DNA from: an uncultured Candidatus Saccharibacteria bacterium
Lineage (GTDB): Bacteria > Patescibacteriota > Minisyncoccia > Phycocordibacterales > DATDWN01
NCBI GenBank assembly: GCA_964603545.1
Contig: CAZRVD010000003.1
Location: forward strand, 4,945-68,944
Direction: 5' to 3'
Length of the DNA stretch: 64,000 nucleotides
The position numbers and the translations under genes were made by a program. Positions 1 to 64,000 of the stretch are shown piece after piece. Numbering within the stretch: the first letter of the stretch is position 1; every line of letters begins with the position of its first letter. The notes below the pieces were generated by a model. The model did not search any database. It was not told the origin of the DNA and worked only from the letters and a program-made list of their open reading frames with translations.

Positions 1-370
1 CAAGAAAGCCATCAGTAATAACAAATTCCTTTTCACTATCCAGATGTATATTTTTTGTTTTTGATAAAAACCAAGGAGATGAAAATGAGATTAATATTCT
101 ACTGATTTCTTTGTCTTTGCTTTTCCAGTATTTATGTTCAGATCCTCTTTTTATTAGATCAGAAAGCATTTCTTCTAAAAGAGAGTTCATTTCCATTTCA
201 AGCTTAACAGCATCCAGTTTCTCGGTTGTAGCAAAAAACTTTTTAGCAATGTATATGAATCTTGGTTTTTGATCTTTTTCAAAAACCACAAGCGCACCAG
301 TCGTTGTGCCGTTTCCAATGTCAATTAAAATAGCGACTTCTTCTTTATTAGAGCTTAAAAAAGAAAACAT
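1..370 (-). CDS. Partial CDS (N-terminal ~123 aa; gene continues beyond the window start): ASKHA/actin-like ATPase-fold protein, Ppx/GppA- or PilM-like
   Basis: Own translation of the minus strand from the ATG at 370: MFSFLSSNKEEVAILIDIGNGTTTGALVVFEK... The DIGNGTT phosphate-1 loop is typical of sugar-kinase/actin-fold ATPases. No stop codon before the window edge. Confidence 0.3.
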   Translation of the reverse strand, partial: MFSFLSSNKEEVAILIDIGNGTTTGALVVFEKDQKPRFIYIAKKFFATTEKLDAVKLEMEMNSLLEEMLSDLIKRGSEHKYWKSKDKEISRILISFSSPWFLSKTKNIHLDSEKEFVITDGFL

Positions 371-417
371 ATACAAATAAGTATATAGTAGCTAGGTTCT
401 AGTTGCTAGTTGAAAAA

Positions 418-2190
418 CTATTCGAGAATTGCCTTGATACGACGCACACCTGCGGACACCGCCTCTTCCTTTATTATTTTAAAATTTCCTAACACCCCAG
501 TGTTTTCAACATGAGGACCTCCACAAAACTCTTTTGAGTAAGCGTTTTCAAGTGAGTTACCTATATAGTAGACATTTACCTCATCTCCATACTTGTCTCC
601 AAAAAAATGATGAGCTCCTGTTTTCTCTGCATCCTCTTTTTTCATTACCACTTTGTTTACAGGTAAATTTGCTTGAATTTTTTCATTTACAAGCTTTTCT
701 ACTTTTTGCTTTTCTTCGTCAGTTAGTTTTTTATCAAAAGCAAAGTCAAAACGAGTCCTTTCAGTAGTGATATTGCTTCCCTTTTGTGACACTGTCTCTC
801 CTAAAACATCCCTAAGTGCCTGGTGGAGTAAGTGTGTGGCTGTATGATACTTTGTTTCCATTTCTCCCGTACCAGAAAGCCCTCCTTTAAATTTTTGTTC
901 GGAACCAACTCGCGAGAGTTCCTGATGTTCCTTCATGTCTTTTTTAAATTTTTCATAGTCAGGTCGTTCTTTTTTTTGAGCAATAAGAATTGAATCCGTA
1001 AGTTCAAACGGAATTCCGTAAGATGTGTACAAAATAAAAGGATCTATTTCGCCAATATATTTTACCCCTTCCTTTAATTTTGATCTAAATTTACCCTCTT
1101 CATTACTAATAATTTCGTTAATCTTTTCTTTATTTAAAAATAAATTAGGGTAAATATCTTTATATTTTTTAATAAAAATTTCAGAAATGTTTATTAACCC
1201 CCCTTCTTCTATTGATAAAGAATCGGTCCATCTTATTGCCATTCTAATTAGTCTACGCAAAATATAACCTTTTTCTGTATTTGATGGTGTTACTCCATCC
1301 GATATTAGAAAAATTGATGTTCTAATATGATCGGCCAAAACCCTAGTACCCTTTGTTAGCTCATTTTCATTAGTTGTTATAGAAAGACTTTTAATAAGTT
1401 TCATAACATCTTCAAAAATATCCGTTTCAAAGACACTTTTTTTCCCTTGCACAACCGCAACTATTCTTTCAAAACCGGCTCCGGTGTCTACATTCTTATT
1501 TGGAAGTTCTGAGACAACTTTGCCATCTTTTGCCAAAAACTGCATAAAAACATTGTTCCATATCTCAACAACCTTCTGTTCGTCGTCAGCTTTTAAGTAT
1601 TCATCAAGAGTCATTCCAGAATTAAGTTCTCCTGTAAGGTCGTAAAACATTTCTGTGTCAGGACCGCAGGGACCATTTGGACCAGCAGACCACCAGTTTT
1701 TTTCTTTTGGTCTGAAGTAAATTCTTTCGCCCGTTACTCCGTTTTTCTCAAAAATTTCTTTCCATATTTGAGCAGTTTCCTCATCTTTTGGAGCATTTTC
1801 GTCACCTTCAAAGCAAGTTACATAAAGTCTCTGTGGATCTAGGCCAAAACCTTCTTCTTTCGAGGTCAATAGTTCATAACTCCAGTTAATAGACTCTGTT
1901 TTCCAGTAGTCTCCCAAAGACCAGTTGCCCATCATTTCAAAAAAAGTAAGGTGTGTATTGTCCCCAACTTCATCTATGTCATTTGTTCTTACACATTTTT
2001 GAATGTTAACCAGTCTTTTGCCTTGCGGATGTTCTTGGCCTAAAAGATATGGGACCAAAGGTTGCATTCCTGCCGTGTTAAATAAAACGGAAGGATCGTT
2101 TTCTGGCACGAGTGATGCCGAAGGTATGATTTTATGACCTCTTTTTTCAAAAAAATGTAAAAATTTTTGTCTAATTTCGTTTGAAGTCAT
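418..2190 (-). CDS. alaS: Alanyl-tRNA synthetase, short form (catalytic + tRNA-recognition + editing domains, no C-Ala domain)
   Basis: N-terminus FLHFFEKRGHKIIPSASLVP. The editing domain has HTATHLLHQALRDVLG and CGGPHV. 590 aa versus ~870 aa canonical. Confidence 0.9.
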   Translation of the reverse strand: MTSNEIRQKFLHFFEKRGHKIIPSASLVPENDPSVLFNTAGMQPLVPYLLGQEHPQGKRLVNIQKCVRTNDIDEVGDNTHLTFFEMMGNWSLGDYWKTESINWSYELLTSKEEGFGLDPQRLYVTCFEGDENAPKDEETAQIWKEIFEKNGVTGERIYFRPKEKNWWSAGPNGPCGPDTEMFYDLTGELNSGMTLDEYLKADDEQKVVEIWNNVFMQFLAKDGKVVSELPNKNVDTGAGFERIVAVVQGKKSVFETDIFEDVMKLIKSLSITTNENELTKGTRVLADHIRTSIFLISDGVTPSNTEKGYILRRLIRMAIRWTDSLSIEEGGLINISEIFIKKYKDIYPNLFLNKEKINEIISNEEGKFRSKLKEGVKYIGEIDPFILYTSYGIPFELTDSILIAQKKERPDYEKFKKDMKEHQELSRVGSEQKFKGGLSGTGEMETKYHTATHLLHQALRDVLGETVSQKGSNITTERTRFDFAFDKKLTDEEKQKVEKLVNEKIQANLPVNKVVMKKEDAEKTGAHHFFGDKYGDEVNVYYIGNSLENAYSKEFCGGPHVENTGVLGNFKIIKEEAVSAGVRRIKAILE

Positions 2191-2191
2191 A

Positions 2192-4000
2192 TTATGATTT
2201 TTGTTTACTTAACCATATTTTATATTTATTTGCCATATCTTCAAAACTTATACTGTTACTAGCAATCTCGTCTTTACCATGAACCATATATATTATTGCA
2301 TTCAAATCAACTTTTTTACGTGAACTTTTTACTGCTTTTGCTTTTGAAATTCTACTTTTAGCTCTTTTTAATATCTCAGGAAGTTTTAGTGTTACATTTC
2401 TAATATATGGATCAGCACTTAGCTTTTTGCCAGTAGATATTTTGACTAGTTCATTGAATGTCCTTGAACCTGCTAGTTTCCAGACTTTTGCCATATCTTC
2501 TCCAACTTTTGGGTTGTCTACTATATATCCATACTTTTCAAAGAAATACTCTCTCCATTGTGTTAAGGCTAGAGTTGCGAGTCCGTAACCGTGGTAGGAT
2601 CCTGATGATTCCCAAGAGTAAATATGCGGAACATTCAAAGCCCCCAATGATTCTTCTGATCTTACATAGTACTTTTTAAAATTTGCTTTTGCTATATCCA
2701 AAACTTTTTTTTCTGTAAGATTTTTTGTCTCATATATTTCTTTTTCAAAATTTGCCACAAAAATAATTCCATTTAGTCCAAGAGGTCTAACTGTGTAAGT
2801 TTTTTTAACAATTCTTTCATAAAGATCAAATGGATAGGACTCACCTTTTGAATTTACTGCATATTTAGCTTCCCACTCAGGACTAGAAAACACTGTATCT
2901 AAAAACATGCTTTGGGTTTCAGCCCAAGAAGTAGACATGGGATAATACTCATGATTTACGCAAACATCGACTTGTTCAGAGTTTAAAAGATGTGCGGCAT
3001 GCCCCCCTTCATGAAATAAAGTATGAATTCCTTGAGTACCAGAACCGATTTGATCGGGCACTACATTGCAAGTAAAGTTAGTTGAACCCGCTAATCTTTT
3101 ACCGTTTTCATATTTAACTAGTCCTGGCCAGTGGCAAAAACCATTGCTGTATTTTCCTTTTCTATCTAACAAGTCTAATCTCAATGTGCCGTTTCTAAAA
3201 TCTATTCCCATTCGGCTAAATGATAAACCCCATCTCAACAGAGCATCGCTGAATTGGAAATACTGGTCTTCTTCTTTTGCAAAACTTCCGGACATCATAA
3301 AACTAAAGTTCCAAGGTTTAGTTATGCCCGGCGTCTCGGTTTCAAGTTTTACCACTTCTTTCATTGCGTATTTAGTTTTTATATGAATCTTATCAAAAAT
3401 AGTAAAGAGCTCCTTTTTTGTCATTCCATCTTCTTTTCTAACTTTAAAATCATAAAAATCACTGTACCCGATAGTTTTAGCGTACTTGTTTCTTAGTTTT
3501 ACTACTTTTATGTAATCTTTTACTAAATATGTTGCTAGTTTTTCTTTTGCCTTAAAACAAGCTTCTCTGACTTTTTCATCAGGATCAGTGTATGTCATTG
3601 TAGACATCTTATTAATTGACGCTTTTACGAATTTTTTTGTATTCGGATCAACATAGCCTTCTTTTCTCGTAGCAAGTTTCTTATGTAAAAAATCTTCAAG
3701 TTTATCGATTTCTTTTTTAATTCCTCTTGCTTTGTCGGGTATTTGATAACCTTCAAAAAATTTTAACCATGTGTTTAGTCTTGTTACTTCTTCTTTATTT
3801 GCGCCTTTCAACAACTCTTTGATTTTTTTTGTATACCTTGAGTCTGATCTAAAAGCATCTCTTTTTGCTAGTGCATCAGCCTTCTTTTTATTAACTGAGT
3901 GGTCTCCCATATATGATAACCAAAAATAGTCTTCATAATTTTTATGCAGTTCAAAATACTTATTGTTTAATTCTTCCAAATATTCAGTCGCTTTGCTCAT
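2192..4000 (-). CDS. M3-family zinc metallopeptidase (oligoendopeptidase F-like)
   Basis: HEGGH zinc-binding motif ([13 protein letters not shown]) in a ~600-aa protein, in the position and length typical of PepF-like M3B peptidases. Confidence 0.55.
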
Positions 4001-4612
4001 TTACTTAATATATTTTGTTAAAACTTGAAAGTCTTTAAGGATGGTCTCCTTATTTGAGCCATCATACAGGGCGACAGCAGGGTGGTAAAGGGGTATTACA
4101 GCTATGGGACCGTAACTTGCCTTCGCCACAAACTCCTTGCCGTGGAGCTCTCCAATAGGTCCTATTTGATCGGTTAGGCCAAAGTGGTTCATAATATAGT
4201 TCATAGAAAACCTACCGAGGGTTGCGATAACTTCCGGCTGGATAATATCTATTTGTCTCTCCAAAAAAGGTGCATAAAGTTTTATTTCTTCTTCTGTGGG
4301 ATCACGGTTTTCTTGCGGACGGTCTTTTACAATATTAGTTATATACACATCACTCCTGTTAAGTTTTATTGATTCCAACATATTGTCTAGAACTTTTCCC
4401 GACTTACCACAAAAAGGTCTTCCTGTTTCGGCTTCGTTTTTCCCTGGAGCTTCTCCAATAAACATAATGTGCGCTGTGTGACTTCCCTCCCCAACTACTG
4501 GAAAATACTTATTCTCAACTCGGTAATCATATAACGGAGATTCTTTCAACTGCAAAACATCATTTCTAATCTCCTTCATTTTTTCAAATCTTTCTTCAAG
4601 TGTGAGTGACAT
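4001..4612 (-). CDS. Uracil-DNA glycosylase, family 4
   Basis: GEAPGKNEAETGRPFCGKSGKVL (family-4 motif A) and HPAVALY (motif B); 203 aa. Confidence 0.8.
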   Translation of the reverse strand: MSLTLEERFEKMKEIRNDVLQLKESPLYDYRVENKYFPVVGEGSHTAHIMFIGEAPGKNEAETGRPFCGKSGKVLDNMLESIKLNRSDVYITNIVKDRPQENRDPTEEEIKLYAPFLERQIDIIQPEVIATLGRFSMNYIMNHFGLTDQIGPIGELHGKEFVAKASYGPIAVIPLYHPAVALYDGSNKETILKDFQVLTKYIK

Positions 4613-4652
4613 AAAATAAATTTTAAATTAAAAATTTTAAATTTCAAACAAA

Positions 4653-5264
4653 CTACAAATACTTCTTTTTCCTAATAACTGAATCTTCTGGAAACCACCA
4701 ATCATTTGAATTACTGTCCATAATTGATTTTGCTAGCACCTTCGCATTGTCTGTTTTTAACTTACTTATTCCAATTCTTGCCCATTCCACCGCTCGAGTG
4801 TTACCAGTATCAATCTCTTCTTTAAGTGAAATTACCCATTCTAAAGTATCCGCATCTTTCACAAGCACAGCTTCTTTTGATATTCTTTTTTCATATTCGG
4901 AAATAGTTTGAAACATATCACCGCCAAAAGGAACCGAGTCCGAAATATCTTTCACCGCACTGTGCTCTTTTCTCTCAACGTATTTCTGATGAATATGATT
5001 TAGGTCAGAAATCCGTGCTTCGGACAAATCATGAAAAAGACACATCTTCAAAACTTTTAATACATCAACCGTGCCATCCATTTGGGCCAATGCGTAGCCA
5101 ATAAAAGCAGTTCTGTTTAAATGCTCAGCAACGGATTGTTCTCCAGTACCCAGAAAATGAAAACCACTTCTTGGTGTTTTTGCCAGCATCCCAACTTCAA
5201 ACAAAAAGTTGACAATACTTTTATTTGTTTCTTTTTTGCTTTTCTTACTACTTTTCTTTTTCAT
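4653..5264 (-). CDS. HD-domain phosphohydrolase (YfbR-like 5'-deoxynucleotidase family)
   Basis: Motifs H...HDLSE...DADTLE; ~200 aa. Confidence 0.6.
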   Translation of the reverse strand: MKKKSSKKSKKETNKSIVNFLFEVGMLAKTPRSGFHFLGTGEQSVAEHLNRTAFIGYALAQMDGTVDVLKVLKMCLFHDLSEARISDLNHIHQKYVERKEHSAVKDISDSVPFGGDMFQTISEYEKRISKEAVLVKDADTLEWVISLKEEIDTGNTRAVEWARIGISKLKTDNAKVLAKSIMDSNSNDWWFPEDSVIRKKKYL

Positions 5265-5265
5265 A

Positions 5266-6111
5266 TTAAAGTGATTCTATTTCCTCTATGACTTTTTGTG
5301 ATTTTGAACTGTTAAGTCCGATAGTAATAAGTAAATCCGGATTAAGTAAGATTGTTTTACATAGTACCACTCCTTTATCCAATAGCTCTTTTTTCTCTCT
5401 TCCGTTTAGACTAAGCAGGCAGGTTAATGGATGTAGTTTGGACTCCAGTATCATATCGTGCAAGTTTCCTACTGGTGGGTAATTCCAACCTATCATCCGT
5501 AGTCCACCCTGGCAAGAGCCGTACTCTATAGCGGTTGAGGTAAATTTGGTATTGGTGACTAACCAACCTTCATCAAGATTTCTCTCCTTACCATATCTAA
5601 AAGTCATTTTCCTCAAATCATCAAAACGAGCTTTCACATATAAAGCAATCTTTAGATCAGATTTTATACCAAGTTCATTGTGAAATTTTGCTTCAACCAT
5701 GATTAATTTTTCGTCATTCCAAGCCACCACATCTACCTCATGCTCAACACAAAAACCTCTAACTATTTTACCAGTTTCTGCTTTAAAGCCTTTTTGTCTA
5801 AATATTTCAGCCACAAAGTCCTCAAAGGGAAATCCAGACGGCCCAAGTTCCATTATTGCCCTTTTCAATGAATACTTTAAGGCTATTGGCTTTTCTGCTT
5901 TCTCTAGAAGCTCAAATGCGTGTTTATACAAATCATGAGTTGTAACTTCGTGATTTGTATGAGATTTTATATGAGACTTTGTATGCTCTACTATATCTTG
6001 TACAGACCGGCTGGAAGCCCCGGCCTTTTTAAGTGATCTCTCTAGTTTATCAATATCAAATAGTTCTTTTGTTCCGTCCGCTTTTATTACATAGATTTGT
6101 TCATTTACCAT
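5266..6111 (-). CDS. ATP-cone domain protein fused to a restriction-endonuclease-like (Mrr-cat-like) C-terminal domain
   Basis: N-terminus IYVIKADGTKELFDIDKLERSLKKAG is an ATP-cone signature. The C-terminal half has a D...E.K-like core (VDVVAWNDEKLIMVEAKF). Confidence 0.5.
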   Translation of the reverse strand: MVNEQIYVIKADGTKELFDIDKLERSLKKAGASSRSVQDIVEHTKSHIKSHTNHEVTTHDLYKHAFELLEKAEKPIALKYSLKRAIMELGPSGFPFEDFVAEIFRQKGFKAETGKIVRGFCVEHEVDVVAWNDEKLIMVEAKFHNELGIKSDLKIALYVKARFDDLRKMTFRYGKERNLDEGWLVTNTKFTSTAIEYGSCQGGLRMIGWNYPPVGNLHDMILESKLHPLTCLLSLNGREKKELLDKGVVLCKTILLNPDLLITIGLNSSKSQKVIEEIESL

Positions 6112-6140
6112 TCAATCATTATCTCATACTTGAAAATCAA

Positions 6141-7238
6141 TTAAAATATACTTTCGATCACTCCACCACCAAGACATACTTCATCTGTATAAAAAACGGC
6201 AGACTGTCCTACGGATATGGCATTTTGTGGTTCGGCAAAGGCAATTTCATAAAAATCACCTCCTTTGTTTATTATGCAATTTCTTTTTTCTTGTCTATAT
6301 CTAATACGAACCGAAGTTTGTAGTGGAAGTTTTGGTACAATTTCAGAAACAAAATGAAAATCTTTTATAATAATACCTTTAATATTATCAATATTTTCTA
6401 TCTCCAGTTCCTTACTAGCAACCGTAATTGTATTTTTCTCTAAATCCTTTTTGACAACAAAAAACCTCGGGTCTTCTGCAGATTTTTTTGTAATAGTGAA
6501 TCCGTGTCTTTGTCCTATTGTTAGAAACTGTGCTCCGTCGTGGTATCCGATCATTTCTCCATCTGTGTTAAGCACATCTCCTTTTTTTACTTCAATGTAA
6601 TGAGAAAGAAATTCCTTAATATCAATATTACCCATAAAACATAGCCCCTGGCTGTCTTTTTTGTTCGCAGTAGATAGACCAAACTCCTGTGCAAGTTTTC
6701 TTACTTCTGGTTTTGTAAGATGTCCTACAGGAAAAAGGGTACGACTTAACTGATCTTGGTCTAATGTGTATAGAAAGTAACTTTGATCTTTCTCTTTATC
6801 TCTTGATTCTCTCAATTCGTAAACATTCGTATTGTTTTCGCTCTTATATTCGTATCTTATTGCATAGTGTCCTGTTGCGATAAAATCTGCCCCCATTTCA
6901 AGTGCCTTTTGTAAAAAAACTCCAAATTTTACATATTTATTGCAAAAAATATCTGGATTCGGCACTCTACCCCCCTTGTATTCACGTATCATATAGTCCA
7001 CTACCTCTTTTTTGTACTCCTTTTCACAATCAATAGTTATAAAAGGTACATTTAGAGTCGCGCAAACCCGCATGGCAGATAATCTCTCTTCTTTCCAGTC
7101 ACAAGGCATAAAATCTGGATACCAAACCTTCAAAAACACACCCGTTACATCATAACCTTGCTGTTTCAGTAACGCCAAAGCCACAGAAGAGTCTACTCCT
7201 CCCGAAACCCCCACAAAAACTTTCTTCCTTTTAGTCAT
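6141..7238 (-). CDS. mnmA: tRNA-specific 2-thiouridylase MnmA
   Basis: PP-loop VGVSGGVDSSVA, conserved Cys, typical length and C-terminal domain. Confidence 0.9.
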   Translation of the reverse strand: MTKRKKVFVGVSGGVDSSVALALLKQQGYDVTGVFLKVWYPDFMPCDWKEERLSAMRVCATLNVPFITIDCEKEYKKEVVDYMIREYKGGRVPNPDIFCNKYVKFGVFLQKALEMGADFIATGHYAIRYEYKSENNTNVYELRESRDKEKDQSYFLYTLDQDQLSRTLFPVGHLTKPEVRKLAQEFGLSTANKKDSQGLCFMGNIDIKEFLSHYIEVKKGDVLNTDGEMIGYHDGAQFLTIGQRHGFTITKKSAEDPRFFVVKKDLEKNTITVASKELEIENIDNIKGIIIKDFHFVSEIVPKLPLQTSVRIRYRQEKRNCIINKGGDFYEIAFAEPQNAISVGQSAVFYTDEVCLGGGVIESIF

Positions 7239-7320
7239 GAGAATTAATTAATAACACAAAAAATCTATCTTGAAAAGTCAGAACTTTCATAATCTAGATG
7301 AAATCCGACGTTGAGGATTT

Positions 7321-7363
7321 GAAAATGAGAGGAGCCTTACAATTAGTAAGGTGACGAACATTT
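7321..7363. repeat. Intergenic conserved motif, copy 1 (GAAAATGAGAGGAG ... TTACAA ... TAGTAAGGTGACGAACATTT)
   Basis: Matches 15210-15333, which carries an ~80-nt insertion between the two conserved blocks. Both copies sit in the gap between two minus-strand genes. Confidence 0.5.
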
Positions 7364-7401
7364 CCAAGTGCGAAGCTAGGAGTTCGCTAGATTTGGAAGT
7401 T

Positions 7402-8391
7402 CTAGTTATAGAGATAGCGTTCTTTGTTCTTCTTATGCTGATCAAAAGTAATAGCATAATACATCTTCCCATTCTTTCCAGTTAAAAAGTATAGATATTT
7501 GGTTTTTGTTGGATTTAACGTAGCTTCTATGGCGTCTATCCCTGGGTTGCTTATCGGAGTTGGCGGAAGACCCTTATACTCGTATGTGTTGTACGGAGAG
7601 TCAATTTCTAAGTCATCTAGTGTCAACTCTGCAGTACCCTTACCATTTATGTAAGAAAAAGTTGAATCAACCTGAAGTGGCATCCCCATAGAAAGCCTCT
7701 TCCATAATATCCCAGAGACAATTCTTCGACTTTCAGGAGTATTTGCTTCACCTTCTATAATAGAAGCCATTGTTATTATTTCATCCAAACTATAAGTGGT
7801 TGTGGCAAGTCCTGTTATGTTTTTTATCTTTGCTTCAAAAGTATTGTTCATTAATTTTATTATTGACCTTGGTCTTGTGGCATTGGTAATAAAATAAGTA
7901 TCTGGAAAAAGATAACCCTCTTTATTTTTAGCCAATCTCAAAAATTCTTCTTTGTTAAAATCTACCAAACTGTCTTCCAAAAAATCTCCTATCTCAAAAA
8001 TATCCCAACCTTCTGGTATTGTTACTTTTTTTGATTCTGTATGAAACTCTCCTTTTGTAAGTCTGTAGGCAATATCTACTGGCCCAACCTTCTCATTTAA
8101 TAAGTAATCTCCAGCGATAACCTTTCTCTCTCCACCAAGCACAATAACCGCTGTTCTAAAAACAAAAGGAAATTTTATTACATGTGCATCATGCAAAAAG
8201 TTTGTTATGTTTTGTAAAGATTCACCTTCTTCTATGGTTACAACTTCATTAAATGGAAAATTTTCTAGAGGTTTGTGAACATATGCATAAAATGAGAATG
8301 AAACTAGAACAAAAATTGCAAAAAGATAGACGTATTTGTCTCTTTTAGGCAATGCCTTAAAATTTTTAAGAAGTTCTTCCATCATACTCAT
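7402..8391 (-). CDS. mltG: Endolytic murein transglycosylase MltG/YceG family
   Basis: C-terminal DSPYNTYEYKGLPPTPISNPG; N-terminal TM anchor. Confidence 0.8.
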   Translation of the reverse strand: MSMMEELLKNFKALPKRDKYVYLFAIFVLVSFSFYAYVHKPLENFPFNEVVTIEEGESLQNITNFLHDAHVIKFPFVFRTAVIVLGGERKVIAGDYLLNEKVGPVDIAYRLTKGEFHTESKKVTIPEGWDIFEIGDFLEDSLVDFNKEEFLRLAKNKEGYLFPDTYFITNATRPRSIIKLMNNTFEAKIKNITGLATTTYSLDEIITMASIIEGEANTPESRRIVSGILWKRLSMGMPLQVDSTFSYINGKGTAELTLDDLEIDSPYNTYEYKGLPPTPISNPGIDAIEATLNPTKTKYLYFLTGKNGKMYYAITFDQHKKNKERYLYN

Positions 8392-8393
8392 AA

Positions 8394-9662
8394 CTATACT
8401 GGAAGATTGGCTGGAGCCTCAGCTTTTTTAGATTCAATTCTAGTAAACGATGGAGTAGTCGATACACCCCCAGGAAAGTGAAATAGAGTGGCGAGTTCTT
8501 CTGTGTTCAGTATAAAATGTGGTCTCTTGTATGGCCAGTAAAAATGTTCTCGTCTTTTGTATGCATCTAGAAAATCCTGCTTATCAGTGCTTAATGTTTT
8601 GGCATTTCTGTCTTTCCATGCCAAAAGAGGAGTTTTATATTTTGGAGAAAGTGCTCCTGTTGGAGCAAAATTGTTAAGTGACGAGTTAAAGTGCATTATT
8701 CCACCAACAACACCACCGACATTGCCCATACTAAAAACATCTTTTAGGGCAAAGTAAATAACTCTAATACCCGTATCAAATCCTTTTTTTGAAACACTCC
8801 TATCTAGTGCACTAATAGTATCCTTTTCTACTTCAGTTAACTGCCTGCCTGTTCCTGGGATAAGTTTTCCGTCTTTGTCTTTCTCACCTTTTGCTTTAGC
8901 AACAATATCATCAATTTCTTTCTTTGCTCCTTCCTTCCACCTTAAGTCTTTTTTTTCAAATATGTTCCACCATTTTCTGTCAGGATCTCTTTCTTCTGAA
9001 ACATGTGCACGTATTAGAATCTGAATCCAGACCTGGTTACCCTTGTCTAATGATCCCAAAAACTCTATTAATGGTGTCATTGGATCTAACTTGTACTCTT
9101 CTTCTGGGTTTTTATCCATCCCGTAATCAATATATGTCTTGATAGGAAAAGCATCTGCTTTTTTTAATTCAAACTCTGTAACCCACATACTGTTAACCTC
9201 AGGGTCGTAAACTACAGGCAACGTGTAGTCTTCTACTTCATAAATTTCTACTCCAGGATATTGGGAGTAAATATTGGCTTCTATTTTCTTTTTTTCTCTT
9301 TTTTTGGTTCTAATATAAAAATGGACACTACCGTCTATTGAGACTATTTCTAAAGAATGCTGATTTCTAACACTACCCTTCCAGTACTTTTCATACCAGT
9401 TCGCTTCTCCCAGAGTACTATGCATAGCAGCAATACAAAATTCCATAGCTGCAGGAGATTTGAATATCTCCCGTGGTAGTTTTATTTCTAAAAGAACATA
9501 TTCTTGTTTTGCAAAAAAAAGAGCTCTTCTGTATTTAACCCAAAAATCCCATGCTGTGTTTATTAAAAACAAAGGAACAGCAACGTATAAAAAGTAGTAA
9601 ACCACACTCCAAATCTGCCTAAACATGTCACTTCGGAGCACGTCAGTAATTAAATCAAACAT
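8394..9662 (-). CDS. Hypothetical membrane-anchored protein
   Basis: Long ORF with an N-terminal TM segment; no motif I can name. Confidence 0.4.
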   Translation of the reverse strand: MFDLITDVLRSDMFRQIWSVVYYFLYVAVPLFLINTAWDFWVKYRRALFFAKQEYVLLEIKLPREIFKSPAAMEFCIAAMHSTLGEANWYEKYWKGSVRNQHSLEIVSIDGSVHFYIRTKKREKKKIEANIYSQYPGVEIYEVEDYTLPVVYDPEVNSMWVTEFELKKADAFPIKTYIDYGMDKNPEEEYKLDPMTPLIEFLGSLDKGNQVWIQILIRAHVSEERDPDRKWWNIFEKKDLRWKEGAKKEIDDIVAKAKGEKDKDGKLIPGTGRQLTEVEKDTISALDRSVSKKGFDTGIRVIYFALKDVFSMGNVGGVVGGIMHFNSSLNNFAPTGALSPKYKTPLLAWKDRNAKTLSTDKQDFLDAYKRREHFYWPYKRPHFILNTEELATLFHFPGGVSTTPSFTRIESKKAEAPANLPV

Positions 9663-9727
9663 AAAATAATTATATCAATTGGGGACAAAAAAACCACCCC
9701 GCTGTTTCTATGGGATGGTTTTTTTGT

Positions 9728-10765
9728 CTAAACAACACTATACTTACCGTCTTTTGATTTTTTAAAAAATTTAGGATTCTGAAGATTCACCATAATTGTA
9801 TTTTCCTTAACGTATCTTTCCTTCAAAACCTTCTTTACTATCTCCTCTTTAGTTAATGGTCCGCTTTTCTCTAGTATGCCTTTTATAACATCTCTTACAA
9901 CACCACTCATATATCCCCACTCAGAAAGTGCATAAAGTCCTCTTCCAACTAGAACAAACCTAGGATCTTTTATAAGTTCATTGTGAGTAGTGGCTACATG
10001 AGCCTTTTTGTTAAATAACTCAGTAATTAGCTTAGCAACTTCCCTAAAGTGTATTGGAGAGCCATGTCGTCTGATAACTAGATACGCGTAGTCTCTCATA
10101 CCCTTTGCATTGATGTTTGAAGAAGTAGCCTTACCCCATTCACCAAGCGGATTTTTGTCTATTAGTTTTGAAAGCGCCAACCATCTTTTTGCAATTTCTA
10201 CATTTTTATATTTTTCTGAAACTTCCTTAACGTTTTCTAGAAACTTTTCAATCATATCTGATTCAAGTAAAATCTCGTCGTCAGACAAAGTTGAATAAAG
10301 CTGTCGCAATGAATTATGAATCTTTTTTGATAGCTCTTTGTCTACAGACCATCTGTGCTTGAATTCTGTATCTTCTTTTTCTTTTGTAAAATCCTCACCA
10401 ATGACTAGTAGGAAGTGAATTTGGTTTTGAGTAGCCTTATCCTTTGATATGTGTTTCAAAAGTGCCTCTTCTGAAACAGTAGAACCAAGGTCAGTTATTA
10501 GTTTAAAAAGTTCGTCAAAAGCCTCCTTTTCCTTTACATACTCCTTAGACTTTCTAATATTTATAATTGAATAGTTTTCAATTTGTCTAACTCTTTCTCT
10601 TGTTATTTTGTACTTTTTACCAATAGCCTCAAGGGTCATTCTCTTTGTATCGTCACCTAGTCCAAAACGAGACACAAGAACATCTCTTGATCTGTCAGAA
10701 GCAACTCCAAGTAGTCTTTTTACTACTTGCTTTGGTTTAAATTTAATTGGTGTTTTTTCGCTCAT
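9728..10765 (-). CDS. DNA-binding protein with an N-terminal sigma-70 region-4-like HTH and a C-terminal HARE-HTH-like domain
   Basis: LTLEAIGKKYKITRERVRQIE resembles sigma region 4.2. RFVLVGRGLYALSEWGY resembles HARE-HTH. Confidence 0.45.
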   Translation of the reverse strand: MSEKTPIKFKPKQVVKRLLGVASDRSRDVLVSRFGLGDDTKRMTLEAIGKKYKITRERVRQIENYSIINIRKSKEYVKEKEAFDELFKLITDLGSTVSEEALLKHISKDKATQNQIHFLLVIGEDFTKEKEDTEFKHRWSVDKELSKKIHNSLRQLYSTLSDDEILLESDMIEKFLENVKEVSEKYKNVEIAKRWLALSKLIDKNPLGEWGKATSSNINAKGMRDYAYLVIRRHGSPIHFREVAKLITELFNKKAHVATTHNELIKDPRFVLVGRGLYALSEWGYMSGVVRDVIKGILEKSGPLTKEEIVKKVLKERYVKENTIMVNLQNPKFFKKSKDGKYSVV

Positions 10766-10880
10766 AATTTGATAAAAAGCCTATAATTTCATAATGTCCT
10801 TAGACTTATACCGTCTATTTGTATCATTATACTGTATCCAAGTCAAGCCTTGACCAATATTGTTAAAATAGGGGTGAAAT

Positions 10881-13736
10881 TTATCCTATAACAAAGTTGA
10901 CCAGTCTATTTTTTACAAATATCACCTTTTGTATCGGTTTACCTATAAGCCACTTATCCACACCTGGAACTTCTTTAGCCATATTCACAATCTGCTCTTC
11001 TGTCATATCAAAAGTTACTAAACATTCACCTCTAACTTTGCCATTAATCTGTATTGCCATCTTAACTTCTACTTCTTGTAATTTTTTAGGGTCTGCTTTT
11101 GGCCAAGCTTCTAGAGCAAGTAAATTTTTATGTCCTAACTCTCTCCAAAGTTCTTCCGTTATATGTGGGGCAAATGGAGAAAGAATTTTTAAGAAAATTT
11201 CAAAATCTTTTTTCGAAATCGAATCAAATTTTTCCATTTCGTTAAGCAAAATCATCATGCTGGAGACCGCTGTGTTAAATGCCATTGTTTCAATGTCATC
11301 GGAGACCTTTTTTACAGTTTTATTGAGCAATATTTCAAATTTATCCTGGGATTTACCTTTTTTACTTACTTTTTCTTTAATCCTCCACACTCTTTCAAGA
11401 AACCTCCTAACCCCGAAAATATTGTCTTCATTCCAGGCTATCGGCTCAGAAAAAGGCCCCATGAACATCTCATACATTCGTAAAGTGTCTGCCCCATAAT
11501 GCTTTACTATTTCGTCTGGATTAATAACATTACCCTTTGATTTTGACATTTTTTCTCCCCCTTTTGCCAAAACTAAACCATGCGATGTTCGTTTCTTATA
11601 AGGTTCAGAGAATGGAACTAACTTAATATCATATAAAAACTTATTCCAAAAACGTGAGTATAAAAGGTGAAGAGTAGTATGTTCCATACCTCCGTTGTAC
11701 CAATCAACTGGCATGAAATATTTTAACTTCTTCGGATCAGCTAGTTTTTTGCTATTCTTTGGATCAGTGTATCTTAAAAAGTACCAAGAAGAACCAGCCC
11801 AGTTGGGCATAGTATCTGTTTCTCGTTTAGCAAAACCCTTACACTTTGGACATTTGGTATTTACCCAGCTGGAAATAGAAGCGAGTGGCGACTCTCCTGT
11901 GTCTGTTGGTTCGTACCTTCCTATTTTAGGTAATTTAAGTGGTAATTCTTTCTCTGGGAGTGGAACGACTCCACATTTTTCGCAATGCACGACAGGAATA
12001 GGTTCTCCCCAATACCTCTGACGACTAAAAACCCAATCTCTAAGCTTATACTTTGTAACAACTTTACCTCTTACGAATCTAGTAATCTCTGCTTTCGCTT
12101 TTTCTGAATCCATTCCTGAAAATTTACCGGAATTAATTAAAATACCATCTCCAGAGTAAGTTAACTCTTCTAAAAATGATTGCCAAGCATATTTATGAGC
12201 CTCTGGGGACAGAAACTCCATCATTTCTTTTTTAGATAACCACTGCACCTCATGAATCGCTTGTTCTTCCATTGACATTTCTTCTCTTTTTCCGTCCTGA
12301 AGTTCAAAATACATAGTTTCAAAATGTGCTAATCGATTTACTTTTTTCGGTACGTGGTAAAACTTACTGTGTATTTTTCCAAGATTCTTAATAAACTTTG
12401 GATGCAAATAACCTGTCTCTTGGATAATTTCCGAAATTGCTCCATCTTTCATACTCTGACCTTCTTCTGGTGCACCAGTAATTAATGTCCTCCAATCCAC
12501 TTTTTTCCATTTTAGCCCTATATATTTATCCTCTGACCAATGTTTAACGATTGCCATTACAGCACTTCTTTCAACAAAAGGTACCCCATCTTTAACCTTT
12601 CCTTGTATCGTTTTATCAACAAAAAGAGGCTCAATTACATTTTTAATTTTTATATTGTATTTTTTGGCGAAGTCCCCATCCCTCTCGTCATGTGCTGGAA
12701 CAGCCATTATGGCTCCAGTTCCATACGAAGCCAAGACATAGTCCGCAATCCAAACCGGAATTTGCTCATTGTTTGCAGGGTTTACAGCATGAATACCTTT
12801 TATTTCTACACCAGTTTTATCTTTTTCTTCTTTTGTTCTTTCTATTTCTGTCTTATCTTTAATTTGCTTAAAATATCTTAGAACTTCCTCCTTGTTCTCT
12901 ATTTGAGGCCAAAGTTTCTCAATTACTCCATGCTCTGGAGCAAGAACAAGATAAGTTGCACCAAAAATAGTATCAGGTCGAGTTGTAAAAACTTTTATTT
13001 TTTCACTACTTCTCCAAACATCAAAATCAATCTCACTACCCTCAGACTTTCCTATCCAATTCCTTTGCTGAATTTTAATTTTTTCTAAATAATCTACTGT
13101 ATCTAAGTCCTTATCTAACCTATCTGCATATCTTGTAATTCTAAGCATCCATTGTTCTTTTTCTCTTTTTTCAACTTTTGTTCCACATCTTTCACAACAA
13201 CCATCCACCACCTCTTCGTTCGCCAAGCCTATCTTATCCTTTGGACACCAGTTAATATTTATTCTATCTTTATAGGCTAAATCGTGTTTAAGTAGCTGTA
13301 AAAAAATCCACTGCGTCCACTTGAAGTATTTTGGATCTGTTGTGTTCACCTCACGAGACCAATCAAAAGAAAAACCAAGTGCTTGAAGTTGTCTTCTAAA
13401 TATATCTGTATTCTTTTTTGTAACAACTGCAGGTGGGATACCCGTTTTAATTGAGTAATTTTCAGTTGGAAGTCCGAACGCATCCCATCCTATCGGATAT
13501 AGAACATTAAATCCTTGTGCTCGCCTCTTTCGAGCTATTATATCCATTGCTGTGTTACTTCTAATATGACCTACATGAAGCCCATCCCCAGAAGGATAAG
13601 GAAACTCTATAAGTCCGTAAAATTTCTTTTTTTTAGATAGATCTTTAGCTTGAAAAACTTTCTTTCTCACCCACTCTTTCTGCCACTTTTTCTCTACCGT
13701 TAAGTGATTGTAGTCTTTCTTCATGATTTTCTTCAT
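10881..13736 (-). CDS. leuS: Leucyl-tRNA synthetase carrying an extra ~150-aa Nudix-like insertion
   Basis: HIGH-type motif PYPSGDGLHVGHIRS, editing-domain TTRPDT, AHDERD, KMSKSKGN. Insertion at about aa 375-525. Confidence 0.95.
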   Translation of the reverse strand: MKKIMKKDYNHLTVEKKWQKEWVRKKVFQAKDLSKKKKFYGLIEFPYPSGDGLHVGHIRSNTAMDIIARKRRAQGFNVLYPIGWDAFGLPTENYSIKTGIPPAVVTKKNTDIFRRQLQALGFSFDWSREVNTTDPKYFKWTQWIFLQLLKHDLAYKDRININWCPKDKIGLANEEVVDGCCERCGTKVEKREKEQWMLRITRYADRLDKDLDTVDYLEKIKIQQRNWIGKSEGSEIDFDVWRSSEKIKVFTTRPDTIFGATYLVLAPEHGVIEKLWPQIENKEEVLRYFKQIKDKTEIERTKEEKDKTGVEIKGIHAVNPANNEQIPVWIADYVLASYGTGAIMAVPAHDERDGDFAKKYNIKIKNVIEPLFVDKTIQGKVKDGVPFVERSAVMAIVKHWSEDKYIGLKWKKVDWRTLITGAPEEGQSMKDGAISEIIQETGYLHPKFIKNLGKIHSKFYHVPKKVNRLAHFETMYFELQDGKREEMSMEEQAIHEVQWLSKKEMMEFLSPEAHKYAWQSFLEELTYSGDGILINSGKFSGMDSEKAKAEITRFVRGKVVTKYKLRDWVFSRQRYWGEPIPVVHCEKCGVVPLPEKELPLKLPKIGRYEPTDTGESPLASISSWVNTKCPKCKGFAKRETDTMPNWAGSSWYFLRYTDPKNSKKLADPKKLKYFMPVDWYNGGMEHTTLHLLYSRFWNKFLYDIKLVPFSEPYKKRTSHGLVLAKGGEKMSKSKGNVINPDEIVKHYGADTLRMYEMFMGPFSEPIAWNEDNIFGVRRFLERVWRIKEKVSKKGKSQDKFEILLNKTVKKVSDDIETMAFNTAVSSMMILLNEMEKFDSISKKDFEIFLKILSPFAPHITEELWRELGHKNLLALEAWPKADPKKLQEVEVKMAIQINGKVRGECLVTFDMTEEQIVNMAKEVPGVDKWLIGKPIQKVIFVKNRLVNFVIG

Positions 13737-13742
13737 ATAACC

Positions 13743-13790
13743 ATGTTACAAAAAAATCACCCCTTAGTCCATAAGGGGTGATTTTTTATT
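13743..13790 (-). terminator. Bidirectional intrinsic terminator
   Basis: ATCACCCCTTAgtccaTAAGGGGTGAT hairpin flanked by A-run and T-run, just downstream of the 13796-14722 gene. Confidence 0.6.
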
Positions 13791-13795
13791 TTAAC

Positions 13796-14722
13796 CTAGT
13801 AACCTAAAGGCTTCGGGTACATCGCTGTGTTTATTTTTTGTTCAAAACAATGTCTTCCAGCTGGGTGTGTCCAGATGACATCTCCGTAATATGGATAAGC
13901 TTGGTTGTTAGTTAGTTGTTCATCAGATGCCTTGTTGAATTCCGCACAAAGTGAATACGTCAGAGTTCCTGTTTTTACATACTCGTAGGGTTTCTGGCTT
14001 TGTGGATCAACCATCGAACCATAGTAGGCAGCTGCCTTAAGTTCATCTACGTTATTTGGTAACTTTGAATTTGTTGCGTAATAAGTTTGTACCTGACTGT
14101 TTAAATTCTGTAAATCACTTAGTTTTTGCTGGTCGTATTTATACAATCTTTGTGTCCGAGGAGAACCTAAAACTGAAAAACCCCAGACTATAGAGCCAAG
14201 AACAATTACAAAAGCAAAAATTCTCCACATATTTCTAGATTTTGGAGTCAGTTTTCCTCTTATATCAGAAATATAATATGTAAACACCCCTCCAGTTATA
14301 ACTAATAGGACAAGGACCTTTAGAATGAAGCCTGTAGTGAGTTCCTGTCCATCAATAAAGTAGTAAAGGACTGTGATAAGATCTATCGCGAGAGCTACCC
14401 CCGCAATAAAAAGTGTTAGAAATGTTAACCATTTGTGTACTCCAGCATTTTTTCTCTCAGGATCAGAGTCATAGTCCTTCGCTAAAAGCCACATTAACAA
14501 AATAAATATTGGGAAAAATATTGCCAGGATAGAAACAGGCCACGATATAGAGCTACTACCAAAATAATAATAACCGTTAGTTATTTGTGGATATGCCTTG
14601 TTAATAACAGAGAACAAAAGAGTAACCAGACTTCCCACTACCGTGTACAGGGAAATAGTTGCTCCCAAGTTTAAGAAAAAATCCTTAACGTTACTTTTTG
14701 ACTTCATTGTTGTTGGTTCCAT
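13796..14722 (-). CDS. Hypothetical polytopic membrane protein
   Basis: Multiple hydrophobic helices; no catalytic motif recognised. Confidence 0.4.
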   Translation of the reverse strand: MEPTTMKSKSNVKDFFLNLGATISLYTVVGSLVTLLFSVINKAYPQITNGYYYFGSSSISWPVSILAIFFPIFILLMWLLAKDYDSDPERKNAGVHKWLTFLTLFIAGVALAIDLITVLYYFIDGQELTTGFILKVLVLLVITGGVFTYYISDIRGKLTPKSRNMWRIFAFVIVLGSIVWGFSVLGSPRTQRLYKYDQQKLSDLQNLNSQVQTYYATNSKLPNNVDELKAAAYYGSMVDPQSQKPYEYVKTGTLTYSLCAEFNKASDEQLTNNQAYPYYGDVIWTHPAGRHCFEQKINTAMYPKPLGY

Positions 14723-14742
14723 AAATTTTTATTAATTAATAA

Positions 14743-15162
14743 TTATTCTGTTGTTGTGCCTTCAAATTCGGCTTCATTTGCCATAGCGTCTACCTTTGTT
14801 TGCCGTACTATACCGTCCTTATGGTGAGCTGGGCTATATATAGTGTACATCTTTAGAGCCGTATTACTACTAGTGTTTATGACATTGTGTGTAGCTCCTT
14901 TTGGTATAACCACGGCATCCCCGTCTGCCACCTCATACTCTGTTTGATTTATAACCACCTTTCCTTTCCCTTCTTCAAATCTAAAAAACTGGTCGTTATC
15001 AGGGTGAACTTCACCACTAATCTCCTCTCCAGGAAGAAGACTCATAAGAACCAGTTGTGATTGTTCTCCTGTGTACAAAACCTTTCTAAAATTTGTATTT
15101 TCCCTTGTTAATTTTTCTATATTATCTTTGTATCCTTTTTTCATAACCGTATTATACCACAC
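14743..15162 (-). CDS. Cupin-domain protein
   Basis: Small beta-barrel signature GEVHPDNDQFFRFEEGKGKVVINQTEY...GDAVVIPKGATH. Confidence 0.55.
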   Translation of the reverse strand: MWYNTVMKKGYKDNIEKLTRENTNFRKVLYTGEQSQLVLMSLLPGEEISGEVHPDNDQFFRFEEGKGKVVINQTEYEVADGDAVVIPKGATHNVINTSSNTALKMYTIYSPAHHKDGIVRQTKVDAMANEAEFEGTTTE

Positions 15163-15209
15163 TTTGAACTTATCGAGTTTAAAATTTAAATGCAGTTCTA
15201 GGCAGACAA

Positions 15210-15333
15210 GAAAAATGAGAGGAGTGAGAAATGATGTGCATCATTTCGCAAGACTTTGAACGTTCTGTAATCAGAATGTGAAAAGTGTACAGAACCTGTA
15301 AGGTTTACAAGTAGTAAGGTGACGAACATTTTT
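15210..15333. repeat. Intergenic conserved motif, copy 2 (with ~80-nt insertion)
   Basis: Shares GAAAAATGAGAGGAG and TTACAAGTAGTAAGGTGACGAACATTT with 7321-7363. Confidence 0.5.
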
Positions 15334-15355
15334 TGAAGTCCAACAACGAAATGCG

Positions 15356-16453
15356 TTAAATTTTAAACTCGATCACATCGCCGTCTTGGACTATGTATTC
15401 TTTTCCTTCTGTACGTACCAGCCCTTTTTCACGAGCAGAACCATACGAACCAACAGAAAGTAAATCATCACAATGCACAACTTCTGCTCGAATAAATTTG
15501 TCTTTAAAGTCCGTGTGGATAGCTTGACCCGCAACAGGTGCTGTAGAGTCACGCAATATTGTCCAAGCACGAGTTTCATCTTCTCCAGTTGTAAAGTATG
15601 TTATTAAGTTAAGAAGTTTATAGCCACCCTTAATTAAACTATCTATTCCATCGTCTTTTCCACCAAGTTCGACTCTAAAAACTTCTTTCTCCTCACCCTC
15701 CAAATCTTTTAATTCATTTTCTATGTTGGCGTCAATTATTACGTATTGATATTTATTCTCTTTAAAAAATTCTAAAAGTTTTTGAAACCTTAGGTCATTT
15801 GTTTCATCTAAGTTTTTTCCGCCTGCTTTTTTGTTAAGTGCGTACATTATTGGTTTAAATGTTAAAAGATTTAACATTTTTACAACAAATTTTTCTTTTT
15901 CATCTATTTCTAAGCTATTTACAAGTTTTCCTTCTTTTAAATGAGCCAAGACTTTTTGCAAAACTTCATTTTCAAAAACCGCCTCCTTTTTTCCTGCTTT
16001 TACGTCTTTTTGTAGATTACTGAGACGCTTTGTAACAGTATCTGTGTCTACTAACATAAGTTCAAAGTTTATAACTTCAATATCTGAAAGAGGGTCTATC
16101 ATTCCATGAACATGAATTACTTTGTCATCTTCAAAAATTCTTACCACCTCTACAATAGCATCAACTTCTCTAATGTTTGCTAGAAACTTATTGCCAAGAC
16201 CCTCTCCTTCACTCGCGCCCTTCACAAGCCCTGCGATATCAACAAATTCAACTACTGCTGGAATAGTTTTTTTTGATTTAGAAAATTCTGAAAGTTTCCA
16301 AAGTCTAGGATCTGGCACAGGAACAATACCTACAGATGGATCAATAGTACAAAAAGGATAGTTCTCTGCAGGGACAGACTTTTTTGTAAGTGCATTAAAA
16401 AGCGTGGACTTACCCACGTTTGGCAAACCGACAATTCCGATTGAAAGTGACAT
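15356..16453 (-). CDS. ychF: Ribosome-binding ATPase YchF (Obg-family GTPase/ATPase)
   Basis: [16 protein letters not shown]-loop and a C-terminal TGS domain. Confidence 0.9.
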
Positions 16454-16594
16454 GATTGCTACTATACATCAAAACTACATTTTTTTAAACATGGTACAAT
16501 TTTATTAGAGAGGTGTGCATGAAAATCTTTTGCGCATTGCTTATGCTCCTTATTACATCATTCACCGCAAAAGCTTTTTTTTATTAAAGAAAAG

Positions 16595-16645
16595 GCCGGT
16601 CACACGCATTGCATGACCGGGCCTTGAACCCCCTCGACCGAAGCC
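16595..16645 (-). terminator. Intrinsic terminator of the collagen-like gene
   Basis: GGCCGGTCAcacgcattgcaTGACCGGGCC hairpin, followed on the minus strand by a T-rich run. Confidence 0.55.
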
Positions 16646-16652
16646 GAGGAAC

Positions 16653-17678
16653 TTACTGCGGGGTGTGCTCGTGTATCGCCACTGCACTCAAGAGGTCTTG
16701 AGTGAGTGGAATGAGCGGAATCTTACCGTAGGTCAGAAATTGGTCGAGTGGTACCCACCCGCTGATCCAGGCCTTCCGTGCCTTGACGATTGCCAGGACG
16801 GTGTCGAGGTTGACCACGCACATGTGGAACCGCGGATTCTCCCACTGATTCTTCTCCCTGTTCAGTGTGTACATGTTGCCGATGAAGTAAAACGAGGCGG
16901 TTGAGGCCGGCTCGATGTTCGTCCATCGGAACGGTGCGACTTCTCCTCCCCGAGTGAAGCCGATGACTTCCTTCTTGTTGAGGTTGAAGAGTACCATCAC
17001 GTCCGTTTCGGGCGTGAACATGTACAGCCACTCACAGGGGCCATCCGGAGCTGGCACGGTGCCTGTGACGGTATTCGCCGTCACCACGAGACCTGGAATC
17101 TCGAAGTCCGCATGAACCTGCTTGAGGCGTTCACACATCGCGATCGTTCCCGGAGGGCCTGCCGGACCTTGCGGACCAGTTGCACCGGGAACGCCCTGTG
17201 GACCCATGGGGCCAGCCGGTCCGGGAGGTCCCGGAGGGCCGGGTTCACCATTGACCTGGTTCAGAAACCAGATCACGTGCCCAACGTACGCTCCAGCTTT
17301 AAGCTGGGTCACGCCGTTGTTGAACACCGATTTGGTGATCACGTCAACTCCATTCACCTTTTCGATAGTGTAGACCCATGCGTCGACCAGTCCCGGTGAC
17401 ACCTGCTTGACGCTGATGTTGTGAAGAGCTCCGCCCACCACGTGGACGACCTTGCACTGCCCGATTCCGAGACGTGCCGTTGTCAGCACTCCGAGGGACT
17501 CAATGCGGTAACCTGCGTAGACATTGCTACGCAGATCCTCGCAGATTTGAACGACCTCATATGTTGGCACCCCTGAAGCGTCCTCACCGACGGCTGGAAC
17601 GTTGGCCTGGGCACCTTCGGCCAACAAGTTCATGCCCAGAAAGATCGCGAGCCAGAGAACTGCCTTTATCACCTTCAT
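16653..17678 (-). CDS. Secreted collagen-like triple-helix-repeat protein (signal peptide + 11 G-X-Y triplets + C-terminal globular domain), G+C-rich foreign gene
   Basis: Start at [25 protein letters not shown], preceded by [41 protein letters not shown] run. Composition is visibly G+C-rich versus flanks. Confidence 0.7.
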
Positions 17679-17753
17679 CACTTTCTTTCTCCCTTGCCAA
17701 CTTAATGGCTTTTTGCACTGCCGAAAATGGCAACACAAATCTGTTCTGTGCGC

Positions 17754-17782
17754 ACCGTAGCACCTTTCACAATTTTTGTCAA
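17754..17782 (-). promoter_or_regulatory. sigma70-like promoter of the collagen-like gene (TTGACA -17- TACGGT)
   Basis: On the minus strand: TTGACAaaaattgtgaaaggtgcTACGGT. SD AAGGGAG lies upstream of the ATG. Confidence 0.5.
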
Positions 17783-17794
17783 GAGGTACTCCTA

Positions 17795-18058
17795 CTACAT
17801 CAAACTCTTTAAATCTGACTCATATTTTTTAACAACATTCATTGTGGCTGTCATTTGGTCCAAACCTTTTTTCATTTCTTCCTGTACCTCAAGTCCAATT
17901 TTTTCAAAAAGCTGTGGATTTTTCTCTAACATACTAAAAATCTTTTCTTGTTCGGCCTGCGGAACACCTTTCATTTTTGAAGCCAGCATTTTTTTTATAA
18001 AAAAATTTTTTATTGACATAGGGCTCATAATATCAACAAATAAACTAGTCGTCCACAT
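17795..18058 (-). CDS. Hypothetical small protein (87 aa), native composition
   Basis: ORF only. It may be a remnant or C-terminal fragment adjacent to the foreign insertion. Confidence 0.25.
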
Positions 18059-18079
18059 AAGTTATGTTATGATATTTAT

Positions 18080-18874
18080 ATGTCCTGGAAAACAACGATT
18101 ATATTCTTCACTCTGTCAGTTGGTGGCCTTATCGGAATGATGACTTACTATAATCTAGATTTTTCTCTCCTTACTTCCCTTTCCTTTTATGAAAGTCTAG
18201 CAAATCCTTCTATTAGAATTGTAAAAGTGCAAGAGGGTCTCCGAAAAGAAGAAATAGCGGAAGTAGTGGGAACGAAACTTAGTTGGAGTGAGAAGGAGAA
18301 GACAAACTTTATAAATGCCCACCTAGCTCTAAACAGTGACAACTTGGAAGGAAAATACTTTCCAAAAACTTATATGTTAGACAAGGACGAGGACCCGATG
18401 GGAGTAACCGCCCTAATGCTAAAACAATTTTCTAAAGAAACTTCGACAATAAAAAAACAAAAAACAATGCAGGTGGTAAACCAGGACACTGCGGTAATTA
18501 TTGCATCAATCATTCAAAGAGAAGCTGCGGGTAAAAGAGATATGAAGTTAATCTCTGGGATTATTTGGAATAGACTTTGGAAAGGTATGAAACTCCAGAT
18601 GGATGCTACGCTACAATATGCAAAAGGTAGTGAGGAAGAAGGTTGGTGGATGAGAGTGGAATCCGCAGATAAGAAAATAGATTCTCCATATAATACTTAC
18701 ATAGAAGAAGGTCTCCCTCCATCTGCCATAGCAAATCCGGGGCTAGCCGCACTAGACGCTGCTTACAATCCACAAAAAACATCTTGCTTGTTTTATCTAC
18801 ACGACAAAAAAAGGAATATTCATTGCGCCAAGACATACGAGGAGCATAAGAGAAATATAAAGAGATATTTATAA
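18080..18874 (+). CDS. Second MltG/YceG-family endolytic transglycosylase paralog
   Basis: C-terminal DSPYNTYIEEGLPPSAIANPG; N-terminal TM. Confidence 0.75.
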   Translation: MSWKTTIIFFTLSVGGLIGMMTYYNLDFSLLTSLSFYESLANPSIRIVKVQEGLRKEEIAEVVGTKLSWSEKEKTNFINAHLALNSDNLEGKYFPKTYMLDKDEDPMGVTALMLKQFSKETSTIKKQKTMQVVNQDTAVIIASIIQREAAGKRDMKLISGIIWNRLWKGMKLQMDATLQYAKGSEEEGWWMRVESADKKIDSPYNTYIEEGLPPSAIANPGLAALDAAYNPQKTSCLFYLHDKKRNIHCAKTYEEHKRNIKRYL

Positions 18875-18993
18875 TAGTTGCTAGTAACTAGTTGTTAATT
18901 GCCAGTATTAATTTCTAGTTAGCAACCAAAAAACCCACAAAGTGAGTCTTTTGATTGCTACAACCTAAAACCTATCACCTAACCACTATTTTA

Positions 18994-19902
18994 TTACCAA
19001 GCTAGGAAATTCCACCAAGGTCTACCAGAAACTGTAGTTGTTCCGGTTGCTGAAATTGAGTAAGTAATCTCAGGTGTTACTGGGAAAAGGAAGAGTAGTC
19101 TTGCTTTTCTTTTTGCCTTAACTTCATAAGTCGCAGGCGCATCATCTGTACTTTCTACTTTTACAGCAGAGACAAAACTTTCATCAGCTTTTAGTTCCAA
19201 AACTGGTGGATTGTTAAATCCTCCAACTTTTGCTCCAGGACTTGTGGCACTACCGCCTCCGCCAGAAACAGGTTTGTCTGGAACGCAATTACCATTTGCA
19301 CAAATAGAACAGTTTTCTCCCTCTTCACCATTTGGACAAATTATAATCTTATCGACATAATTTATTGTTCCCCGACCAAAATCTCTTCCCACAGGAATGA
19401 TTCCAGGCCCAGGTGTTGGAGTAGGTGTTGGACCTCCTGAAGTATCATCGTCTCCATCACTGTCATCTGCTTCAGCAACACTAACACTAAAAGTAGCACT
19501 AGTATCTGTTATATTTGCAACTTTTACCTTAAGAGCTAGAGCATTTACAGAACCGCCTTCGCTTATGGTAAATGTCTGACTATAAGCTGGAGCTCCTAGA
19601 CATCTTGGGTCAGCATTTGGTCCACACCCACCAGCAGTTGAGATATTTACTTGAACACTTCTGTTTCCACTAGACGGATTAACTGGATTTCCTAGAGGAC
19701 AAGGAGTCATGCTTGGGACACAATCACCAACACTAGAGCTTACTTTTAGAAGCTCTATCTGCATATTTTGATAATTGGTAATAGTTACTTTCTCACCAAC
19801 TTTTAAAGAAAAAGTTGAAGGATAGTTAACTGAACTGTCAGCATAGGCTACTCCAGCAGAAAGTAGTAATGCAAAAACCCCCACTAATAATGTTTTTTTC
19901 AT
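18994..19902 (-). CDS. Secreted hypothetical protein (signal peptide, Cys-rich, acidic DSDGDDD linker)
   Basis: MKKTLLVGVFALLLSAGVAYA signal peptide. Confidence 0.5.
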   Translation of the reverse strand: MKKTLLVGVFALLLSAGVAYADSSVNYPSTFSLKVGEKVTITNYQNMQIELLKVSSSVGDCVPSMTPCPLGNPVNPSSGNRSVQVNISTAGGCGPNADPRCLGAPAYSQTFTISEGGSVNALALKVKVANITDTSATFSVSVAEADDSDGDDDTSGGPTPTPTPGPGIIPVGRDFGRGTINYVDKIIICPNGEEGENCSICANGNCVPDKPVSGGGGSATSPGAKVGGFNNPPVLELKADESFVSAVKVESTDDAPATYEVKAKRKARLLFLFPVTPEITYSISATGTTTVSGRPWWNFLAW

Positions 19903-19939
19903 TTTTTTAAAATTTTAAATAATTATAACTAGCTAAATA

Positions 19940-20434
19940 ATACCACCAAAAGTGGATTTTGGGAATGGTTATCCACACATCTGGTGCTAACTGTATAGAC
20001 GCTTTGGCACGGTGAATATTACATAAACAACAAACCGGGCGCTTTTGGGCGACCGGTTGCAGGTTTACTGCGGGAGACCAGGAAAAATCCCCGCAGTCAT
20101 AGACGTCTTGCTCGAGGCAAGAATCGTCTGAATAGTATCAAAGAACGCCAGAAGGGTTCGTTCGATACCAGAGAAAATCTCTGGGGTAAGGAACTTAATC
20201 GTGATAATTAGCATTCCAAACCCAACAGTTCGTAGTATTTTCATACTTTTGTTGTAGAGGGAGAGACCTAAGTTACTGTTCCGACAAACAGTAACCTGAT
20301 ATTGCTAATTACCAGATTGCCCCCCTCATCCACGATGACCAATAAATTGATCAGAATGGAAGAAAAGAGGTTCCGATTTATCCGTACGCCAGCTTGCCAG
20401 CGTTTTAGGATTGTTTAATTATCAAATAACTTAC
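19940..20434 (-). ncRNA. Candidate ~500-nt structured non-coding RNA of unknown class, promoter-to-terminator unit
   Basis: No ORF of 60 aa or more on either strand across ~500 nt. Extended -10 TGGTATAAT on the minus strand at 20441-20449. Terminator-like hairpin CCAAAAgtggatTTTTGG at 19946-19962 followed by a T-run. Many strong internal hairpins (GTTACTGTTtgtcggAACAGTAAC, CTGCGGG...CCCGCAG, CTTGCctcgaGCAAG). G+C above flanks. Confidence 0.35.
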
Positions 20435-20473
20435 GCCCGCATTATACCACACATTCAATGAAAAAAGCAATGC

Positions 20474-20887
20474 CTATTTTAAGACTTTAATATAGTAGTC
20501 AGAGCTCCCATATAGGGTATACTCTCCACCACTAGTCCTTTCAGCATAAACTTCTGCTTTTTTACCAATATGTTGCTCCACTTCACTAATAGAATCTACT
20601 CCTATAAGATTACCTGCTTCTTGATCAGGCAAAAGCCTACCTCCAGAAACAACGATGATCTCTTTACCATCAACTGTTACACTACAGACGCCATCAAAAA
20701 TACAGTCGAGTTTAACTCCAGTAATATTTCCTACCCATTTCACACCCTTACCACCTACTTCTGTACTAGAACTAGATTCTTGTGAGATTATAAAATTTAC
20801 CAATGGGTCAACCCAATACTTTTGGGTGCTAAGTAATCCCAGACCTATGATTATGAGAATTAAAAGTATTACTTGTATAAATCTCAT
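20474..20887 (-). CDS. Hypothetical membrane-anchored or secreted small protein
   Basis: N-terminal hydrophobic helix MRFIQVILLILIIIGLGLL. Confidence 0.4.
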   Translation of the reverse strand: MRFIQVILLILIIIGLGLLSTQKYWVDPLVNFIISQESSSSTEVGGKGVKWVGNITGVKLDCIFDGVCSVTVDGKEIIVVSGGRLLPDQEAGNLIGVDSISEVEQHIGKKAEVYAERTSGGEYTLYGSSDYYIKVLK

Positions 20888-20906
20888 CCTGTTAATTGAT
20901 TATGGA

Positions 20907-21278
20907 TTATTTTAAGAAAAACAGATATGCACCTACTAGTATAGCAGCAACTCCATAAAATCCGAAAAATCCTCTATATTTTCTAACAATTCCTTCACTT
21001 AATGTCTTAGGAGCAAAAATATAAACTAGTCCCTTGACCAATACGAGCCACGCAAACAAAGTTACTAGTGTTTTCCATGTTCCATCCCAAAGATTATATT
21101 GAATCAAATACATTGATGATAGAAAAACTAATATAACTCCTGTTAGATAAACAGTAGCAGGGTGACCAAAAAAATCATTAAGTAAATGTGGAATACTTTT
21201 TTGTTTGAAAAGTAGAAATAAACCACTAACCACCAAATAAATTGATAGAATTTTTAAAGTTAAAAGTGAGACGTCCAT
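20907..21278 (-). CDS. Hypothetical small integral membrane protein
   Basis: Four predicted hydrophobic helices in 123 aa. Confidence 0.4.
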   Translation of the reverse strand: MDVSLLTLKILSIYLVVSGLFLLFKQKSIPHLLNDFFGHPATVYLTGVILVFLSSMYLIQYNLWDGTWKTLVTLFAWLVLVKGLVYIFAPKTLSEGIVRKYRGFFGFYGVAAILVGAYLFFLK

Positions 21279-21364
21279 ATTTTTTATTTAATTGTAATGA
21301 CTTAATTATAACAAATGTATAAATTTATATGACACTACGCTATCCACTTTCAAAAATTCTAGAA

Positions 21365-21402
21365 AATCACCGACAAAACAAAGCCACGTCGATGCGTGGC
21401 TT
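21365..21402 (-). terminator. Intrinsic terminator of the 21443-21679 foreign gene
   Basis: AAGCCACGtcgatgCGTGGCTT hairpin followed by a T-rich run on the minus strand. Confidence 0.5.
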
Positions 21403-21442
21403 AGATTTCCAAGGGAACCAGTCTTGCCAGTCGTGCCAGGGT

Positions 21443-21679
21443 CTAGACCTGCCGACGACACGGGTCGCCGGAGCAGATGTTTACAAACTTGCATCTGCTA
21501 CAGTCCAGATTTGGGTCTGAAAACCCACCAACTCCATCCCGATTCTCCGTCATTGCGATCGTGCGCCTGTTGGCATCATTGGAGAACATTACTGCCTCTG
21601 ATGATGACATGCCCACCATGGCAAGAACCGAGAACTGCTGTGCGATAGCCTCTCTTATCTGACGTGACTTGAATGCCAT
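21443..21679 (-). CDS. Small G+C-rich foreign protein (~78 aa) with a C-terminal 4-Cys cluster
   Basis: Start chosen at MAFKSRQ because GGGGAGGG SD lies 9 nt upstream. C-terminus CSRCKFVNICSGDPC. Has its own promoter (TTGACA -17- TAGAAT at 21710-21738) and terminator. Confidence 0.4.
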   Translation of the reverse strand: MAFKSRQIREAIAQQFSVLAMVGMSSSEAVMFSNDANRRTIAMTENRDGVGGFSDPNLDCSRCKFVNICSGDPCRRQV

Positions 21680-21733
21680 AACCCTGACCCTCCCCATACA
21701 TCCTTTTTTATTCTATTCCTCCTGTTTAATCTG

Positions 21734-22642
21734 TCAATTTTTTTTAAAAAAAGTTTTGTTTATGTCAAAGTTAAAAATTTTATCTCCCACAATAAAACAT
21801 ATGCGCTGAAGTGGTTTGTAGTTGGAAATAAATTCCGTTTCTTTTATTTTTCCATCCGCATAAATAATTTCATAATTAATTTTTGCTGTATAACCTATTT
21901 GTGGAGTATTTATACATTCGCTTTGACCTTCTTCAAGCTCAGGAATCCATATGTATTTGGTTGGCAAAATATTTTTTATATTTGTTATCTCTGCTTCTGA
22001 AGTACTAGCAACTCTACCATCTTTTGTTCCATATATTTCAAAAATGGCATTTAAATTTTCTGTCCTACCTTTTATCATTATGGGATTCGCTGTGTCGTTT
22101 ACAAATTTAAAGTCTGGGCCAGGGTCAGAATAAGTTGCGTCCAACCCCACATCATACAAGGACACGGTGAAACTATGATTCGCTCGCTCTGTTACAGGTA
22201 GAGCCGAAGCCATTGCCGTCATAAAAAGTAGAGTTGAAACTTGGCAAAGCCCCCCACCAATACCTTTTGTTACTTCTCCATTCAAAAAAATCCTTTCTAC
22301 ACTCCAGCCATCTTCCACAGTTGTTGTACCTAGAGCTTTTTTAAAAGAGAATTCTTCTCCAGGAGCAAGTTTTATACCGTTCATTCTGCTAATACCAAGT
22401 TCTATATTTTTATGTCGTCCCTCTGTTCCTCCGGCATAAGATAGTTGTGCTCGACCCAGTAGGTCTTTACCGATTTCTTCTTCTTTTATGGGGGTTACCG
22501 CAACTTCTGGAATTTTTGTTTCGGTTTTTATTTCTATATTTTGTGGTTTGGGTTTACCAAGAAGTCCAAAAAGAAAAAGGATGAGAAGACAAAAAACCAA
22601 AAAGTATGTGACTGATTTCGTACTATGGTTTTTCGGGTCCAT
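21734..22642 (-). CDS. VanW-family protein
   Basis: GGGLCQVSTLLF motif, N-terminal TM. Confidence 0.7.
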   Translation of the reverse strand: MDPKNHSTKSVTYFLVFCLLILFLFGLLGKPKPQNIEIKTETKIPEVAVTPIKEEEIGKDLLGRAQLSYAGGTEGRHKNIELGISRMNGIKLAPGEEFSFKKALGTTTVEDGWSVERIFLNGEVTKGIGGGLCQVSTLLFMTAMASALPVTERANHSFTVSLYDVGLDATYSDPGPDFKFVNDTANPIMIKGRTENLNAIFEIYGTKDGRVASTSEAEITNIKNILPTKYIWIPELEEGQSECINTPQIGYTAKINYEIIYADGKIKETEFISNYKPLQRICFIVGDKIFNFDINKTFFKKN

Positions 22643-22672
22643 AAATCAAGTATAACAGGGTTGTAGAATTTT

Positions 22673-23740
22673 TTGACTATACCGTACATAGGAGTAACAT
22701 TGTGTAAGATGAAAACTTACTACTCTCTACTCGACGGGGTACGATTCTTTGCAGCTTTTTGGGTAATGAATTTTCACTACTTGTTTAACCAATCAGGAGA
22801 TCTGGAATGGTACAGATATGGTAATCTGGGAGTACAACTCTTTTTTATAATCAGCGGATTTGTTATCGTCCAGTCGTTGCACGGTAAAACACTTAAAGAC
22901 TTTGCTGTGGGACGTTTCCTACGACTCTTTCCACTTTTTTGGATACTTTGTACTGCAACATATTTGATAACACTATTAATCCCAGACACTAGCACAGTAA
23001 GTTTTACAGAATACCTACGAAGCATGACAATGTTCGGAGATTTATTTAATGGTATTGTTGGTTACACTCGATTAATTGACCCTTCATACTGGACACTTAC
23101 AGTAGAACTAATTTTTTACATAGCAATAGGAATTTTCACTTATTTTTTTAGAAGTAAAAATATTAGATACTTTCTAGGATTTTGGTTAGTACTTAGCGGA
23201 ATAGCTTTTGTGCTCAAGATTGATCACAACTTTTTTGTAAAACTTTTTCTAGTTCGACATGCATCATATTTTGCCTTTGGCGGTGCGCTAGCACTTCTTG
23301 CGACAAAACAAGCTGAAAATATTTATGAAAGATATATAGATTGGTCTCTGCTTTTTATTAGTAGTATTTACGCAACAATCATTCATCCTAGAGCATTAGA
23401 ACCCTACTACACCATTAATCCCCTCGACACAAATATTATTACAATTTTACACATTATATTTTTTGTCTTGGTTCCAGTTCTTGTTTATTCATCATCTAAA
23501 GTAAAAAATATAAAAACTATTCACCTCCTTTCTATTTTAGGTGGTATTACTTATCCTCTATATCTTCTCCATCAGAAAATCGGTAACGCTTTAATCAATT
23601 TTATTATTTCTAAAAATCAAAACTTTTCCTGGAATCATGTTTCAATAGGTTTTGAGGTGGTTATTATATTTATAGCTTATTTTGCTTATATTCAGGATAA
23701 AAAACTACGAATCTGGTTAAAAGAAAAATATTTTAAGTAA
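22673..23740 (+). CDS. Acyltransferase family 3 (OafA-like) integral membrane protein
   Basis: LDGVRFFAAFWVMNFHY start of the acyltransferase_3 fold; polytopic. True start may be the Met at 22709. Confidence 0.65.
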   Translation: MTIPYIGVTLCKMKTYYSLLDGVRFFAAFWVMNFHYLFNQSGDLEWYRYGNLGVQLFFIISGFVIVQSLHGKTLKDFAVGRFLRLFPLFWILCTATYLITLLIPDTSTVSFTEYLRSMTMFGDLFNGIVGYTRLIDPSYWTLTVELIFYIAIGIFTYFFRSKNIRYFLGFWLVLSGIAFVLKIDHNFFVKLFLVRHASYFAFGGALALLATKQAENIYERYIDWSLLFISSIYATIIHPRALEPYYTINPLDTNIITILHIIFFVLVPVLVYSSSKVKNIKTIHLLSILGGITYPLYLLHQKIGNALINFIISKNQNFSWNHVSIGFEVVIIFIAYFAYIQDKKLRIWLKEKYFK

Positions 23741-23770
23741 ACAAACAAATGAATTCCTATTGCTTAAACC

Positions 23771-24949
23771 CTACTGGGTAGAAAAGCATTCCTTTTGACC
23801 TAAATCTTTTTTGGTTAATGTTGAAAGATTAACTGTTATTTTTGACATTATTACTGCACCTAGACCATCAGCGGTATATTCACTAAGAGATGGACAATTT
23901 TTAGTGGTTACTTTTTCACTAGTTACTGATAAATATGTGATGTTATCACCTATTTGTGTTACGGGTCCTCTATACAAATCAGTAAAAACTTTCTTACGAG
24001 AGTTTAAATCATAAACTATCAACTCCCTAGGTGGAGGTGCTGTTCCACTATCCAACAGAAGAAAATTATCAGTAAAAGCTAGAAAATATTCTGCTGAAAC
24101 ATTTTTTAATTCAAAATCTTCATTTTCAACTTTATAAACACAAGGCATAATCTGATTTAGATTTGTTTTGTATTTAATTAAAATATCTGAACCTACTGAA
24201 TCAGTTAAACTTTTTTCTATAACAAAGTACTTTGGTGAATCGTGACACTCTAAACTAGCAGAAACACTTTGAACCTTATTATTTTTTATATAAACAGTTT
24301 GTTTTACTCTTTCTTCACCGCGTTCAAACATAATGTCATATGATCCAAATTCTTCATATGAGTTAAAGGAAACAACGGTCAGAGCGTAACTGCGACCAAT
24401 ATAATTAACTGCCATTTTTGCAGCTTTCATAATATCTGGAGTCATATCAAAAGCACGAATACAAGCACCAACATCTTTACTGAATGCATATCCAGCAGAA
24501 ATAAGACATCCTTCACTATCCCTATCACCCCCGATAACATTAGCTTTTTTTATAATAAACTGCTCGCTCTCTCCTGAAATCGGATTTGTGATTGGAATAG
24601 ATGCGTAACTAGTTATATCTAAAATATAGTTTCCTTCCGGATACATATTAGATACTGTCCACTCATGGCTCCCTGTGTTTGGAAGATTTATAAAAATTAT
24701 TGGGTCAAATTCTTGTCCTTCTTCTTGTAATGGTGGCGGGGGTATTCTTCTTATTGATACGGAAATCTTATATGATTCCGGAATATTTTTTGTTTCCCAT
24801 TCTATTTTTTGAATTGAACCAATGACTACAACATCTCCAGTTTTTGGAGAAAGAACTTTAACACTTTGGTCATTGTTATTTTTTAATACATAAATCAAAC
24901 CATAAATAGTAATAGCTAAGACGATGATAAAAATTAGAGCTTTTTTCAT
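23771..24949 (-). CDS. Secreted or membrane-anchored hypothetical protein
   Basis: N-terminal signal anchor MKKALIFIIVLAITIYGLIYVL. Confidence 0.45.
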   Translation of the reverse strand: MKKALIFIIVLAITIYGLIYVLKNNNDQSVKVLSPKTGDVVVIGSIQKIEWETKNIPESYKISVSIRRIPPPPLQEEGQEFDPIIFINLPNTGSHEWTVSNMYPEGNYILDITSYASIPITNPISGESEQFIIKKANVIGGDRDSEGCLISAGYAFSKDVGACIRAFDMTPDIMKAAKMAVNYIGRSYALTVVSFNSYEEFGSYDIMFERGEERVKQTVYIKNNKVQSVSASLECHDSPKYFVIEKSLTDSVGSDILIKYKTNLNQIMPCVYKVENEDFELKNVSAEYFLAFTDNFLLLDSGTAPPPRELIVYDLNSRKKVFTDLYRGPVTQIGDNITYLSVTSEKVTTKNCPSLSEYTADGLGAVIMSKITVNLSTLTKKDLGQKECFSTQ

Positions 24950-25092
24950 AACTACATTTTACCATTATTAACTTGAAATGGCTTAATTAAGAGAATTGGG
25001 TGTTTGAGGGATTAAATTTATATAAAGACGAAGACCGCTGGGCGAACCATGCGGTCTTAACGAGTGAGAGTCTGAACTAGGAGAGACTCAGG

Positions 25093-25350
25093 ATGGCCGT
25101 TGCGAACGCATACGAAGTTCGCAACGTTGTCTCGTCATCCATTGTTCCGTTTGCCATTGCATCTGCAGTTTCGCTGCCGAGACATGCACGGAAAAAACCA
25201 GGCTCCGCCGCCTTCTCTCTCAACCAAGCGACAATCTCGCTTTTAACCATCGGCTTCTCCTCCTCTGATTATCAGAATATCATGTTAATCGGATTTGTCA
25301 AGTTTGTGGACCATAGGACTCTTCCTTCATTCTGTTTCGCCGTCGCTTAA
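25093..25350 (+). CDS. Doubtful small ORF in a G+C-rich, hairpin-dense region; may be non-coding
   Basis: AGGAGA sits 10 nt upstream of the ATG. But the reading frame contains perfect palindromes (GTTGCGAACgcatacgaaGTTCGCAAC). Confidence 0.2.
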   Translation: MAVANAYEVRNVVSSSIVPFAIASAVSLPRHARKKPGSAAFSLNQATISLLTIGFSSSDYQNIMLIGFVKFVDHRTLPSFCFAVA

Positions 25351-25481
25351 CAGAATTCAGGACGCAGATTCACGACAAGCGCTACTGCGCTCGTAAACCG
25401 TGAATCTGTTCGAGTCCTGACGTAAAGCTTTGCTTTACTTCGGGTCCACAACGAAAAAAGCGCCTCTCGGCGTTTTCGTTG

Positions 25482-25554
25482 TGGACCCGACAGGACTCGA
25501 ACCTGCCACCCCATCATTGCAAATGATGTGCTCTACCAGATGAGCTACGGGCCC
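25482..25554 (-). tRNA. tRNA-Ala (anticodon UGC)
   Basis: Reverse complement GGGCCCGTAGCTCATCTGGTAGAGCACATCATTTGCAATGATGGGGTGGCAGGTTCGAGTCCTGTCGGGTCCA. Cloverleaf folds, anticodon loop TTTGCAA, G3:U70 Ala identity pair, 73 nt, CCA not encoded. Confidence 0.85.
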
Positions 25555-25761
25555 ATTATGCCTAAGTAAATTAAACTGCTTTAATTTACTTTGGACTTAT
25601 GGGAGCCAGAGACATGTTTCGCTACCAAGCTAAACAGTCGAGGCGGGGTCGCGGAATTCTGCGAACGACGGTGAGCAAAATATCTGTGACCTAATGAAGA
25701 TTACCAAAATTATTTACAAAATTCAAGCGGGCACTTCGCGTGCCCGCTCGTGTGAGCTGTA

Positions 25762-26019
25762 CTACTTCTTTCGCTTGAGCTCGGCCAGTTCGTGTGAGGT
25801 CTCGTTCAACTGCGCACGAAGAGAAGCGATGAGCTTCACGGCTTCACTATTCTCCTTAAGGAGTCTTTTCAGCTCATCTTTGTGCTCGTTCCGCTTTGCA
25901 AAGTACTCACGAGCCTGGAAATTCCTGTTGTTCACTAAGGTTTGAACCTGTCGTTTGGTACGAGACTTGCGGTCTTTACGCGGTGGAAGTTCCTCGAGTC
26001 TTTTTCTGGTTTTGCCCAT
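25762..26019 (-). CDS. Small basic coiled-coil protein (85 aa), G+C-rich foreign
   Basis: GGAGGA SD 9 nt upstream. K/R/E-rich heptad-like sequence. GCGGGCACttcgCGTGCCCGC terminator at 25728-25755. Confidence 0.45.
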   Translation of the reverse strand: MGKTRKRLEELPPRKDRKSRTKRQVQTLVNNRNFQAREYFAKRNEHKDELKRLLKENSEAVKLIASLRAQLNETSHELAELKRKK

Positions 26020-26113
26020 CAGCGTTATCCTCCGTCTGGTAGATAGCTTATTGGTTTAAGACAGACTAGTCAACTTTGGTTAAAATTTCTTTCATTTACA
26101 AATAACAATAATA

Positions 26114-26584
26114 ATGCTTTTATATTATGCGGAAATGGAGGTGGGTGTGGAAATCGATGCGACGATACTGATGACCAGGCAAGTTCGACTGGAAGCCAGG
26201 ATGAGACAAAATGACATCACCAGGCAAACCATCAACAAGGTTCGAAGGGTAATGGAGGAAAGGGGCTACCGTCCCGTGACTGGAGCAGACCTGATTCCCA
26301 ACCAGGAAGCTGTCCAGATTGAAATTAGCACCTGGTTCGAAGAGGGTCGACTCATGGGTGAATTTGGGGTTGCCCCAGGGACTACCATCGTGACACTCAG
26401 TGACCCACCGGTCAGAAAAATAACTGCTCCCGGGAAGTCGACCAACATGGTCTTCTTTCGTTGCGTGAAGCCAGAAAGCTCAATCGAAATGAGCATGCCG
26501 GCATACGAATTCATTCAGGAACAGTTCCAAACACGAGACCCCCAGGGTCACACCAACCTCGCCAGATACTTCGTCAAGATATGA
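26114..26584 (+). CDS. Hypothetical protein (up to 156 aa), G+C-rich foreign
   Basis: GGAGG SD before an in-frame GTG at 26147 suggests a slightly shorter product. No recognisable motif. Confidence 0.4.
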   Translation: MLLYYAEMEVGVEIDATILMTRQVRLEARMRQNDITRQTINKVRRVMEERGYRPVTGADLIPNQEAVQIEISTWFEEGRLMGEFGVAPGTTIVTLSDPPVRKITAPGKSTNMVFFRCVKPESSIEMSMPAYEFIQEQFQTRDPQGHTNLARYFVKI

Positions 26585-26663
26585 AGGAGGGCGATGAAAG
26601 CAAAACGAGCTACGACAAGGAGGAGCTACGGCACTCTCCGGTCGGGCTCTTTCTTTTATAAAA

Positions 26664-27665
26664 TTATCTACTATTTAGAGAAAGTAAAAGTACGTGGTGG
26701 AGAAAATCTTTTACAGACGAGCCGACAGACTTAAGTGCAAGCGGAAAAAGAGAATTTTTTGCCATACCCGGAAGAGTATTAACTTCTAGAAAATAAACTC
26801 CCCTCTTTGGTGAGACAATAAAATCTGATCTTGAATAGTGTCGTAGTCCCAAGTGGTCATGAACTAGTGTGGCAAGAGCTTCCATTTCTCTTTTTTCTTT
26901 TGCTGTAAAATTTCCAGGACAAATTTCCTGACTTTCGCCATTGTATTTTGAATTGTAATCCCAAAAATCTGTATCTTTTTCTTTGTTAGAATTCTCACCT
27001 TTGTATCTTATTTCCACAGGAGGTAGAGAATATGTTTTACTGTTTCTAAAATTTTCTATCACTCCCACAGTTGCTTCTTTTCCAACAATAAACTCCTCAA
27101 CCAAAGCGTCCGACTGCAAAGATAAAACCTCATAAAGTGCATTATAAAAATCAACATAGGTGTTTACTATTTTTATTCCAAGAGAAGACCCGCCTTGAGT
27201 AGGTTTTACAACAAGTGGTCCTGGGATTGAATTGAAAATTTCTTTTGATTTAGCCTTTAAATCATCAGTCTGTCTTACTAATGCATATGTTGGAGTTTTT
27301 ATTCCAAAATTTTTTAAATGTTCCTTTGTTAGCCATTTATTCATAGCAAGAGCTGATGAATACTTGCCAGAACCGTTATGTTTCACCCCGTGATGAGCTA
27401 GAAGTTCTTGTAGTTTTCCGTCTTCACCATACTGCCCATGTAAAGCGTTCCAAACAACATCTACATTTTTTAAAATTTTCTCTGGTGACTTTTCTACTCC
27501 ATGCATGTGCCAAGACCCATCTTTTGAAATAAAAATGTCTATTGGTCTATGAGTTTCAGAAAGTAGTTCTAGAACATGGGCACCGCCAAGTAGAGATACT
27601 TCGTACTCGTTTGATGGTCCTCCACGTATCACCCCAATTCTAAGTGAGTCTGGTAATGTTTGCAT
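26664..27665 (-). CDS. ddl: D-alanine--D-alanine ligase
   Basis: ATP-grasp signature EEFIVGKEATVGVI, typical N-terminal domain, 333 aa. Confidence 0.9.
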   Translation of the reverse strand: MQTLPDSLRIGVIRGGPSNEYEVSLLGGAHVLELLSETHRPIDIFISKDGSWHMHGVEKSPEKILKNVDVVWNALHGQYGEDGKLQELLAHHGVKHNGSGKYSSALAMNKWLTKEHLKNFGIKTPTYALVRQTDDLKAKSKEIFNSIPGPLVVKPTQGGSSLGIKIVNTYVDFYNALYEVLSLQSDALVEEFIVGKEATVGVIENFRNSKTYSLPPVEIRYKGENSNKEKDTDFWDYNSKYNGESQEICPGNFTAKEKREMEALATLVHDHLGLRHYSRSDFIVSPKRGVYFLEVNTLPGMAKNSLFPLALKSVGSSVKDFLHHVLLLSLNSR

Positions 27666-27683
27666 TTATATATTATACACAAA

Positions 27684-28922
27684 CTATATCTTATTCCTTA
27701 GTAATTTGTGGAAACCAACCGCGTATCTATGTGCCTCAGCATTTGAAAGAAGTATTTCCCTTTCATATTTCAACCATTTTTTATCTCCCAATATTTCTTT
27801 CGCTCTGTGCCTCTCATCTTTTACAACAGAAACTATGGGAATATCTAGATTGTGTTCTTTTAAGACTCTTTCCATTACTCTCTTTTGCGCGACTCCCCCG
27901 TCTACAACGACAAGATCTGGAAATCTCCACTCTATATGTCCAAGTCTACGCGAAAGCACTTCACTTAATGCTTTTGTATCGTTTACTCCAGGACTTTCTT
28001 TGATTTTAAATTTTCTATAATCAGATTTTTTTATTTCTCCATCTTCCACCACAGTCATCACTCCAACAACATTTTCCCCAGACATATGAGCAATATCATA
28101 TGACTCAATTCGAAAACTGTGCAACATCGGATGTTGCACAAGTTTGCCTTCTTCTTTTATTAAAGACACATCCTGGATATGATTTAAAGTAAATAATGTA
28201 CGTTTAGTAATGTTTGCCTCCTCAAACTTTTTTTCTTTCGCGAAACTTCGCATTTGTTTCTCAAGGTTTTTCACTAGTTTCTTTTTATCTCCTTCAAAAA
28301 ACAGTTTTATGTTTTCAATTTGCTTCACATAATTCTCTTTTGAAATTTCACCAGTACAAACTCCAGGACAAAGTCCTATCTGGCGGTTGAAGCAAGGCTT
28401 ACCTGTGTTTGGTTCACATTTGTCACGAAAAGGAAACATTTTACGAACAATTTTCAAGGCTTCTTTTAATTGTGTTCCGTTTGGAAAAGGTCCAAATGAA
28501 TATGATATTTCATATTTTTCATCCTTAAGAAAATGCGAGTTTAAAAGTTCTCTACCACGTAGAATCAAAACTCTAGGAAATTCCTCATTTGTGACAGCAA
28601 CAAAGTTAAAACTTTTGTTGTCTTTCTCTTTTAAATTAGCCTCGGGTTGATATTTTTTTATCAAATGAGCTTCTAAAACAAGAGCCTCCAATACTGAGTC
28701 TGTTTTTGTAAAATTGATTGTACTAAACCCTCTCAACATTTTAGAAATAAGTGGTGAGCGCGTATTTACAATATCTTTATTGAAATAGCTTTTAACTCGA
28801 TCTTTTAGTGAAGTGGCTTTGCCTATATACAATATCTTTCCTTTTTTATTCAAGAAAAAATACACCCCAGGTGAATCTGGCAGTTTAGCTAAAATTTTCT
28901 TTGACGTTTGACTTTTCTTCAT
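27684..28922 (-). CDS. uvrC: Excinuclease ABC subunit C, short form (GIY-YIG + UvrBC-interaction + RNase-H-like endonuclease; no C-terminal HhH2)
   Basis: GVYFFLNKKGKILYIGKATSLKDRVKSYF GIY-YIG N-terminus. Start taken at MKKSQTSKK (ATG 28922) with TATAAT just upstream. The longer ORF to 29069 runs into G+C-rich foreign DNA. Confidence 0.85.
   Translation of the reverse strand: MKKSQTSKKILAKLPDSPGVYFFLNKKGKILYIGKATSLKDRVKSYFNKDIVNTRSPLISKMLRGFSTINFTKTDSVLEALVLEAHLIKKYQPEANLKEKDNKSFNFVAVTNEEFPRVLILRGRELLNSHFLKDEKYEISYSFGPFPNGTQLKEALKIVRKMFPFRDKCEPNTGKPCFNRQIGLCPGVCTGEISKENYVKQIENIKLFFEGDKKKLVKNLEKQMRSFAKEKKFEEANITKRTLFTLNHIQDVSLIKEEGKLVQHPMLHSFRIESYDIAHMSGENVVGVMTVVEDGEIKKSDYRKFKIKESPGVNDTKALSEVLSRRLGHIEWRFPDLVVVDGGVAQKRVMERVLKEHNLDIPIVSVVKDERHRAKEILGDKKWLKYEREILLSNAEAHRYAVGFHKLLRNKI
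28118..28140. repeat. 23-bp palindrome TGTGCAACATCGGATGTTGCACA, copy a (inside the uvrC CDS, in frame, encoding VQHPMLH)
   Basis: Exact identity with 57258-57280 and 59618-59640. Confidence 0.8.
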
Positions 28923-28957
28923 TTTATCATCATCATTATACACGGAGGGAAGGTGAA

Positions 28958-29092
28958 TGCACCTACAAACCAATTTGGCGTTTTGGGTTCTCGTCGGTGG
29001 TCTTGGACTTCTCATCATCTGGAAGAGACACAGGTTGATGGACAGGATTCTTGACGTGATGGACAGCATAGACGAAATACTTGGGTGGTGAC
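28958..29092 (+). CDS. Small hydrophobic peptide (44 aa, single TM), G+C-rich foreign
   Basis: GGAGGGAAGG SD then ATG. MHLQTNLAFWVLVGGLGLLIIWKRHRLMDRILDVMDSIDEILGW. Below the 60-aa cutoff of the ORF track. Confidence 0.4.
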
Positions 29093-29203
29093 ATCCAACG
29101 AGAGCACACGGGTGCTGGGAGACCTATCTCCTGGCATGCCGTTTTTTTATCTTGACTTAACAGCATTTGGATTGTAGCATAAACAGAAGGAGACCTAGAC
29201 ACC

Positions 29204-29314
29204 ATGATCAGAACCCTTTTGATTATAGCCGGGTTTTGTGTGGTCGCGGGAGTAGTTGTCTGGTGTGTAGAACACCTATACGGTGGAACACCAGGCAGGA
29301 ATATCGGCGACTAA
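29204..29314 (+). CDS. Second small hydrophobic peptide (36 aa, single TM), G+C-rich foreign
   Basis: AAGGAGACC SD then ATG. MIRTLLIIAGFCVVAGVVVWCVEHLYGGTPGRNIGD. Confidence 0.35.
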   Translation: MIRTLLIIAGFCVVAGVVVWCVEHLYGGTPGRNIGD

Positions 29315-29328
29315 TGCGCACACGTGTG

Positions 29329-29360
29329 CCGGGAAGTGATTCCCGGCGCCGTTTTTCATT
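29329..29360 (+). terminator. Intrinsic terminator of the two-peptide cassette
   Basis: CCGGGAagtgatTCCCGG hairpin followed by CGCCGTTTTTCATTTATTTTATTTT. Confidence 0.55.
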
Positions 29361-29364
29361 TATT

Positions 29365-31995
29365 TTATTTTCTATACGCTCTAAATTGTTTTAAAGCTTT
29401 TTTTAAGTACTTGCCTGTATATGAAAGATCATTATTTGCTACTTCTTCTGGAGTTCCTTTTGCTACCAGCTGTCCCCCACCTTCCCCACCCTCTGGACCG
29501 ATATCCAAAATATAGTCGCTAGACTTTATAATATCCATATTGTGTTCAATAACAAGAACAGTGTTTCCTTTATTTACTAGTTTTTGCAAAATTTCTATAA
29601 GTTTTTTTACATCTTCATAATGCAGTCCAATAGTCGGTTCATCTAAAAGATAAATAGTTTTTTGAACATGAGGTCTGTAAAGTTCTGAGGAAATTTTCAC
29701 ACGTTGCGCCTCTCCTCCAGAAAGAGTTGTGGCAGACTGTCCAAGCTCCAAATACCCTAGCCCTACATCATCCATAGATTGGAGTCTGTCAGAAATTGCC
29801 GGGATATCTTCAAAAAACTTCAGAGCTTCCTCCACTGTCATTTTAAGCACATCGTGAATGCTTTTCTTTTTATAATGAACTTCCAGGGTTTCTTTCATAA
29901 ATCTTTTGCCCTTACAGACGTCGCAAGGCACGTAAACAGTCGGCAAGAAATGCATTTCCACTTCTATCATTCCGTTCCCTTGACAAGTTTCGCAACGACC
30001 CCCTTTTACATTGAAAGAAAATCTGTTACTTCTCCACCCACGGGCACGAGCTTCAGATGTTTCTGCGAACAAATCACGAATAAAGGTCCACGCCCCTGTA
30101 TATGTTGCTGGATTAGAGCGTGGAGTTCTGCCTATGGGTGACTGGTCAATAAGTATTGCCCTGCCCAAATACTCTGTTCCTGTAAAAGACTTACAGTTAT
30201 AAACTTCCGCGGAGCGGTACTTTCTTTCAAAACGCGCCTGCAAGTTTCTGTGCAAAATTTCATAAACAAAAGAAGATTTTCCCGAACCTGATACTCCAGT
30301 GACAGCAACAAATTTACCAAGTGGAATATCCACATTCATATTTTTGATATTAAAAATTTTTCCTCCACGAATCTGTATCTCACCCCGAGGTTCCTCACGT
30401 CTATTTTCTGGAACTTCTATAACTTTGTCTCCACGTAAGTAATCCAAAGTAACAGAGCCAGACAAATTTTTCTTTGCTGTTAACAAATCTTCTAGGTAGT
30501 CAGCCACGACCACATGACCTCCATGTATGCCAGCACCAGGACCAATGTCCACTATGTAGTCAGATGCAAATATTGTATCTTCATCGTGCTCCACAATAAT
30601 AATAGTGTTACCAAGATTTTTTAAATCTATTAGTGTTTGTATAAGTCTGTCATTGTCGCGAGAGTGCAGTCCTATAGTCGGCTCGTCGAGTACGTACAAT
30701 GCTCCCACAAGTCCAGAGCCAAGCTGCGAGGCCAAACGAATTCTCTGGGCTTCTCCACCAGAGAGAGTGTGAGCTCGACGGTCAAGGGATAAATATTCAA
30801 TACCAACATTAATCATAAAAAGAAGTCGTGATTCTATTTCTCGCATCACCACCTTTGAAATATTTTTCTCTCTCTCAGAAAGTTTAAGTCCGTCAAGAAA
30901 GGCAAAGGCATCTTTGATAGACATACTTGTCAGCTCCACAATATTTTTTTTACCAATTAGAACATGTAACGCCTCTTCTCGTAGTCTTGCTCCTTTACAC
31001 TTCAGACAAGCTTCTTTACCAAAAAAATGTCTTGTTCCCAAACCATTACATTCTGGACAAGCACCGTATGGAGAGTTGAAAGAGAAAAGTCTTGGTTCAA
31101 CTTCTGGATACGAGTAACCATCCTTTGGACAAGAAAGTTTAGATGACATGAAAAATTCCTCGGGTTTATAGTCTTTGTTTTTCTCCAGAGCCATATCGCG
31201 AAAAACTATTTTCACTTGACCGTCAGATTCCAGAAGCGACTTTTCTAAATCTTCAGAAAGTCTTTCCTCTGCGCTTTTACTATCTGTCTTGAAATCAAGC
31301 AAAGAAATACTATCTACCAAAACATCTATTGTATGTCTTTTTGTTTTTGAAAGTTCTACTCTATCACGCAAAGATTTTCTTACTCCATCTACTAATATAT
31401 GTGAATATCCTTTACCAAGTAAGTCATATAAAAGTTGGTAGTACTCACCTTTTCTTCCTTTTACAACTGGTGCAAAAATCTCTACGTACATTGGAAGTTG
31501 AATCTTTTTTGAATTTGTTATAAAAATTTTCTTTTTAGCTTCAACTCTTTCTAAAACAAAGTTTTTTATCTCTTCGTTTGAAAGCTTTGTTATTTCATCG
31601 CCACAAACAAGACAATGCGGATGACCAATACGAGAATACAAAATACGGAGATAGTCGTAAATTTCAGTAATAGTCGCTACAGTTGAACGTGGATTATTTG
31701 ATCTAGATTTTTGATCTATAGAAATTGCTGGAGAGAGTCCCACAATTTCATCTACATCTGGTTTTTGCATTTGCCGAAGAAACTGACGAGCATACGAAGA
31801 AAGAGACTCAACATATCTTCTCTGTCCCTCAGCAAAAATAGTATCAAAAGCAAGGGATGATTTTCCCGAACCAGAGAGACCAGTGAAAACCACCATTTTA
31901 TTTCTCGGCATTTCTACAGTTATATTTTTAAGGTTGTGAGTTCTTGCTCCCTTAACGATAATTTTTTCTTGTGATTTGTCTTCTTTTTTAACCAT
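29365..31995 (-). CDS. uvrA: Excinuclease ABC subunit A
   Basis: Two ABC ATPase modules with Walker [13 protein letters not shown] and [10 protein letters not shown], zinc-finger Cys pairs, 876 aa. Confidence 0.95.
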
Positions 31996-32129
31996 AATAT
32001 ATCAAAAAATTAACCCTGTCGGCCGTATGGGTTATCTATAGTCAAATATACTAACACGTACTAACTACAATGTACATTGACTTTGTAGCTCTAAATGATA
32101 ATGTCTTTAAAGAAGGGGGTGATGTGACT

Positions 32130-32381
32130 ATGCTGACAAATACCAATGCAAATTTCAAGTTGCCTCCTGAAGAGAAGGTGACATGGATCGACCCTAGCGA
32201 GGCTGGAGATCTTGCGGAGACTGTCACGGAATACATCAGAGTATATGGTAGGGAGGGACTCACACTTCACTCAACCACCAACTCAACAGCACTGGAAAGG
32301 AATATCGTCCTTGCAACCTTGAGAAAAGACGGCAAGATCCTTCCAGGCACCTTCATAAAGTCTCTTCTCCGTAAAGTGTAG
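32130..32381 (+). CDS. Small G+C-rich foreign protein (~83 aa)
   Basis: GGGGGTG SD upstream of the MLTNTNANFK start. Own terminator downstream. Confidence 0.4.
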   Translation: MLTNTNANFKLPPEEKVTWIDPSEAGDLAETVTEYIRVYGREGLTLHSTTNSTALERNIVLATLRKDGKILPGTFIKSLLRKV

Positions 32382-32390
32382 AAAAGAAAC

Positions 32391-32435
32391 GCGGCGCTCC
32401 TCGGAAGTTCGAGGGCGCCGCTGTATCGTATTTAC
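32391..32435 (+). terminator. Intrinsic terminator of the 32130-32381 gene
   Basis: GCGGCGCTCctcggaagttcGAGGGCGCCGC hairpin then a T-rich tail. Confidence 0.45.
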
Positions 32436-34546
32436 ATGAGTAAATCCTTATTTCTTGGATTTTTTAGTTTCATTACTTTCGGTACTTCGAGCTTTTTTTG
32501 AAGTTCTAATATCTCATCACGAAGTATTGCAGCTGTCTCAAAATCCAATATTTTTACCGCTCCATCCATTTGTTTCTCTTTTTGCCTAATAAGTTTCTGT
32601 GGATCTTTTTCAAATAATTTTTTATCTAACTCAAGTAGTGAATCCACAGTTTTTTTGTGTTCTGTTCTCATTTGGTCTGTAATGTCCTGAATTTTCTTGA
32701 TAATAGTTTTTGGAGTTATTCCATGCTTTTTATTGTATTCAATCTGCAAAGTTCTTCTTCGATTTGTTTCGTTTATTGCATACTCCATTGAACCCGTCAT
32801 CCTGTCTGCATACAAAATAACACGACCATCTACATTTCTAGCTGCTCGTCCAATTATTTGCACCAGACTCGTGTCACTTCGAAGAAATCCTTCTTTATCT
32901 GCGTCTAGAATTCCTATTAGTGTTACTTCTGGCAAATCTAACCCTTCTCGAAGTAAATTAACTCCGACAAGCACATCAAACTCACCCTTACGAAGTGAAG
33001 TTAGTATTTCAATTCTGTGAATTGTTTTTATATCACTGTGAAGGTACTCTGCCTTGATTCCCTTTTCTTTTAGATACTCACTTAAATCTTCTGCCATTTT
33101 TTTTGTCAGAGTCGTGGCAATAACTCTACCTCCTTTTTTGATTGCTTTTTCTGCTTCCTGTATAAAATCTTTTATTTGACCAGGATATGCGCTATCGGAG
33201 CCTCCGACCTCAGATGTCTTTGAAGAAGTAATGCGTCTAACTAGAACGACAGGATCTATTAAACCGGTTGGTCGTATTACTTGTTCAACTATTTGCTCAC
33301 TATGTTCTGCTTCATACTTACTTGGTGTTGCTGATGTGTAAATGACTTGACCTACTCGCTCTTCAAATTCTTCAAACTTTAATGGTCTGTTATCTTTTGC
33401 ACTTGGTAACCTAAATCCAAAATCAACTAAAGATTGTTTTCTTGAAGCATCCCCTGCATACATTGCACCGATTTGAGGAACGGAAACATGTGATTCGTCA
33501 ATAACCGTAAGAAAATCTGGATTGCCGTTTTTATCATGAGGAAAATACGAAAGTAAAGTATCCGGCGCTTCGCCAGCTTTTTTGCCCGAGAAATGTCTAG
33601 AGTAGTTTTCTATACCGTTGCAGTAACCCATTTCACGAATAAGAGCTAAGTCATATGTCGTTCTTCTTTTTAATCTTTCCACTTCCAAAAGTTTTCCCTC
33701 TTTTTCAAGCTCTTTTAGTCTAGTTGTTAACTCTAACTTGATGGATTTGAAAGCTCTTTCGTTTTGCTCTTTGTTTGAGATAAAATGTTTTGCAGGAAAG
33801 AGGAAAAAAACTTCAACTGTTTTGATGATTTCTCTGGTTATAGCGTCTATCACTAAAATCTCTTTTATTTTGCCACCAGAAATATCAGAGGCTATTTCCA
33901 ATCTATAAATAACTTTTTCGGAAACTGGCATTATCTCTATCATGTTTCCAATAGCTCGAAACATCCCTGGATTTAAATCTGCGGTAGTTCTTTCAAAATG
34001 AATATCTATAAGATTTCTAATAAAGTCTGCTCTTGATATTTTCTCCCCAGTTTGTATTTTTAAATTTACTTTTTCGTATTCTACTGGAGAACCTAAACCA
34101 TAAATGCATGAGACTGATGCCACAATTATCACATCTTTCCGAGTCAAAAGCGCCTGGGTTGAGGCGTGTCTAAGTCTGTCTATTTCTTCGTTTATCATCG
34201 CTTCCTTCTCTATATACGTGTCAGAAACTGGCATATACGCTTCCGGCTGATAATAGTCATAGTAAGAAACAAAAAAATGTACTGCATTGTTGGGAAAAAA
34301 TTCTCTGTATTCTTGTGCTAGCTGAGCTGCAAGAGTTTTGTTATGAGCAATAACTAGAGTTGGTTTTTGAATTTCTTGTATTACATTGGCTACTGTATAT
34401 GTTTTACCACTTCCAGTCACACCCAAAAGAGTCTGATGTCTCAGACCCTTTTTAAGACCATCCACCAAACCCTTTATGGCTTTTGGCTGGTCTCCCGCCG
34501 GTTCAAATTCTCTCTTTATCTCAAATTTCATTTGGTTACTATACAA
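32432..34546 (-). CDS. uvrB: Excinuclease ABC subunit B
   Basis: GSGKTYTVANVI Walker A, helicase motifs, C-terminal UVR domain. Confidence 0.95.
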   Translation of the reverse strand: MYSNQMKFEIKREFEPAGDQPKAIKGLVDGLKKGLRHQTLLGVTGSGKTYTVANVIQEIQKPTLVIAHNKTLAAQLAQEYREFFPNNAVHFFVSYYDYYQPEAYMPVSDTYIEKEAMINEEIDRLRHASTQALLTRKDVIIVASVSCIYGLGSPVEYEKVNLKIQTGEKISRADFIRNLIDIHFERTTADLNPGMFRAIGNMIEIMPVSEKVIYRLEIASDISGGKIKEILVIDAITREIIKTVEVFFLFPAKHFISNKEQNERAFKSIKLELTTRLKELEKEGKLLEVERLKRRTTYDLALIREMGYCNGIENYSRHFSGKKAGEAPDTLLSYFPHDKNGNPDFLTVIDESHVSVPQIGAMYAGDASRKQSLVDFGFRLPSAKDNRPLKFEEFEERVGQVIYTSATPSKYEAEHSEQIVEQVIRPTGLIDPVVLVRRITSSKTSEVGGSDSAYPGQIKDFIQEAEKAIKKGGRVIATTLTKKMAEDLSEYLKEKGIKAEYLHSDIKTIHRIEILTSLRKGEFDVLVGVNLLREGLDLPEVTLIGILDADKEGFLRSDTSLVQIIGRAARNVDGRVILYADRMTGSMEYAINETNRRRTLQIEYNKKHGITPKTIIKKIQDITDQMRTEHKKTVDSLLELDKKLFEKDPQKLIRQKEKQMDGAVKILDFETAAILRDEILELQKKLEVPKVMKLKNPRNKDLLM

Positions 34547-34622
34547 TAATTTTATATATAACTAAACCCCGTGTTTTACACGAGGGCCTTGTGGGCCGGT
34601 GTAATGTTTTACACCAGCCCAC

Positions 34623-34943
34623 CTACTTTTTTTTCTTAATTGGTAGTTCGTCCTGGTAAACACGACTCACACCACTTGCAGTCCAGACTTCAGTCAACAA
34701 GCCTTGGTTAATCCAATTGTAAATAGCCTTGGTGGAATAACCTGAGTATCTTGAAGCTCTCGTGATTGTCAGCGTGTTTCGATCGGGTTCAGAGGTCACA
34801 AGGCTGTCCCTGTACACAACTTTGTATCCACTCGGAGTCTCGTGACACTCTAGTTTACCCTCCGAAATCCATCTCTTAATGGTACGGATGTCGACACCAA
34901 CGATTTCAGCAGCTTTCTTCTTAGAAATAAGTTCTCTGCTCAC
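34623..34943 (-). CDS. Tandem helix-turn-helix DNA-binding protein (two excisionase/MerR-like HTH repeats)
   Basis: Two HTH units, AAEIVGVDIRTIKRWISEGKL and YSTKAIYNWINQGLL. G+C moderately elevated. Hairpins and a T-run lie downstream on the minus strand. Confidence 0.5.
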   Translation of the reverse strand: MSRELISKKKAAEIVGVDIRTIKRWISEGKLECHETPSGYKVVYRDSLVTSEPDRNTLTITRASRYSGYSTKAIYNWINQGLLTEVWTASGVSRVYQDELPIKKKK

Positions 34944-35007
34944 TACCCCTCCAATCCAATAGACAATAAAACATTATTTTAAATTTTAGTCAAACAAAAA
35001 ACTGTAG

Positions 35008-36219
35008 CTAATTTTTATCGTATTTTACCAAAAACTCCTTTTTATATTTTTTAAAATCACCAAACAACATTTCTTCTCGCATTTTAGAGACTAGGTGTGT
35101 AATAAAGTAAATATTGTGTATGGAAGTTAGCGTAGAAGCTAGCATTTCTTTGCTATGAAAAAGATGAGCAACATAGCTTCTAGTAAAGTTCACGCAGGTG
35201 TAACAACCACAATCCTCGTCGAGCGGTCTTAGATCACTTCTAAACTTTTCGTTAAGTAAATTTATCTTACCAAATTTTGTGTAAGCCCCTCCATTTCTGG
35301 CAATCCTTGTTGGCACGACACAATCAAAAAGATCACAACCATTTTCTACTGCCATAAAAAGATCTTCAGGTTCTCCTATACCAAGTAAATGTCTTGGTTT
35401 TTCTTTTGGAAGTATTTCGTTTACCCATTGCACTGCCTTGTCCATATCTTCTTTATCAAAGGAACCTCCAATACCAAAACCATCAAAATCTAATCCTCCA
35501 ATAAAATCAGCGGACTCTTTTCTTAACCTTTCACTTCTTCCTCCTTGAACTATCCCGAAAAGTGCCTGATACTCTGAATTCGGTTTTGATTTGTGGTATT
35601 CCAAAGATTGTTTTGCCCAACGATGTGTTCTGTCGAGTGCTTCTGCTTGATAATGGTCGCTTTCATTTGGAGAGGTGCACTCATCAAAAGCAAAAATAAT
35701 ATCTGCACCTAGATTATGTTGAATATCAATAGATTTTTCTGGAGTAAAATAATGAGCATCTCCGCTAATATGATCGCGAAACATGACACCATTTGGGTCT
35801 ATTTTTGCTATTTTGGGTAAATCATTTTCTTCATTTAATTCATCTAGTAGAATTTCTTCGTTTTTTTTGTGAGCAATTTTACTTAGTCCATTTTTACCGT
35901 ACGCCACACCAAGAGAAAATACTTGAAATCCTCCAGAGTCTGTCATAAGTGGCCCATTCCAATTCATTGCCTTATGAAGGCCACCAATTTTTGATATCTG
36001 CTCGTGTCCTGGTTCCAAATACAAATGATAAGTATTAGCAATAATAGTCTGCACTCCCGTTTCTTTCACTTGTTCTGGAGTAAGTGACTTTACGGTACCC
36101 TTTGTTCCAACCGCAACAAAAGCTGGAGTCTGTATGTCTCCATGTAGTGTATGTATTGTCCCAACTCTTCCCAAAGTTCCCGCCAACTCTTTATGTATTT
36201 CAAATTTAAGTGACTTCAT
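35008..36219 (-). CDS. tgt: Queuine tRNA-ribosyltransferase
   Basis: DSGGFQ, LLGIGEPEDL, zinc site CGCYTCVNFTRSYVAHL. Confidence 0.9.
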   Translation of the reverse strand: MKSLKFEIHKELAGTLGRVGTIHTLHGDIQTPAFVAVGTKGTVKSLTPEQVKETGVQTIIANTYHLYLEPGHEQISKIGGLHKAMNWNGPLMTDSGGFQVFSLGVAYGKNGLSKIAHKKNEEILLDELNEENDLPKIAKIDPNGVMFRDHISGDAHYFTPEKSIDIQHNLGADIIFAFDECTSPNESDHYQAEALDRTHRWAKQSLEYHKSKPNSEYQALFGIVQGGRSERLRKESADFIGGLDFDGFGIGGSFDKEDMDKAVQWVNEILPKEKPRHLLGIGEPEDLFMAVENGCDLFDCVVPTRIARNGGAYTKFGKINLLNEKFRSDLRPLDEDCGCYTCVNFTRSYVAHLFHSKEMLASTLTSIHNIYFITHLVSKMREEMLFGDFKKYKKEFLVKYDKN

Positions 36220-36283
36220 ATAATTTTTTTAAATCTAACACACTAAAGACCTTTTTCAAAAAACACCTGTATTCACTAACTTT

Positions 36284-36313
36284 TATTTCACAGCGATATA
36301 TCGCTGTGAAATA
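36284..36313. repeat. Perfect 30-bp palindrome TATTTCACAGCGATATATCGCTGTGAAATA, copy 1 (24-bp core TTCACAGCGATATATCGCTGTGAA)
   Basis: Identical to 36584-36613, exactly 300 bp apart. The core also occurs at 63101-63124 and 63561-63584. Confidence 0.9.
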
Positions 36314-36323
36314 TTCTATGTAT

Positions 36324-36540
36324 AAAAAAACGGGTGGGTTGGGAGCGATAGATTGCTCCCTTCCCACCCGGTTCGGACGGTTTCTTTCCACCGTCATTGG
36401 TATTGCTGGCCGACTGCGGCCCTGACACGGACGATCGAACGTGAGTACGAGCGTAAGGTCGAAACAAGCTAGGAGTTCGAAACGGACGAGACAGAGTCGA
36501 AGTTTCCGAGGCAATAGGTGAAGGCATCCCTCCACCGCTA
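36324..36540 (-). ncRNA. Candidate ~215-nt small RNA in a G+C-rich cassette bracketed by the palindromes
   Basis: Promoter TTGACT(36570-36575)-17-TATGCT(36547-36552) on the minus strand. Terminator CGGGTGGGaagggagcaatctatcgctcccaaCCCACCCG + T7 at 36324-36370. No credible ORF (only low-complexity S/P/R read-through frames). Repeated UUCGA-containing hairpins. Confidence 0.35.
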
Positions 36541-36546
36541 ACAGCA

Positions 36547-36575
36547 AGCATACACCCATTCTCTAGTAAAGTCAA
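36547..36575 (-). promoter_or_regulatory. sigma70-like promoter (TTGACT -17- TATGCT) of the candidate sRNA, directly abutting palindrome copy 2
   Basis: Read directly on the minus strand. The palindrome centre lies ~60 nt upstream of the predicted TSS. Confidence 0.45.
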
Positions 36576-36583
36576 GTACACTT

Positions 36584-36613
36584 TATTTCACAGCGATATA
36601 TCGCTGTGAAATA
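36584..36613. repeat. Palindrome copy 2 (identical 30-mer)
   Basis: See 36284-36313. Confidence 0.9.
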
Positions 36614-36624
36614 AAAGAGAGTAA

Positions 36625-36662
36625 CCAAAAAACAGACTTACTTTAGTCTGTTTTTTGGTTTG
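36625..36662 (-). terminator. Bidirectional intrinsic terminator downstream of the FKBP gene
   Basis: CAGACTtactttAGTCTG hairpin with T6 on both strands. Confidence 0.5.
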
Positions 36663-36681
36663 CTTTTTTAAAGTTATTCAA

Positions 36682-37131
36682 TTACTCCACCTTTAACAAC
36701 TCGATTTCGAAAATAAGTGTTGAACCAGCTGGTATGGGCCCATAATCCTGATACCCATACCCAAGCTCTGGAGGAACAACTACTATTCTCTTTCCACCAA
36801 CCCTCATTCCAACAAGTCCTTCATCCCAACCTTTTATAACCTGCCCACTACCTAGCACAAACTGAAACGGTTCACCTCTCGTTACTGAACTGTCAAAAAC
36901 ATTTCCATCTGTAAACTTGCCCGTATAGTGAACCACAACCCTACTTCCAGTTTTTGCTTCTTCTCCTGTTCCAACTACAATATCTTGTCCCATAATTTGT
37001 GAAGTTTGAGCAGTGCTCTCATTTGTTTTACTAAACATTGAAACTAATCCTTGCCCAAAAATAAAGAAAAATCCAACAATAAAAACAGAAACTACTACTG
37101 CTACCCATTCATTTTTACTTAATTTTTTCAT
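36682..37131 (-). CDS. FKBP-type peptidyl-prolyl cis-trans isomerase with N-terminal membrane anchor
   Basis: VVVHYTGKFTDGNVFDSS...GWDEGLVGMRVGGKRIVVVPPELGYG. Confidence 0.8.
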   Translation of the reverse strand: MKKLSKNEWVAVVVSVFIVGFFFIFGQGLVSMFSKTNESTAQTSQIMGQDIVVGTGEEAKTGSRVVVHYTGKFTDGNVFDSSVTRGEPFQFVLGSGQVIKGWDEGLVGMRVGGKRIVVVPPELGYGYQDYGPIPAGSTLIFEIELLKVE

Positions 37132-37217
37132 ATTTTTAATAGAAACTTACAATAATATTTAATGTCTTTGTATATTTATAGTATATACGGTAGGATAAGA
37201 AAAGCAAAATCCATCAA

Positions 37218-37997
37218 ATGAAAAGTAGGCCTAAAAAAACAGTAAAGCAGAAGAGGGTAAATCCGATATCCACACTAGACGTATACCCCATGAGAATAAA
37301 CAAGTACCTTGCTCACAAGGGTGTGGCTACTCGTACAGGGGTAGATGACCTCATAAAAAGCAGTAAAGTTCTTATAAATGGCGTGGTAGCAAAACTCGGA
37401 GATAAAGTAAGTGAAAGCGATAAAGTAGAGGTACGAGGAATACACTCTAAAAAAACTTACGTTTATTTAGCTTACAACAAGCCCAAAGGCACAGTTAGTA
37501 CAAACCCTCAAAGAGATGAGAAAGACATAATGCAGAGCCTAAAATCTTTACCAAAGTCAGACTTTGGCAAGGGTATTTTCCCTGTGGGTAGGATAGACAA
37601 GGAGTCACATGGGTTAATGATACTAACAAACGATGGGAGAATTACAGACAGATTACTTAACCCTATTTATAACCACGAGAAAGAATACGCAGTAAAAGTG
37701 GACAGAGCTTTTACTCCAGGTTTTTTAAGAAACATGCAAGACGGTGTAAACCTTGAAGATGGAGTTACAAAACCAGCAATTGTTAAAAAAATAAAAGAAG
37801 ATACTTTTAGTATCACCTTAACAGAAGGTCGCAATCGCCAAATCAGAAGAATGACAGAAAAATTGGGCTACACAGTCAGAGACTTGGAAAGAATTAGAAT
37901 CCAAAATATAAAATTAGAAAAAACTCCCGAAAACTCTGCTAGAGAAATAACTGGGAACGAAAAAATTGAATTTTTAAAAGGAATTGGTCTGGAATAG
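37218..37997 (+). CDS. rRNA pseudouridine synthase, RsuA/RluB family (S4 + PseudoU_synth_2)
   Basis: S4 domain MRINKYLAHKGVATRTGVDDLIKSSKVLINGV; catalytic PVGRIDKESHGLMILTNDG. Confidence 0.8.
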   Translation: MKSRPKKTVKQKRVNPISTLDVYPMRINKYLAHKGVATRTGVDDLIKSSKVLINGVVAKLGDKVSESDKVEVRGIHSKKTYVYLAYNKPKGTVSTNPQRDEKDIMQSLKSLPKSDFGKGIFPVGRIDKESHGLMILTNDGRITDRLLNPIYNHEKEYAVKVDRAFTPGFLRNMQDGVNLEDGVTKPAIVKKIKEDTFSITLTEGRNRQIRRMTEKLGYTVRDLERIRIQNIKLEKTPENSAREITGNEKIEFLKGIGLE

Positions 37998-38045
37998 TAA
38001 AAAATCACTCTTGCCAGCCTTGCTCCACCCAAGTACAATAGTCCT

Positions 38046-38786
38046 ATGACACAAAAAGAAATAATCAATACTACGCCAAAGAAATCCCCTGTTGAAATAC
38101 TTACAAGACAACAACTTCACAAAACAGCGGTAGAAAGAGTTCATCTTATAGCAGAAGAATTCACAGATGCTTTTAATTTCCTTCAGAAATACCCGAAATC
38201 TGTAACAGTATTTGGAGGTACTCGTTTCGTAGAAACCGACCCTCAATACGCAAGTGCAAGATCGCTTAGTGGAAGGATAGCAAAAGAACTAAACTATTCT
38301 GTAATCACAGGTGGTGGTCCAGGAATAATGGAAGCAGCAAACAGAGGTGCCTTTGAGGCAGGCGGAACATCCTTAGGATTGACTATTGAACTTTCTAACC
38401 ATCAAATAAAAAACGATTACCTTACAGATAATTTGGATTTTTACTATTTCTTCAGTAGAAAAGTTTGTATGTCTTTTTCTGCAGAAGCCTACATCTTCTT
38501 CCCTGGTGGATATGGAACGCTAGATGAGTTTTTTGAAATAGTTACCTTAGTTCAAACTAAAAAAATCGAAGCTGTTCCTATTATTCTTGTCGGTAGTGAC
38601 TTCTGGAAACCATTGGATGAACTTATGAGAAAAGAACTCCTAGGTAGAGGCACTATAGACCCGGACGACCTAGACTTATATAAAATAGTTGATGATGAAA
38701 ACGAGATAATGGAAATAGTCAAAAACTCACCTATTAGAAATGGCGTCCAATTCACTCATAACCATATTCATAGTGAGCAGAAATAA
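38046..38786 (+). CDS. LOG-family (TIGR00730) Rossmann-fold nucleotide-binding protein
   Basis: VFGGTRF ... GGGPGIMEAANRGA ... FFPGGYGTLDEFFE. Confidence 0.7.
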   Translation: MTQKEIINTTPKKSPVEILTRQQLHKTAVERVHLIAEEFTDAFNFLQKYPKSVTVFGGTRFVETDPQYASARSLSGRIAKELNYSVITGGGPGIMEAANRGAFEAGGTSLGLTIELSNHQIKNDYLTDNLDFYYFFSRKVCMSFSAEAYIFFPGGYGTLDEFFEIVTLVQTKKIEAVPIILVGSDFWKPLDELMRKELLGRGTIDPDDLDLYKIVDDENEIMEIVKNSPIRNGVQFTHNHIHSEQK

Positions 38787-38788
38787 GA

Positions 38789-39007
38789 TTATTTTACCTC
38801 AATAGATTTTTTAACCTCCTTAAACTCATTTTCTATCTGGGTCAGCCTTTCCCTTGATTCTTTAATGAGTTCTGCACCTTCTTTTACATATTCTAGACCT
38901 TTTTCTACATCTAATTCAGATTGAGATTCAAACCAAGAAACTATTCCTGCTAGTTTTTTCAGCGTCTCATTTAGATTTACTTTTGTTCCTGTCTTTTTTG
39001 GCGTCAT
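38789..39007 (-). CDS. xseB: Exodeoxyribonuclease VII small subunit
   Basis: 72-aa helical protein directly downstream of xseA; LEKLAGIVSWFE-type sequence. Confidence 0.75.
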   Translation of the reverse strand: MTPKKTGTKVNLNETLKKLAGIVSWFESQSELDVEKGLEYVKEGAELIKESRERLTQIENEFKEVKKSIEVK

Positions 39008-39011
39008 ATTT

Positions 39012-40193
39012 TTATATTACTTTACTCGTTATCCTACCATCAGAAACCATTATATCCAAGTCGTCTCCCGACCTTACATCTTTTTTGCTTTTAACTATTT
39101 TGTTACCACTTCGCACTATGCTGTATCCATGAGCTAGCTGTCTCTCTGGGTTTGAAAGTTCTATTACTTTGCCAGAGTTTTGCAGTAACTCACCCAAATC
39201 TCCCACCAAATTTTCAAATCCAGAAACCAAATCCTTTGTAAAACCGGTTATGTTTTCTTTGTAGCGATCTATACTAGACTCTATCCTATCTACAGAACGA
39301 AGTAGTGTATCTTCTGCTTTTCTAAACACTTCAATAAGTGCGTTAAAATTTGAGAAGATTTTTTCTTCATATGAATTCACCTTATAAAGCGCTTCGTTCC
39401 AAGACTGGTTCAAAAGATTAGCCACGGCAGTAGGAGTAGAAACATTTTTGTCACTTACCATACTAACAAGCGGTGCATCTTTGTCGTGCCCAATGCCCGT
39501 TATTACTGGCACACCAAAATCAGCAACTGCTCGCACCAAAACTTCGTTGTTAAAAGCTTGGAAGGACTCCAGCGAGCCTCCCCCGCGCATCATAACTAGC
39601 ACATCTAAATCTTTGTTTTTTAAAGTTTCCAAGGCTGAAAGTAAATCTTTCACAGCATCAATCCCTTCCACTTTTGAATCAACAAAAATTATTTCAAAAC
39701 CAAACTTACCAATATTTGTTAGGAAATCATTTATTACCGCACCACTTTTTGAAGTAATTACTCCAATCTTGTGTGGATACTCTGGTAAAGCTTTTTTTCT
39801 CTCAATACTAAAAAGTCCTTCTAGTTCAAGTTTCTTTTTTAATTTCTCGTAAGCTATTTGTAGTGCTCCTTCACCGACAAGTTCTATAGTTTCTACTTGT
39901 AGAGTTAGCCCACCATTTGGTTTATAAATACTTGGATAGGCAGAAACGATGATCTCCAAACCGTCGCGTAGCTCCACACCAGATACAGTAAAATCTCTCT
40001 TCCACATAAAACACTTCATGGTGCTTGCGTCTTTAGAATCTTTTATAGAAAAGTACAAATATGACCGTCCTGGATATTCCTGCACTCCAGAAACTTCTCC
40101 TATTATTCTGGCCTTCTCCTCCTTAAGATTTAAGTTTAACTTATCCAAATACTCACTAACTGAAATAATATCCGTTTGACTGTTTTGTGACAT
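39012..40193 (-). CDS. xseA: Exodeoxyribonuclease VII large subunit
   Basis: N-terminal OB-fold, 393 aa, operon with xseB. Confidence 0.85.
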   Translation of the reverse strand: MSQNSQTDIISVSEYLDKLNLNLKEEKARIIGEVSGVQEYPGRSYLYFSIKDSKDASTMKCFMWKRDFTVSGVELRDGLEIIVSAYPSIYKPNGGLTLQVETIELVGEGALQIAYEKLKKKLELEGLFSIERKKALPEYPHKIGVITSKSGAVINDFLTNIGKFGFEIIFVDSKVEGIDAVKDLLSALETLKNKDLDVLVMMRGGGSLESFQAFNNEVLVRAVADFGVPVITGIGHDKDAPLVSMVSDKNVSTPTAVANLLNQSWNEALYKVNSYEEKIFSNFNALIEVFRKAEDTLLRSVDRIESSIDRYKENITGFTKDLVSGFENLVGDLGELLQNSGKVIELSNPERQLAHGYSIVRSGNKIVKSKKDVRSGDDLDIMVSDGRITSKVI

Positions 40194-40204
40194 GAAAAAA
40201 TTTT

Positions 40205-40251
40205 ATCATAGTATACGAAACCGCCCAAGCGAAGCGCGGCTTCGCTTGGGC
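40205..40251 (-). terminator. Intrinsic terminator of the Cys-rich foreign gene
   Basis: Perfect 14-bp stem CGCCCAAGCGAAGCgcgGCTTCGCTTGGGCG then a T-rich tail on the minus strand. Confidence 0.55.
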
Positions 40252-40252
40252 G

Positions 40253-40573
40253 TCATCCAAGAATTTCTCTCTTGATCTGCTCGAGGGTCTCGAGATCATG
40301 TTCACAGGAAATGCCCTGCTCTGCACAGTTGACGCACCCGCAGTCTCTTGAAGAGCCAGCGGGGTTGACCCAAACTGCACACCATGGGCCGACAACGTCC
40401 TGACCGAGATCATCAAACGCACAAAGCGCAACCTCACAATCTCCCTCAACGAAACGGGCGAGAAGGTCATTGGGTTGACCAGGTTGGGGGAAAATCCCCA
40501 CGTAGTAGAAACCACTTGCCTGCGCGGACTCGGGTGATTTGACTTGTTCCTCCACGTATCTCATCATGCGCAC
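40253..40573 (-). CDS. Small G+C-rich foreign Cys-rich protein (106 aa, 7 Cys)
   Basis: TTGACA -35, SD GGTAGAGGTG, DCEVALCAFDD...RDCGCVNCAEQGISCEHD. Confidence 0.4.
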   Translation of the reverse strand: MRMMRYVEEQVKSPESAQASGFYYVGIFPQPGQPNDLLARFVEGDCEVALCAFDDLGQDVVGPWCAVWVNPAGSSRDCGCVNCAEQGISCEHDLETLEQIKREILG

Positions 40574-40613
40574 CTCTACCCTACATGATGTAACTGCAAA
40601 GCAAAAATGTCAA

Positions 40614-41852
40614 TTATTCTATAAATGTAAGTGCTTTGCCACTCTTACCTGCTCTACCAGTACGACCAATACGGTGCACATAGTCCTCATAAGTCGCTGG
40701 CAAATCAAAGTTAATAACGTGTGACACGCCACTTATGTCTAGCCCTCGTGCAGCGACATCTGTAGCAACAAGTATTTGAGTTCTATCTTCTTTAAAAGTT
40801 TTCAGCGCACGCTGTCTTGCTGACTGGTTTTTGTCTCCATGAATTGACTCCGCTTTAAATCCTCTGTCTTTCAAAAGATTTGTTAGTTTTTCTACCCCGT
40901 GTTTTGTTCTGCCGAAAATCAAAACTTTGTTAAAGTCAGGTTGAATTAGCATGCTGTGTAGCACGTCTAGTTTGTTTTCCCCCCTCTGCACTTTTACAAC
41001 ATCTTGATCAACATTTTTTGAAGTGTCCCCTGTTTTAACAGAAATAGAAATCGGATTTTTTAGAAAATCTTTTATAAGCGCCTCAATCTCTGGTGAAATT
41101 GTAGCTGAAAAGAAAAGTGTATGTCTGTCTTTTGGCATAAGTGCCATCATGAACTTCATATCATTTATGAAACCCATATCCAGCATTCTGTCTGCTTCGT
41201 CTAGCACAACTGTTTTAAAAAACGAAAGGTTTAAAACTTTTCTCTCTATCAAATCTTTTATTCTTCCAGGTGTACCTATAACAAACTCATTTCTATATCG
41301 TAAATCCCGTATTTGAGACCCAATCGGTGCACCTCCAACGCAAACGGTAGAAAAAAGCCTCATGTTTCCTACAAACCCTCTCAGCTCTTCCTGAATCTGC
41401 AGTGCCAGTTCACGAGTAGGAACAACGATAAGAATGTTTTCTTTGTCATTACTTAAAACTTTATGAATTAGTGGTATTAGAAAAGCCGCCGTCTTTCCTG
41501 TACCTGTGTTTGCGATACCAACAACATCTTGCCCGCGTAGAACATGAGGGATGGCTTTATCTTGAATTGGTGTCGGGGTAACGTAGCCTTTTTCTATAAT
41601 ATTTTTCTTTAATCTTTCATCTATCAGAAAATCACTGAACTTGTGTTCAGGTACGAAAATAGTAGCTGTCTCCGTAACGACAGCTTTGTTAACAAATTTT
41701 GAAGGATGAATAGAATCCATTCTTCCTCTACCCCGTGATGGAGCTCTGCGAATTGGTGTGCCGAAACTTCTCCTCGCGCCCACGTTTCTACTTCCGCCAA
41801 ACGACGGCCGTCCAAAGGATCTTACGACCCTTCTTTGTGTATTTCTTTCCAT
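40614..41852 (-). CDS. DEAD-box ATP-dependent RNA helicase with N-terminal RG-rich extension
   Basis: Q-motif, ANTGTGKTAAF, DEAD in VVLDEADRMLDMGF, SAT, HRIGRTGRAG. Confidence 0.9.
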   Translation of the reverse strand: MERNTQRRVVRSFGRPSFGGSRNVGARRSFGTPIRRAPSRGRGRMDSIHPSKFVNKAVVTETATIFVPEHKFSDFLIDERLKKNIIEKGYVTPTPIQDKAIPHVLRGQDVVGIANTGTGKTAAFLIPLIHKVLSNDKENILIVVPTRELALQIQEELRGFVGNMRLFSTVCVGGAPIGSQIRDLRYRNEFVIGTPGRIKDLIERKVLNLSFFKTVVLDEADRMLDMGFINDMKFMMALMPKDRHTLFFSATISPEIEALIKDFLKNPISISVKTGDTSKNVDQDVVKVQRGENKLDVLHSMLIQPDFNKVLIFGRTKHGVEKLTNLLKDRGFKAESIHGDKNQSARQRALKTFKEDRTQILVATDVAARGLDISGVSHVINFDLPATYEDYVHRIGRTGRAGKSGKALTFIE

Positions 41853-42039
41853 TTATTTAATTATTGAGAATTATTAAAGAACTTATTCGTTTAATATTTT
41901 TGCCTAAATTCTTATCTCGTAAGTTCAAAATGGAAGCAATGCTTACCAACAATTAGAGAAAAATCTCTGAAGGAAACTAGTGAGAATAACTCAATGCTTA
42001 CACTATAAACTATTGCGTTTCAAATGTCAAACTTGATAC

Positions 42040-42068
42040 TTGACTTTCTACATTAGAGATGCTATAAT
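42040..42068 (+). promoter_or_regulatory. Consensus sigma70 promoter (TTGACT -17- TATAAT) of the Pro-rich membrane protein cassette
   Basis: acTTGACTttctacattagagatgcTATAATtaag. Confidence 0.55.
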
Positions 42069-42147
42069 TAAGTGCAGGAATTCGTTGGTGTTGGTCTCCC
42101 CGAGGATGGGGTGAGACACTCTCGAATCTTTGACAGGGAGTACGCTC

Positions 42148-43047
42148 ATGACTCGACTGGTTCGGATTTTCGTCCTCGCCTTGGCGGTTACGCTGGTCGC
42201 CAGCACCGCAATGGCACAGAAGGGACAGTTCGTTGCTCCTGTGAATGCGGAACTCGACAAGTTCCCCATCTACAACGACGTGCTGACAGTGGCCCAGATG
42301 GCCAAGCACGAACTCACGGTGAAGGTTCTCACGGAGCCCACCGTCGTGCACAACCACTTCCGTGGCCTGCACGGCAAGGACGGGCGCTTCGTCCTGGAAC
42401 TCTTGCCCACCGGAACAATCGTGTTGGTGGACAAGGACGGTAGGATCCGCTACAAAGCGGACTGCGGGAATCGGCTGAGCGAAATGCCGCCGCCTCCCGC
42501 ACCCGTCTTGGGACCGGCGACACCCGTACCGTGCATCCCGGAAATTCTTCCGCTCGCTCCCAAACAGAGTGGGTGGTCGTGGTTCTGGGGTGGCATGTGG
42601 AATTTCCTTGCCTGGATCGCCAACGGTCTGGGCGGGTTGCTGGCAGGAATCTGGCACTGCCTGTGGTTCCTGCTGACCAGCATCGGCTGGCTGTTCCTCT
42701 TGGCGCTCATTCTGTGGTTGACATGGCGACTGTTGCGCTACCTCTTCGGAGGTAACCAGCAGAACAACGCCTGGGGAGGGGGCAACAACCCGCCTGCTCC
42801 AGTCGCACCGCTCGTCACACCGCGACAGACGGCGACGCCACCGCCGGCTCCGACACCTTCAGCAGTCGCCCCTTCGGCGATTCCTGTGGTGGCGGGACCG
42901 CTCACCACCCCCGATCGCTCTTTCCTGAACTTCAACCCAGGGGATGTGGGTCGTCCGGACATGCTGACGTGGGGCGGGCGGATCACTCCGCACTCCTACG
43001 AGGACCGGCCGGACGGGAGTCACGCACTCCGATTCTATCGGAGGTAA
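42148..43047 (+). CDS. G+C-rich foreign secreted/membrane protein (signal peptide, two central TM helices, Pro/Ala-rich C-terminal region)
   Basis: AGGGAG SD before the MTRLVRIFVLALAVTLVASTAMAQ start. The region is very G+C-rich. Confidence 0.5.
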   Translation: MTRLVRIFVLALAVTLVASTAMAQKGQFVAPVNAELDKFPIYNDVLTVAQMAKHELTVKVLTEPTVVHNHFRGLHGKDGRFVLELLPTGTIVLVDKDGRIRYKADCGNRLSEMPPPPAPVLGPATPVPCIPEILPLAPKQSGWSWFWGGMWNFLAWIANGLGGLLAGIWHCLWFLLTSIGWLFLLALILWLTWRLLRYLFGGNQQNNAWGGGNNPPAPVAPLVTPRQTATPPPAPTPSAVAPSAIPVVAGPLTTPDRSFLNFNPGDVGRPDMLTWGGRITPHSYEDRPDGSHALRFYRR

Positions 43048-43066
43048 CATAGAGGGGTCATCCCTC

Positions 43067-43105
43067 GGCGGCAGGTCCCACAAGACCTGCCGCCATTTCG
43101 TATAC
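43067..43105 (+). terminator. Intrinsic terminator of the 42148-43047 gene
   Basis: Perfect 11-bp stem GGCGGCAGGTCccacaaGACCTGCCGCC followed by ATTTCGTAT. Confidence 0.6.
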
Positions 43106-43418
43106 AAAATATAATATTTGTGGTCTATATTTTTATGCACAGAAAATTGACACTTGTAAACAAGATATGCACAGTATATCCACTAAATTCACACTTATAT
43201 ATTATTGACAAATGGTACCCTTGGAACAAAATTATAGTAGGTACAAAATCAATGAAGACATCCTCAAAATAAATAGTGAAATTAGTCTCGTCCCCGTGAG
43301 CCTTATGAACTCACACAAGAGACAAAAATTATCACAAATCGGGATGCGCCTTCACCCGAAAGTACCAGCGAAAACAAAGCCTCTCGTAATATCTACGGAG
43401 GTCTTTGTTTTGCATTTT

Positions 43419-43814
43419 TTAGTTCATTCTTATTTTTTTAAGCTCTGAAATTAACTTTGTATAATTCGGCATTGTTTCTCCTACCAAATTCCAGAATTTT
43501 TGAGAATGGTTAAATTGTCCTATATGGCAAAGTTCATGCACAATTATATAATCAGTTAGATATGGAGGCAGTGTAATTATCCTAAAATTAAAATTTAAGT
43601 TCCCCTTGCTTGAGCAACTTCCCCACCGACTTCTCTGGTTTCTAATACTTACCCTCCCGTATTTAAATTTATAATGCTTGTTCCAATACTCCAATCTTTC
43701 TTTCACAAATTTTCTCGCATTCTCTTTCTCCTCTAAATATCTTTTACTCCCAATAGGTTTTCTCCTCACTCTCCTCCTAACCTTTCTAAAATAGAATTTA
43801 ATTATATTTCGCAT
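43419..43814 (-). CDS. DUF45/YgjP-like zinc metallohydrolase
   Basis: RWGSCSSKGNLNFN ... YIIVHELCHIGQFNHSQKFW (HExxH). Confidence 0.6.
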   Translation of the reverse strand: MRNIIKFYFRKVRRRVRRKPIGSKRYLEEKENARKFVKERLEYWNKHYKFKYGRVSIRNQRSRWGSCSSKGNLNFNFRIITLPPYLTDYIIVHELCHIGQFNHSQKFWNLVGETMPNYTKLISELKKIRMN

Positions 43815-43815
43815 A

Positions 43816-43845
43816 TTGACTTTTGTATATATATCGTGTTATAAT
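43816..43845 (+). promoter_or_regulatory. sigma70 promoter (TTGACT -18- TATAAT) of the 43892-44542 cassette
   Basis: atTTGACTtttgtatatatatcgtgtTATAAT. Confidence 0.5.
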
Positions 43846-43891
43846 ATAGTTAGAAATTACAACCCTGTGTTAACCACGAGAGGAGGTTCGA

Positions 43892-44542
43892 ATGTCTTCA
43901 CGACAGAAAGTAACGGACCTGCTTTTTGCGGTCCAGTTTGTTGGTGCAGCCTTGTTTTGTGGTGGCTACATCATGCGGTCGTTCTCAGACGTCACTGGAT
44001 CAAGCGTAGCACAGTTTGGCCTGGTAGAGATGTTTCTCTTGTTTCAATTGGCTCTAACGGTTAGTGCACACCGCACTTCCCCGAGTCGCTTAACGGAACA
44101 AGCAATCTGTACCTACCTGTTCTGGTTCATCCTCATGTTCCTCGTTATTGCTGTGGTGCTACTAAACCCAGCATACCGATGGAATGAAAAGGACACCACA
44201 ACTGCAATCGTTGCATTGGTTCTGACAGTTCTGACCCTTAGCTTTAACTACGCAAACGGGTCATCACTCAAAGACCCTTTCATCCGAGCACTGTTCGCAA
44301 TCGCGTACAAGTCAGTTCCCCAAGTACTCCTTGCCTGGAAATTCCTGGCAGAGGGCGCCTCGGGTACACCTGACTTGTCTGTGTATGTTGGACACGCCAC
44401 AATTCTCATTCGTCTTGGCCAGATCTACTTCATGGGAAAGGAAGCAGGCTGGGACCGAAACAGAATGTGGCTCTGGAGAAGCGAATGGGCCAACGAGATT
44501 AGTTGGCTTGTCGCCACAGTTGCGTGGTTTTTGGTTTCCTGA
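43892..44542 (+). CDS. G+C-rich foreign polytopic membrane protein (216 aa)
   Basis: GAGAGGAGG SD. Five to six hydrophobic helices. GGCCCTGGTCgaaaGACCCGGGCC terminator hairpin at 44549-44572. Confidence 0.5.
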   Translation: MSSRQKVTDLLFAVQFVGAALFCGGYIMRSFSDVTGSSVAQFGLVEMFLLFQLALTVSAHRTSPSRLTEQAICTYLFWFILMFLVIAVVLLNPAYRWNEKDTTTAIVALVLTVLTLSFNYANGSSLKDPFIRALFAIAYKSVPQVLLAWKFLAEGASGTPDLSVYVGHATILIRLGQIYFMGKEAGWDRNRMWLWRSEWANEISWLVATVAWFLVS

Positions 44543-44740
44543 GGCCCTGGTCGAAAGACCCGGGCCTCTTCTGTAATATAAAATCTCGTTGAACACATAT
44601 CTTTTTTGAGACTCCGCAGACCCAAAGCTTGGTTCCGTCAAGGCATTCCATCTTGACGGATTTAGGTCGAGGACTAAACGAACTCTCCGCAGGAGAGAGT
44701 GAGTGGTCTCAAAAAAGATATGTGTGAGAAAGAGATTACA

Positions 44741-46192
44741 CTACTTATCAATTGCCAAAACTTCATCTATTCTGATTTGTTTTACGAATTCCGGTACATG
44801 AGAAACAAGTATCATCGCGCCCTCGTATTTGTCCAACGCTTCAGCAATGACTGGGATGTGTCTAAAGTTTATATGGTTTGTAGGCTCGTCTAGAATAAGT
44901 AGTCCTGGTTTTTGGAGTACAAGTTGTGCAAAGGCAACCAAACCTTTTTGACCCTCAGATAGCGAACCTATTTTTGTATTTATTATCTCCCCTATGAGTA
45001 AAAACCCTGCTGCAACTGAGCGCATATTCTCCTCAATATGCTCTGTCATAACGCTCATTAGCGATTCGCGTACTGTGTCTTCAAAATTTAATGTTGAAAA
45101 ATCTTGCCTGTAGTATCCCACTTTTATACCCTCTGTAATTTTTGCCCCTTTAGCAGTCCCGGAAGCTAATTGTTCAAGAAGAGTACTTTTTCCGATACCG
45201 TTTGGTCCAGTTAAAAGTAAGTGTTCTTTTTTGCGTAAAACAACATCGCATTTTCGAGAAACCGGTTTGTGATTTTTTATCATTGAAAAAGATTTGATTT
45301 TTATTATGTCTCCGTTTATATCTGGCTGTACTGGAATAATAAAAGAACGAATAGCTTTGTCTTCTTTCCGAACATCTACCTTTTCTTCCTCAAGTTCATC
45401 TGCTTTTTCTCGCATTCGCCTTGCGACAAGACGCATCTGACCACCCTTGTTGGCAAAAAAGTTTGCTTTATCTTTGTTCTCTTGTATTTCTTTTGCCAAC
45501 TGGGCATTTTTCTTGTTTTCTTTTTCTATTCTGGTAGAAATTTCCGCCACCACATCAAAATAGTTACCCACGTACTGCTCTACCTTTCTAGTATGAACAT
45601 CCAAATACAGAACTCCCTGTGTAAAAGCGTTTAGAAATTCCGCATCGTGGGAAATTACAAGAACTGTTTTTGTGTAATCAACCAAAAACTTTGTTAAATG
45701 TTCTATACCGTCTTTGTCTAAGTTGTTTGTTGGCTCGTCTAGAAGTAAGATGTCTGGATCTTGTATTAAAGCAGATGCCAAAAGAAGTCGTGCTTGCTGT
45801 CCACCAGAAAAAGATTTTACTACTCTATCTATCGGTGCATTTAGGTTTACAACCTCTAGAACTTTTTTAATTTTTGGTTCAATATTGTAAATCTTTTCAG
45901 AAAAACAATTTTGAAAAAACTGGAGGACCGTCATCTCCATTTCATTTCTTGGAATAACCTGCCTTGCAATAGCTATACTCAAATCCTGTCCTAAGTGAAT
46001 TTGACCCCCCTCTGGTTTATAAACTCCTGTAATAAGGCCAAAAAGAGTGCTCTTTCCAGCGCCGTTTTGCCCCATAATAGTAACTTTTGATCCTCGCCTT
46101 ACTGTGAAATTTACTTCGTCCAGTATAGGTTTTTTTATTCCAAAATTAAATGAAACAGTATCAAAGTTTATAATAACTTCGTTTTTTGCCAT
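44741..46192 (-). CDS. ABC-F family ATPase (tandem ABC domains, no TMD)
   Basis: Two Walker A sites, GQNGAGKSTLF and GPNGIGKSTLL, each with an LSGGQ-type signature. Confidence 0.85.
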   Translation of the reverse strand: MAKNEVIINFDTVSFNFGIKKPILDEVNFTVRRGSKVTIMGQNGAGKSTLFGLITGVYKPEGGQIHLGQDLSIAIARQVIPRNEMEMTVLQFFQNCFSEKIYNIEPKIKKVLEVVNLNAPIDRVVKSFSGGQQARLLLASALIQDPDILLLDEPTNNLDKDGIEHLTKFLVDYTKTVLVISHDAEFLNAFTQGVLYLDVHTRKVEQYVGNYFDVVAEISTRIEKENKKNAQLAKEIQENKDKANFFANKGGQMRLVARRMREKADELEEEKVDVRKEDKAIRSFIIPVQPDINGDIIKIKSFSMIKNHKPVSRKCDVVLRKKEHLLLTGPNGIGKSTLLEQLASGTAKGAKITEGIKVGYYRQDFSTLNFEDTVRESLMSVMTEHIEENMRSVAAGFLLIGEIINTKIGSLSEGQKGLVAFAQLVLQKPGLLILDEPTNHINFRHIPVIAEALDKYEGAMILVSHVPEFVKQIRIDEVLAIDK

Positions 46193-46231
46193 GAGTAGCT
46201 ATTCTATAACAATTTTGAGTGGAAAGAAAGA

Positions 46232-46741
46232 CTACCTTCCTGTTTTTAGAATATAATAGTCCAAACCAATATACCCTGCAATCCTATGAGCTAACATTAT
46301 TAAAATAGCCAAAACAAGCATAACTGGGTTTGAACTAACTGTTCCCGCAAGGAGATAATTCACATTCATAAAAGCACCGAAAAATGCCGCTAGAAAAGTA
46401 AACGCTCCAAGTATGAGCCCAATTCCCACAAGAACCTCTCCATACGCTATTGCGTGCGACCAAGTGTTTGCATGTGGTAAAACTGCGTGCTGTAGAAACC
46501 ATGCATACCAGACGGAAACATCTGGATGCTCCCCCACAGTTTTACCGAGGGCTTCATTTACAAAACCTGTTATAGCACCACCTGCTGTACTCCCAACCCA
46601 AACAGAATTAAGCACCTTATGATACCCCGCTATTGCCCACTCGTAACCCAAATAGACTCTTGCCACTGTCCAAACTGGTGACATTACTCTGCTTGAAAAA
46701 ATAAAATGATAAATTGATGTCAAAAATCCTGGTGTTCTCAT
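46232..46741 (-). CDS. DoxX-family membrane protein
   Basis: Four TM helices; DoxX-like VYLGYEWAIAGYHK. Confidence 0.5.
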   Translation of the reverse strand: MRTPGFLTSIYHFIFSSRVMSPVWTVARVYLGYEWAIAGYHKVLNSVWVGSTAGGAITGFVNEALGKTVGEHPDVSVWYAWFLQHAVLPHANTWSHAIAYGEVLVGIGLILGAFTFLAAFFGAFMNVNYLLAGTVSSNPVMLVLAILIMLAHRIAGYIGLDYYILKTGR

Positions 46742-46757
46742 CTGTTTAATTGTTTAG

Positions 46758-47789
46758 TTATAAAGATTTATTGTCTAAAATTAAATTCTGATAAATATCT
46801 ATTAGCGCAAAGAAAAGCCCAATAATTAATGGTCCAAAAATAAAACCAATAGGTCCAAAAACTGCAATCCCGCCAAGCACAGCAAAAAGCATTATTAGTT
46901 GATGTACTTCTGTTCCTTTTGAATACAGATAAGGCCCAAGAATATTATCCACTAATCCAACAATAAGTCCTCCCCACAAAGTAAGACCTACAGCAAAAGG
47001 AACATTTCCTGCAATATACATGTATGCTACAGCAGGAATAAAAACCACAGCAGTGCCGAGTCCTGGTACAAGAGAAGCTATCGCTGATATACTCCCCCAT
47101 AAAGTCGGGTTAGGAACTCCAAAAACCCACAAGCCTATCCCCGCCAAAAGACCCTGTGCCACAGCCACTAAAAGAACACCCCTCACTGTTGAATTTACTG
47201 TTTGTTTTATCCTTACGAAAATCTCGTCGTCATATTTATCTTTAAGTGGGCTAAGATCAATAAGTATTTTTTTAAACTTAGCTCCGTCTTTTAAAAAGAA
47301 GTAAAGAGAAATAAATATAAGTATAATTCCTGTAAATATACCGAGAACACTCGAAAGAATCGCACTCAAATGGCCCGTAATCCAGTCTGCAATAACTTCC
47401 GCATATTCTCCTATATTCACTTCAAAAGCTGGATAAATTTTTTGAATCGGTTTTTCTATAACATTTGTGACTTTTTGAATATAATCAATCTCTGAGTCAT
47501 TAGTTAGTTGGGCATAAATACCCCTAGATTCATTGAAAACAGTCATCGTTAAAAAAATAGTTGGGGTAATAATGACAACTGCAAAAAGTATAACTACAAG
47601 AAAAGCGGAGATACCACTTCTGCCTCCGATAGAATTCGTTATTTTTCTATGAAGTGGAGTGAGCACTACTCCAAAAATCATAGACAACACCAGAACCTCA
47701 AGAAAAGGGGAAAACAGGGCAAGAACAAGGACTGTTGCAATAAGTAGTAACCCTACAAAAAAATATGTTTGTAATGAACTTCTTTCCAT
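46758..47789 (-). CDS. AI-2E (PerM/UPF0118) family transporter
   Basis: ~340-aa polytopic membrane protein with the characteristic topology and Gly-rich C-terminal helices. Confidence 0.55.
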   Translation of the reverse strand: MERSSLQTYFFVGLLLIATVLVLALFSPFLEVLVLSMIFGVVLTPLHRKITNSIGGRSGISAFLVVILFAVVIITPTIFLTMTVFNESRGIYAQLTNDSEIDYIQKVTNVIEKPIQKIYPAFEVNIGEYAEVIADWITGHLSAILSSVLGIFTGIILIFISLYFFLKDGAKFKKILIDLSPLKDKYDDEIFVRIKQTVNSTVRGVLLVAVAQGLLAGIGLWVFGVPNPTLWGSISAIASLVPGLGTAVVFIPAVAYMYIAGNVPFAVGLTLWGGLIVGLVDNILGPYLYSKGTEVHQLIMLFAVLGGIAVFGPIGFIFGPLIIGLFFALIDIYQNLILDNKSL

Positions 47790-47796
47790 TACTACA

Positions 47797-48180
47797 TTAT
47801 ACGAGGCAAATTGAATTTAAACAATATCTTTTCCCTGTATCTGTCGGTCCGTCTGGGAAGACGTGTCCTAAATGTGAGCCACACCTACTACATGTTATTT
47901 CTGTCCTCACCATTCCATGATCTTTATCTTCTTTTTCCACAACACTTCCTGGGAGAGCCTGGTCAAAGCTTGGCCAACCGGTGCCAGAATCAAATTTGGC
48001 TTCTGATGAAAATAGATCTTGTCCACAGACTTTACATTTATACATCCCATCCCTATCATCATGTAATAATTTTCCAGAAAAAGGCGCTTCCGTTCCCTTT
48101 TCACGAAGAACGGCATACTCCTCTGGAGTTAACCTAGTCCTCAACTCTTCTTCATTCACCTTTACTTTTATTTCATTCAT
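47797..48180 (-). CDS. msrB: Peptide-methionine (R)-S-oxide reductase
   Basis: CxxC ... GTGWPSF ... RTEITCSRCGSHLGHVF. Confidence 0.9.
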   Translation of the reverse strand: MNEIKVKVNEEELRTRLTPEEYAVLREKGTEAPFSGKLLHDDRDGMYKCKVCGQDLFSSEAKFDSGTGWPSFDQALPGSVVEKEDKDHGMVRTEITCSRCGSHLGHVFPDGPTDTGKRYCLNSICLV

Positions 48181-48247
48181 ATTTTGTGAATTTATTTAAT
48201 TCTGGAATTCTTGAGAATTCCAGAATTAACTTCTTTTTGTAATTCTG

Positions 48248-48799
48248 CTAAAGTTTTCCTGTATTATTTTTCAAAAGTTCTCCGAACTTTTGAATGACTT
48301 TTTCTAATTTTGGGTTTATCACCACTTCGCAATAAGCTTCACTCTTATTTCTCTCAAAATAATCCTGATGATAATTCTCTGCCGGGTAGAATGCTTCAAG
48401 CGGCACAACCTCTGTCACTACTTTTTCACCACCCTTATTTGATCGGTTTATCTCCTTTATAAAGTCCTCTGCAGTTTTCTTCTGTTTTGGAGTTGTATAG
48501 AAAATAACAGAGCGATACTGTTCTCCCACATCTTTCCCTTGTCTATTTACTGTAGTTGGATCGTGTGAACCAAAGAAAACTGTAAGTAAATCTTTATATG
48601 AAATTTCTTTTGGGTCAAACGTCACCTGAGTACACTCTGCATGTCCCGAATCACCCATACTGACTTCTGCGTATGTAGGATTTTTAGTTCTACCACCAGA
48701 GTATCCAGGTAAAACCTCCGAAACTCCCTTTAGCATTTTGAAAACCGCCTCGGTGCACCAAAAACAGCCTCCACCAAAAACAGCTATCTCATTTTTCAT
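48248..48799 (-). CDS. msrA: Peptide-methionine (S)-S-oxide reductase
   Basis: AVFGGGCFWCTEAVF active site. Confidence 0.9.
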   Translation of the reverse strand: MKNEIAVFGGGCFWCTEAVFKMLKGVSEVLPGYSGGRTKNPTYAEVSMGDSGHAECTQVTFDPKEISYKDLLTVFFGSHDPTTVNRQGKDVGEQYRSVIFYTTPKQKKTAEDFIKEINRSNKGGEKVVTEVVPLEAFYPAENYHQDYFERNKSEAYCEVVINPKLEKVIQKFGELLKNNTGKL

Positions 48800-48827
48800 C
48801 CCTTAATTATATCACACAAACCTAAAC

Positions 48828-49958
48828 TTATTTTAGTATCCCTATTTTATATGAAGCTATGGTACTAGTCGGTTTACTCTGTCCCTTATGCTGAGCTAGA
48901 AATCCTGCAGTAGCATCTACTCCACACATACTTTTTATAGCTTCTTGTCCTCCAGGATGCTGTGCTATCCAAGATGTTAAGTTATATACCCCACCAGAGA
49001 CTATTGACCAACAATCTGTTGATTTATTATGAACGGCAACCTGAACCAAAGTGTAACTTGCAATAGTAGGTGTAGGTGGAGTTACAGTAGTTGTGGTTGT
49101 AGAAGTTGGAGAAACAACTGGGGGAGTAACTACCTCGCCGCGGTCATCATCATCCTTGTCTTCATCTTCATCATTATCTCCCTCATCGTCATCAAGACCG
49201 TGATCTTTTTCAATTTCTTTTTGTTTACTTGTAGGTGTAGCTACCCTAACTGATGACATCATTATTATCCCGTTATCTCCAGAGCGACTCTTTTTTGATG
49301 TAAATATACTTGCAAATGTTGGGCTGTTGGAAGCACTGTTTGAAATAGTGACAAAAGCATCAAAGTGGTCGTCAATTTCTCTATCAAAATCTTGGGTTAC
49401 TTTTTCTGCCTTTTTTGTATTACCTTTCTTTTTTACCTTATCAATACTTTTATTTAACGCTTGAACTTTTTTAGAAAAGTTATTTTGTACAGTGACAGTT
49501 TGAACTTCTGTTAAACTTCCAGAACTACTCAAGGCCTCTACTTCGTCTAATCTAGCTGATACTTGCTTCAAATTAACATCCGCTTGTGATTCCGGTGTCA
49601 TAGCCAAAAGTGACTCAACATTTTCATTGATTCCAGTCTTAACTCCATATAAGGTATCTCCAGGTAGTGAACTTTGTGCATAATAACTTGTTCCAGTACC
49701 AAGAAATACAAGAAGAAGTACTAACGCCGGCATAATATATATTTGTCGAGATAAACCAAAAAAGTCATGAACTGTAATAGAACTTTTACGTGTTTTTGTT
49801 TCTCCAAAAGTAGAGGAGACTAACCCAGATTCAATATGTGAAATAATTCCGCCTTTAATTTTGGATTTTTCTTCCGCACTCAAAACAATACCCATTGCGG
49901 ATTGTGATATTTTTCCGATTAAAGCCTCTTCTTCGTTTGTAAATTTTTGTGGATCCAT
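48828..49958 (-). CDS. Putative anti-sigma factor: cytoplasmic N-terminus, one TM, extracytoplasmic domain, acidic linker and C-terminal cytochrome b5-like heme-binding domain
   Basis: Adjacent to and co-oriented with the ECF sigma. TM YIMPALVLLLVFLGTG. DDDEGDNDEDEDKDDDD linker. C-terminal WSIVSGGVYNLTSWIAQHPGGQEAI. Confidence 0.5.
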   Translation of the reverse strand: MDPQKFTNEEEALIGKISQSAMGIVLSAEEKSKIKGGIISHIESGLVSSTFGETKTRKSSITVHDFFGLSRQIYIMPALVLLLVFLGTGTSYYAQSSLPGDTLYGVKTGINENVESLLAMTPESQADVNLKQVSARLDEVEALSSSGSLTEVQTVTVQNNFSKKVQALNKSIDKVKKKGNTKKAEKVTQDFDREIDDHFDAFVTISNSASNSPTFASIFTSKKSRSGDNGIIMMSSVRVATPTSKQKEIEKDHGLDDDEGDNDEDEDKDDDDRGEVVTPPVVSPTSTTTTTVTPPTPTIASYTLVQVAVHNKSTDCWSIVSGGVYNLTSWIAQHPGGQEAIKSMCGVDATAGFLAQHKGQSKPTSTIASYKIGILK

Positions 49959-49959
49959 A

Positions 49960-50520
49960 TTATTCTAATTTAAATAATTCTCTTAGTTTGTTTATTCCGC
50001 GGTGGACGTGAACCGAAACCGTGTTCTCTGTTTCTCCTGTAATCTCTGCAATTTCGTGAAGCTCAAGACCTGAAACAAATCTCATAAAAACTGCTTCCCT
50101 GTAAACATCTGGAAGTTTTTCCAAAAGCTGTAGAGCTCTTTCTCCTTCAAGTCTATCATTTGCAGAGATTCCTTCTGGGGCTTCTGGACTAAACCCATCC
50201 TCTTCCAGAGAATCAAGCGAAACGGCCTTCTTCTTTCTATACTGATCTATGACGAGGTTGTTCATGGTTCTATACAAAAAAGCCCTCATGTTCAAAATGG
50301 TGTTGCCTTTTCCAATATAGTCCCAGGTTCTGACAAATGTATCTTGCAAGATATCCTTAGCAAGCTCCCTGTCGTGTACCTTGAAAAAACACTGCCTAAA
50401 CAAAGCGTCTGAATTATCATCATATGCCCGCAGAAAGTCCTGTTGCATCTTCTCTCTATTCATAGACGCTATATTATACCACTTATTACAGGTGTAGACA
50501 AAAATGGGCACCAAGCCCAT
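49960..50520 (-). CDS. ECF-type RNA polymerase sigma-70 factor
   Basis: Region 2 ILQDTFVRTW. Region 4 VYREAVFMRFVSGLELHEIAEITGETENTVSVHVHRGINKL. The true start is probably MNREKMQQ, around 50463. Confidence 0.8.
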   Translation of the reverse strand: MGLVPIFVYTCNKWYNIASMNREKMQQDFLRAYDDNSDALFRQCFFKVHDRELAKDILQDTFVRTWDYIGKGNTILNMRAFLYRTMNNLVIDQYRKKKAVSLDSLEEDGFSPEAPEGISANDRLEGERALQLLEKLPDVYREAVFMRFVSGLELHEIAEITGETENTVSVHVHRGINKLRELFKLE

Positions 50521-50532
50521 TTTTGTCCTTTC

Positions 50533-51495
50533 TTATATAGTTACTTCCAAAGGAGGAGTTACCTCTGTAGGTGGAGGTGATGGCTCAGGGTTTGGCTCTG
50601 GAATGACTGGAAGCACAACCTCATTTAAGACTGGAGTTTCTTCAGCAACCTCTATTACAGGGTCTGGAGGAACTTCAATAGTTTCAACTACCGAAACCCC
50701 TGGTTCTGTAACTGCCACTGGTTCTGGAGAGGGCTCTGTTTCCTTTATGACAGGTTCTGGTTGTTTTTCTAGAGTAGTTCCTTCTACCGTCGGTAGAACA
50801 TCTTCTACTATTGCTGGAACAACTAAACTCTCTACAACAGGAGGCGGAATATACGGAACAATAAATGTTATAGAAACTTTTTGTGTATCTCTATAACCCT
50901 TTCCAAATGGCACACCTGAGTTCCAACCCTTGTAGACCAGCTCCACCGTACAAGATTTGTCAGAAAACATCGTGTAGTCTGGCACAGACAAAGCCATGGT
51001 CCAAGGTCCTACTTCAGTTGTCGTTCCTGTATTTAGAGAAACTAACCCACCATCATATGGAAAGGGATACGTAGCAAACAAGTGAATAGTATTACACAAT
51101 TCACTGTCACCGTTTATCATCTCCGCCTTAACAAAATACTGTATAGGCTCACTATCCGAGTTTGGTGTCATAATCGGAGTGACAACAACCTCCCCCAAAC
51201 TCAAATCAACTTGAGCAGAATCCGCACTGTCGATTTCAACTTCAAAACCAATAGGATCCGCTCGCAAAAAGTTTCCTATCGTCTGCTCAACATCGTTAAA
51301 ATAAGAAATGGTATTTCCTACTGATGAAAGACTGAAAGAAACCAAAACTGAGACCAAGGAAATACTGGCGATTTTCAGACTAAATTTTTTAAACTGAAAA
51401 ACTTCAGTTTTATTTTCCTCTGGTCCAGAAGGTTTTAGTTGTTTCCTTCTAACTCCGTGGAATGGATATATTTCTTTGTTCAATTTGCTCCGCAT
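50533..51495 (-). CDS. SipW-cognate-type secreted protein with Pro/Glu/Val-rich C-terminal repeat region
   Basis: After the TM segment: SSVGNTISYFNDVEQTIGNFLRADPI matches the xFFSDxExSxGNxF SipW-cognate pattern. C-terminal PEPxP low complexity. Confidence 0.5.
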   Translation of the reverse strand: MRSKLNKEIYPFHGVRRKQLKPSGPEENKTEVFQFKKFSLKIASISLVSVLVSFSLSSVGNTISYFNDVEQTIGNFLRADPIGFEVEIDSADSAQVDLSLGEVVVTPIMTPNSDSEPIQYFVKAEMINGDSELCNTIHLFATYPFPYDGGLVSLNTGTTTEVGPWTMALSVPDYTMFSDKSCTVELVYKGWNSGVPFGKGYRDTQKVSITFIVPYIPPPVVESLVVPAIVEDVLPTVEGTTLEKQPEPVIKETEPSPEPVAVTEPGVSVVETIEVPPDPVIEVAEETPVLNEVVLPVIPEPNPEPSPPPTEVTPPLEVTI

Positions 51496-52012
51496 CTGTT
51501 TCTTTTTTATTTTTCAACTTACGAATCTCCGCCACTATCTTTCCTATTTCATCAACAATAATCACAAGCGCCGGAATTCCAACAAGGAGTGCAAAACCCA
51601 TGGGTTTTTTAGCAAAGTCTAAGACAAAACCTAAATAAGGAAGTGTGAAAACTACTTTGCCACTTATGTCACTTAGCCTTATTGGTGTTTGGTCTTCTGC
51701 ATCATTGGCATCCCCTTTTGTTGTAAATGTCCGAAGTGGTCCTGTGCCATCTATTTTCACAATACGATGGGTTGTAGGAATTTGGTCTTTCGTGTCCTTA
51801 CCAAAGGTCACCACATCATTTACCTCGTATGAACTAGACGGTCTTAGAACCACAACCCCGCCTGTTTTTATGTATGGCTCCATAGAACCAGACTTCACCA
51901 CTTTTATTTTGAAGTTGCCAGGGGTAGGCACTAGTGTTACCAGAAGTAACAAAGCAATAGCCACTATCCCCGCAACAAAAGTGTAGTAGATAAGATTGAG
52001 AAAGAATTTCAT
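51449..52012 (-). CDS. sipW: Signal peptidase I, SipW (archaeal-type, S26B) family
   Basis: N-terminal TM then VVKSGSMEPYIKTGGVVVLRP; a second TM at the C-terminus. Confidence 0.8.
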   Translation of the reverse strand: MKFFLNLIYYTFVAGIVAIALLLLVTLVPTPGNFKIKVVKSGSMEPYIKTGGVVVLRPSSSYEVNDVVTFGKDTKDQIPTTHRIVKIDGTGPLRTFTTKGDANDAEDQTPIRLSDISGKVVFTLPYLGFVLDFAKKPMGFALLVGIPALVIIVDEIGKIVAEIRKLKNKKETDAEQIEQRNISIPRS

Positions 52013-52030
52013 TTAGCTTTATTTACTCAG

Positions 52031-53392
52031 TTAGTTTTTAGCGTTAGTTATTGTACAAGTAATAGCTTCGCCTTCGTTTAGAACTATAGGAGTACTGGTA
52101 CTAGCTGGACATCCCACTCCAGTAATAGAGACAAAATGATAACCCACTCTACCTGTTTCGTTTATAAGATGTGGTGTGTTGGAAGTAACAGCAATAGATG
52201 CGCCCGTTGGAACTCCTACACCATCAACTCTTAGACCAAACAATGTGTTTGAGGCAAGTGGTGGAGTACCGGTTACGACTTTTATTAGAGTAATGTGTGC
52301 TGGAAGCTCTGTGTTTGTTATAACACAAGACTTCAGCTCATTTGCTCCAACATTTATATTCCCTTCAAAGTCACAATCCCCACTAAATGTAGCTTGATAT
52401 CCGTTTGAGCCAGCTTCACTTATGTTGTACAAACCTACTGGAACAGTTGTTGTTGCTCCAGAAGAAACTTCTGTAGAAACAAAACCATCATCAATAAAGT
52501 AATGGAAGTCTGTCACGGTATTGTTTCCGCCATTATTGTTTACAACAACTTTTGTTACAACAATTTTACCCATCTGTTGCACTACTGGTGGGACACATAG
52601 GAAATTTGGATTGTGCCTAGACTGAACCGCAGAAAACTTTACATCCGCAGTCAAACTATCTGTTTGAGTTGAATTGTTTAAGTTTGAGCCATCACAGACA
52701 ATACCTCCACTTGAGTTAGCTGGGGTTCTAGGTGAGGTAGAACCTAGTCCGTCTTGCACAAGTGCAGATTGACTAAGATTCCCAAAACACCATGCTTTGC
52801 CTATGTACAAAGTCTGTTCTCCAGGAACTGGCCCAGGAACTCCTGTCCATATGTTTGTACTGGAATCTGCTAGAGCCACAGTTGTTGAACCATTTAAACC
52901 AAGTGCCCCTATAGGTCCTTGAGAAATAACGTCCTCGTCATTCTCTAGAACATTATCCCCATCATCAGCCCACCATACGAAATTCACATTACTAGCAAGT
53001 TCGCCGTTTCCGGGACCATCACTAGCATCAACTTCTGCTTCCGGTTCATTTATTCCGTTATCATCATTTGAAGTCAGCTTAACGTTGGCACAAAGATATG
53101 AATCATTGTTGTCTACATGAAGAGAGATCGTGTCTTCTCCTAGATCTCCAGGTTTAACATCTGGAAAATCAAAAAACTTTTGAATAGTTAAGTCCGCCAT
53201 TTCCCATGTCGTACTAGCATTCAAAAATCCGTTGTAGTAGCTGTGATTGTCTATCATTAGGTCTATAGCTCCAGCAGTAAAAGTGTTTCCACTCGACAGT
53301 TCTCTGTCAGAGAAAAACGCACCTGTTCCACCTAGAACTAAGGCCGAACCAACAAACAAGATTAGAGCTGAACTTAGTAATATTCTTTTCAT
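52031..53392 (-). CDS. TasA/camelysin-like secreted protein with SipW-cognate signal peptide, paralog 1 (453 aa)
   Basis: MKRILLSSALILFVGSALVLGGTGAFFSDRELSSGNTFTAGAIDL. Confidence 0.7.
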   Translation of the reverse strand: MKRILLSSALILFVGSALVLGGTGAFFSDRELSSGNTFTAGAIDLMIDNHSYYNGFLNASTTWEMADLTIQKFFDFPDVKPGDLGEDTISLHVDNNDSYLCANVKLTSNDDNGINEPEAEVDASDGPGNGELASNVNFVWWADDGDNVLENDEDVISQGPIGALGLNGSTTVALADSSTNIWTGVPGPVPGEQTLYIGKAWCFGNLSQSALVQDGLGSTSPRTPANSSGGIVCDGSNLNNSTQTDSLTADVKFSAVQSRHNPNFLCVPPVVQQMGKIVVTKVVVNNNGGNNTVTDFHYFIDDGFVSTEVSSGATTTVPVGLYNISEAGSNGYQATFSGDCDFEGNINVGANELKSCVITNTELPAHITLIKVVTGTPPLASNTLFGLRVDGVGVPTGASIAVTSNTPHLINETGRVGYHFVSITGVGCPASTSTPIVLNEGEAITCTITNAKN

Positions 53393-53407
53393 TCCGTTTT
53401 CTGTTTA

Positions 53408-53443
53408 CCCCCGAACTAATTTTAGTAAATTCAGTTCTGGGGG
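53408..53443. repeat. Hairpin element CCCCCGAACTaattttagtaaattcAGTTCTGGGGG, copy 1
   Basis: Near-identical copies at 54905-54940 and 56793-56830; split copy at 56453-56471 / 56731-56749. Confidence 0.8.
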
Positions 53444-53459
53444 TGGATAATAATTTTAC

Positions 53460-54896
53460 CTAGTTAAGTGGACAATTTTCTGGAATAACAAACTGACCAA
53501 CCAAAGTTGAGTAAGCTGTGTTTGTTCCAGGATAAGCCCCGTTAAACATCGATATGACTTGTGCTTGGCTGTAAGGGAAGTCCAAACTGCCTGCGTTGAG
53601 TAGTGCTACCACCGTCTCTCTTCCAAGCTGATTTAATCCCCCACCACCCAGTTGCAAAACTTGTAACAAAGTTTTACCAGGAAAAGCGTTGTCGAAGACA
53701 GAAGAGTATAGTTGGTTCGGTGAGTAACCAGACCAGCTGTCAAAATGTTGACTTGCCTTCCAGTAACCATGTGAACAGTACTGGTTATTTTCTTCCTCAA
53801 CTTTAAGTTTATTTACAACTATAAATGTTTCTGTGGGATCATTAACAATAACTCCTAGACCCCCCGCGCCCGAAACATGTTCCCAGCCTTCCTGTAACAC
53901 CTCACTTATCTCATGAGTACCATAAGACACGCCAGTGAAAGCAACACAGCCATTTTGCAGAGTTACTCCAGAGTAATCCTCAATATTACCCGGTAGACCA
54001 TCATTTAAATTCAAGGTCCAACCAGAAAGAGGTTTACCTGTTTCATCTGTTTTACACAAAGTTACAGTTGATTTGTCTTCTTCTTCGTCATTTCCACAAA
54101 TAAACCCATCGTTACCCCTAGATTGAATCACAGAGAAAGTGACATCGGCTTTTACGCCGTCACTTTGAACTATGTTTCCTATTTCTTCACCTTCGCATTT
54201 AAAACCAGTTCCTCTTACTAGAGGTCCGTTGTTACCTGTTTTACCTAAACCATCTTGAGTTACTGGATAGTCCTGCATATCGCCAAAGCACCAGGCTTTA
54301 CCAATATACCTGACAGAATTTCCAATAAGCGGGTCATCACCTCCCCAAATGTTTCCATTTGAGTCAGCGATAGCCCAATTTTCTCCATTCCAAATATCTT
54401 TTACCAAACCTTTTTTGAATATTTTTTCTCCTATCTCATAAACATTATCTCCGTCGTCTGCCCAGAATTTGAAATACAATTTGTCTTGTAACTCACCACT
54501 GTTTTCTCCGGTGGTTACGTCCACAAGACTTTCTGGTTCATTCTGACCATTCTCTGGAGTGGCAGTAAGCAGTATATTCATACACGCCCAAGCATTGTTA
54601 TTGTTTACGTGAAGTGAAATAGTATCCTCTCCAATATCTCCTGGCTTTATATCAAGAAAGTTAAAGAAAAACTTACCCGCAAGCGGAGAAAGTTCCCAAG
54701 AAGTGGATGTGCTGTAAACCAGCTTGCCCCACTCGTTTGTTATATAACTTTCGTTGTCGATTTTTAGGTCGATAACCCCTGTGGCAAAAGTATTACCTGT
54801 GGACTTTTCTGTATCGGAGAGGTATGCTCCTGTACCAGTGGCCAGGATTGCTCCAGCAAAGATTATGGAAGTTATACTTAATAGTATTTTTTTCAT
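53460..54896 (-). CDS. TasA/camelysin-like secreted protein, paralog 2 (479 aa from MKKILLSITS)
   Basis: MKKILLSITSIIFAGAILATGTGAYLSDTEKSTGNTFATGVIDL. The longer ORF to 55007 reads through the upstream hairpin element. Confidence 0.7.
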   Translation of the reverse strand: MKKILLSITSIIFAGAILATGTGAYLSDTEKSTGNTFATGVIDLKIDNESYITNEWGKLVYSTSTSWELSPLAGKFFFNFLDIKPGDIGEDTISLHVNNNNAWACMNILLTATPENGQNEPESLVDVTTGENSGELQDKLYFKFWADDGDNVYEIGEKIFKKGLVKDIWNGENWAIADSNGNIWGGDDPLIGNSVRYIGKAWCFGDMQDYPVTQDGLGKTGNNGPLVRGTGFKCEGEEIGNIVQSDGVKADVTFSVIQSRGNDGFICGNDEEEDKSTVTLCKTDETGKPLSGWTLNLNDGLPGNIEDYSGVTLQNGCVAFTGVSYGTHEISEVLQEGWEHVSGAGGLGVIVNDPTETFIVVNKLKVEEENNQYCSHGYWKASQHFDSWSGYSPNQLYSSVFDNAFPGKTLLQVLQLGGGGLNQLGRETVVALLNAGSLDFPYSQAQVISMFNGAYPGTNTAYSTLVGQFVIPENCPLN

Positions 54897-54904
54897 TTTT
54901 TCTT

Positions 54905-54940
54905 GCCCCCGAACTAATTTTAATAAATTCAGTTCTGGGG
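54905..54940. repeat. Hairpin element, copy 2
   Basis: CCCCCGAACTAATTTTAATAAATTCAGTTCTGGGGG. Confidence 0.8.
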
Positions 54941-55051
54941 GTAACTTTCTAACCCACTTTCTTTGTTTGGTTGCGAAGCACGACTCTAGAGAGTTATGCC
55001 CCGCCACCTACAAAGATTAATGAGTTAGGAAAATTTTAGTTTAGAGTTCTA

Positions 55052-56434
55052 CTAATCAAATGTATTTGTAACAGTACATGTGATTGTATCCCCTGGGGTC
55101 AAAACAACTGATCCTGGGAAAGATGCTGGGCAAGAAACCCCCAAGAAGGATGTTCCTGTAACTGATGTTTGAGAATAACCAGCCACCAAAACTTCTTCGT
55201 CAAGTTCATGTGAAGCATTTGCGCTAACACCATTAGAAGATCCTGAAGTTACAATTCCACTATCGATTGATAGATCAAAGTCGTCTGGAGCAGATTCTCC
55301 CCCAACAACATTTTTAATTAAAGTAACTACTGGTTGAATATCATCATTAGTTATAGTACAGCTAGCAGCTCCCCCGGCTGGAACATTCACAGTTCCGTCT
55401 GATGCACAATCTCCACTAAATGTAGCAGAGTAACCAAACAGACCAGATTCACTCACTGTATGAAGACCAGCACTTGTTGTTGTCGCTACACCAGATGAAA
55501 TAGACATTGAATCAACAAAGAGTGGAAAGCCACCAACTACAGCTGTTCCACCATTATCATTTGTTACAACCTTAGTAACTGTAAGAGTTCCTGTTGTTGG
55601 CTCACCTTGTCTTTGTACACACTGGAAGTTTCCATTGTTTCTAGACTGAACAGCTCTGAAAGCAACGTTTGCTGTCAAACTGTCTGTTTGTGCAGTATTG
55701 CCAACTTGTGAACCATCACAAGTAAATCCTGTTCCAACTGTAAGAGGACTTCGTCCTACATCTGCGCCATTGTCTTGAGCAACTGGGTTTGGCGTAATTG
55801 TTCCAAAGCACCATGCTTTACCAACGTACCTTACAGATGCTCCTGGTACTGGACCACCTTGTAATGTCCAAATGTTATAAACAGAGTCAGCTAGTGTAAC
55901 AGTTGTTGTTGCACCTATTGCAAGAGCTCCTAAAGGACCGCCTTGTAGCAGGTTCTCCCCTGTTTCCAAAACGTTGTCTCCATCGTCAGCCCACCAAGCA
56001 AAGTTTACTTGCTGTGCTAGTTCACCTCCGTTTGGATCATTTGTTATATCTCCATCTTCTGCTTCTGGCTCAACAAGAGTGTTTTCATTGTTAGATGTAA
56101 GTGTTACATCAGCACAAAGGTATGAATCGTTGTTGTCCACGTGTAGAGAGATAGTGTCTTCGCCAATGTCTCCAGGTTTTAAGTCACTGAAGTCAAAAAA
56201 CTTCTCAATTGTTAAATCTCTCATTGTCCAAGTTGTCCAAGGACTAGCTACAAGCTGTCCTGTAGATGTACTTGTAACATAACTCGTATTATCTATCTGC
56301 AAATCAATAGCTCCAGCAGCCAAAACATTGCCTACTGAAGTTTCACTATCACTGAAAAAAGCTCCTGTTGCTGTTATAGCCATCGCCGCAACAAAAACAA
56401 CCACTCCTAAACTCATTAATATTTTTCTATTCAT
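55052..56434 (-). CDS. TasA/camelysin-like secreted protein, paralog 3 (460 aa)
   Basis: MNRKILMSLGVVVFVAAMAITATGAFFSDSETSVGNVLAAGAIDL. Confidence 0.7.
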   Translation of the reverse strand: MNRKILMSLGVVVFVAAMAITATGAFFSDSETSVGNVLAAGAIDLQIDNTSYVTSTSTGQLVASPWTTWTMRDLTIEKFFDFSDLKPGDIGEDTISLHVDNNDSYLCADVTLTSNNENTLVEPEAEDGDITNDPNGGELAQQVNFAWWADDGDNVLETGENLLQGGPLGALAIGATTTVTLADSVYNIWTLQGGPVPGASVRYVGKAWCFGTITPNPVAQDNGADVGRSPLTVGTGFTCDGSQVGNTAQTDSLTANVAFRAVQSRNNGNFQCVQRQGEPTTGTLTVTKVVTNDNGGTAVVGGFPLFVDSMSISSGVATTTSAGLHTVSESGLFGYSATFSGDCASDGTVNVPAGGAASCTITNDDIQPVVTLIKNVVGGESAPDDFDLSIDSGIVTSGSSNGVSANASHELDEEVLVAGYSQTSVTGTSFLGVSCPASFPGSVVLTPGDTITCTVTNTFD

Positions 56435-56452
56435 AATTAATTTTATTTTTTA

Positions 56453-56749
56453 CCCCCGAACTAATTAGGACTTAAGACTCTTACTTATCCTCCTTTTCAA
56501 ACCACCTAAAGACCTACCGTGCTCCTTGAGCATTTTCTCTCTATGTGTGGCGTCTTCCCTTAGTTTATATGCTTCGTAATATATCAACTCAAATGGCTTT
56601 CGTAATTTGGTTGATGTACTCTTACCCGAATTATGTTCTTCTATTCTCCTCTTGAGATTATTTGTGTATCCGGTGTAAAGATTTCCATCTTTCTCACTTT
56701 TTAAAATATACACATAGAACATAATTCAAAGTCCTAATTAGTTCGGGGG
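56453..56749 (-). mobile_element. GIY-YIG nuclease gene inserted into the loop of a hairpin element, bounded by 19-bp inverted repeats CCCCCGAACTAATTAGGAC
   Basis: Left arm 56453-56471, right arm (reverse complement) 56731-56749. The interior 56465-56722 encodes the GIY-YIG protein. Confidence 0.5.
56465..56722 (-). CDS. Small GIY-YIG domain nuclease (UPF0213/YhbQ-like, 85 aa)
   Basis: MFYVYILKSEKDGNLYTGYTNNLKRRIEEHNSGKS. Confidence 0.8.
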   Translation of the reverse strand: MFYVYILKSEKDGNLYTGYTNNLKRRIEEHNSGKSTSTKLRKPFELIYYEAYKLREDATHREKMLKEHGRSLGGLKRRISKSLKS

Positions 56750-56792
56750 TTGATTAATTTTTATAATACTTTTTATAATTTTGTTTACTTTA

Positions 56793-56830
56793 CCCCCGAA
56801 CTAAATTTTAATAAATTTCAGTTCAGGGGG
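56793..56830. repeat. Hairpin element, copy 3 (intact, upstream of the TasA-like array)
   Basis: CCCCCGAACTAAATTTTAATAAATTTCAGTTCAGGGGG. Confidence 0.75.
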
Positions 56831-57257
56831 TCGACCTTCTCTTCTCAAACTAAGCCCTTGGAATTCGCAAATAATTACAAAAACAAAAAGAGCTGTCTCT
56901 GTTGTAATATTAAAATTACTGCAGAGATAGCTCTTTTGCGTGTTCCAAGTGGTTTGTTTCAAGAAAAGTAACTAACATCTTTTCTAACTTACTTAAGAAC
57001 TAATTTATATCTTGATCTAAACCAAGATAAAGTTCATCGTATCACGCTGTTTTTTTATCAAAATAATAAATACTAAAAAAGTGTATAACTTGTGGAGAAC
57101 AAGTGTAAAACTCTACAAATATGAGTGAAAAAACGTGAAAATATAGTAAAATTTGACAAAATTTTAAAAAATTGAAAAACAAAAAATACCTTGACCAAAT
57201 TGAGATTTACAAAAAACTACACCATACTTGTGTAGCTTTTTGTAACCTATTGAGTAT

Positions 57258-57280
57258 TGTGCAACATCGGATGTTGCACA
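57258..57280. repeat. 23-bp palindrome TGTGCAACATCGGATGTTGCACA, copy b (8 nt past the stop of the 57289-57969 gene)
   Basis: Exact match to copies a and c. Confidence 0.8.
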
Positions 57281-57288
57281 GTAGAAAA

Positions 57289-57969
57289 CTATTGTGACAA
57301 AGTTGTGAAATTTCTTTCTGTACTCGTTGCACTGTTACCTCTTTCGTCAGTAATTTTTATCATGTAGTAGTATGTCGTGCTTGTGGAAAGGCCGGGAAGA
57401 TTTACAGAGTGTGTAAAGCTTAAATTATTTACAAAAAAATTTGCGGGTGAGGTAGAGGCTACTGGGGTGGTGTTGCTATACCAAAATTCTGACTTTACAT
57501 TTTTGTTTGCTGTCCAGAAAACATATCCTCGTGTTGGAGAATTGCTAGATGACTCAATTACAAACAACTGTGGTGTCACTATATAGTTGGTGGCCATTGC
57601 AAATAAGCTGTTTTTAGAAATTTTGTTCAGAAGTTCTCTAGTTTTTGGACCAACAATTCCGACTACCTCTAGGCCATTTTCCCCTTGTAGCTTCTTTATT
57701 GCCCGCTCTGTCAAAGTGCCAAAATAGCCCGTAATAAGGCCTTCTGGATATATGTTTGGCACCTTTGAAAGCTGTGACTGTAGAACCTTAACAGCATCCC
57801 CGCGTGAACCAAGCCGCAGACTAGGTGTAGGATTTGGCGGAGTATCCACCAAAGCCACCGTAGCCCCAGCCGTCTGCACTACAAAAAGCCCAGCCAAAAC
57901 CAAACCAAATATTGAAAAAGTTTTTTGTCTCATACTAAAATTATACCAATTTTCCACCAGAATAATCAA
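57289..57969 (-). CDS. Secreted protein with peptidoglycan-binding (PG_binding_1-like) domain and Ig/FN3-like C-terminal domain
   Basis: LRLGSRGDAVKVLQSQL...GYFGTLTERAIKKLQGENGL. Probable start at MRQKTFSIFGLVLAGLFVV, around 57933. Confidence 0.55.
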   Translation of the reverse strand: MIILVENWYNFSMRQKTFSIFGLVLAGLFVVQTAGATVALVDTPPNPTPSLRLGSRGDAVKVLQSQLSKVPNIYPEGLITGYFGTLTERAIKKLQGENGLEVVGIVGPKTRELLNKISKNSLFAMATNYIVTPQLFVIESSSNSPTRGYVFWTANKNVKSEFWYSNTTPVASTSPANFFVNNLSFTHSVNLPGLSTSTTYYYMIKITDERGNSATSTERNFTTLSQ

Positions 57970-58031
57970 TTTTAGACAAGACGATGGGGGCGCATCCCCC
58001 GAAGGAAATGCGCCCGTAGTACACGTCAGAT

Positions 58032-58439
58032 CTAGCCGACCTGGAAGGTCCTCATCAGGGTTTCCGAGGTCGCCGCCTCGAGGTCGCTTGCGAGAATCCT
58101 CGCCAGCATCGGATGCTCTCCGCTGACTGCGGTTCCACAGCTCTTCGGGATGACCCCGTCCACTGCCTCGTTCCGGTGTGGCATGACTGAGTACATGTAG
58201 AACCGAACCTGCGGATTGACCTGCTTTACCAGGCGGGCCAACTGCGAGCCCTCGATATGGCTGTCGAAGACCTGACCAGAGACCACGAACGCCGGAGAGC
58301 CATCCATCACAGCGTCCAGAACGGCTTCTGGAATACTGGTGAAGAGGATCTCCCGGGATCTCGCAGGATCGATCTTGGCAACCCCCTCCTTGATTCCGAG
58401 CAGATTCTCGCGATGACGCTGAGCCACGATGATCTTCAT
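58032..58439 (-). CDS. G+C-rich foreign hypothetical protein (136 aa)
   Basis: AAGGGAGGG SD before MKIIVAQ. GGGCGCATcccccgaaggaaATGCGCCC hairpin downstream at 57988-58015. No confident family assignment. Confidence 0.4.
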   Translation of the reverse strand: MKIIVAQRHRENLLGIKEGVAKIDPARSREILFTSIPEAVLDAVMDGSPAFVVSGQVFDSHIEGSQLARLVKQVNPQVRFYMYSVMPHRNEAVDGVIPKSCGTAVSGEHPMLARILASDLEAATSETLMRTFQVG

Positions 58440-58564
58440 ATGCCCTCCCTTGGGTAGAAACAACGAACAGAAATCCTGAACCTTATGACATTATACACCC
58501 GTTTACTATTATTGTCAAATACAATTTTAGTACTAAAACAACCTTACTTATACGACCAAAATTA

Positions 58565-58903
58565 TCAAAAAATCTTTGTGCCATTTGGCACCTGTCTTTC
58601 GGGTATGGTTAGAACGACGTCCCCGTTTTCATCTGCAAAACCAGTCGTCAAACATTCCGATACAAAAGGACCGATTTTTTTATTTGGGAAATTAACAACA
58701 CAAACAACTTGTTTACCAACAAGCTCTTCTTTTTTATAATGCTTGGTAATTTGAGCACTAGATTTTTTGATTCCTATTTCTTGTCCAAAATCAATTTCTA
58801 ATTTGTAAGCGAGTTTCCTTGCTTCAGGAAAATCATCCACTTTTATTACAGTGCCCACCCTTAGCTCCACTTTTTCAAAATCATTCCAGGTAATCTCATT
58901 CAT
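58565..58903 (-). CDS. tRNA-binding OB-fold protein (CsaA/Trbp111/MetRS C-terminal-like)
   Basis: WNDFEKVELRVGTVIKVDDFPEARKLAYKLEIDFG. Confidence 0.75.
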   Translation of the reverse strand: MNEITWNDFEKVELRVGTVIKVDDFPEARKLAYKLEIDFGQEIGIKKSSAQITKHYKKEELVGKQVVCVVNFPNKKIGPFVSECLTTGFADENGDVVLTIPERQVPNGTKIF

Positions 58904-58933
58904 ACTAAAATTCTACCACAACCCAACTTAAAC

Positions 58934-59479
58934 TTAGCTACGGTTGTCGTTTAAAAGTTCCTTCATGTGCGAAGCTATGGGGCCTCTAATTACATTGGTA
59001 AGTTTCAAAAGAGATTCTAGCCTTTTTAACCCCTCAACCGTCTTGGACTTAAATTCAATCGTATAAAAATCTTTCAAGCCCTCCACTCTCTCAAGATCCA
59101 CCTGATCTTCGCCAATATTGTACTGCCAACCCGTACGGGTAAACTCAAATTCGTATTTGTATTGATTTAGGAGATTTTCCTCAATAAACTTTTTTGCATC
59201 TTCCTCCAATTCAAATTCTTTCCTAAGTGGTACGTCCGTGTCCACACCAATCTCTTTTTGATAGTGTTTTTTAACAGACACAATTACATCCGCTTCACCC
59301 CAAATATTTTTCTCATAAGTTCTTAATCTCAAAAATTCCTCATCCAGTCCTTTTTTGGGGTTGTATGAAGAATATATTTTGTCAGTTAAAACATACTCAC
59401 CCTTAAAAATTGCTTTGTTCTCTAGGAGAATCTTCCTATAAGTTTCTATTTCTGGAACAAATGACCTAGCTTCTATCAT
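58934..59479 (-). CDS. CYTH-domain protein (class IV adenylate cyclase / triphosphatase-like)
   Basis: Alternating acidic pattern EIE...E.E ... VDLERVEGLKDFYTIEF, typical of CYTH barrels. Confidence 0.5.
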   Translation of the reverse strand: MIEARSFVPEIETYRKILLENKAIFKGEYVLTDKIYSSYNPKKGLDEEFLRLRTYEKNIWGEADVIVSVKKHYQKEIGVDTDVPLRKEFELEEDAKKFIEENLLNQYKYEFEFTRTGWQYNIGEDQVDLERVEGLKDFYTIEFKSKTVEGLKRLESLLKLTNVIRGPIASHMKELLNDNRS

Positions 59480-59617
59480 ATGAAAAATTATTGTATATGA
59501 TTCCTCACCACTTTTTCGTTACTTTTTGCCTCAATTTCCCTCCAATCTTCTTCACTAAAATGTCTACCCTCCGCCTTTCCTTCGTAATGTGCTCGCCAAT
59601 TTTGATACGTCTCTGCT

Positions 59618-59640
59618 TGTGCAACATCGGATGTTGCACA
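59618..59640. repeat. 23-bp palindrome, copy c (5 nt past the stop of the 59645-60052 gene)
   Basis: Exact match. Confidence 0.8.
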
Positions 59641-59644
59641 ATTA

Positions 59645-60052
59645 CTAAATTTGATCTTTTTTGAGAGATTTGTAGAGAATTAGGATGAGAGAGAAGACTA
59701 AATATATCAATGAAATAAAAATTGCAACTAAATCTTTTTCTGTGTGTAAAAATTCATCACCACTATACCATGGGACAAAAATTAAAATTAAAATGTAGAT
59801 TATAAAATAAATTATTAAAGTTTTTCTCCATATAGAAAAAATATTTTTGTTCCAAAAATATATAAGAAGTGAAGGAATAATAACGGTCAAGCTAGATAAT
59901 GATACCAACAACAGATAATTCAAAAAACCAACACACAAAGAACTTCCTTCACTACAAATCTTAAATACTGTATATTTGGGAATTAATAGAAAAAAAACTA
60001 TGGACCCAATAACTCCCCAGTAAATCAAGAGTTTGTTTGACAACCAGTTCAT
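59645..60052 (-). CDS. Hypothetical small integral membrane protein
   Basis: Four hydrophobic helices. Confidence 0.4.
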   Translation of the reverse strand: MNWLSNKLLIYWGVIGSIVFFLLIPKYTVFKICSEGSSLCVGFLNYLLLVSLSSLTVIIPSLLIYFWNKNIFSIWRKTLIIYFIIYILILIFVPWYSGDEFLHTEKDLVAIFISLIYLVFSLILILYKSLKKDQI

Positions 60053-60067
60053 AACATAATTCTAACC

Positions 60068-63061
60068 CTAATAACTAATTTTTAAAAGGTCTCCATCCGT
60101 TTTAACAGTAACCACAACAAGCCCTGGTTTTGTACTCACCACTGCCCCGTCCCTGGTTTTCTCCCTTACAACTGTAGTATTGGTTGCCTTTCTGTAGTTA
60201 AATACATACTTTTCCACACCCTTCGCAACAACCCTTGTATCTAAGTCTGTTAGAACTCCTTTCTTTTCCTGCCAATCATAAACTATATCTGTATTTGGAA
60301 GATTTGTTGTAACCCCGTTTCTAATAATTTTGTTATAAGTAAATCTAAATCTCGTTGGGAACTCTATAAATTTAGTAAACGGAATAACTGTTGTGTTACC
60401 CTGGTTGTCTATAAGAGTTGTGGAAGTACTAGTTGTCAGTATTGTTGGATTTGGGTCTATCAAATTTACTGCAGAGAAAACAACGTCCTTTGTACTAGTT
60501 GAGAAAGTAACCTGTAGCTCTGGAGGAGTACTGTCATATACAGTTACACTATTTTCTTTGGCTTCTAGTATTTTATCTACTATTCCATCTCCATTTCCAT
60601 CAATTTTCAGTGTAGAGCTAGCTACACTTGTATTTGGAACTATATTCATTTCTACCAAAGTAGAAACTGTGGATGGAACACCTTGGAAAGAAGTAGTTTC
60701 TATAATATTGTTCCCAACTTGCTTATCTACATCCAGCGAGAAACTCCCACTATGAAGACCCTTAAGTTTCAAAGTAAGTGTTAGGTCGTTTGGAGTAGAA
60801 ATAAACTGTACGTCACCTATTTGCTCATAATTAACATCTGGAATTTCCTCTCTTATTTTACCTGTTACTGGATCCTTTCCTGTATACCTACCAAATGAAT
60901 CTGTTACCCCCAATGTGAGTGGTGAATGAAGTGTGTAATGCAGACGATTTTTACTAGAAATTAAAGTTGATGCATTGTCTACAACTATATTACTTGAATC
61001 AGAAAAAACTGTATTATTAAAAGTTGATGAAATAAAATCTAATATGTTTGGAATTTCTAAAATATCCCTGTGCTTCCTATTTACTCCACCAACCGGATCA
61101 TTGTACTTCCACAAATCCACCCACCACCTCTCAACATTCGGTGTGGATGTAGACATCCACAAGGCACTAGGCACAACAACCGTACCGTCACCATCTACCA
61201 CATACCGAGGTTTGTAAGAAAGATATTCTGTTCCAGAAGAATTCAAATAGGATTTATAATCCACCCCAGCTATTGTTTCCTCTCCCCATCCGGCTATTTG
61301 TATAACTTTGGTTGTAGAAGCTGGTTGCCACAAATCTAATACAGCATGCATACTCTGTGCATCTGCATACAAACCAGAGTTTCCAATATTTGGGTGAACG
61401 GTGTCATCAAAGGCAGGTTTGCTTCTTCCGTCTGTTCCTAAAATATAATTTTTAAGCTCCGTATTATTTGAAACAAAAAGTCCGTACTCTGAAGTCTGTG
61501 GATTGAAAAACGGTTTATCTTCAAAAGTAGCCACCTTATCTACCACAAACCCTGGATCAACTATTGAAAAATATCCTTCAGAAGGTAATAGGTTGTAAAT
61601 AGCCGGCATGTTCTCAGAAAGGTCTCTGGAACGAGCGTTGTCCATAATCAGCCCATAACCCAAACCTTTCCCGTGAAGTAAAGCTACTACGGCATCTGGT
61701 GTTCCCACTTGTGGCACAGCAACAAAAATTATTTTATCTATTTTGTTGTAAATTGGATTGTTGGTATCCTTCAATTTTTGAACTAAAGCTTTTATTACCA
61801 AGCCTCCGTTTGAATGCCCAATGAGTGTCACTTTACCTGTCCCAGAATTTTGCTGTAACTCTTGTAATTTTTTAAGAATGTAACTTTCAGAAAAATTTTG
61901 TGAATTGTTATAGAAAAGTCTGTTTCTAGTTGTACTCGCACCAAATGTTATGATGTCATTTAAAGAAAGTCGCCAGTCATAAGGGATAAAAGCATAGTCA
62001 GGTATAATGCCGTCATTTTTCCAATTTCGGAGTTCTGTTATGAAAGAATTGTAAACATTCGCTCCAAATACTTCATCCATCACTCCAGTCTCCGCTTCAT
62101 CACTTATACTCTGGGTATCGTCTTTTGTATAAATAGGATTTAAACTTTTACCGGTAGTATTAAGTGAAAGTTTGGTATGTTTTGAATCAGATGTTGAAAG
62201 CCACAACTCATCGTCGTGGAAACACTCATTACCAATCAAACTAGTCCCACAATCAATCGTTCCCAATTCTTCATAAAGTCTAGAACTCATTACCCCAGGA
62301 AAAAACATCACGCTCGAATTACCTGTCGGTGGTGGAGATACAACTTCACCAGTAAAAACTGCCGAAACAGTCACAATATTTGTCCCAGAAGAGGCATAAG
62401 TAGTATTCCCACTCAAAATTCTTTGAGCCAAAACTGGTGGATCAATCGACTCAATACTCAAATCACAATTAAAAACTTTTCCTTTTAGGCTTTGCGGAAG
62501 AGGATTCCCGTACTTACTAGAATCATAATCTGCCGGGCATTCACCTTCGAAACATGGCGACTTAATACTTACATTCCAGTCATCCACCGCATCAGTCGGA
62601 CCGTTTATCTCACCGGTCGCAACCAAAGACACATGAGAAGCATCCTGAAGAAAACCAACTTCAGTTACTTCAGTTGTCGTTGATTGGATATTTGGTTCTA
62701 TTCCAATATATGGACAAAGGTTGTAATTTCCATCAATACAGTTGTAATCATCATCATACAAACTACATGACTGAAAACGGTTTATTTTGTAACCCGCCAA
62801 GCCCTCATCCCACTCAAAATGAGAAGCAAAAGCTGGATCAATAGAAATAGCAAGTGGGGTTGTAGTACTTTCAAGAGACGCTAATATAACATTAGTAGAA
62901 GGACTGTTTACCTCATAAAGAGCAAAAAACGCAGAGACAAACGGCGTACTTAGTAGAAAAAAGAGCAATAGTGATAGGGCAAAAACAAATAATGACTTTG
63001 TTTTCTTTTCCATATTGACCGTCATATTACTCACAGCCCTCCCTTGGTCAATATTGCTCAC
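60068..63061 (-). CDS. Large (~980-997 aa) secreted/membrane-anchored protein containing an alpha/beta-hydrolase (lipase/esterase, GHSxG) domain
   Basis: N-terminal TM LFVFALSLLLFFLLSTPFVSAFF. VTLIGHSNGGLVIKALV nucleophile elbow. Long Thr/Ser/Val-rich beta-rich C-terminal region. Confidence 0.5.
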   Translation of the reverse strand: MSNIDQGRAVSNMTVNMEKKTKSLFVFALSLLLFFLLSTPFVSAFFALYEVNSPSTNVILASLESTTTPLAISIDPAFASHFEWDEGLAGYKINRFQSCSLYDDDYNCIDGNYNLCPYIGIEPNIQSTTTEVTEVGFLQDASHVSLVATGEINGPTDAVDDWNVSIKSPCFEGECPADYDSSKYGNPLPQSLKGKVFNCDLSIESIDPPVLAQRILSGNTTYASSGTNIVTVSAVFTGEVVSPPPTGNSSVMFFPGVMSSRLYEELGTIDCGTSLIGNECFHDDELWLSTSDSKHTKLSLNTTGKSLNPIYTKDDTQSISDEAETGVMDEVFGANVYNSFITELRNWKNDGIIPDYAFIPYDWRLSLNDIITFGASTTRNRLFYNNSQNFSESYILKKLQELQQNSGTGKVTLIGHSNGGLVIKALVQKLKDTNNPIYNKIDKIIFVAVPQVGTPDAVVALLHGKGLGYGLIMDNARSRDLSENMPAIYNLLPSEGYFSIVDPGFVVDKVATFEDKPFFNPQTSEYGLFVSNNTELKNYILGTDGRSKPAFDDTVHPNIGNSGLYADAQSMHAVLDLWQPASTTKVIQIAGWGEETIAGVDYKSYLNSSGTEYLSYKPRYVVDGDGTVVVPSALWMSTSTPNVERWWVDLWKYNDPVGGVNRKHRDILEIPNILDFISSTFNNTVFSDSSNIVVDNASTLISSKNRLHYTLHSPLTLGVTDSFGRYTGKDPVTGKIREEIPDVNYEQIGDVQFISTPNDLTLTLKLKGLHSGSFSLDVDKQVGNNIIETTSFQGVPSTVSTLVEMNIVPNTSVASSTLKIDGNGDGIVDKILEAKENSVTVYDSTPPELQVTFSTSTKDVVFSAVNLIDPNPTILTTSTSTTLIDNQGNTTVIPFTKFIEFPTRFRFTYNKIIRNGVTTNLPNTDIVYDWQEKKGVLTDLDTRVVAKGVEKYVFNYRKATNTTVVREKTRDGAVVSTKPGLVVVTVKTDGDLLKISY

Positions 63062-63094
63062 GCTCCAAAAAAATGTTCTAATTTTTTACTCCAG

Positions 63095-63130
63095 TATTAA
63101 TTCACAGCGATATATCGCTGTGAATTAATA
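63095..63130. repeat. Perfect 36-bp palindrome TATTAATTCACAGCGATATATCGCTGTGAATTAATA, copy 3 of the 24-bp core
   Basis: Between the stop of the YerC-like gene and the start of the large hydrolase gene. Confidence 0.9.
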
Positions 63131-63131
63131 C

Positions 63132-63536
63132 CTATTTTGCATATTTTCTCCAATACTTTTTTCCTATCTTGGGTGGCATTAATCCACCCACCGTCATAAT
63201 GCTCCAAATTATTTTCTCTAGATCTATTTTTTCTCTCTGAGATGTTTTTAAAATGGAATTATACTTCCCTATTTCCATCTTTAGAGAAATCATTGTAATA
63301 GTTGAAGTACTTACCTTTAATATTTCTGAGATTGAAAGCTGTGGTATTTTTGAATTCAACAATAATACAATAGCAATTCTTTTAGCTAGCATTAGCTTTT
63401 CTGTATCGGTCAAAAGTTCATTGACTACCCCAGACAACAACTTTTTATTCTGAGATTTATTCAAGATCAGTATTAGATCATTAAATAACTTGTCTGAAAG
63501 TTCCTTATCCAATTCCTTACTAGAGATATGTGGCAT
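63132..63536 (-). CDS. TrpR/YerC/YecD-family helix-turn-helix protein (135 aa)
   Basis: LTDTEKLMLAKRIAIVLLLNSKIPQLSISEILKVSTSTITMIS matches the YerC/TrpR-like HTH. Start at MPHISS. The longer ORF to 63800 reads through palindrome copy 4. Confidence 0.5.
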   Translation of the reverse strand: MPHISSKELDKELSDKLFNDLILILNKSQNKKLLSGVVNELLTDTEKLMLAKRIAIVLLLNSKIPQLSISEILKVSTSTITMISLKMEIGKYNSILKTSQREKIDLEKIIWSIMTVGGLMPPKIGKKYWRKYAK

Positions 63537-63556
63537 ATATTCATCAATTATTGATA

Positions 63557-63588
63557 ATATTTCACAGCGATATATCGCTGTGAAATAT
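63557..63588. repeat. Perfect 32-bp palindrome ATATTTCACAGCGATATATCGCTGTGAAATAT, copy 4, ~25 nt upstream of the YerC-like start codon
   Basis: Read directly. Confidence 0.9.
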
Positions 63589-63726
63589 ATTAATGGCGAA
63601 TTATAGGATGTCAAATGAGAGAATGTCAAAGGATTGAGAACTAAGAAATCTAGAGTAAGTAAAATTTTAAAATAAGAAAAAGCAATCTTGCTATTTATTA
63701 TTACAAAAAAACAATCCGCGATAGTT

Positions 63727-64000
63727 TTAGACAAAGCCGGGGAAGAAATCCGTTTTGATTTGTGAGCCGGGAACACCAAGTTTTTGGAGGGTCGTTTCAA
63801 ATGTAGATACCATTCCGTGAGTACCAGATATGTAGAACATTCTGTCTTTGTAATCTGGAACTTCTTTTGTAATCATATCCCCTGTTATAAAACCGGTACG
63901 CATATTATTTAAATCAGTATTTGTTCCAGACTCATTTACAACATATATATTTTTCCAGCCCACTTCCCTATTTGCTGTGTCAAAAATATCTCTATAGGCG
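63727..64000 (-). CDS. Partial CDS (C-terminal end; gene starts beyond the window), possibly FAD/NAD(P)-binding oxidoreductase-like
   Basis: The ORF is open to the window edge. C-terminal FYISGTHGMVSTFETTLQKLGVP resembles NAD-binding tails of ferredoxin-reductase-type enzymes. Confidence 0.25.
   Translation of the reverse strand, partial: AYRDIFDTANREVGWKNIYVVNESGTNTDLNNMRTGFITGDMITKEVPDYKDRMFYISGTHGMVSTFETTLQKLGVPGSQIKTDFFPGFV

Follow-up and report, generated by a model that had tools for sequence, protein, structure and literature searches.

The leuS gene in the 64,000-nucleotide stretch of DNA analysed here (the window), which comes from an uncultured Candidatus Saccharibacteria bacterium, one of the tiny-celled CPR bacteria, encodes a bacterial-type leucyl-tRNA synthetase (LeuRS) of 951 aa (10881..13736, minus strand) with a long additional segment. 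Bacterial aminoacyl-tRNA synthetases are usually regarded as architecturally conservative, and to our knowledge no complete foreign enzyme has been described inside a CP1 editing domain. The locus raises the question of what this segment is, whether it may still act as an enzyme and whether it has anything to do with LeuRS function. The initial annotation had read it as a degenerate, probably non-catalytic Nudix-like domain between the editing domain and the KMSKS half of the catalytic core.

The host enzyme scored 996 bits against the TIGR00396 leuS_bact equivalog, which has a cut-off of 548.4 bits, and both the HIGH and KMSKS signatures were found. The protein is 100% identical to the NCBI entry 'leucyl-tRNA synthetase [Parcubacteria group bacterium Gr01-1014_46]' (homologue P0168). 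The HIGH signature reads HVGH (residues 54-57; 13566..13577, minus strand) and is invariant in the LeuRS alignment, and the KMSKS signature occupies residues 729-733 (11538..11552, minus strand). The editing site of CP1 is intact as well. It includes the Thr-rich motif TTRPDT (residues 251-256, aligned with T. thermophilus 247-252; 12969..12986, minus strand) and the AHDERD motif (12678..12695, minus strand). T251, T252, R253 and T256 were invariant among the 75 LeuRS sequences aligned, and so was D353, which aligns with T. thermophilus D347, the conserved editing Asp. The full-length AlphaFold2 (AF2) model had a pLDDT of 87, with a normal LeuRS core and ordered insert junctions (84-92), and was matched by LeuRS structures at TM 0.81-0.83. 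Despite the insert, the synthetic and editing motifs of LeuRS are all intact.

The inserted domain was delimited to residues ~369-527 (12156..12632, minus strand) by Pfam, AF2, Foldseek and LeuRS comparisons. Searched with the whole protein, the Pfam NUDIX profile (PF00293) scored 28.0 bits over residues 414-508, and with the excised segment it reached 31.8 bits (E=1.6e-7); both values exceed the gathering score of 21.1. The AF2 model of the excised segment had a mean pLDDT of 93.5 and a pTM of 0.88. Its top 50 Foldseek matches in the PDB were all Nudix proteins (alpha/beta/alpha sandwich), led by 2azw (E=1.4e-10, TM 0.73/0.83) and followed by 3gwy, 3i7u, 9cxx and 1vc8. NCBIfam gave no specific Nudix subfamily for the domain (best E = 0.03), and no second copy of the family was found elsewhere in the 64-kb window. 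These results bear out the Nudix fold first noticed in this LeuRS. The extent then given, 12162-12614, corresponds to residues 375-525 and contains all the peptides quoted for it, and the domain proved to be slightly larger.

In the alignment, window residue 369 corresponds to T. thermophilus (Tt) 363 and residue 524 to Tt 374, so that ~155 residues stand in place of a 10-residue loop. The comparison with close LeuRS relatives lacking the insert, in which the loop reads VIS-GN-LIINS (as in P0169), gave the same borders. The insert begins 16 residues past the conserved editing Asp, with the junctions KNVIEP/LFV and LEEL/TYSGDG, and interrupts the PF13603 match at profile position 145 of 185. 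The CP1 editing domain consequently consists of a pre-insert part matched by Pfam (residues 225-368, profile positions 1-145; 12633..13064, minus strand) and a post-insert part placed by Pfam and LeuRS comparisons (residues 528-565, TYSGDGILINSGKFSG ... KLRDW; 12042..12155, minus strand). The segment therefore lies inside CP1 and not between the editing domain and the KMSKS half, and the spacer of ~40 residues assumed to be normal there was too high, the usual length being ~10-30. The Nudix (MutT-like) domain at residues ~369-527 folds independently and is set into a beta-hairpin loop of CP1.

We also considered that there might be no real inserted domain. The segment could have been normal CP1/CP2 or leucine-specific sequence that resembles Nudix by chance, or else an intein, a mobile element or two genes fused by mis-assembly. 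The leucine-specific region was rejected, as the leucine-specific domain (T. thermophilus ~585-636) is absent from the window LeuRS in the comparison with the T. thermophilus enzyme. An intein was rejected because the junctions (IEP/LFVD and EEL/TYSG) have neither a Cys/Ser start nor a His-Asn end and the fold is Nudix, not Hint. A mobile element or mis-assembly was rejected because flanking repeats were at chance level and there was no GC shift. The inspection of the junctions recommended at the outset thus revealed neither an intein nor a fused neighbouring gene. Besides the Pfam score above threshold and the confidently predicted Nudix fold, more than 250 homologous copies and the same in-frame architecture in >100 independent assemblies speak against an artifact, which we regard as vanishingly improbable. 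The segment is almost certainly a genuine Nudix domain belonging to a LeuRS-dedicated family.

The distribution of this family was then considered. Among GTDB species genomes 113 related loci were found, and the 80 retrieved all had Patescibacteria-type titles except three probable mislabels, most of them being embedded in LeuRS. The family forms 296 clusters among 1.84 billion representative proteins, and 110 of the 120 best LeuRS homologs contain the Nudix domain. All 19 long matches checked by Pfam were LeuRS, with no IleRS, ValRS or any other host protein among them. The domain is inserted either at the window's site inside CP1 or at the N-terminal border of CP1 (site 2), with one to three copies per enzyme. 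It also exists free-standing, as a gene of ~160 aa that immediately precedes leuS, at a distance of 46-51 nt in three species and overlapping leuS in a fourth. As judged from sequence, this is a Patescibacteria-restricted Nudix family dedicated to LeuRS, with two subtypes, and the lineage-specific nature first suspected for the insert was confirmed. That several such LeuRSs carry no more specific NCBI name than 'class I tRNA ligase family protein' may be due to the long insert.

The Nudix box of the window copy spans G421-Y443 (GAPEEGQSMKDGAISEIIQETGY; 12408..12476, minus strand) and reads G421-APEEG-Q427-SMKDGAI-S435-E436-II-Q439-E440-T-G-Y443. The SEx2QE pattern reported before (S435-E436-II-Q439-E440) was therefore correct. 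The box departs from the canonical GX5EX7REUXEEXGU at positions 7 (Q), 15 (S) and 19 (Q), and retains G1, E16, I17, E20, G22 and Y23. Among 263 unique copies of the family, the metal-ligand glutamates E16 and E20 were conserved in 98-99% and 100%, respectively. The two sister subtypes differ in the box: type E has the canonical Gx5Ex7REUxEExGU, whereas type Q has Gx5Qx7[A/M/T/R/S]EUx[E/Q]ExGY, with Glu7 always replaced by Gln and Arg15 usually gone in its 156 copies. Both subtypes keep R390, W410, K411, W415, K464, N467, R468, E491, H495 and W499 across the 263 copies. The post-box signature of the family (HSKFYHVPKKVNR, residues 456-468; 12333..12371, minus strand) includes positions common to both subtypes, namely F +16, Y +17, K +21, N +24 and R +25.

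The combinations E7/R15 and Q7/non-R15 covaried (Fisher p=5e-53), which looks like a remodelled structural pair and not like decay. Gln at box position 19 occurred in 24 of the 156 type Q copies (15%), some free-standing genes among them, and in none of the 96 type E copies (p=7e-6). Taken with the changes at positions 7 and 15, this suggests that type Q may be under weaker catalytic constraint or may have a different role. A relaxed or decaying domain in the window LeuRS was rejected: its insert-to-body identity ratio ranks 44 of 69, it departs from 4 of 45 conserved sites (median 2, 90th percentile 5), and its departures are also present in the copies of homologues P0262, P0263 and P0020. 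Since the remaining departures are common to these closest relatives, they are not private decay. The window copy matches 41 of the 45 family-conserved positions, including Glu16 and Glu20, and on sequence grounds it is an ordinary type Q domain, not a decayed one. The description 'degenerate, probably non-catalytic' would not suit a domain whose S15 and Q7 define a 156-member subtype, in which Q19 recurs and Glu16 and Glu20 are 99-100% conserved.

The same box changes could nevertheless mean that type Q is confined to binding, with a nucleotide, a cap-like ligand or tRNA as its ligand, and that it serves in regulation or recognition or as the inactive partner of type E. Positions 7 and 15 are changed in all or most type Q copies, Gln stands in place of Glu19 in the window copy, and this replacement is limited to type Q. 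Moreover, since the multi-copy LeuRSs always pair type Q with type E (13 of 13), type Q alone might be a non-catalytic partner. However, the conservation of Glu16 and Glu20, together with that of E491 and H495, would be needless in a binding-only domain. Stand-alone genes of type Q occur too, and in most LeuRSs the sole copy is of type Q (97 single site-1 copies). In E. coli MutT, the equivalent change E56Q is reported to lower kcat only ~10-100-fold, compared with ~10^5 for E53 or E57, which also counts against a purely binding role. We consider such a role unlikely.

The same LeuRSs also host unrelated hydrolase domains, including HAD, Ham1, alpha/beta-hydrolase and DUF559. The window case is one example of a widespread and apparently undescribed CPR habit of loading hydrolase modules onto LeuRS. 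In the literature on LeuRS or aminoacyl-tRNA synthetases with Nudix, CPR/Patescibacteria or domain fusion, the architecture was not described. These other guests fit a permissive host carrying passengers equally well as functional coupling. As a passenger, the domain would be an ordinary house-cleaning Nudix, acting for example on damaged or excess NTPs in a CPR cell that depends on salvage, tolerated at the CP1 hinges, expressed reliably from an essential gene and unconnected with aminoacylation. The presence of other house-cleaning-type hydrolases (HAD, Ham1/ITPase, alpha/beta-hydrolase) at nearby hot spots agrees with this explanation, and so does the repeated absence of the domain in close relatives. 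In addition, one free-standing copy lies away from leuS and apparently shares an operon with a HAD hydrolase, and another lies among TatD and HD-domain nucleotidase genes. It accounts less well for LeuRS being the sole host among the long matches checked, for the free-standing copies immediately upstream of leuS in four species, and for two distinct insertion sites in one enzyme, which are hard to obtain from tolerance alone. A mere passenger therefore seems to us rather improbable, though somewhat less so than a domain restricted to binding.

The nearest LeuRS relatives, 81-85% identical to the window enzyme, are cleanly without the Nudix insert, and the domain is therefore accessory and open to gain or loss. 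In a distance tree, the window enzyme was nested within a group that it forms with homologues P0169, P0170, P0171 and P0175 and that was recovered in all 200 bootstrap replicates. The window Nudix domain is 69-71% identical to that of P0262, although the LeuRS bodies are only 63% identical, and 67-68% identical to the site-2 copies of P0263 and P0020. Because the closest cassettes sit in more distant LeuRSs, some of them at the other insertion site, the history of the cassette appears partly decoupled from that of its host. Vertical co-inheritance of the two was rejected, the pairwise identities being only weakly correlated (r=0.19), with the narrow range of body identity (0.62-0.77) limiting inference.

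We propose that the type Q domain would be a metal-dependent pyrophosphohydrolase carried on the mobile CP1 editing domain and not a dead scaffold, since the metal-binding box glutamates, the downstream Glu/His pair, the Lys-x2-Asn-Arg motif and several Trp are invariant. Its substrate would be adenylylated by-products of the synthetase (Ap4A/Ap3A/Ap4N, arising from the reaction of Leu-AMP with NTPs) or related stray nucleotides, and it would provide an on-board clean-up or alarmone-control activity. For an accessory Nudix pyrophosphohydrolase overall, we see the chances as even; that the domain both has catalytic activity and is linked in function to LeuRS appears to us equally balanced. Aminoacyl-tRNA synthetases are established makers of Ap3-5N, and Nudix enzymes break these down (PMC7705103).

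Ap4A/Ap6A hydrolases were among the closest sequence or structure matches (1F3Y, 3I7U, 1VC8, 9CXX, CT771). The top matches also included NudB, NudI, MutT1 and a CTPase. All of these matches, the Ap(n)A hydrolases among them, were weak (E~5e-4 by sequence profile), and the PDB neighbours, only 15-21% identical, also included ADP-ribose pyrophosphatase, RppH, MutT1, NudB and NudI. An aromatic F-Y pair stands at +16/+17 past the box, with Y460 at +17 in the window copy; family-wide, +16 is F in 97% and +17 is Y in 62% or F in 37%. Dunn et al. are said to have noted in 1999 that a Tyr 16-18 residues past the box marks the Ap(n)A-hydrolase subgroup of Nudix enzymes. Since the neighbours are distant and of many specificities, the Ap4A assignment is weak, and we put forward an Ap4A-type substrate only as a tentative candidate.

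E. coli RppH structures among the Foldseek matches bring in a further explanation, in which an RppH/NudC-like activity tethered to CP1 would act on tRNA-Leu or other RNAs bound near the acceptor end and take off a 5'-triphosphate, an NAD cap or an Np4 cap. CP1 adjoins the tRNA acceptor end in LeuRS-tRNA complexes, and the conserved Trp and Lys/Arg could bind nucleic acid. However, the RppH matches (8-11% identity, rmsd 4.5-6.5 A) were weaker than those to small-molecule Nudix proteins, the 5' ends of mature tRNAs are monophosphates produced by RNase P, and an RNA-binding extension was not evident. Action on RNA ends is highly improbable.

More broadly, the CPR LeuRS could be a platform for swappable cassettes (Nudix Q, Nudix E, HAD, Ham1/ITPase, alpha/beta-hydrolase). 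They would move among three hot spots within or close to the editing domain, and also between LeuRS and a separate gene that precedes leuS. The two Nudix types would then destroy Ap4N-type dinucleotides or other adenylylated side products of the synthetase's own making, and the window enzyme would have regained type Q through recombination following its loss from the clade. This whole scenario is speculative and unlikely to hold in full; if true, it would mean a built-in link between leucine charging and the control of nucleotide alarmones or house-cleaning in minimal cells. If the Nudix domain acts on dinucleotides made by LeuRS, the window enzyme would be the first synthetase with its own Ap4N-removing activity, and would give a direct handle on the control of Ap4N-type nucleotides in genome-reduced CPR bacteria. 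Even with a passenger, the two or three hot spots show where LeuRS tolerates ~160-400 extra residues, which is relevant to enzyme engineering, and the Q/E pair serves as a natural test of which residues the Nudix box requires.

Compared with known bacterial LeuRSs (T. thermophilus 1H3N/2BYT and E. coli 4AQ7/4ARC), the window enzyme has HIGH, KMSKS, ZN-1, the CP1 T-rich motif, the editing Asp, the anticodon-binding domain and the C-terminal domain in common. It differs from the T. thermophilus enzyme in having a 155-aa enzyme domain in place of the loop Tt 364-373 and in missing the leucine-specific domain. The nearest solved Nudix proteins are E. faecalis MutT/nudix (2AZW), Aquifex Ap4A hydrolase (3I7U), T. 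thermophilus Ndx1 Ap6A hydrolase (1VC8), M. tuberculosis Rv2985 (9CXX) and lupin Ap4A hydrolase (1F3Y). Like other PF00293 hydrolases, the domain has ~155 aa, the alpha/beta/alpha sandwich and a loop-helix-loop box with G1, E16, U17, E20 and G22, and its family also occurs free-standing. Unlike the solved proteins, to which it is 15-21% identical at most, it has Q7, non-Arg15 and Q19, is embedded in another enzyme and carries its own signature (LKWKKVDW, HSKFYHxPKxxNR and E..HE..W, plus an N-terminal EPLFV strand). In a non-catalytic domain of the NUDT9-H type, the metal-binding box glutamates would be expected to be lost; the window copy keeps E436 and E440, and among the box glutamates compared only position 19 is Gln. 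The IleRS with an N-acetyltransferase domain (NCBIfam NF040702) is likewise a class Ia synthetase with an acquired, unrelated catalytic domain. However, its host and guest fold differ from those described here, and the LeuRS guest, placed within the editing domain, varies in site and copy number and is found elsewhere as a gene of its own. LysRS and NUDT2 offer an analogy that concerns only the proposed function, an Ap4N-capable synthetase with a Nudix hydrolase for removal; those are separate proteins linked by experiment, whereas the window LeuRS would combine both activities in one polypeptide.

The leuS gene of the window is a single 951-codon ORF (10881-13736, minus strand) for a bacterial-type leucyl-tRNA synthetase (LeuRS), and every LeuRS feature tested was found in its product. 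The protein scored 996 bits on TIGR00396 (cut-off 548 bits) and was identical (100%) to the searched protein P0168, recorded at NCBI as 'leucyl-tRNA synthetase [Parcubacteria group bacterium Gr01-1014_46]'. The NCBI annotation begins 4 codons downstream of the first ATG (window 13725-13736), giving 947 aa instead of 951. The threonine-rich editing motif TTRPDT is intact at residues 251-256 (247-252 in T. thermophilus numbering, Tt), D353 aligns with the conserved editing aspartate Tt D347, and these residues were invariant among 75 aligned homologs. In the full-length AlphaFold2 (AF2) model (pLDDT 87, pTM 0.74), the LeuRS core superposed on solved LeuRS structures with TM 0.81-0.83. The leucine-specific domain was absent (window 11538-11560, residues ~725-730), Tt 584 being followed directly by Tt 637 in the alignment, immediately ahead of KMSKS.

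The initial annotation had noted a Nudix-like domain in this enzyme, and its presence was confirmed far beyond chance, since the Pfam score lies above threshold and the predicted fold is Nudix. The segment 12162-12614 (residues 375-525), which holds all the peptides quoted at that time, exceeded the Pfam NUDIX gathering score of 21.1 both within the full-length protein (28.0 bits) and when excised (31.8 bits, E=1.6e-7). AF2 modeled residues 366-533 on the trimmed family alignment with a mean pLDDT of 93.5 and a pTM of 0.88. The Foldseek PDB matches of this model were all Nudix hydrolases, the best being 2AZW (E=1.4e-10, TM 0.73/0.83), with a putative CTP pyrophosphohydrolase, Aquifex Ap4A hydrolase, Rv2985, MutT1, and Ndx1 ranking next. 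The profile and fold of the Nudix superfamily were found in the insert, and the canonical box consensus was not.

Residues 369-527 (window 12156-12632, minus strand) are the best estimate of the inserted domain. The Pfam LeuRS editing-domain model breaks off precisely where the insert starts (profile position 145 of 185), 16 residues past D353. In the alignment to 1H3N, residue 369 corresponds to Tt 363 and residue 524 to Tt 374, so that about 155 residues take the place of a 10-residue loop inside the editing domain CP1, which spans Tt 224-417 in the T. thermophilus structure. Therefore, the original placement, after the editing domain and ahead of the KMSKS half, was slightly wrong, and the insert lies within CP1, in a hairpin loop. 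In the full-length model, beta-strand 368-373 runs from LeuRS directly into the Nudix domain, with a junction pLDDT of 84-92. An intein, raised earlier as a possibility, was ruled out by the junctions IEP|LFVD and EEL|TYSG and by the Nudix fold; around the insert, neither flanking repeats beyond chance nor a base-composition shift was found.

A search with the insert only first gave free-standing Nudix proteins of ~160 aa, at most 63% identical, and a few LeuRS fragments. One genome per GTDB species was scanned, which gave 113 relatives, and 80 of these loci (L-handles) were retrieved. In most, LeuRS contained the Nudix domain at precisely the site seen in the window, and all had Patescibacteria-type titles save 3 probable mislabels; L017, L029, and L055 are titled 'uncultured Gammaproteobacteria bacterium', yet their LeuRS-Nudix genes are typical of CPR. 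Exhaustive searching of 1.84 billion representative proteins with HMMER returned only 296 clusters at E<=1e-3, and the long hits checked with Pfam were LeuRS in 19 of 19 cases. Moreover, of the 120 LeuRS sequences that best matched the window protein, 110 contained the domain. The Nudix family is thus dedicated to LeuRS and restricted to CPR. The family profile also weakly matched Cas9 in PDB 8u3y, 8tzz, and 8spq (residues ~1110-1220, E~2e-3 to 5e-3), which may reflect either coincidence or a Nudix-like subdomain.

The tie to LeuRS is exclusive and consists of fusion at two sites as well as gene adjacency. The free-standing gene most similar to the insert, P0001, sits 46 nt ahead of leuS; free-standing copies also lie upstream of leuS in L009 and L019, and one overlaps it in L057. 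In L001, the LeuRS (914-3763) encoded behind the free-standing Nudix gene has its own insert of ~125 aa at the CP1 start, to which the precomputed list assigns no Pfam family. Another free-standing Nudix, with a canonical box (GHIEEGET..REIxEETG), is found repeatedly 1-3 kb beyond leuS on its downstream side (L001 4492-5022, L009 9141-9671, and 12 further loci), in L001 within a leuS-x-nusB-nudix-RNase III cluster. In the window, leuS is directly preceded by a DUF5671 membrane protein gene (13796-14722, minus strand) and directly followed by a gene (9728-10765, minus strand) whose 345-aa product combines Sigma70 region 4 with HARE-HTH. The distant locus L057 likewise encodes a similar 345-aa protein after leuS (4544-5581), which suggests conserved synteny. 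A 422-aa ORF (8394-9662, minus strand) had no Pfam match, and tRNA-Ala(TGC) (25481-25554, minus strand) was the sole RNA gene detected in the 64-kb window.

The family comprises two sister subtypes, named by position 7 of the Nudix box. Type E (n=96) has a canonical box (E7 100%, R15 97%, E16 98%, E19 100%, and E20 100%), and type Q (n=156) has Q7 in 100%, E16 in 99%, E20 in 100%, E or Q at position 19 (83 and 15%), and A, M, T, R, Q, or S at position 15. E7/R15 and Q7/non-R15 covary (Fisher p=5e-53), which suggests a remodelled structural pair, not decay of the site. R390, W410-K411, W415, K464, N467, R468, E491, H495, and W499 are conserved across both subtypes. The window copy, a type Q domain with Q at position 19, is a folded module that retains the conserved metal-binding pair. 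It kept 41 of the 45 family positions conserved at >=85%; its departures G422A, T428S, E430K, and A432G, together with Q19, are largely common to its nearest relatives (the LeuRSs P0262, P0263, and P0020), and, measured against the LeuRS body, it has diverged to a typical degree (rank 44 of 69). The former description as degenerate and probably non-catalytic is therefore unsupported.

The Nudix family occupies at least two LeuRS sites, namely site 1, that of the window, and site 2, which follows reference residue ~212-215 at the N-terminal edge of CP1. Either can carry one or two copies in tandem, with up to 3 per enzyme (e.g., L015, L067, P0019, P0020, and P0052); multi-Nudix LeuRS loci were L015, L016, L026, L027, L029, L035, L041, L051, L055, L059, L062, and L067. 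Among 263 unique near-full-length copies, 97 were site-1 type Q, 72 site-1 type E, 28 site-2 type Q, 24 free-standing type Q, and 9 free-standing type E. LeuRSs with two or three copies combined both types in 13 of 13 cases, which may point to a pseudo-heterodimer or to two different substrates. Since E19-to-Q was found in type Q only (24/156 versus 0/96 in type E, p=7e-6) and the pairing is constant, type Q may have a modified or partner role.

Nudix-bearing LeuRSs also contained alpha/beta-hydrolase (PF06821), Ham1/ITPase (PF01725), and DUF559/REase-like domains near site 2, and a HAD phosphatase insert following the second ZN-2 CxxC. CPR LeuRSs P0039, P0113, P0140, P0021, P0234, P0261, P0252, P0151, P0205, P0249, and P0176, which reach ~1,500 aa, bear other inserts at the CP1 N-border (PF06821/PF00561, PF01725, and DUF559/REase-like PF04480 and PF18741) and in some cases HAD phosphatase PF13419 after the ZN-2 CxxC. 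The co-insertion of HAD, Ham1, and alpha/beta-hydrolase domains would fit a house-cleaning passenger without a link to LeuRS, as would the HAD, TatD, and HD nucleotidase genes adjoining some free-standing copies.

The LeuRSs closest to that of the window (P0169-71 and P0175, 81-85% identity) were cleanly without the insert (e.g., 'IKEVIS-GN-LIINSDKF' at the junction), as were six further clusters at 74-77% identity. In neighbour-joining trees of the LeuRS body (774 shared columns), the window LeuRS clustered with P0169/70/71/75 in 200/200 bootstraps, and these were grouped to its exclusion in 2/200. Either the Nudix domain was deleted more than once, each time with an identical junction, or the window lineage regained it at the same site. 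Re-acquisition fits the finding that the nearest Nudix domain was that of P0262 (69-71% identical; LeuRS bodies 63%), followed by the site-2 copies of P0263 and P0020 (67-68%), and that insert and body identities were weakly correlated (r=0.19). Because these are simple distance trees, cassette exchange between LeuRSs is suggested rather than shown. Under either reading, the Nudix module is accessory to LeuRS function.

We inferred that the module acts as an accessory pyrophosphohydrolase of LeuRS, whose substrates would be Ap4A-type dinucleoside polyphosphates or related adenylylated by-products. This substrate class is our preference, but its assignment is weak; beside the house-cleaning passenger, the rivals are a non-catalytic binding module and an RppH-like activity on RNA ends. 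The weak sequence and structure neighbours of the insert include Ap4A/Ap6A hydrolases as a prominent group, and the box of the family is followed at 16-17 residues by an aromatic F-Y pair, presumably an Ap(n)A-hydrolase signature. Furthermore, the production of Ap3-5N by aminoacyl-tRNA synthetases is established, as is their degradation by Nudix enzymes (PMC7705103).

Automatic Pfam annotation had already flagged PF00293 on such LeuRS proteins, and our literature search found no paper on Nudix in LeuRS or on hydrolase cassettes within CP1; the phenomenon of hydrolase inserts in LeuRS appears undescribed. The window LeuRS is the commonest and simplest form of this broader phenomenon. Extra enzymatic domains on synthetases are already known in principle, and the IleRS with a GNAT domain listed in NCBIfam is, like Nudix-LeuRS, a synthetase with an extra enzymatic domain.

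Follow-up and report, generated by a model that had tools for sequence, protein, structure and literature searches.

Small G+C-rich candidate transcription units between AT-rich, largely leaderless genes of a Paceibacteria-type chromosome

Why does the AT-rich chromosome of an ultra-small groundwater bacterium carry short, scattered G+C-rich segments? In the window, which here means the whole analysed stretch of 64,000 nucleotides, the original prediction listed twelve such segments and counted at least 11 mini-cassettes, which it took for recent, repeated uptake from G+C-rich donors. Eleven of the twelve segments were indeed G+C outliers, ten of them above every equal-length background window (z 2.6 to 9.2); the GC of segment 32050-32435 was reached by 1 of 2044 background windows, and that of the weakest segment, 19940-20450 (z 2.1), by 27 of 1979. 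GC content is 0.518 within the listed segments and 0.362 elsewhere in the window, and of the 16 intergenic gaps that are 150 bp or longer, 12 contain a G+C-rich unit (15% of the window). The GC3 of the unit ORFs is 0.47-0.75, as compared with 0.28 ± 0.05 in host genes (n = 49). The codon shift extends to Lys, Gln, Leu and Arg codons and to amino-acid composition, C-ending codons are favoured for Tyr, His, Phe and Asp, and third positions (A.18, T.19, C.32, G.31) are without strand asymmetry.

The G+C-rich stretch of a unit begins only at the predicted transcription start and ends with the terminator. Averaged over 12 units, GC is 0.32 upstream, 0.29 in the promoter, 0.55 in the 5'UTR, 0.52 in the CDS, 0.64 in the 3'UTR plus terminator and 0.28 downstream, the promoter and spacer being as AT-rich as the host (0.29). 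Similarly, in related AT-rich loci, at least 48% GC follows 23 of 126 strong promoter-like sites versus 4.6% of background windows (p = 2e-8), and the step comes directly after the -10. A rise confined to the predicted transcript counts against the donor origin that had been proposed. The units and other elements, with promoters, transcription starts and terminators as predicted from the sequence, are as follows.

16596-17782, minus: unit 1; -35 TTGACA at 17782-17777, 5'UTR of ~70 nt, SD GGGAG, terminator 16620-16596; GC 0.57, GC3 0.68
17678-16653, minus: unit 1 ORF, 341 aa, signal peptide and collagen-like G-X-Y repeats
19960-20260, minus: unit 2, the weakest; run of four hairpins at 20030-20178, z -6.3 on the minus strand
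20244-20065, minus: possible unit 2 ORF, 59 aa; terminator-like hairpin at ~20033-20057
21381-21737, minus: unit 3; TTGACA-16-TAGAAT, SD GGGGAGGG, terminator 21402-21381
21679-21443, minus: unit 3 ORF, 78 aa, C-terminal Cys motif
25024-25301, minus: unit 4a; TTGACA-16-TATTCT, SD GAGGAGGAG, ORF 25250-25083 of 55 aa, terminator hairpin 25058-25031
25481-25554, minus: tRNA-Ala(UGC), inside the 25.0-26.66 kb G+C-rich cluster
25724-26073, minus: unit 4c; TTGACT-17-TAAGCT, SD GGAGGA, ORF 26019-25762 of 85 aa, basic, terminator 25750-25724
26114-26660, plus: unit 4d; weak promoter, ORF 26135-26584 of 149 aa
28901-29137, plus: unit 5a; TTGACG/TTGACT promoter, SD GGAGGGAAGG, ORF 28957-29091 of 44 aa with one TM helix, terminator 29112-29137
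29152-29349, plus: unit 5b; TTGACT-17-TAGCAT, SD AAGGAG, ORF 29204-29314 of 36 aa with one TM helix, terminator 29326-29349
32077-32425, plus: unit 6; TTGACT-16-TAATGT, SD GGGGGTGA, ORF 32130-32381 of 83 aa, G+C-rich terminator hairpin; identical in independent contig L002
34567-34993, minus: unit 7; -35 TTGACT, poor -10, SD GGAGGGG, GTG start, two terminator hairpins
34943-34623, minus: unit 7 ORF, 106 aa, MerR/excisionase-type HTH
36318-36575, minus: unit 8, non-coding RNA-like; TTGACT-17-TATGCT, structured RNA of ~220 nt (z -3.3), strong terminator
36286-36311 and 36586-36611, no strand assigned: two copies of palindrome TTTCACAGCGATATATCGCTGTGAAA flanking unit 8
40222-40613, minus: unit 9; TTGACA-17-CATCAT, SD GAGGTG, terminator 40252-40222 with a 14-bp stem
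40567-40253, minus: unit 9 ORF, 104 aa, Cys-rich
42040-43094, plus: unit 10; TTGACT-17-TATAAT (with TG), SD GGGAG, terminator 43067-43094; GC 0.62, GC3 0.75
upstream of 42148, plus: unit 10 leader, 73 nt, conserved hairpin
42148-43047, plus: unit 10 ORF, 299 aa, carrying a signal peptide, a conserved N-terminal domain, a Pro-rich region and a small domain at the C-terminus
43205-43415, plus: sRNA-like unit; TTGACA-16-CAAAAT, structured RNA 43270-43415 (z -5.7), terminator hairpin at the end
43816-44568, plus: unit 11; TTGACT-18-TATAAT (with TG), SD GAGGAGGT, terminator hairpin 44541-44568
43892-44542, plus: unit 11 ORF, 216 aa, hydrophobic, taken as a multi-pass membrane protein
44590-44732, no strand assigned: hairpin element, 143 nt, with a perfect terminal stem of 20 bp; z -7.3 on one strand, -7.8 on the other
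57985-58518, minus: unit 12; TTGACA-17-TATAAT (with TG), SD AAGGGAGGG, terminal hairpin 58015-57988; GC 0.59, GC3 0.74
58439-58032, minus: unit 12 ORF, 135 aa, receiver/CheY-like fold

As originally described, the cargo comprises small secreted, membrane or Cys-rich proteins and RNAs. In the 299-aa protein, a long predicted helix between the N-terminal domain and the Pro-rich region is taken as a TM segment, and the leader hairpin of its family is conserved with compensatory changes, which are also found in the 5' hairpin of the unit 8 homologue in related locus L003. The same locus holds homologues of units 4c (57% identical) and 4d (39% identical). No acceptor Asp was seen in the receiver-like fold of unit 12. 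The sRNA-like unit is only moderately high in G+C, and the 143-nt hairpin element occurs once in the window. Rfam gave no matches among the units besides the tRNA, which we rejected as a cassette since it is a native structural RNA. Further copies of palindrome TTTCACAGCGATATATCGCTGTGAAA lie at 63100-63125 and 63560-63585, and a TrpR-family regulator, whose gene lies at 63132-63557, probably uses the palindrome as its operator.

We then compared the expression signals of units and host genes. The predicted make-up of the units is a sigma-70-type -35/-10 promoter, an SD leader, one small ORF or structured RNA and a G+C-rich hairpin terminator, and the claim that most segments combine promoter, SD and terminator was borne out at the unit edges. 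Promoter-like sites there match 11 of 12 positions at 21737 (minus), 42040 and 43816 (both plus), and 9-10 of 12 at 25301 (minus), 28901/28908 and 29152 (both plus), 36575 and 40613 (both minus). The best terminator-like hairpins likewise fall at unit edges (16620-16596, 21402-21381, 25750-25724, 29112-29137, 29326-29349, 34585-34567, 40252-40222 and 43067-43094). The exceptions are 19940-20450, where unit 2 has no clear promoter or SD, 34560-34960 with its poor -10, 26114-26584 with a weak promoter, and 57985-58460, whose terminal hairpin has no clear T run. The total of promoter-like sites in the scanned regions showed no excess over shuffles (54 versus 48; 48 versus 42). SD-like motifs are likelier by chance in G+C-rich leaders.

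An SD motif precedes 12 of 13 unit ORFs (the scan found none for unit 4d) but only 2 of 47 host genes (Fisher p = 8e-10); automatic calling across relatives gave a weaker contrast, with SDs at 13% of outlier ORFs versus 3% of host ORFs. In 18 of 42 host genes, the start codon follows a -10-like hexamer at a distance of exactly 6-7 nt, a leaderless layout. The host genes, including ribosomal-protein genes, read as AT-rich and largely leaderless without SD, and the absence of such signals at native genes, correctly noted before, has its reason in this leaderlessness, which had been missed. In addition, 6 of 15 units versus 4 of 47 host genes lie on the plus strand (p = 0.009), the units occurring in both orientations. 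Composition and regulatory style both set the units apart from the host as discrete, expression-ready modules.

In related Paceibacteria, the same inter-operon gaps are empty (44-72 bp), filled, or hold unrelated units, and one gap is occupied by different units in two genomes whose flanks are 89-94% identical. Across 44 related loci we found 105 GC3-outlier ORFs, of which 92 are singletons, and further units lie on the same contig outside the window. One unit family appears in different genomic contexts, and the unit 3 homologue in L088 occupies a different gap. AT-rich accessory genes are likewise gained and lost in such gaps. By these sequence comparisons, the units are accessory, being gained, lost and replaced among related genomes, with some very long-lived at one site.

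On balance we favour, with confidence that is evenly poised, the view that the segments form a class of accessory transcription units, autonomous and lineage-wide, in a Paceibacteria-type (Parcubacteria) chromosome, and that active maintenance, probably acting on the RNA, preserves their composition. The units are alike in architecture to phage morons, but differ by lying in a cellular chromosome. Their coding regions fold more stably than those of host genes (p = 2e-4), at -0.24 to -0.45 versus -0.15 to -0.28 kcal/mol per nt. Compared with synonymous-codon shuffles, five of ten fall lower by about 2 sd or more (z -2.0 to -5.2) and four show no structure excess (z -0.8 to +0.6); set against host genes as a group, the units' excess over shuffles was not significant (one-sided p = 0.07).

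The idea that the units came in recently and repeatedly from G+C-rich donors (one or more, possibly the episymbiont's host) and have not yet ameliorated agrees with the strong composition and codon-usage contrast, the presence, absence and replacement polymorphism among relatives, the two orientations and the ORFan-like cargo. However, word-indexed searches of 5.8 billion proteins found no G+C-rich donor, and all homologues with examined genomic context lie in a Patescibacteria-type, often syntenic context, except for one 56% identical family member in a 50-55% GC contig, which does fit a donor. The host-like promoter and spacer, the GC step at the predicted transcription start and the independence of unit GC3 from host GC3 also count against a donor; units picked by criteria other than GC show GC3 of ~0.55-0.58 at host GC3 of both 0.26 and 0.45.

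The age of the G+C-richness was assessed in two unit families, the collagen-like and the 299-aa, which are the two largest units. Their syntenic orthologues (for the collagen-like unit, in L169 and L170) are 31-45% identical, and the flank proteins 65-89%. At conserved four-fold codons, the third bases of most pairs agree no more often than by chance, or little more, so that synonymous sites are close to saturated: identity is 0.26-0.38 versus a chance level of 0.24-0.32 between the window and relatives for the 299-aa family, and 0.24 versus 0.25 for the collagen-like pair window-L170. The collagen-like pair window-L169 (0.42 versus 0.25) and the L084 pairs (0.31-0.37 versus 0.23-0.25) fall short of full saturation. 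Four-fold GC is nevertheless 0.61-0.77 in the 299-aa family, the L084 lineage apart, and 0.47-0.67 in the collagen-like family, as against 0.16-0.28 in the adjoining DEAD and YchF host genes of the same genomes. Since near-saturated sites are still mostly at 0.5-0.76 GC, well above host GC, the G+C-richness appears to be maintained rather than decaying, which weakens the donor idea for units 1 and 10; the L083/L084 orthologue, down to GC3 0.40, indicates that maintenance is not universal. The original prediction is only partly borne out: the units do vary in presence and are replaced among relatives, but the analysis turned up no donor, phage or recombinase behind its recent uptake from G+C-rich sources, which we regard as unlikely.

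We think it distinctly improbable that the units are recombination hot spots, often exchanged for example by natural transformation under diversifying selection as at surface-antigen loci, and kept G+C-rich by GC-biased gene conversion or by a steady influx of alleles from G+C-richer Patescibacteria. The surface and envelope cargo, the symmetrical G+C shift over all codon positions and UTRs, the fast protein evolution and high turnover, and the unit GC3 of ~0.55-0.6 whatever the host are consistent with it. However, to our knowledge, the GC3 shift from 0.28 to 0.75 far exceeds reported effects of bacterial gene conversion, conversion tracts need not begin at a transcription start or end at a terminator, and cassette identities roughly follow the flank-identity ranking, which fits vertical descent.

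Tuning of the units for expression in a G+C-rich partner cell, via DNA or RNA transfer, would account for expression signals that divide the units completely from the core genes, for G+C-rich codons and canonical signals (sigma-70, SD, terminator) that the organism's own genes lack, and for lasting G+C-rich codon usage with fast-evolving secreted and membrane cargo. Yet no transfer machinery or border sequences were found beside the units, the sRNAs, pseudo-receiver and HTH protein make sense within the cell, and simpler explanations are available, which leaves this reading very improbable. Slightly less credible still are ordinary native genes, G+C-rich through high expression (translational codon bias) or as structural RNA genes. 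The strong promoters and SDs, the favoured C-ending codons, the tRNA-Ala in one segment and the several RNA-like units point that way, but on the same contig GC3 is 0.16-0.35, and a clear SD is missing, in the genes for S13, S11, S4, L17, L13, S9, RpoA, IF-1, GrpE and DnaK. The G+C-richness of the units is therefore not a consequence of high expression, which largely refutes this reading; moreover, the UTRs are also G+C-rich, the shift reaches amino acids, only the tRNA matches Rfam, and relatives have the same gaps without the units.

Integron-type or transposon-type cassettes, or assembly chimeras, are scarcely believable, even with a hairpin at the end of each unit and a 32-nt direct repeat around one: the hairpins are perfect G+C stems with T runs after most, each unit has its own promoter, and the units are dispersed rather than arrayed by an integrase. 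As the original prediction had stated for integrases and transposases, neither the units nor the genes beside them yielded a recombinase; terminal inverted repeats, target-site duplications and a mechanism of insertion were likewise not found. The 32-nt repeat bracketing unit 8, the sole long direct repeat found at any junction, was rejected as a target-site duplication because it is palindromic and probably regulatory, with five copies, two of them flanking the TrpR-family gene. A chimera was rejected since independent assemblies hold the same sequence: an ENA contig shows just 1 mismatch along 21 kb, two units are matched at 100% identity by an independent Logan contig, and an NCBI MAG contains identical proteins.

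Under the favoured account of autonomous, maintained accessory units, G+C-richness would be an actively maintained trait of the transcribed segment and not the waning trace of G+C-rich donor DNA. The likeliest cause would be selection on RNA for more stable, structured, SD-dependent mRNAs amid AU-rich leaderless core mRNAs. New units would most likely spread among Patescibacteria via DNA uptake and recombination into inter-operon gaps, without a recombinase of their own. Because the products are mostly fast-evolving envelope proteins, a cell-surface role directed at a partner cell or a phage would be plausible. The two traced families stay G+C-rich at evolutionary distances where borrowed DNA should have ameliorated to host composition.

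The twelve G+C-rich segments picked out in the original prediction are real by GC content, by comparison with equal-length background windows and by GC3. GC is 0.518 within these segments and 0.362 elsewhere in the window; ten of them lie above all equal-length background windows, 32050-32435 is matched by 1 of 2044 such windows, and 19940-20450 is the sole marginal outlier. The units, as we call the autonomous G+C-rich mini-genes and RNAs between operons, together make up 15% of the window and are present in 12 of its 16 intergenic gaps of at least 150 bp. Their ORFs have a GC3 of 0.47-0.75, as against 0.28 ± 0.05 in 49 host genes, and use CTC and CTG instead of TTA for Leu, AAG instead of AAA for Lys, and C-ending codons for 71-85% of Tyr, His, Phe and Asp; Ala, Arg and Pro are increased in the encoded proteins, and Lys and Ile decreased. 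By a hand count, 6 of 15 units are encoded on the plus strand, versus 4 of 47 host genes (p 0.009).

The claim that each unit combines a promoter, an SD and a terminator holds for most units. In consensus scans, the total of promoter-like sites was not above that of shuffles, but the top promoter-like matches and the top terminator-like hairpins sit at unit edges. When the units were read one by one, a TTGAC(A/T) -35 box was assigned in 12 ORF-bearing units, with the -10 spaced 16-18 nt from it in 11 of these; the -10 of unit 7, an HTH protein unit, is poor, and unit 4d (26114..26660, plus strand) has a weak promoter only. An SD precedes 12 of 13 unit ORFs and 2 of 47 host genes, and every ORF-bearing unit terminates in a G+C-rich hairpin.

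The DNA of the window comes from the chromosome of an uncultured Patescibacteria (CPR) bacterium, and its long ORFs are housekeeping genes (LeuRS, UvrA, UvrB, UvrC, Tgt, XseA, a DEAD-box helicase and an ABC ATPase, plus Ddl and XseB). An assembly chimera, which would have undone the prediction, is excluded: the ENA assembly carries the same sequence with 1 mismatch in 21,212 bp, an independent Logan assembly is 100% identical over 6,366 bp spanning two units, and three cargo proteins are 100% identical to NCBI proteins of 'Parcubacteria group bacterium Gr01-1014_46' (taxid 2017187). The closest genomes by Tgt (at most 84% identity) are Paceibacteria or Zambryskibacteria-type MAGs with the same gene order as the window; relatives above 84% TGT identity, sought in genome and metagenome collections for exact junction mapping, were not found. 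As a separate observation, the leucyl-tRNA synthetase (10881-13736, minus strand) has a NUDIX-domain match at residues 414-508 (28 bits, cut-off 21.1), between the editing and catalytic parts, an insertion that to our knowledge is unusual.

The native AT-rich genes were said to lack the signals of the units. Indeed, besides their paucity of SDs, 18 of 42 host genes have a -10-like hexamer ending exactly 6-7 nt 5' of the start codon, other offsets scoring 0-4; examples in the window are the genes at 8394-9662, 26664-27665, 46758-47789 and 48248-48799. This placement is the arrangement of leaderless mRNAs, and the core genes thus appear to be leaderless. The pattern extends to ribosomal-protein genes just past the window end on the same contig (L171) and to relatives. 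When related AT-rich loci were surveyed automatically, 23% of host ORFs versus 3% of outlier ORFs had a -10-like hexamer just before the start, and 3% versus 13%, respectively, had an SD. A 16S 3' end, sought for its anti-SD, was absent from the loci examined. The genome thus holds two gene classes: judged by its signals, the core class is AT-rich, SD-free and often leaderless, and the other is composed of leadered, SD-dependent, G+C-rich single-gene units.

The cargo was expected to be mostly small secreted, membrane or Cys-rich proteins and RNAs, and the units read bear this out. Unit 1 encodes a secreted 341-aa protein with collagen-like repeats. The 299-aa protein of unit 10 has a signal peptide, a conserved N-terminal domain, a long predicted helix that we take to be a transmembrane segment, a Pro-rich region and a small C-terminal domain. 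The hydrophobic 216-aa protein of unit 11, taken to be a multi-pass membrane protein, belongs to a family of 211 representative clusters, ten of which were looked up and are unnamed metagenomic sequences. Further cargo comprises one-helix peptides of 44 and 36 aa from two units, a Cys-rich 104-aa protein, a 78-aa protein with a C-terminal Cys motif, a MerR/excisionase-type HTH protein, and a 135-aa protein with a receiver-like fold (pLDDT 85), best matched by the receiver domains of RcsB and CheY, whose acceptor Asp is apparently missing, as none is seen in the alignment. The structured RNAs and elements are as follows.

36318-36545, minus strand, structured RNA (z -3.3), whose homologue in the relative L003 keeps the 5' hairpin via compensatory changes
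43270-43415, plus strand, structured RNA (z -5.7)
20030-20178, minus strand, structured RNA (z -6.3)
44590-44732, both strands, structured element of 143 nt with a perfect 20-bp closing stem (z about -7.5)

The last of these, single-copy in the window, has the 216-aa unit on one side and the ABC ATPase gene on the other. A search of Rfam 15 gave only tRNA-Ala matches at gathering and E-value thresholds, and 36318-36575, 43205-43415, 44590-44732 and 20030-20178 had no match even at E up to 5. The tRNA-Ala, which lies within one unit cluster, is a native RNA gene. Its 3' end belongs to a 16-bp inverted repeat, GGGTCCACAACGAAAA / TTTTCGTTGTGGACCC, around a short G+C hairpin (25441-25495), so the acceptor 3' strand could pair with its own trailer. 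In the UvrC|Ddl gap of two relatives, the unit encodes a protein of about 210 aa with a GPPGCGK-type motif; loci of this protein are listed here.

L003, 12396-13034, GPPGCGK-motif protein
L004, 12884-13516, GPPGCGK-motif protein
L115, 14876-15544, GPPGCGK-motif protein

The motif reads as a putative P-loop of the adenylate-kinase type, and unit cargo would thus not be confined to envelope proteins.

The units are accessory. Matched across relatives by anchoring on host proteins, a given gap can be empty, filled or differently filled. The FKBP|TGT gap measures 44-72 bp in L004, L087, L005 and L009, where the tgt promoter directly follows the host terminator; it contains a unit and is 398-975 bp long in the window itself and in L003, L006, L007, L091, L022 and L011. 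A unit with its own promoter and terminator occupies this gap in at least eight other genomes. Its contents are mutually unrelated, namely an sRNA, small membrane proteins, a 216-aa membrane protein and a heptamer-led transcript. In the last case (L088, 7155-7737), about 20 tandem TTTTCTG heptamers immediately follow a TTGACT...TATAAT promoter and lead into a G+C-rich structured part and a terminator. The TGT|UvrB, UvrC|Ddl and DEAD|XseA gaps show the same empty-or-filled behaviour. The window and L003 share 93% identity in UvrA, yet the adjoining units differ in sequence and orientation; in L006 versus L007 the flanks are 94% and 89% identical, and no alignment is possible from just before the -35 to just past the terminator. 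Among other near-identical locus pairs, only one shows a unit replacement and another has AT-rich indels, and AT-rich small genes likewise come and go in such gaps. The 44 related loci contain 105 GC3-outlier ORFs, 92 of them singletons. Two families also recur in other contexts: the 78-aa family adjoins ddl in L088, and the 135-aa family in L168 lies beside a tRNA and dnaJ-dnaK with its promoter-SD-terminator layout unchanged. Past the end of the window, the contig carries further units in the rpsI|grpE gap and 5' of dnaK.

As to how the units arrive, no recombinase was found in or beside them, which agrees with the predicted lack of integrase and transposase, and unit ends have no target duplications, terminal inverted repeats or shared boundary repeat. 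Insertions fall between a host terminator and the following promoter; selection alone would favour these sites, since only insulated insertions there keep the operons intact. Gain by DNA uptake followed by recombination would be a reasonable inference for this phylum. A search of the junctions for short direct repeats had been proposed, and one long repeat came up: a perfect 32-nt repeat (36282/36582) brackets the sRNA unit 8. It was dropped as a target duplication because its core, TTTCACAGCGATATATCGCTGTGAAA, is an operator-like palindrome with five copies, four in the window and one beyond.

36286-36311, TTTCACAGCGATATATCGCTGTGAAA palindrome, beside unit 8
36586-36611, TTTCACAGCGATATATCGCTGTGAAA palindrome, beside unit 8
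63100-63125, TTTCACAGCGATATATCGCTGTGAAA palindrome, beside a TrpR-family gene
63560-63585, TTTCACAGCGATATATCGCTGTGAAA palindrome, beside the same TrpR-family gene
L171, about 18,770, TTTCACAGCGATATATCGCTGTGAAA palindrome, beside the rpsI|grpE-gap unit

The TrpR-family gene bracketed by two of these copies (63132-63557, minus strand; Pfam PF01371, 34.8 bits, cut-off 27) and the sRNA-like unit upstream of tgt suggest that TTTCACAGCGATATATCGCTGTGAAA is probably the operator of a small regulon that includes some G+C-rich units. A second perfect palindrome, TGTGCAACATCGGATGTTGCACA, has three copies (28118-28140, 57258-57280 and 59618-59640), one within the uvrC reading frame and two intergenic, 2.36 kb apart. 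Three apparently paralogous genes of 453-515 aa (52031-56434), with high GC2 and a 35-nt stretch common to them at 89% identity, each have a conserved hairpin, CCCCCGAACT...AGTTCTGGGGG, downstream, in these regions.

53398-53444, CCCCCGAACT...AGTTCTGGGGG hairpin
54896-54942, CCCCCGAACT...AGTTCTGGGGG hairpin
56443-56466, CCCCCGAACT...AGTTCTGGGGG hairpin
56783-56831, CCCCCGAACT...AGTTCTGGGGG hairpin

The original prediction explained the units by repeated uptake from G+C-rich donors. Homologues of the 299-aa gene in the relatives L083-L086 (37-42% identity) lie beside the same DEAD-box helicase gene and share a recognisably conserved promoter, leader hairpin and terminator. The leader hairpin, GUUGGUC..CCCGA..GGGGUGAGAC, in which 2 of 11 pairs are compensatory across four genomes, may stabilise the 5' end or have a regulatory role.

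Window, 42072-42147, 299-aa leader hairpin
L086, 3928-4000, 299-aa leader hairpin
L085, 3921-4000, 299-aa leader hairpin
L084, 1578-1656, 299-aa leader hairpin

Homologues of the collagen-like gene (about 33% identity) occur between yceG and ychF in L169 and L170. The unit genes in those relatives are SD-led with a GC3 of 0.65-0.70, next to leaderless-looking neighbours with a GC3 of about 0.2. We compared orthologues for third-base identity at codons for the same amino acid from the same four-fold box, observed versus chance, and in most pairs identity was at or near chance, for units and host genes alike. For the units, the 299-aa pair of the window and L085 gave 0.26 versus 0.28 by chance and the collagen-like pair of the window and L170 gave 0.24 versus 0.25; for the host, DEAD-box helicase (window and L085) gave 0.34 versus 0.33 and YchF (window and L169) 0.35 versus 0.34. 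Pairs that retain signal are the collagen-like pair with L169 (0.42 versus 0.25), the helicase pair with L086 (0.52 versus 0.33) and the L084 pairs (0.31-0.37 versus 0.23-0.25). Near-chance identity indicates that synonymous sites are close to saturated, yet four-fold GC is 0.61-0.77 in the 299-aa family (L084 apart) and 0.47-0.67 in the collagen-like family, as against 0.16-0.28 in neighbouring host genes. One old acquisition with passive decay cannot yield this persistence, and recent uptake does not fit at least the two largest units. In the L083/L084 lineage, the 299-aa gene is down to a GC3 of 0.40 with all signals kept, which suggests that the maintaining force can weaken.

The search for donor taxonomy pointed the same way, as word-indexed searches of 5.8 billion proteins gave no G+C-rich donor. 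The homologue contexts examined are nearly all Patescibacteria-like; the exception is L167, a contig of 50-55% GC with a 56% identical homologue of the 135-aa receiver-like protein.

L167, 1-9600, array of small SD-led ORFs, several preceded by the motif GATGGAATAAT..TTTAACA..CAGGAGAT

L167 may be a mobile element or a G+C-richer relative drawing on the same cargo pool. A phage origin was rejected, with no INPHARED megablast match for 16-26 kb and only collagen-repeat and HTH matches in PHROGs; two proteins and two family alignments scanned against IMG/VR gave no match.

Furthermore, the compositional boundary does not coincide with that of an inserted module. Mean GC over 12 units is 0.32 in the 60 nt upstream, 0.29 in the promoter, 0.55 in the 5'UTR, 0.52 in the coding region (GC3 0.59), 0.64 in the 3'UTR plus terminator and 0.28 in the 60 nt downstream, the boundaries of five units being off by a few bases, which affects individual values more than these means. 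In related AT-rich loci, a GC of at least 48% follows 23 of 126 strong TTGAC-N16-18-TAnnnT sites, versus 4.6% of background windows (p 2e-8), and mean GC rises from about 0.3 to about 0.5 within about 20 nt past the -10. The step at the -10 and at the terminator indicates that the G+C-rich part is the predicted transcript, not the whole inserted module. We judge that promoter spacers of 29% GC would be unexpected in DNA from a donor of 55-60% GC; a property selected on the RNA would let untranscribed spacers drift to host composition, as observed. The foreign-island reading fails because of this boundary at the predicted transcription start and the persistence of the composition.

Selection on the transcript is our first-ranked candidate for the cause of the G+C-richness. 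Predicted folding per nucleotide is much more stable in unit coding regions than in host genes (p 2e-4), and 5 of 10 unit coding regions are about 2 sd or more better folded than synonymous-codon shuffles (z -2.0 to -5.2), although the folding excess over shuffles of units versus host genes as a group is not significant (p 0.07); RNA-level selection thus has some direct support. Ranked second, gBGC or allele replacement from a G+C-richer Patescibacteria pool would keep the units G+C-rich. Units called by signals alone, with GC ignored, have a GC3 of about 0.55-0.58 at a host GC3 of either 0.26 or 0.45 (small numbers), which suggests a common optimum or a common pool, not a fixed host offset. 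For polarised substitution counts no suitable trio was found, the family common to L003, L004 and L115 being only 24-51% identical. RNA-templated conversion and tuning of the units to a G+C-rich partner are both long shots. Strand-specific mutagenesis, whether DGR-like or transcription-coupled, is unlikely, as unit third positions are symmetrical between strands. High expression is ruled out by six ribosomal-protein genes, rpoA, infA, grpE and dnaK on the same contig, which have a GC3 of 0.16-0.35 and no clear SD.

There is also a broader proposal, which we regard as conceivable but rather unlikely: Paceibacteria would run two separate expression regimes, an AT-rich, leaderless, SD-free core and a mobile, fast-evolving pool of autonomous, leadered, SD-dependent units, the G+C of the latter being held by a dedicated, transcript-tied process. 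Candidates for this process would be RNA-stability selection, RNA-templated conversion and tuning to a G+C-rich partner cell. The underlying phenomenon is real and lineage-wide.

Among known systems, phage 'morons', reportedly described by Hendrix, Juhala and colleagues, come close. A moron is a single gene with its own sigma-70-type promoter and factor-independent terminator, inserted between two genes that adjoin each other in relatives; an accessory gene, frequently of unknown function, it differs from its neighbours in composition and has no recombinase of its own. The units likewise lie between genes adjacent in relatives, with atypical composition and, as read from the DNA, their own promoter and terminator. 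Three of the four defining features are thus present, but residence in a phage or prophage is not: the units belong to a cellular chromosome, where they separate housekeeping operons (uvrA/B/C, tgt, xseA/B, ddl, rpsI-grpE) whose synteny is conserved across Paceibacteria. They also differ in their density, in including sRNAs, in contrasting with the host in translation-initiation mode and in a composition that persists through saturating divergence. In the PeSL (promoter-early stem-loop) cassettes of T4-type phages, ORFan genes flanked by modules of terminator plus promoter are gained, lost or exchanged for others from one close relative to the next, at the edges of regulatory elements, and the PeSLs themselves are conserved composite repeats whose length suffices for homologous recombination (PMC2839356, PMC4122927). 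The replacement seen in L006 versus L007 is alike, but the units share no repeat beyond about 12 consensus promoter positions and reside in a bacterial chromosome, not a phage.

O-antigen and capsule loci are large, multi-gene, low-G+C loci at one or two sites, swapped by homologous recombination in conserved flanks. They resemble the units as accessory surface-related genes with long-lasting atypical composition and frequent replacement at a fixed site, whereas the units number dozens and are single-gene and high in G+C, each with its own transcription unit. Integron cassettes are promoterless, attC-bearing and arrayed next to intI/attI/Pc; the units are similarly small, mostly single-gene, odd in composition, hairpin-ended and hugely diverse in ORFans, but were rejected as such cassettes, since each has a promoter of its own and an ordinary terminator, they lie dispersed across 42 kb and beyond, and the ORFs scanned include no integrase. 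Their 3' hairpins read as perfect G+C stems, mostly with T runs, and look like intrinsic terminators. IS elements, MITEs and transposons were dismissed, as the units have no TIR/TSD at their ends and are unrelated to one another, and so were integrase-mediated genomic islands, since one cluster contains the tRNA-Ala but no integrase or att-like repeat. HGT in Patescibacteria has been surveyed (PMC12455944), and searches of the open-access literature gave no description of this dual architecture.

The failure of the foreign-island reading makes the finding more interesting than a list of foreign islands. Composition-based methods would label the units horizontally transferred islands, which in Patescibacteria may often be wrong; if the two-regime reading is true, composition marks a functional gene class, not foreign origin. 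Neighbouring genes of one genome appear to be at different stationary G+C (about 0.7 versus about 0.2 at four-fold sites), which bears on what sets bacterial G+C, be it mutation bias, biased gene conversion or selection. The split between a leaderless core and an SD-led accessory set could be a natural test of one ribosome pool serving two initiation modes. Finally, the units delimit the accessory genes, probably directed to the cell surface, of an uncultured episymbiont lineage, and reveal its insertion-tolerant places together with promoter, SD and terminator parts likely to work there, a parts list that is useful as some Patescibacteria are now transformable.

Follow-up and report, generated by a model that had tools for sequence, protein, structure and literature searches.

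Organisation of the locus and its distribution

The DNA analysed here (a stretch of 64 kb, called the window) comes from a metagenome-assembled Parcubacteria genome of 35-38% GC; the source organism is a tiny groundwater bacterium, probably a symbiotic one. Between ychF and a conserved small ORF lies one gene for a collagen-like protein with a signal peptide. All features are on the minus strand and are given in the order of transcription.

17795..18019, minus strand: conserved ORF of 74 aa, the anchor of the slot, 72-88% identical across loci
17754..17782, minus strand: promoter (from the sequence), TTGACA (17782-17777), 14-nt spacer, extended -10 TGcTACGGT (17762-17754)
17679..17753, minus strand: 5' UTR (~70 nt) containing small hairpins; ribosome-binding site GGGAG at 17693-17689 (sequence and folding)
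16653..17678, minus strand: coding sequence, 341 aa and stop, ATG start, the same as GenBank TSC70766.1
17604..17678, minus strand: signal peptide, aa 1-25, MKVIK / hydrophobic core / AQA (by eye from the sequence)
17250..17603, minus strand: N-terminal domain, aa 26-143, ~118 aa, nine-strand all-β (AF2 model and alignment)
17142..17249, minus strand: collagen-like G-X-Y run, aa 144-179, 11 triplets and a 12th, G-T-I (sequence and alignment)
16656..17147, minus strand: C-terminal domain, aa 178-341, 164 aa, seven-strand antiparallel sheet with helices (AF2 model and alignments)
16627..16654, minus strand: first 3' hairpin, CCUCGGC-UUCG-GUCGAGG, abutting the stop codon (folding)
16586..16625, minus strand: intrinsic terminator, stem GGCCCGGUCAUGC...GUGUGACCGGCC followed by a U-run (sequence and folding)
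15356..16453, minus strand: ychF, the downstream boundary of the slot

The name of the GenBank entry, "collagen, type IX, alpha", is an automatic label. In the gene order of the slot, yceG and the 74-aa ORF come first and a flavodoxin-like gene usually follows; the collagen-like gene is then succeeded by ychF, in some cases after one or two more genes, and a cupin gene, DUF5671 and leuS lie on the 3' side of ychF. Full-length homologues of the protein are few and all lie on low-GC contigs with this same neighbourhood. The 74-aa ORF served as an allele-blind anchor in metagenome contigs. Homologous cassettes with homologous UTRs occupy the same slot at 13 related Parcubacteria (CPR) loci from independent NCBI, JGI and Logan assemblies, and ten of the 13 contain the complete gene. 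The anchor added three contigs, L019-L021, which stop 100-250 nt into a cassette whose promoter, UTR and signal peptide are the same; such breaks inside the gene would be expected of a strain-variable locus. Among the proteins named below, P0005 lies at L001, P0008 at L002, P0006 at L004, P0002 at L005, P0033 at L006, P0003 at L010, P0104 at L014-L017, P0105 at L018 and P0004 at L052.

In four more distant relatives the slot is empty. At L029 only 10 nt separate the small ORF from ychF, and the arrangement at L036, L039 and L042 is similar; in this group ychF stands directly behind the small ORF, which comes with or without the flavodoxin gene. In the similarly related genomes L022, L024 and L026 the slot holds other genes. 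Since the slot is empty in the deeper relatives, the gene was inserted into an ancestral arrangement that lacked it; this insertion is a trait of a lineage, at a slot that is itself variable.

Promoter, untranslated regions and terminator

The regulatory elements of the cassette are conserved across loci. The motif TTGACA-N14-TGnTAnnnT, a consensus -35 box with an extended -10, occurs only five times on both strands of the whole 64-kb window and precedes all ten complete alleles. In each of these, small hairpins also stand in a leader of 41-88 nt, the ribosome-binding site is of the GGAG type, and the stop codon is directly followed by a hairpin and then by a strong terminator. Folding of the 5' UTR in the window is weak (MFE -17 kcal/mol, z = -1.4); its counterpart at L014 has a z of -3.6. 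Hairpins of the AGAGCUnnn type recur in the 5' UTRs at L001, L002, L004, L014 and L018.

On the 3' side, the two hairpins of the window allele jointly reach -35 kcal/mol (z = -4.8) and are followed by the U-run. Equivalent hairpins stand directly 3' of the stop codon in other alleles, and the 3' hairpins are strong (z = -4.8 to -7). The loop region of the terminator, CGYAC-cauau-GUGURCG, shows recognisable homology between most loci. An Rfam search of the UTRs and the other GC-elevated spots found no known RNA, with a tRNA-Ala as the sole match. The preliminary description of this DNA had given the gene its own promoter and terminator, and both are borne out: the interval 16595-17782 proposed for the unit agrees with the end of the terminator and the -35 box.

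Anatomy of the predicted protein

The protein has the parts that had been claimed for it, here delimited as a signal peptide, an N-terminal domain (~118 aa), 11 collagen-like triplets and a C-terminal domain (164 aa) in a total of 341 aa. At the N-terminus, n, h and c regions and an A-x-A site of the Sec/SPase I type can be read by eye from the sequence, and the signal peptides of all alleles have equivalent ends (...AQ / AQQ).

The AlphaFold2 model of the N-terminal domain has pLDDT values of 80-90 across residues 40-140, and the alignment of homologues shows a conserved pair of cysteines, C46 and C75. Searches with this domain in Pfam, PDB and NCBIfam gave no match, and it is so far known from CPR alleles only.

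The G-X-Y triplets are uninterrupted and contain 15 Pro per 33 residues, which is the repeat pattern of a collagen-like protein. Translation of the 64-kb window in six frames yielded one run of this kind, the one in the 341-aa ORF. None of its Gly and Pro columns varies among nine homologues, and ordered domains lie on either side, so the run is truly coding, as had been proposed, and not a chance translation of GC-rich DNA. The Pfam Collagen model (PF01391) scores 26.0 bits (E = 7.8e-6), just below the gathering threshold of 27.2 because the run is short; among the relatives, P0006 (32.5 bits) and the ORF at L007 (50.9 bits) exceed it. In the AF2 monomer model the run has a pLDDT below 50, as expected of a monomer.

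The C-terminal domain, modelled from an 18-sequence alignment, has a pLDDT of 81 and a pTM of 0.77. In these 18 sequences D191, W252, C287 and G318 are invariant and H285, two residues before C287, is nearly so (in C-domain numbering, D191, W252, C287 and H285 are D14, W75, C110 and H108). Pfam and NCBIfam contain no family that matches the domain, and PDB no matching fold. A C1q/TNF-like or phage tail-fibre fold had been suggested beforehand and was not recovered by Foldseek, which found nothing below E = 0.005 in PDB and BFVD.

The protein ends in ...AIHEHTPQ. A search of the 341 aa for a cell-wall anchor (LPXTG, SLH domain, lipobox, transmembrane segment or hydrophobic tail) found none recognisable. 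A -PQ or -PQQ C-terminus is present in eight of ten CPR alleles, irrespective of the C-module; it may serve in retention or processing, or may simply mark the recombination junction at the 3' end. A full-text literature search for collagen-like proteins and Patescibacteria returned no report of such a protein.

Mosaic alleles

The cassette proteins are 22-56% identical between genomes, as against 65-94% for the flanking proteins. The identities of their N-terminal and C-terminal modules are incongruent:

P0005 and P0006: N-module 81%, C-module 23% (unrelated)
P0004 and P0104: N-module 24% (unrelated), C-module 75%
P0003 and P0004: N-module 76%, C-module 42%
P0001 and P0002: N-module 30%, C-module 62%

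Reassortment of the modules has therefore taken place, and its break lies in or beside the stretch coding for the G-X-Y run. P0008 is without any N-domain, and P0006 and P0033 have unrelated C-modules, yet occupy the same slot. Such reassortment would be the pattern of receptor-binding proteins under diversifying selection. A DGR or local hypermutation was considered and rejected: no part of the gene is repeated anywhere within the 64-kb window, so there is no template repeat nearby.

Homologues of the C-terminal domain

An exhaustive HMMER search with the C-terminal domain returned only 13 proteins at E <= 0.001 from 1.84 billion representatives. A scan of the GTDB species genomes, with a 4-sequence C-domain sub-alignment as the query, found the family in a Vicinamibacterales MAG and in another Acidobacteriota MAG. 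The product of the Acidobacteriota gene starts with a signal peptide, continues with a long collagen run and a C-x-x-x-C staple, and ends with the C-domain; the composition of the gene is native (72% GC, GC3 0.85). P0007 and P0096 likewise lie on contigs of uniformly 65-70% GC. In the GC-rich bacteria the C-domain gene stands among chromosomal genes. A separate case is P0091, a protein of 5578 aa in which 39 stretches match residues 10-56 of the C-domain; this looks like the summed weak similarity of β-strand repeats.

The CPR alleles are polyphyletic, with at least three lineages, in an NJ distance tree of 19 C-domains built on 147 columns with 200 bootstraps. P0008, from CPR, pairs with P0096, from a 65% GC contig (bootstrap 100%). 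P0003, P0004, P0005, P0104 and P0105 form a clade nested in a group with 100% support that holds Acidobacteriota sequences; the best match of P0003 is an Acidobacteriota protein (51%). The third lineage, on a long branch, consists of the window allele and P0002. These findings support a gene pool shared with high-GC bacteria. The direction of transfer, which would be from the high-GC pool, is suggested by composition only. The closest GC-rich homologues are just 51-54% identical, so no recent donor is identified.

Base composition

The gene is 58% GC (GC1/2/3 = 0.62/0.43/0.69), as against a GC3 of 0.18-0.36 in the neighbouring genes and a GC of 0.38 with a median GC3 of 0.30 in the window. Along the DNA, GC is 0.56-0.61 inside the gene and 0.30-0.39 outside. 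The GC3 of the non-collagen domains is 0.66-0.74, and the Gly and Pro codons are therefore not the explanation for the GC-richness. A two-change-point fit placed the bounds of the GC-rich block just past the start codon and at the last base of the terminator stem, and in six of the seven units fitted the block coincides with the transcript (-10 region to terminator stem). The G+C-rich DNA reported earlier between ychF and the small ORF was thus correct in both position and composition.

The same anomaly is found at the other loci. All ten complete alleles are GC-rich (GC 0.56-0.63, GC3 0.63-0.83), and the rest of the loci is 0.31-0.37 GC. Four-fold sites of the flanking genes are near saturation between genomes (GC4 0.08-0.18, S/W class memory 0.04-0.28). 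Neutral decay at the flank rate, from a GC4 of 0.95 at the genome split, would give 0.31-0.56 now; the GC4 of the C-modules is 0.47-0.69, mostly above this expectation, in a rough model (n = 38-49 sites) whose assumption of co-divergence with the genome is partly violated by the incongruence of the modules. Within each allele the GC3 of the N and C modules is equal, whatever the ancestry of the module. The FYMINK of the CPR C-modules is 0.24-0.35, compared with 0.16-0.17 in the GC-rich homologues; despite this AT-type amino-acid make-up they keep a GC3 of 0.65-0.87. Amino acids that are AT-shifted beside synonymous sites that are still GC-rich are the reverse of the plain order of amelioration.

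Parsimony was also used to polarise AT->GC against GC->AT changes and was uninformative; the polarised counts were discarded because the control on the AT-rich flanking genes failed, giving an absurd equilibrium GC3 of 0.51-0.76 (a saturation artefact). Elsewhere in the window, the ORF at 42130..43047, which encodes a Pro-rich secreted or membrane protein, has a GC3 of 0.75 and the same promoter-to-terminator architecture (unit 42.0-43.1 kb). Four further ORFs of the window are GC3 outliers, and ~10% of its genes share the anomaly; besides 42130..43047, the outliers include 26114-26584 and 58032-58463.

Origin of the gene and of its composition

Several readings of the locus have to be weighed against that of a bacterial gene for a modular fibre. 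The genome is metagenome-assembled, which might point to a chimeric assembly or to a non-coding GC-rich repeat that merely translates as G-X-Y. The chance of such an artefact is negligible: the same junctions recur at 13 loci from independent assemblies, which rules out a chimera, and the ORF is unbroken, has conserved domains to either side of the repeat and shows the order GC3 > GC1 > GC2 that, together with conservation, is the pattern of coding DNA. It is very improbable that the bacterium has domesticated a phage gene for a tail fibre or receptor-binding protein, or what is left of a prophage. Collagen repeats and the shuffling of modules are both typical of fibres from phages, and PHROG tail-fibre families match at E values down to 2e-9; all these matches, however, lie within the G-X-Y run (residues ~143-178). 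Searches of IMG/VR viral contigs, INPHARED phages and PLSDB plasmids brought up no relative of either C-domain type, Foldseek found no fold match in BFVD, the loci inspected hold no phage genes and have housekeeping genes as neighbours, and in GC-rich bacteria the surroundings of the gene are chromosomal. Of the marks of a genomic island or mobile element, the deviant composition is present (GC 0.58 vs 0.38; GC3 0.69 vs 0.30), but this is a single gene, with no integrase, transposase or recombinase, and the nearest and only tRNA is 8 kb away. The sole candidate for a flanking direct repeat is an imperfect 19-mer in AT-rich DNA (15/19 matches), which is within chance. PADLOC found no match to a defence system. 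It is also unlikely that the head is a secreted enzyme or a metal-binding module with a Cys/His/Asp site, carried on a collagen stalk and acting, for example, on the envelope of a partner. The invariant Asp and Cys and the nearly invariant His could form such a site rather than a binding head, or else a trimer interface; the Trp is invariant as well. Against this, the searches of Pfam, NCBIfam and PDB yielded no enzyme family or fold, and the unrelated C-modules of P0006 and P0033 in the same slot fit interchangeable binding heads better.

The origin of the composition is a separate matter. One recent horizontal insertion of a foreign GC-rich gene in this genome, with too little time for amelioration, would account for the sharp compositional boundaries, the empty slot in deeper relatives and the existence of GC-rich homologues. 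It is nonetheless very improbable and at odds with the synteny, as 12 other loci carry a homologous cassette, promoter, UTRs and terminator in the same slot, and all complete alleles are GC-rich although the flanking four-fold sites are saturated between loci. A single element that spread recently is unlikely too, because the cassette proteins have diverged so far. Horizontal acquisition, as put forward in the preliminary description, thus holds for the foreign composition, the insertion relative to deeper relatives and the GC-rich homologues, and fails as a lone acquisition, given the 13 loci. Either whole genes are often re-imported from unsampled donors, or the synonymous sites are kept G+C-rich across the transcript. 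Simple repeated import of the head does not explain the pattern either, since N and C modules have equal GC3 and no GC-rich homologue of the N module is known. Under the second alternative, the gene would be a long-term resident whose synonymous G+C is actively maintained over the transcription unit without repeated import. Selection might act on the mRNA, for its structure, its stability against AU-directed RNases or a translation pace suited to triple-helix folding or secretion; alternatively, GC-biased gene conversion at a recombination hot spot could be the cause. The coincidence of the GC-rich block with the transcript, the equal GC3 of both modules regardless of ancestry, the AT-type amino acids beside GC-rich synonymous sites, the excess of GC4 over neutral decay and the second GC-rich unit of the same architecture at 42.0-43.1 kb all speak for such maintenance. 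On the other side, no mechanism for it is known in this lineage, the decay model is crude, and polyphyly with GC-rich homologues favours import; active maintenance is possible, if doubtful.

Proposed function

Repeats of the G-X-Y type trimerise as a stalk. The secreted protein would most likely trimerise through its short collagen stalk; 11 triplets make a short helix, and nucleation probably relies on the flanking domains. In the resulting small fibre, the β-sandwich module and a novel globular head would form opposite ends. Its source would be a fixed expression slot, common to the Parcubacteria clade and located between the 74-aa ORF (with or without the flavodoxin gene) and ychF. On the 5' side this slot would supply a consensus extended -10 promoter, a hairpin 5' UTR, a strong ribosome-binding site and a signal peptide, and on the 3' side a protective hairpin and a strong terminator. 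This regulatory shell would be inherited, while the coding modules would be hypervariable and reassorted by recombination, with the G-X-Y-coding stretch as the joint. The family of the head domain is native in high-GC bacteria such as Acidobacteriota/Vicinamibacterales, and parts would be drawn from that GC-rich pool. The surface fibre would recognise or adhere to a partner cell, a host cell or a substrate, its diversity being kept by selection. We consider the arguments for and against such a fibre (trimeric, hypervariable, strongly expressed, placed at the surface and built of parts from a GC-rich pool) as a means of recognising or adhering to a partner, host or substrate to be about evenly balanced. 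The host-interaction role envisaged in the preliminary description is plausible.

Members of the CPR/Patescibacteria are thought to live attached to other cells, and to our knowledge neither the hosts nor the attachment molecules of Parcubacteria are known. The locus offers a concrete candidate for an attachment fibre, with a secreted product, a build suggestive of high expression, hypervariability and a modularity like that of receptor-binding proteins. Its syntenic slot is easily recognised, and alleles can be harvested from metagenomes through the 74-aa anchor. The head domain shared with Acidobacteriota constitutes a testable hypothesis on gene flow and perhaps on partnership. The persistence of a GC3 of 0.63-0.83 beside saturated flanks bears on the dating and reading of HGT "islands" in reduced genomes. 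A stronger version, which we regard as rather unlikely, is that this is a dedicated and strongly expressed Parcubacteria fibre slot whose modules are exchanged with a high-GC Acidobacteriota pool and whose synonymous G+C is actively maintained across the transcript. If it were true, Acidobacteriota would possibly be the hosts and the head domain a genomic pointer to the partner; a single gene would also keep its own compositional equilibrium within a genome of 35% GC, which neither amelioration theory nor ordinary codon bias predicts.

Comparison with known systems

Bacterial collagen-like surface proteins are already known; what is new here are two uncharacterised domains, a lineage-specific hypervariable expression slot and a persistent compositional anomaly. 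With about as much reason to accept the idea as to doubt it, the fibre may work like Scl, BclA, the Pasteuria fibres and the receptor-binding proteins of phages while being a member of none of these families. Scl1/Scl2 (NF038330, NF038329) and Legionella Lcl (NF046116) are likewise secreted, with a variable globular domain beside a G-X-Y triple-helix stalk, and they are hypervariable between strains and adhesive, which we count as a likeness to the cassette protein. The NCBIfam models of Scl and Lcl match the cassette protein in the G-X-Y run only, at 19-23 bits where the cut-offs are 325-500; scored over the whole protein, the Scl1 and Scl2 models give 19.1 and 22.7 bits (cut-offs 400 and 325). 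Unlike Scl, the 341-aa protein lacks LPXTG, has 11 triplets instead of ~50-80 and carries globular domains on both sides of them.

The exosporium fibre BclA of Bacillus anthracis (PDB 1wck) has the same order of an N-terminal region, a collagen stalk and a C-terminal globular head. It forms a strongly expressed surface nap, with an N-terminal attachment region and a trimeric head; the present protein would resemble it in these respects. The match of 1wck to the 341-aa protein lies in the collagen part only, and while the BclA head is a C1q/TNF-like jelly roll, the whole-protein and C-domain models retrieved neither 1wck nor any jelly roll.

In phage fibres, a short collagen segment is a trimerising linker. 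The phage fibres and receptor-binding proteins of PHROG 5073, 10972 and 6320 likewise have a short collagen linker and a mosaic exchange of N and C parts. The cassette differs from them as a chromosomal stand-alone gene with its own promoter and terminator and no homology beyond the repeat.

Among CPR bacteria, a hypervariable surface-protein gene of a Gracilibacterium shares a repeat with a co-occurring Colwellia, which was proposed as a clue to its partner; its PTD repeat varies at the nucleotide level within one population (PMC6851277). That gene and the cassette gene have in common a CPR origin, a secreted product, local hypervariability, a tendency to fragment assemblies and sequence shared with a surface protein of another bacterium. 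The cassette differs from the Gracilibacterium case in that entire globular modules pass between species at a slot kept in synteny, and in its foreign composition.

A similar plan is found in uncharacterised collagen and C-domain proteins of Acidobacteriota. For example, a 349-aa ORF of the Vicinamibacterales MAG (JBFWNR010000003.1) has the same succession of signal peptide, collagen and C-domain. The Acidobacteriota C-domains are 27-35% identical to that of the 341-aa protein and up to 51% identical to that of the CPR allele P0003. The Acidobacteriota proteins differ in their native GC of 72%, in much longer collagen runs with a C-x-x-x-C staple after the helix, and in having neither the β-sandwich N-domain nor the shared UTR elements of the Parcubacteria slot.

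Borders and neighbourhood of the cassette

The cassette, the GC-rich collagen-like gene located between a 74-aa ORF and ychF, is flanked on both sides by copies of an imperfect direct repeat that agree at 15/19 positions; one copy overlaps the cassette -35 box and the other lies upstream of ychF.

16496-16514 and 17769-17787, 19-nt direct repeat copies
16656-16661, PQ terminus of the window's allele
18994-19902 (-), secreted 302-aa protein with a Gly/Pro/Asp-rich linker, conserved neighbour of the cassette

The two copies may be what is left of a duplication of the ychF promoter or of a target site, or they may have arisen by chance in AT-rich DNA. Three metagenome contigs found through the 74-aa ORF (L019, L020, and L021) end 100-250 nt inside the cassette gene, just past the promoter and signal peptide, which is in line with assemblies breaking where a gene varies between strains or deviates in composition.

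For the neighbouring 302-aa protein no family match was found. Its GC3 is just 0.19, although its GC2 is 0.52; it is therefore a secreted protein of native composition, unlike the cassette. At the equivalent position in two related loci (L001 and L006), ORFs of similar length are present, as compared by place and length alone.

Ends of the cassette proteins

Among the ten complete cassette genes of related Parcubacteria loci, eight encode proteins ending in -PQ or -PQQ, and these include proteins with unrelated C-terminal domains (P0006, P0033). Confirmed homologues from GC-rich genomes mostly have other C-terminal endings. The shared end may serve as a signal for retaining or processing the protein, or it may mark the 3' recombination junction.

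At the other end of the protein, the annotated ATG start of one allele, P0002 (position 1409 of its locus, L005), lacks a ribosome-binding site. An in-frame TTG preceded by AAAGGAGG is found upstream and is the likelier start; if true, it would give P0002 a proper signal-peptide n-region.

Other compositionally deviant regions and palindromes

A second single-gene GC-rich island is present in the window, and its layout of promoter, leader, ribosome-binding site, and terminator hairpin matches that of the cassette.

42003-43205, island (GC 0.62, GC3 0.75)
42040, promoter, TTGACT-N14-TGcTATAAT
79-nt leader with a GGGAG ribosome-binding site
42148..43047 (+), ORF encoding 299 aa
Strong terminator hairpin (-33 kcal/mol, z = -7.5)

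The product, GenBank TSC70792.1 (annotated as hypothetical), contains a signal peptide, Pro-rich linkers, and a Trp-rich transmembrane segment, and the one family that it matches, weakly, is DUF6777.

Judged by composition, about 10% of the window's ORFs look foreign. The GC3 outliers below are referred to the window median of 0.30; the last entry, a GC-elevated stretch, is not one of them.

26114-26584 (+), GC3 0.59
40156-40515 (-), GC3 0.61
43892-44542 (+), GC3 0.54
58032-58463 (-), GC3 0.74
25025-25330 (-), GC-elevated stretch (at least 0.5) adjoining tRNA-Ala

The ORF at 43892 is preceded by an extended -10 consensus promoter at 43816, one of only five in the window. Another promoter of the same consensus type, at 25301, has the GC-elevated stretch downstream of it. 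The stretch has no convincing ORF, and Rfam at gathering thresholds detected no RNA other than the adjoining tRNA. Possibly the stretch specifies a structured RNA that has gone unrecognised.

Perfect palindromes of two families are dispersed over the window; they may act as operators or be elements that resemble terminators.

36282, 36582, 63096, and 63556, TTTCACAGCGATATATCGCTGTGAAA, four copies, paired at spacings of 300 and 460 bp
28118, 57258, and 59618, TGTGCAACATCGGATGTTGCACA, three copies

Giant proteins resembling the C-terminal domain

The exhaustive HMMER search with the C-terminal globular head of the cassette protein (C-domain) matched two giant proteins, P0091 (5578 aa) and P0098 (5080 aa), in which up to 39 repeated stretches match C-domain residues 10-56 (summed E = 1e-31). 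Either the stretches are remotely related repeats of the head's first β-hairpins, or the likeness is one of composition.
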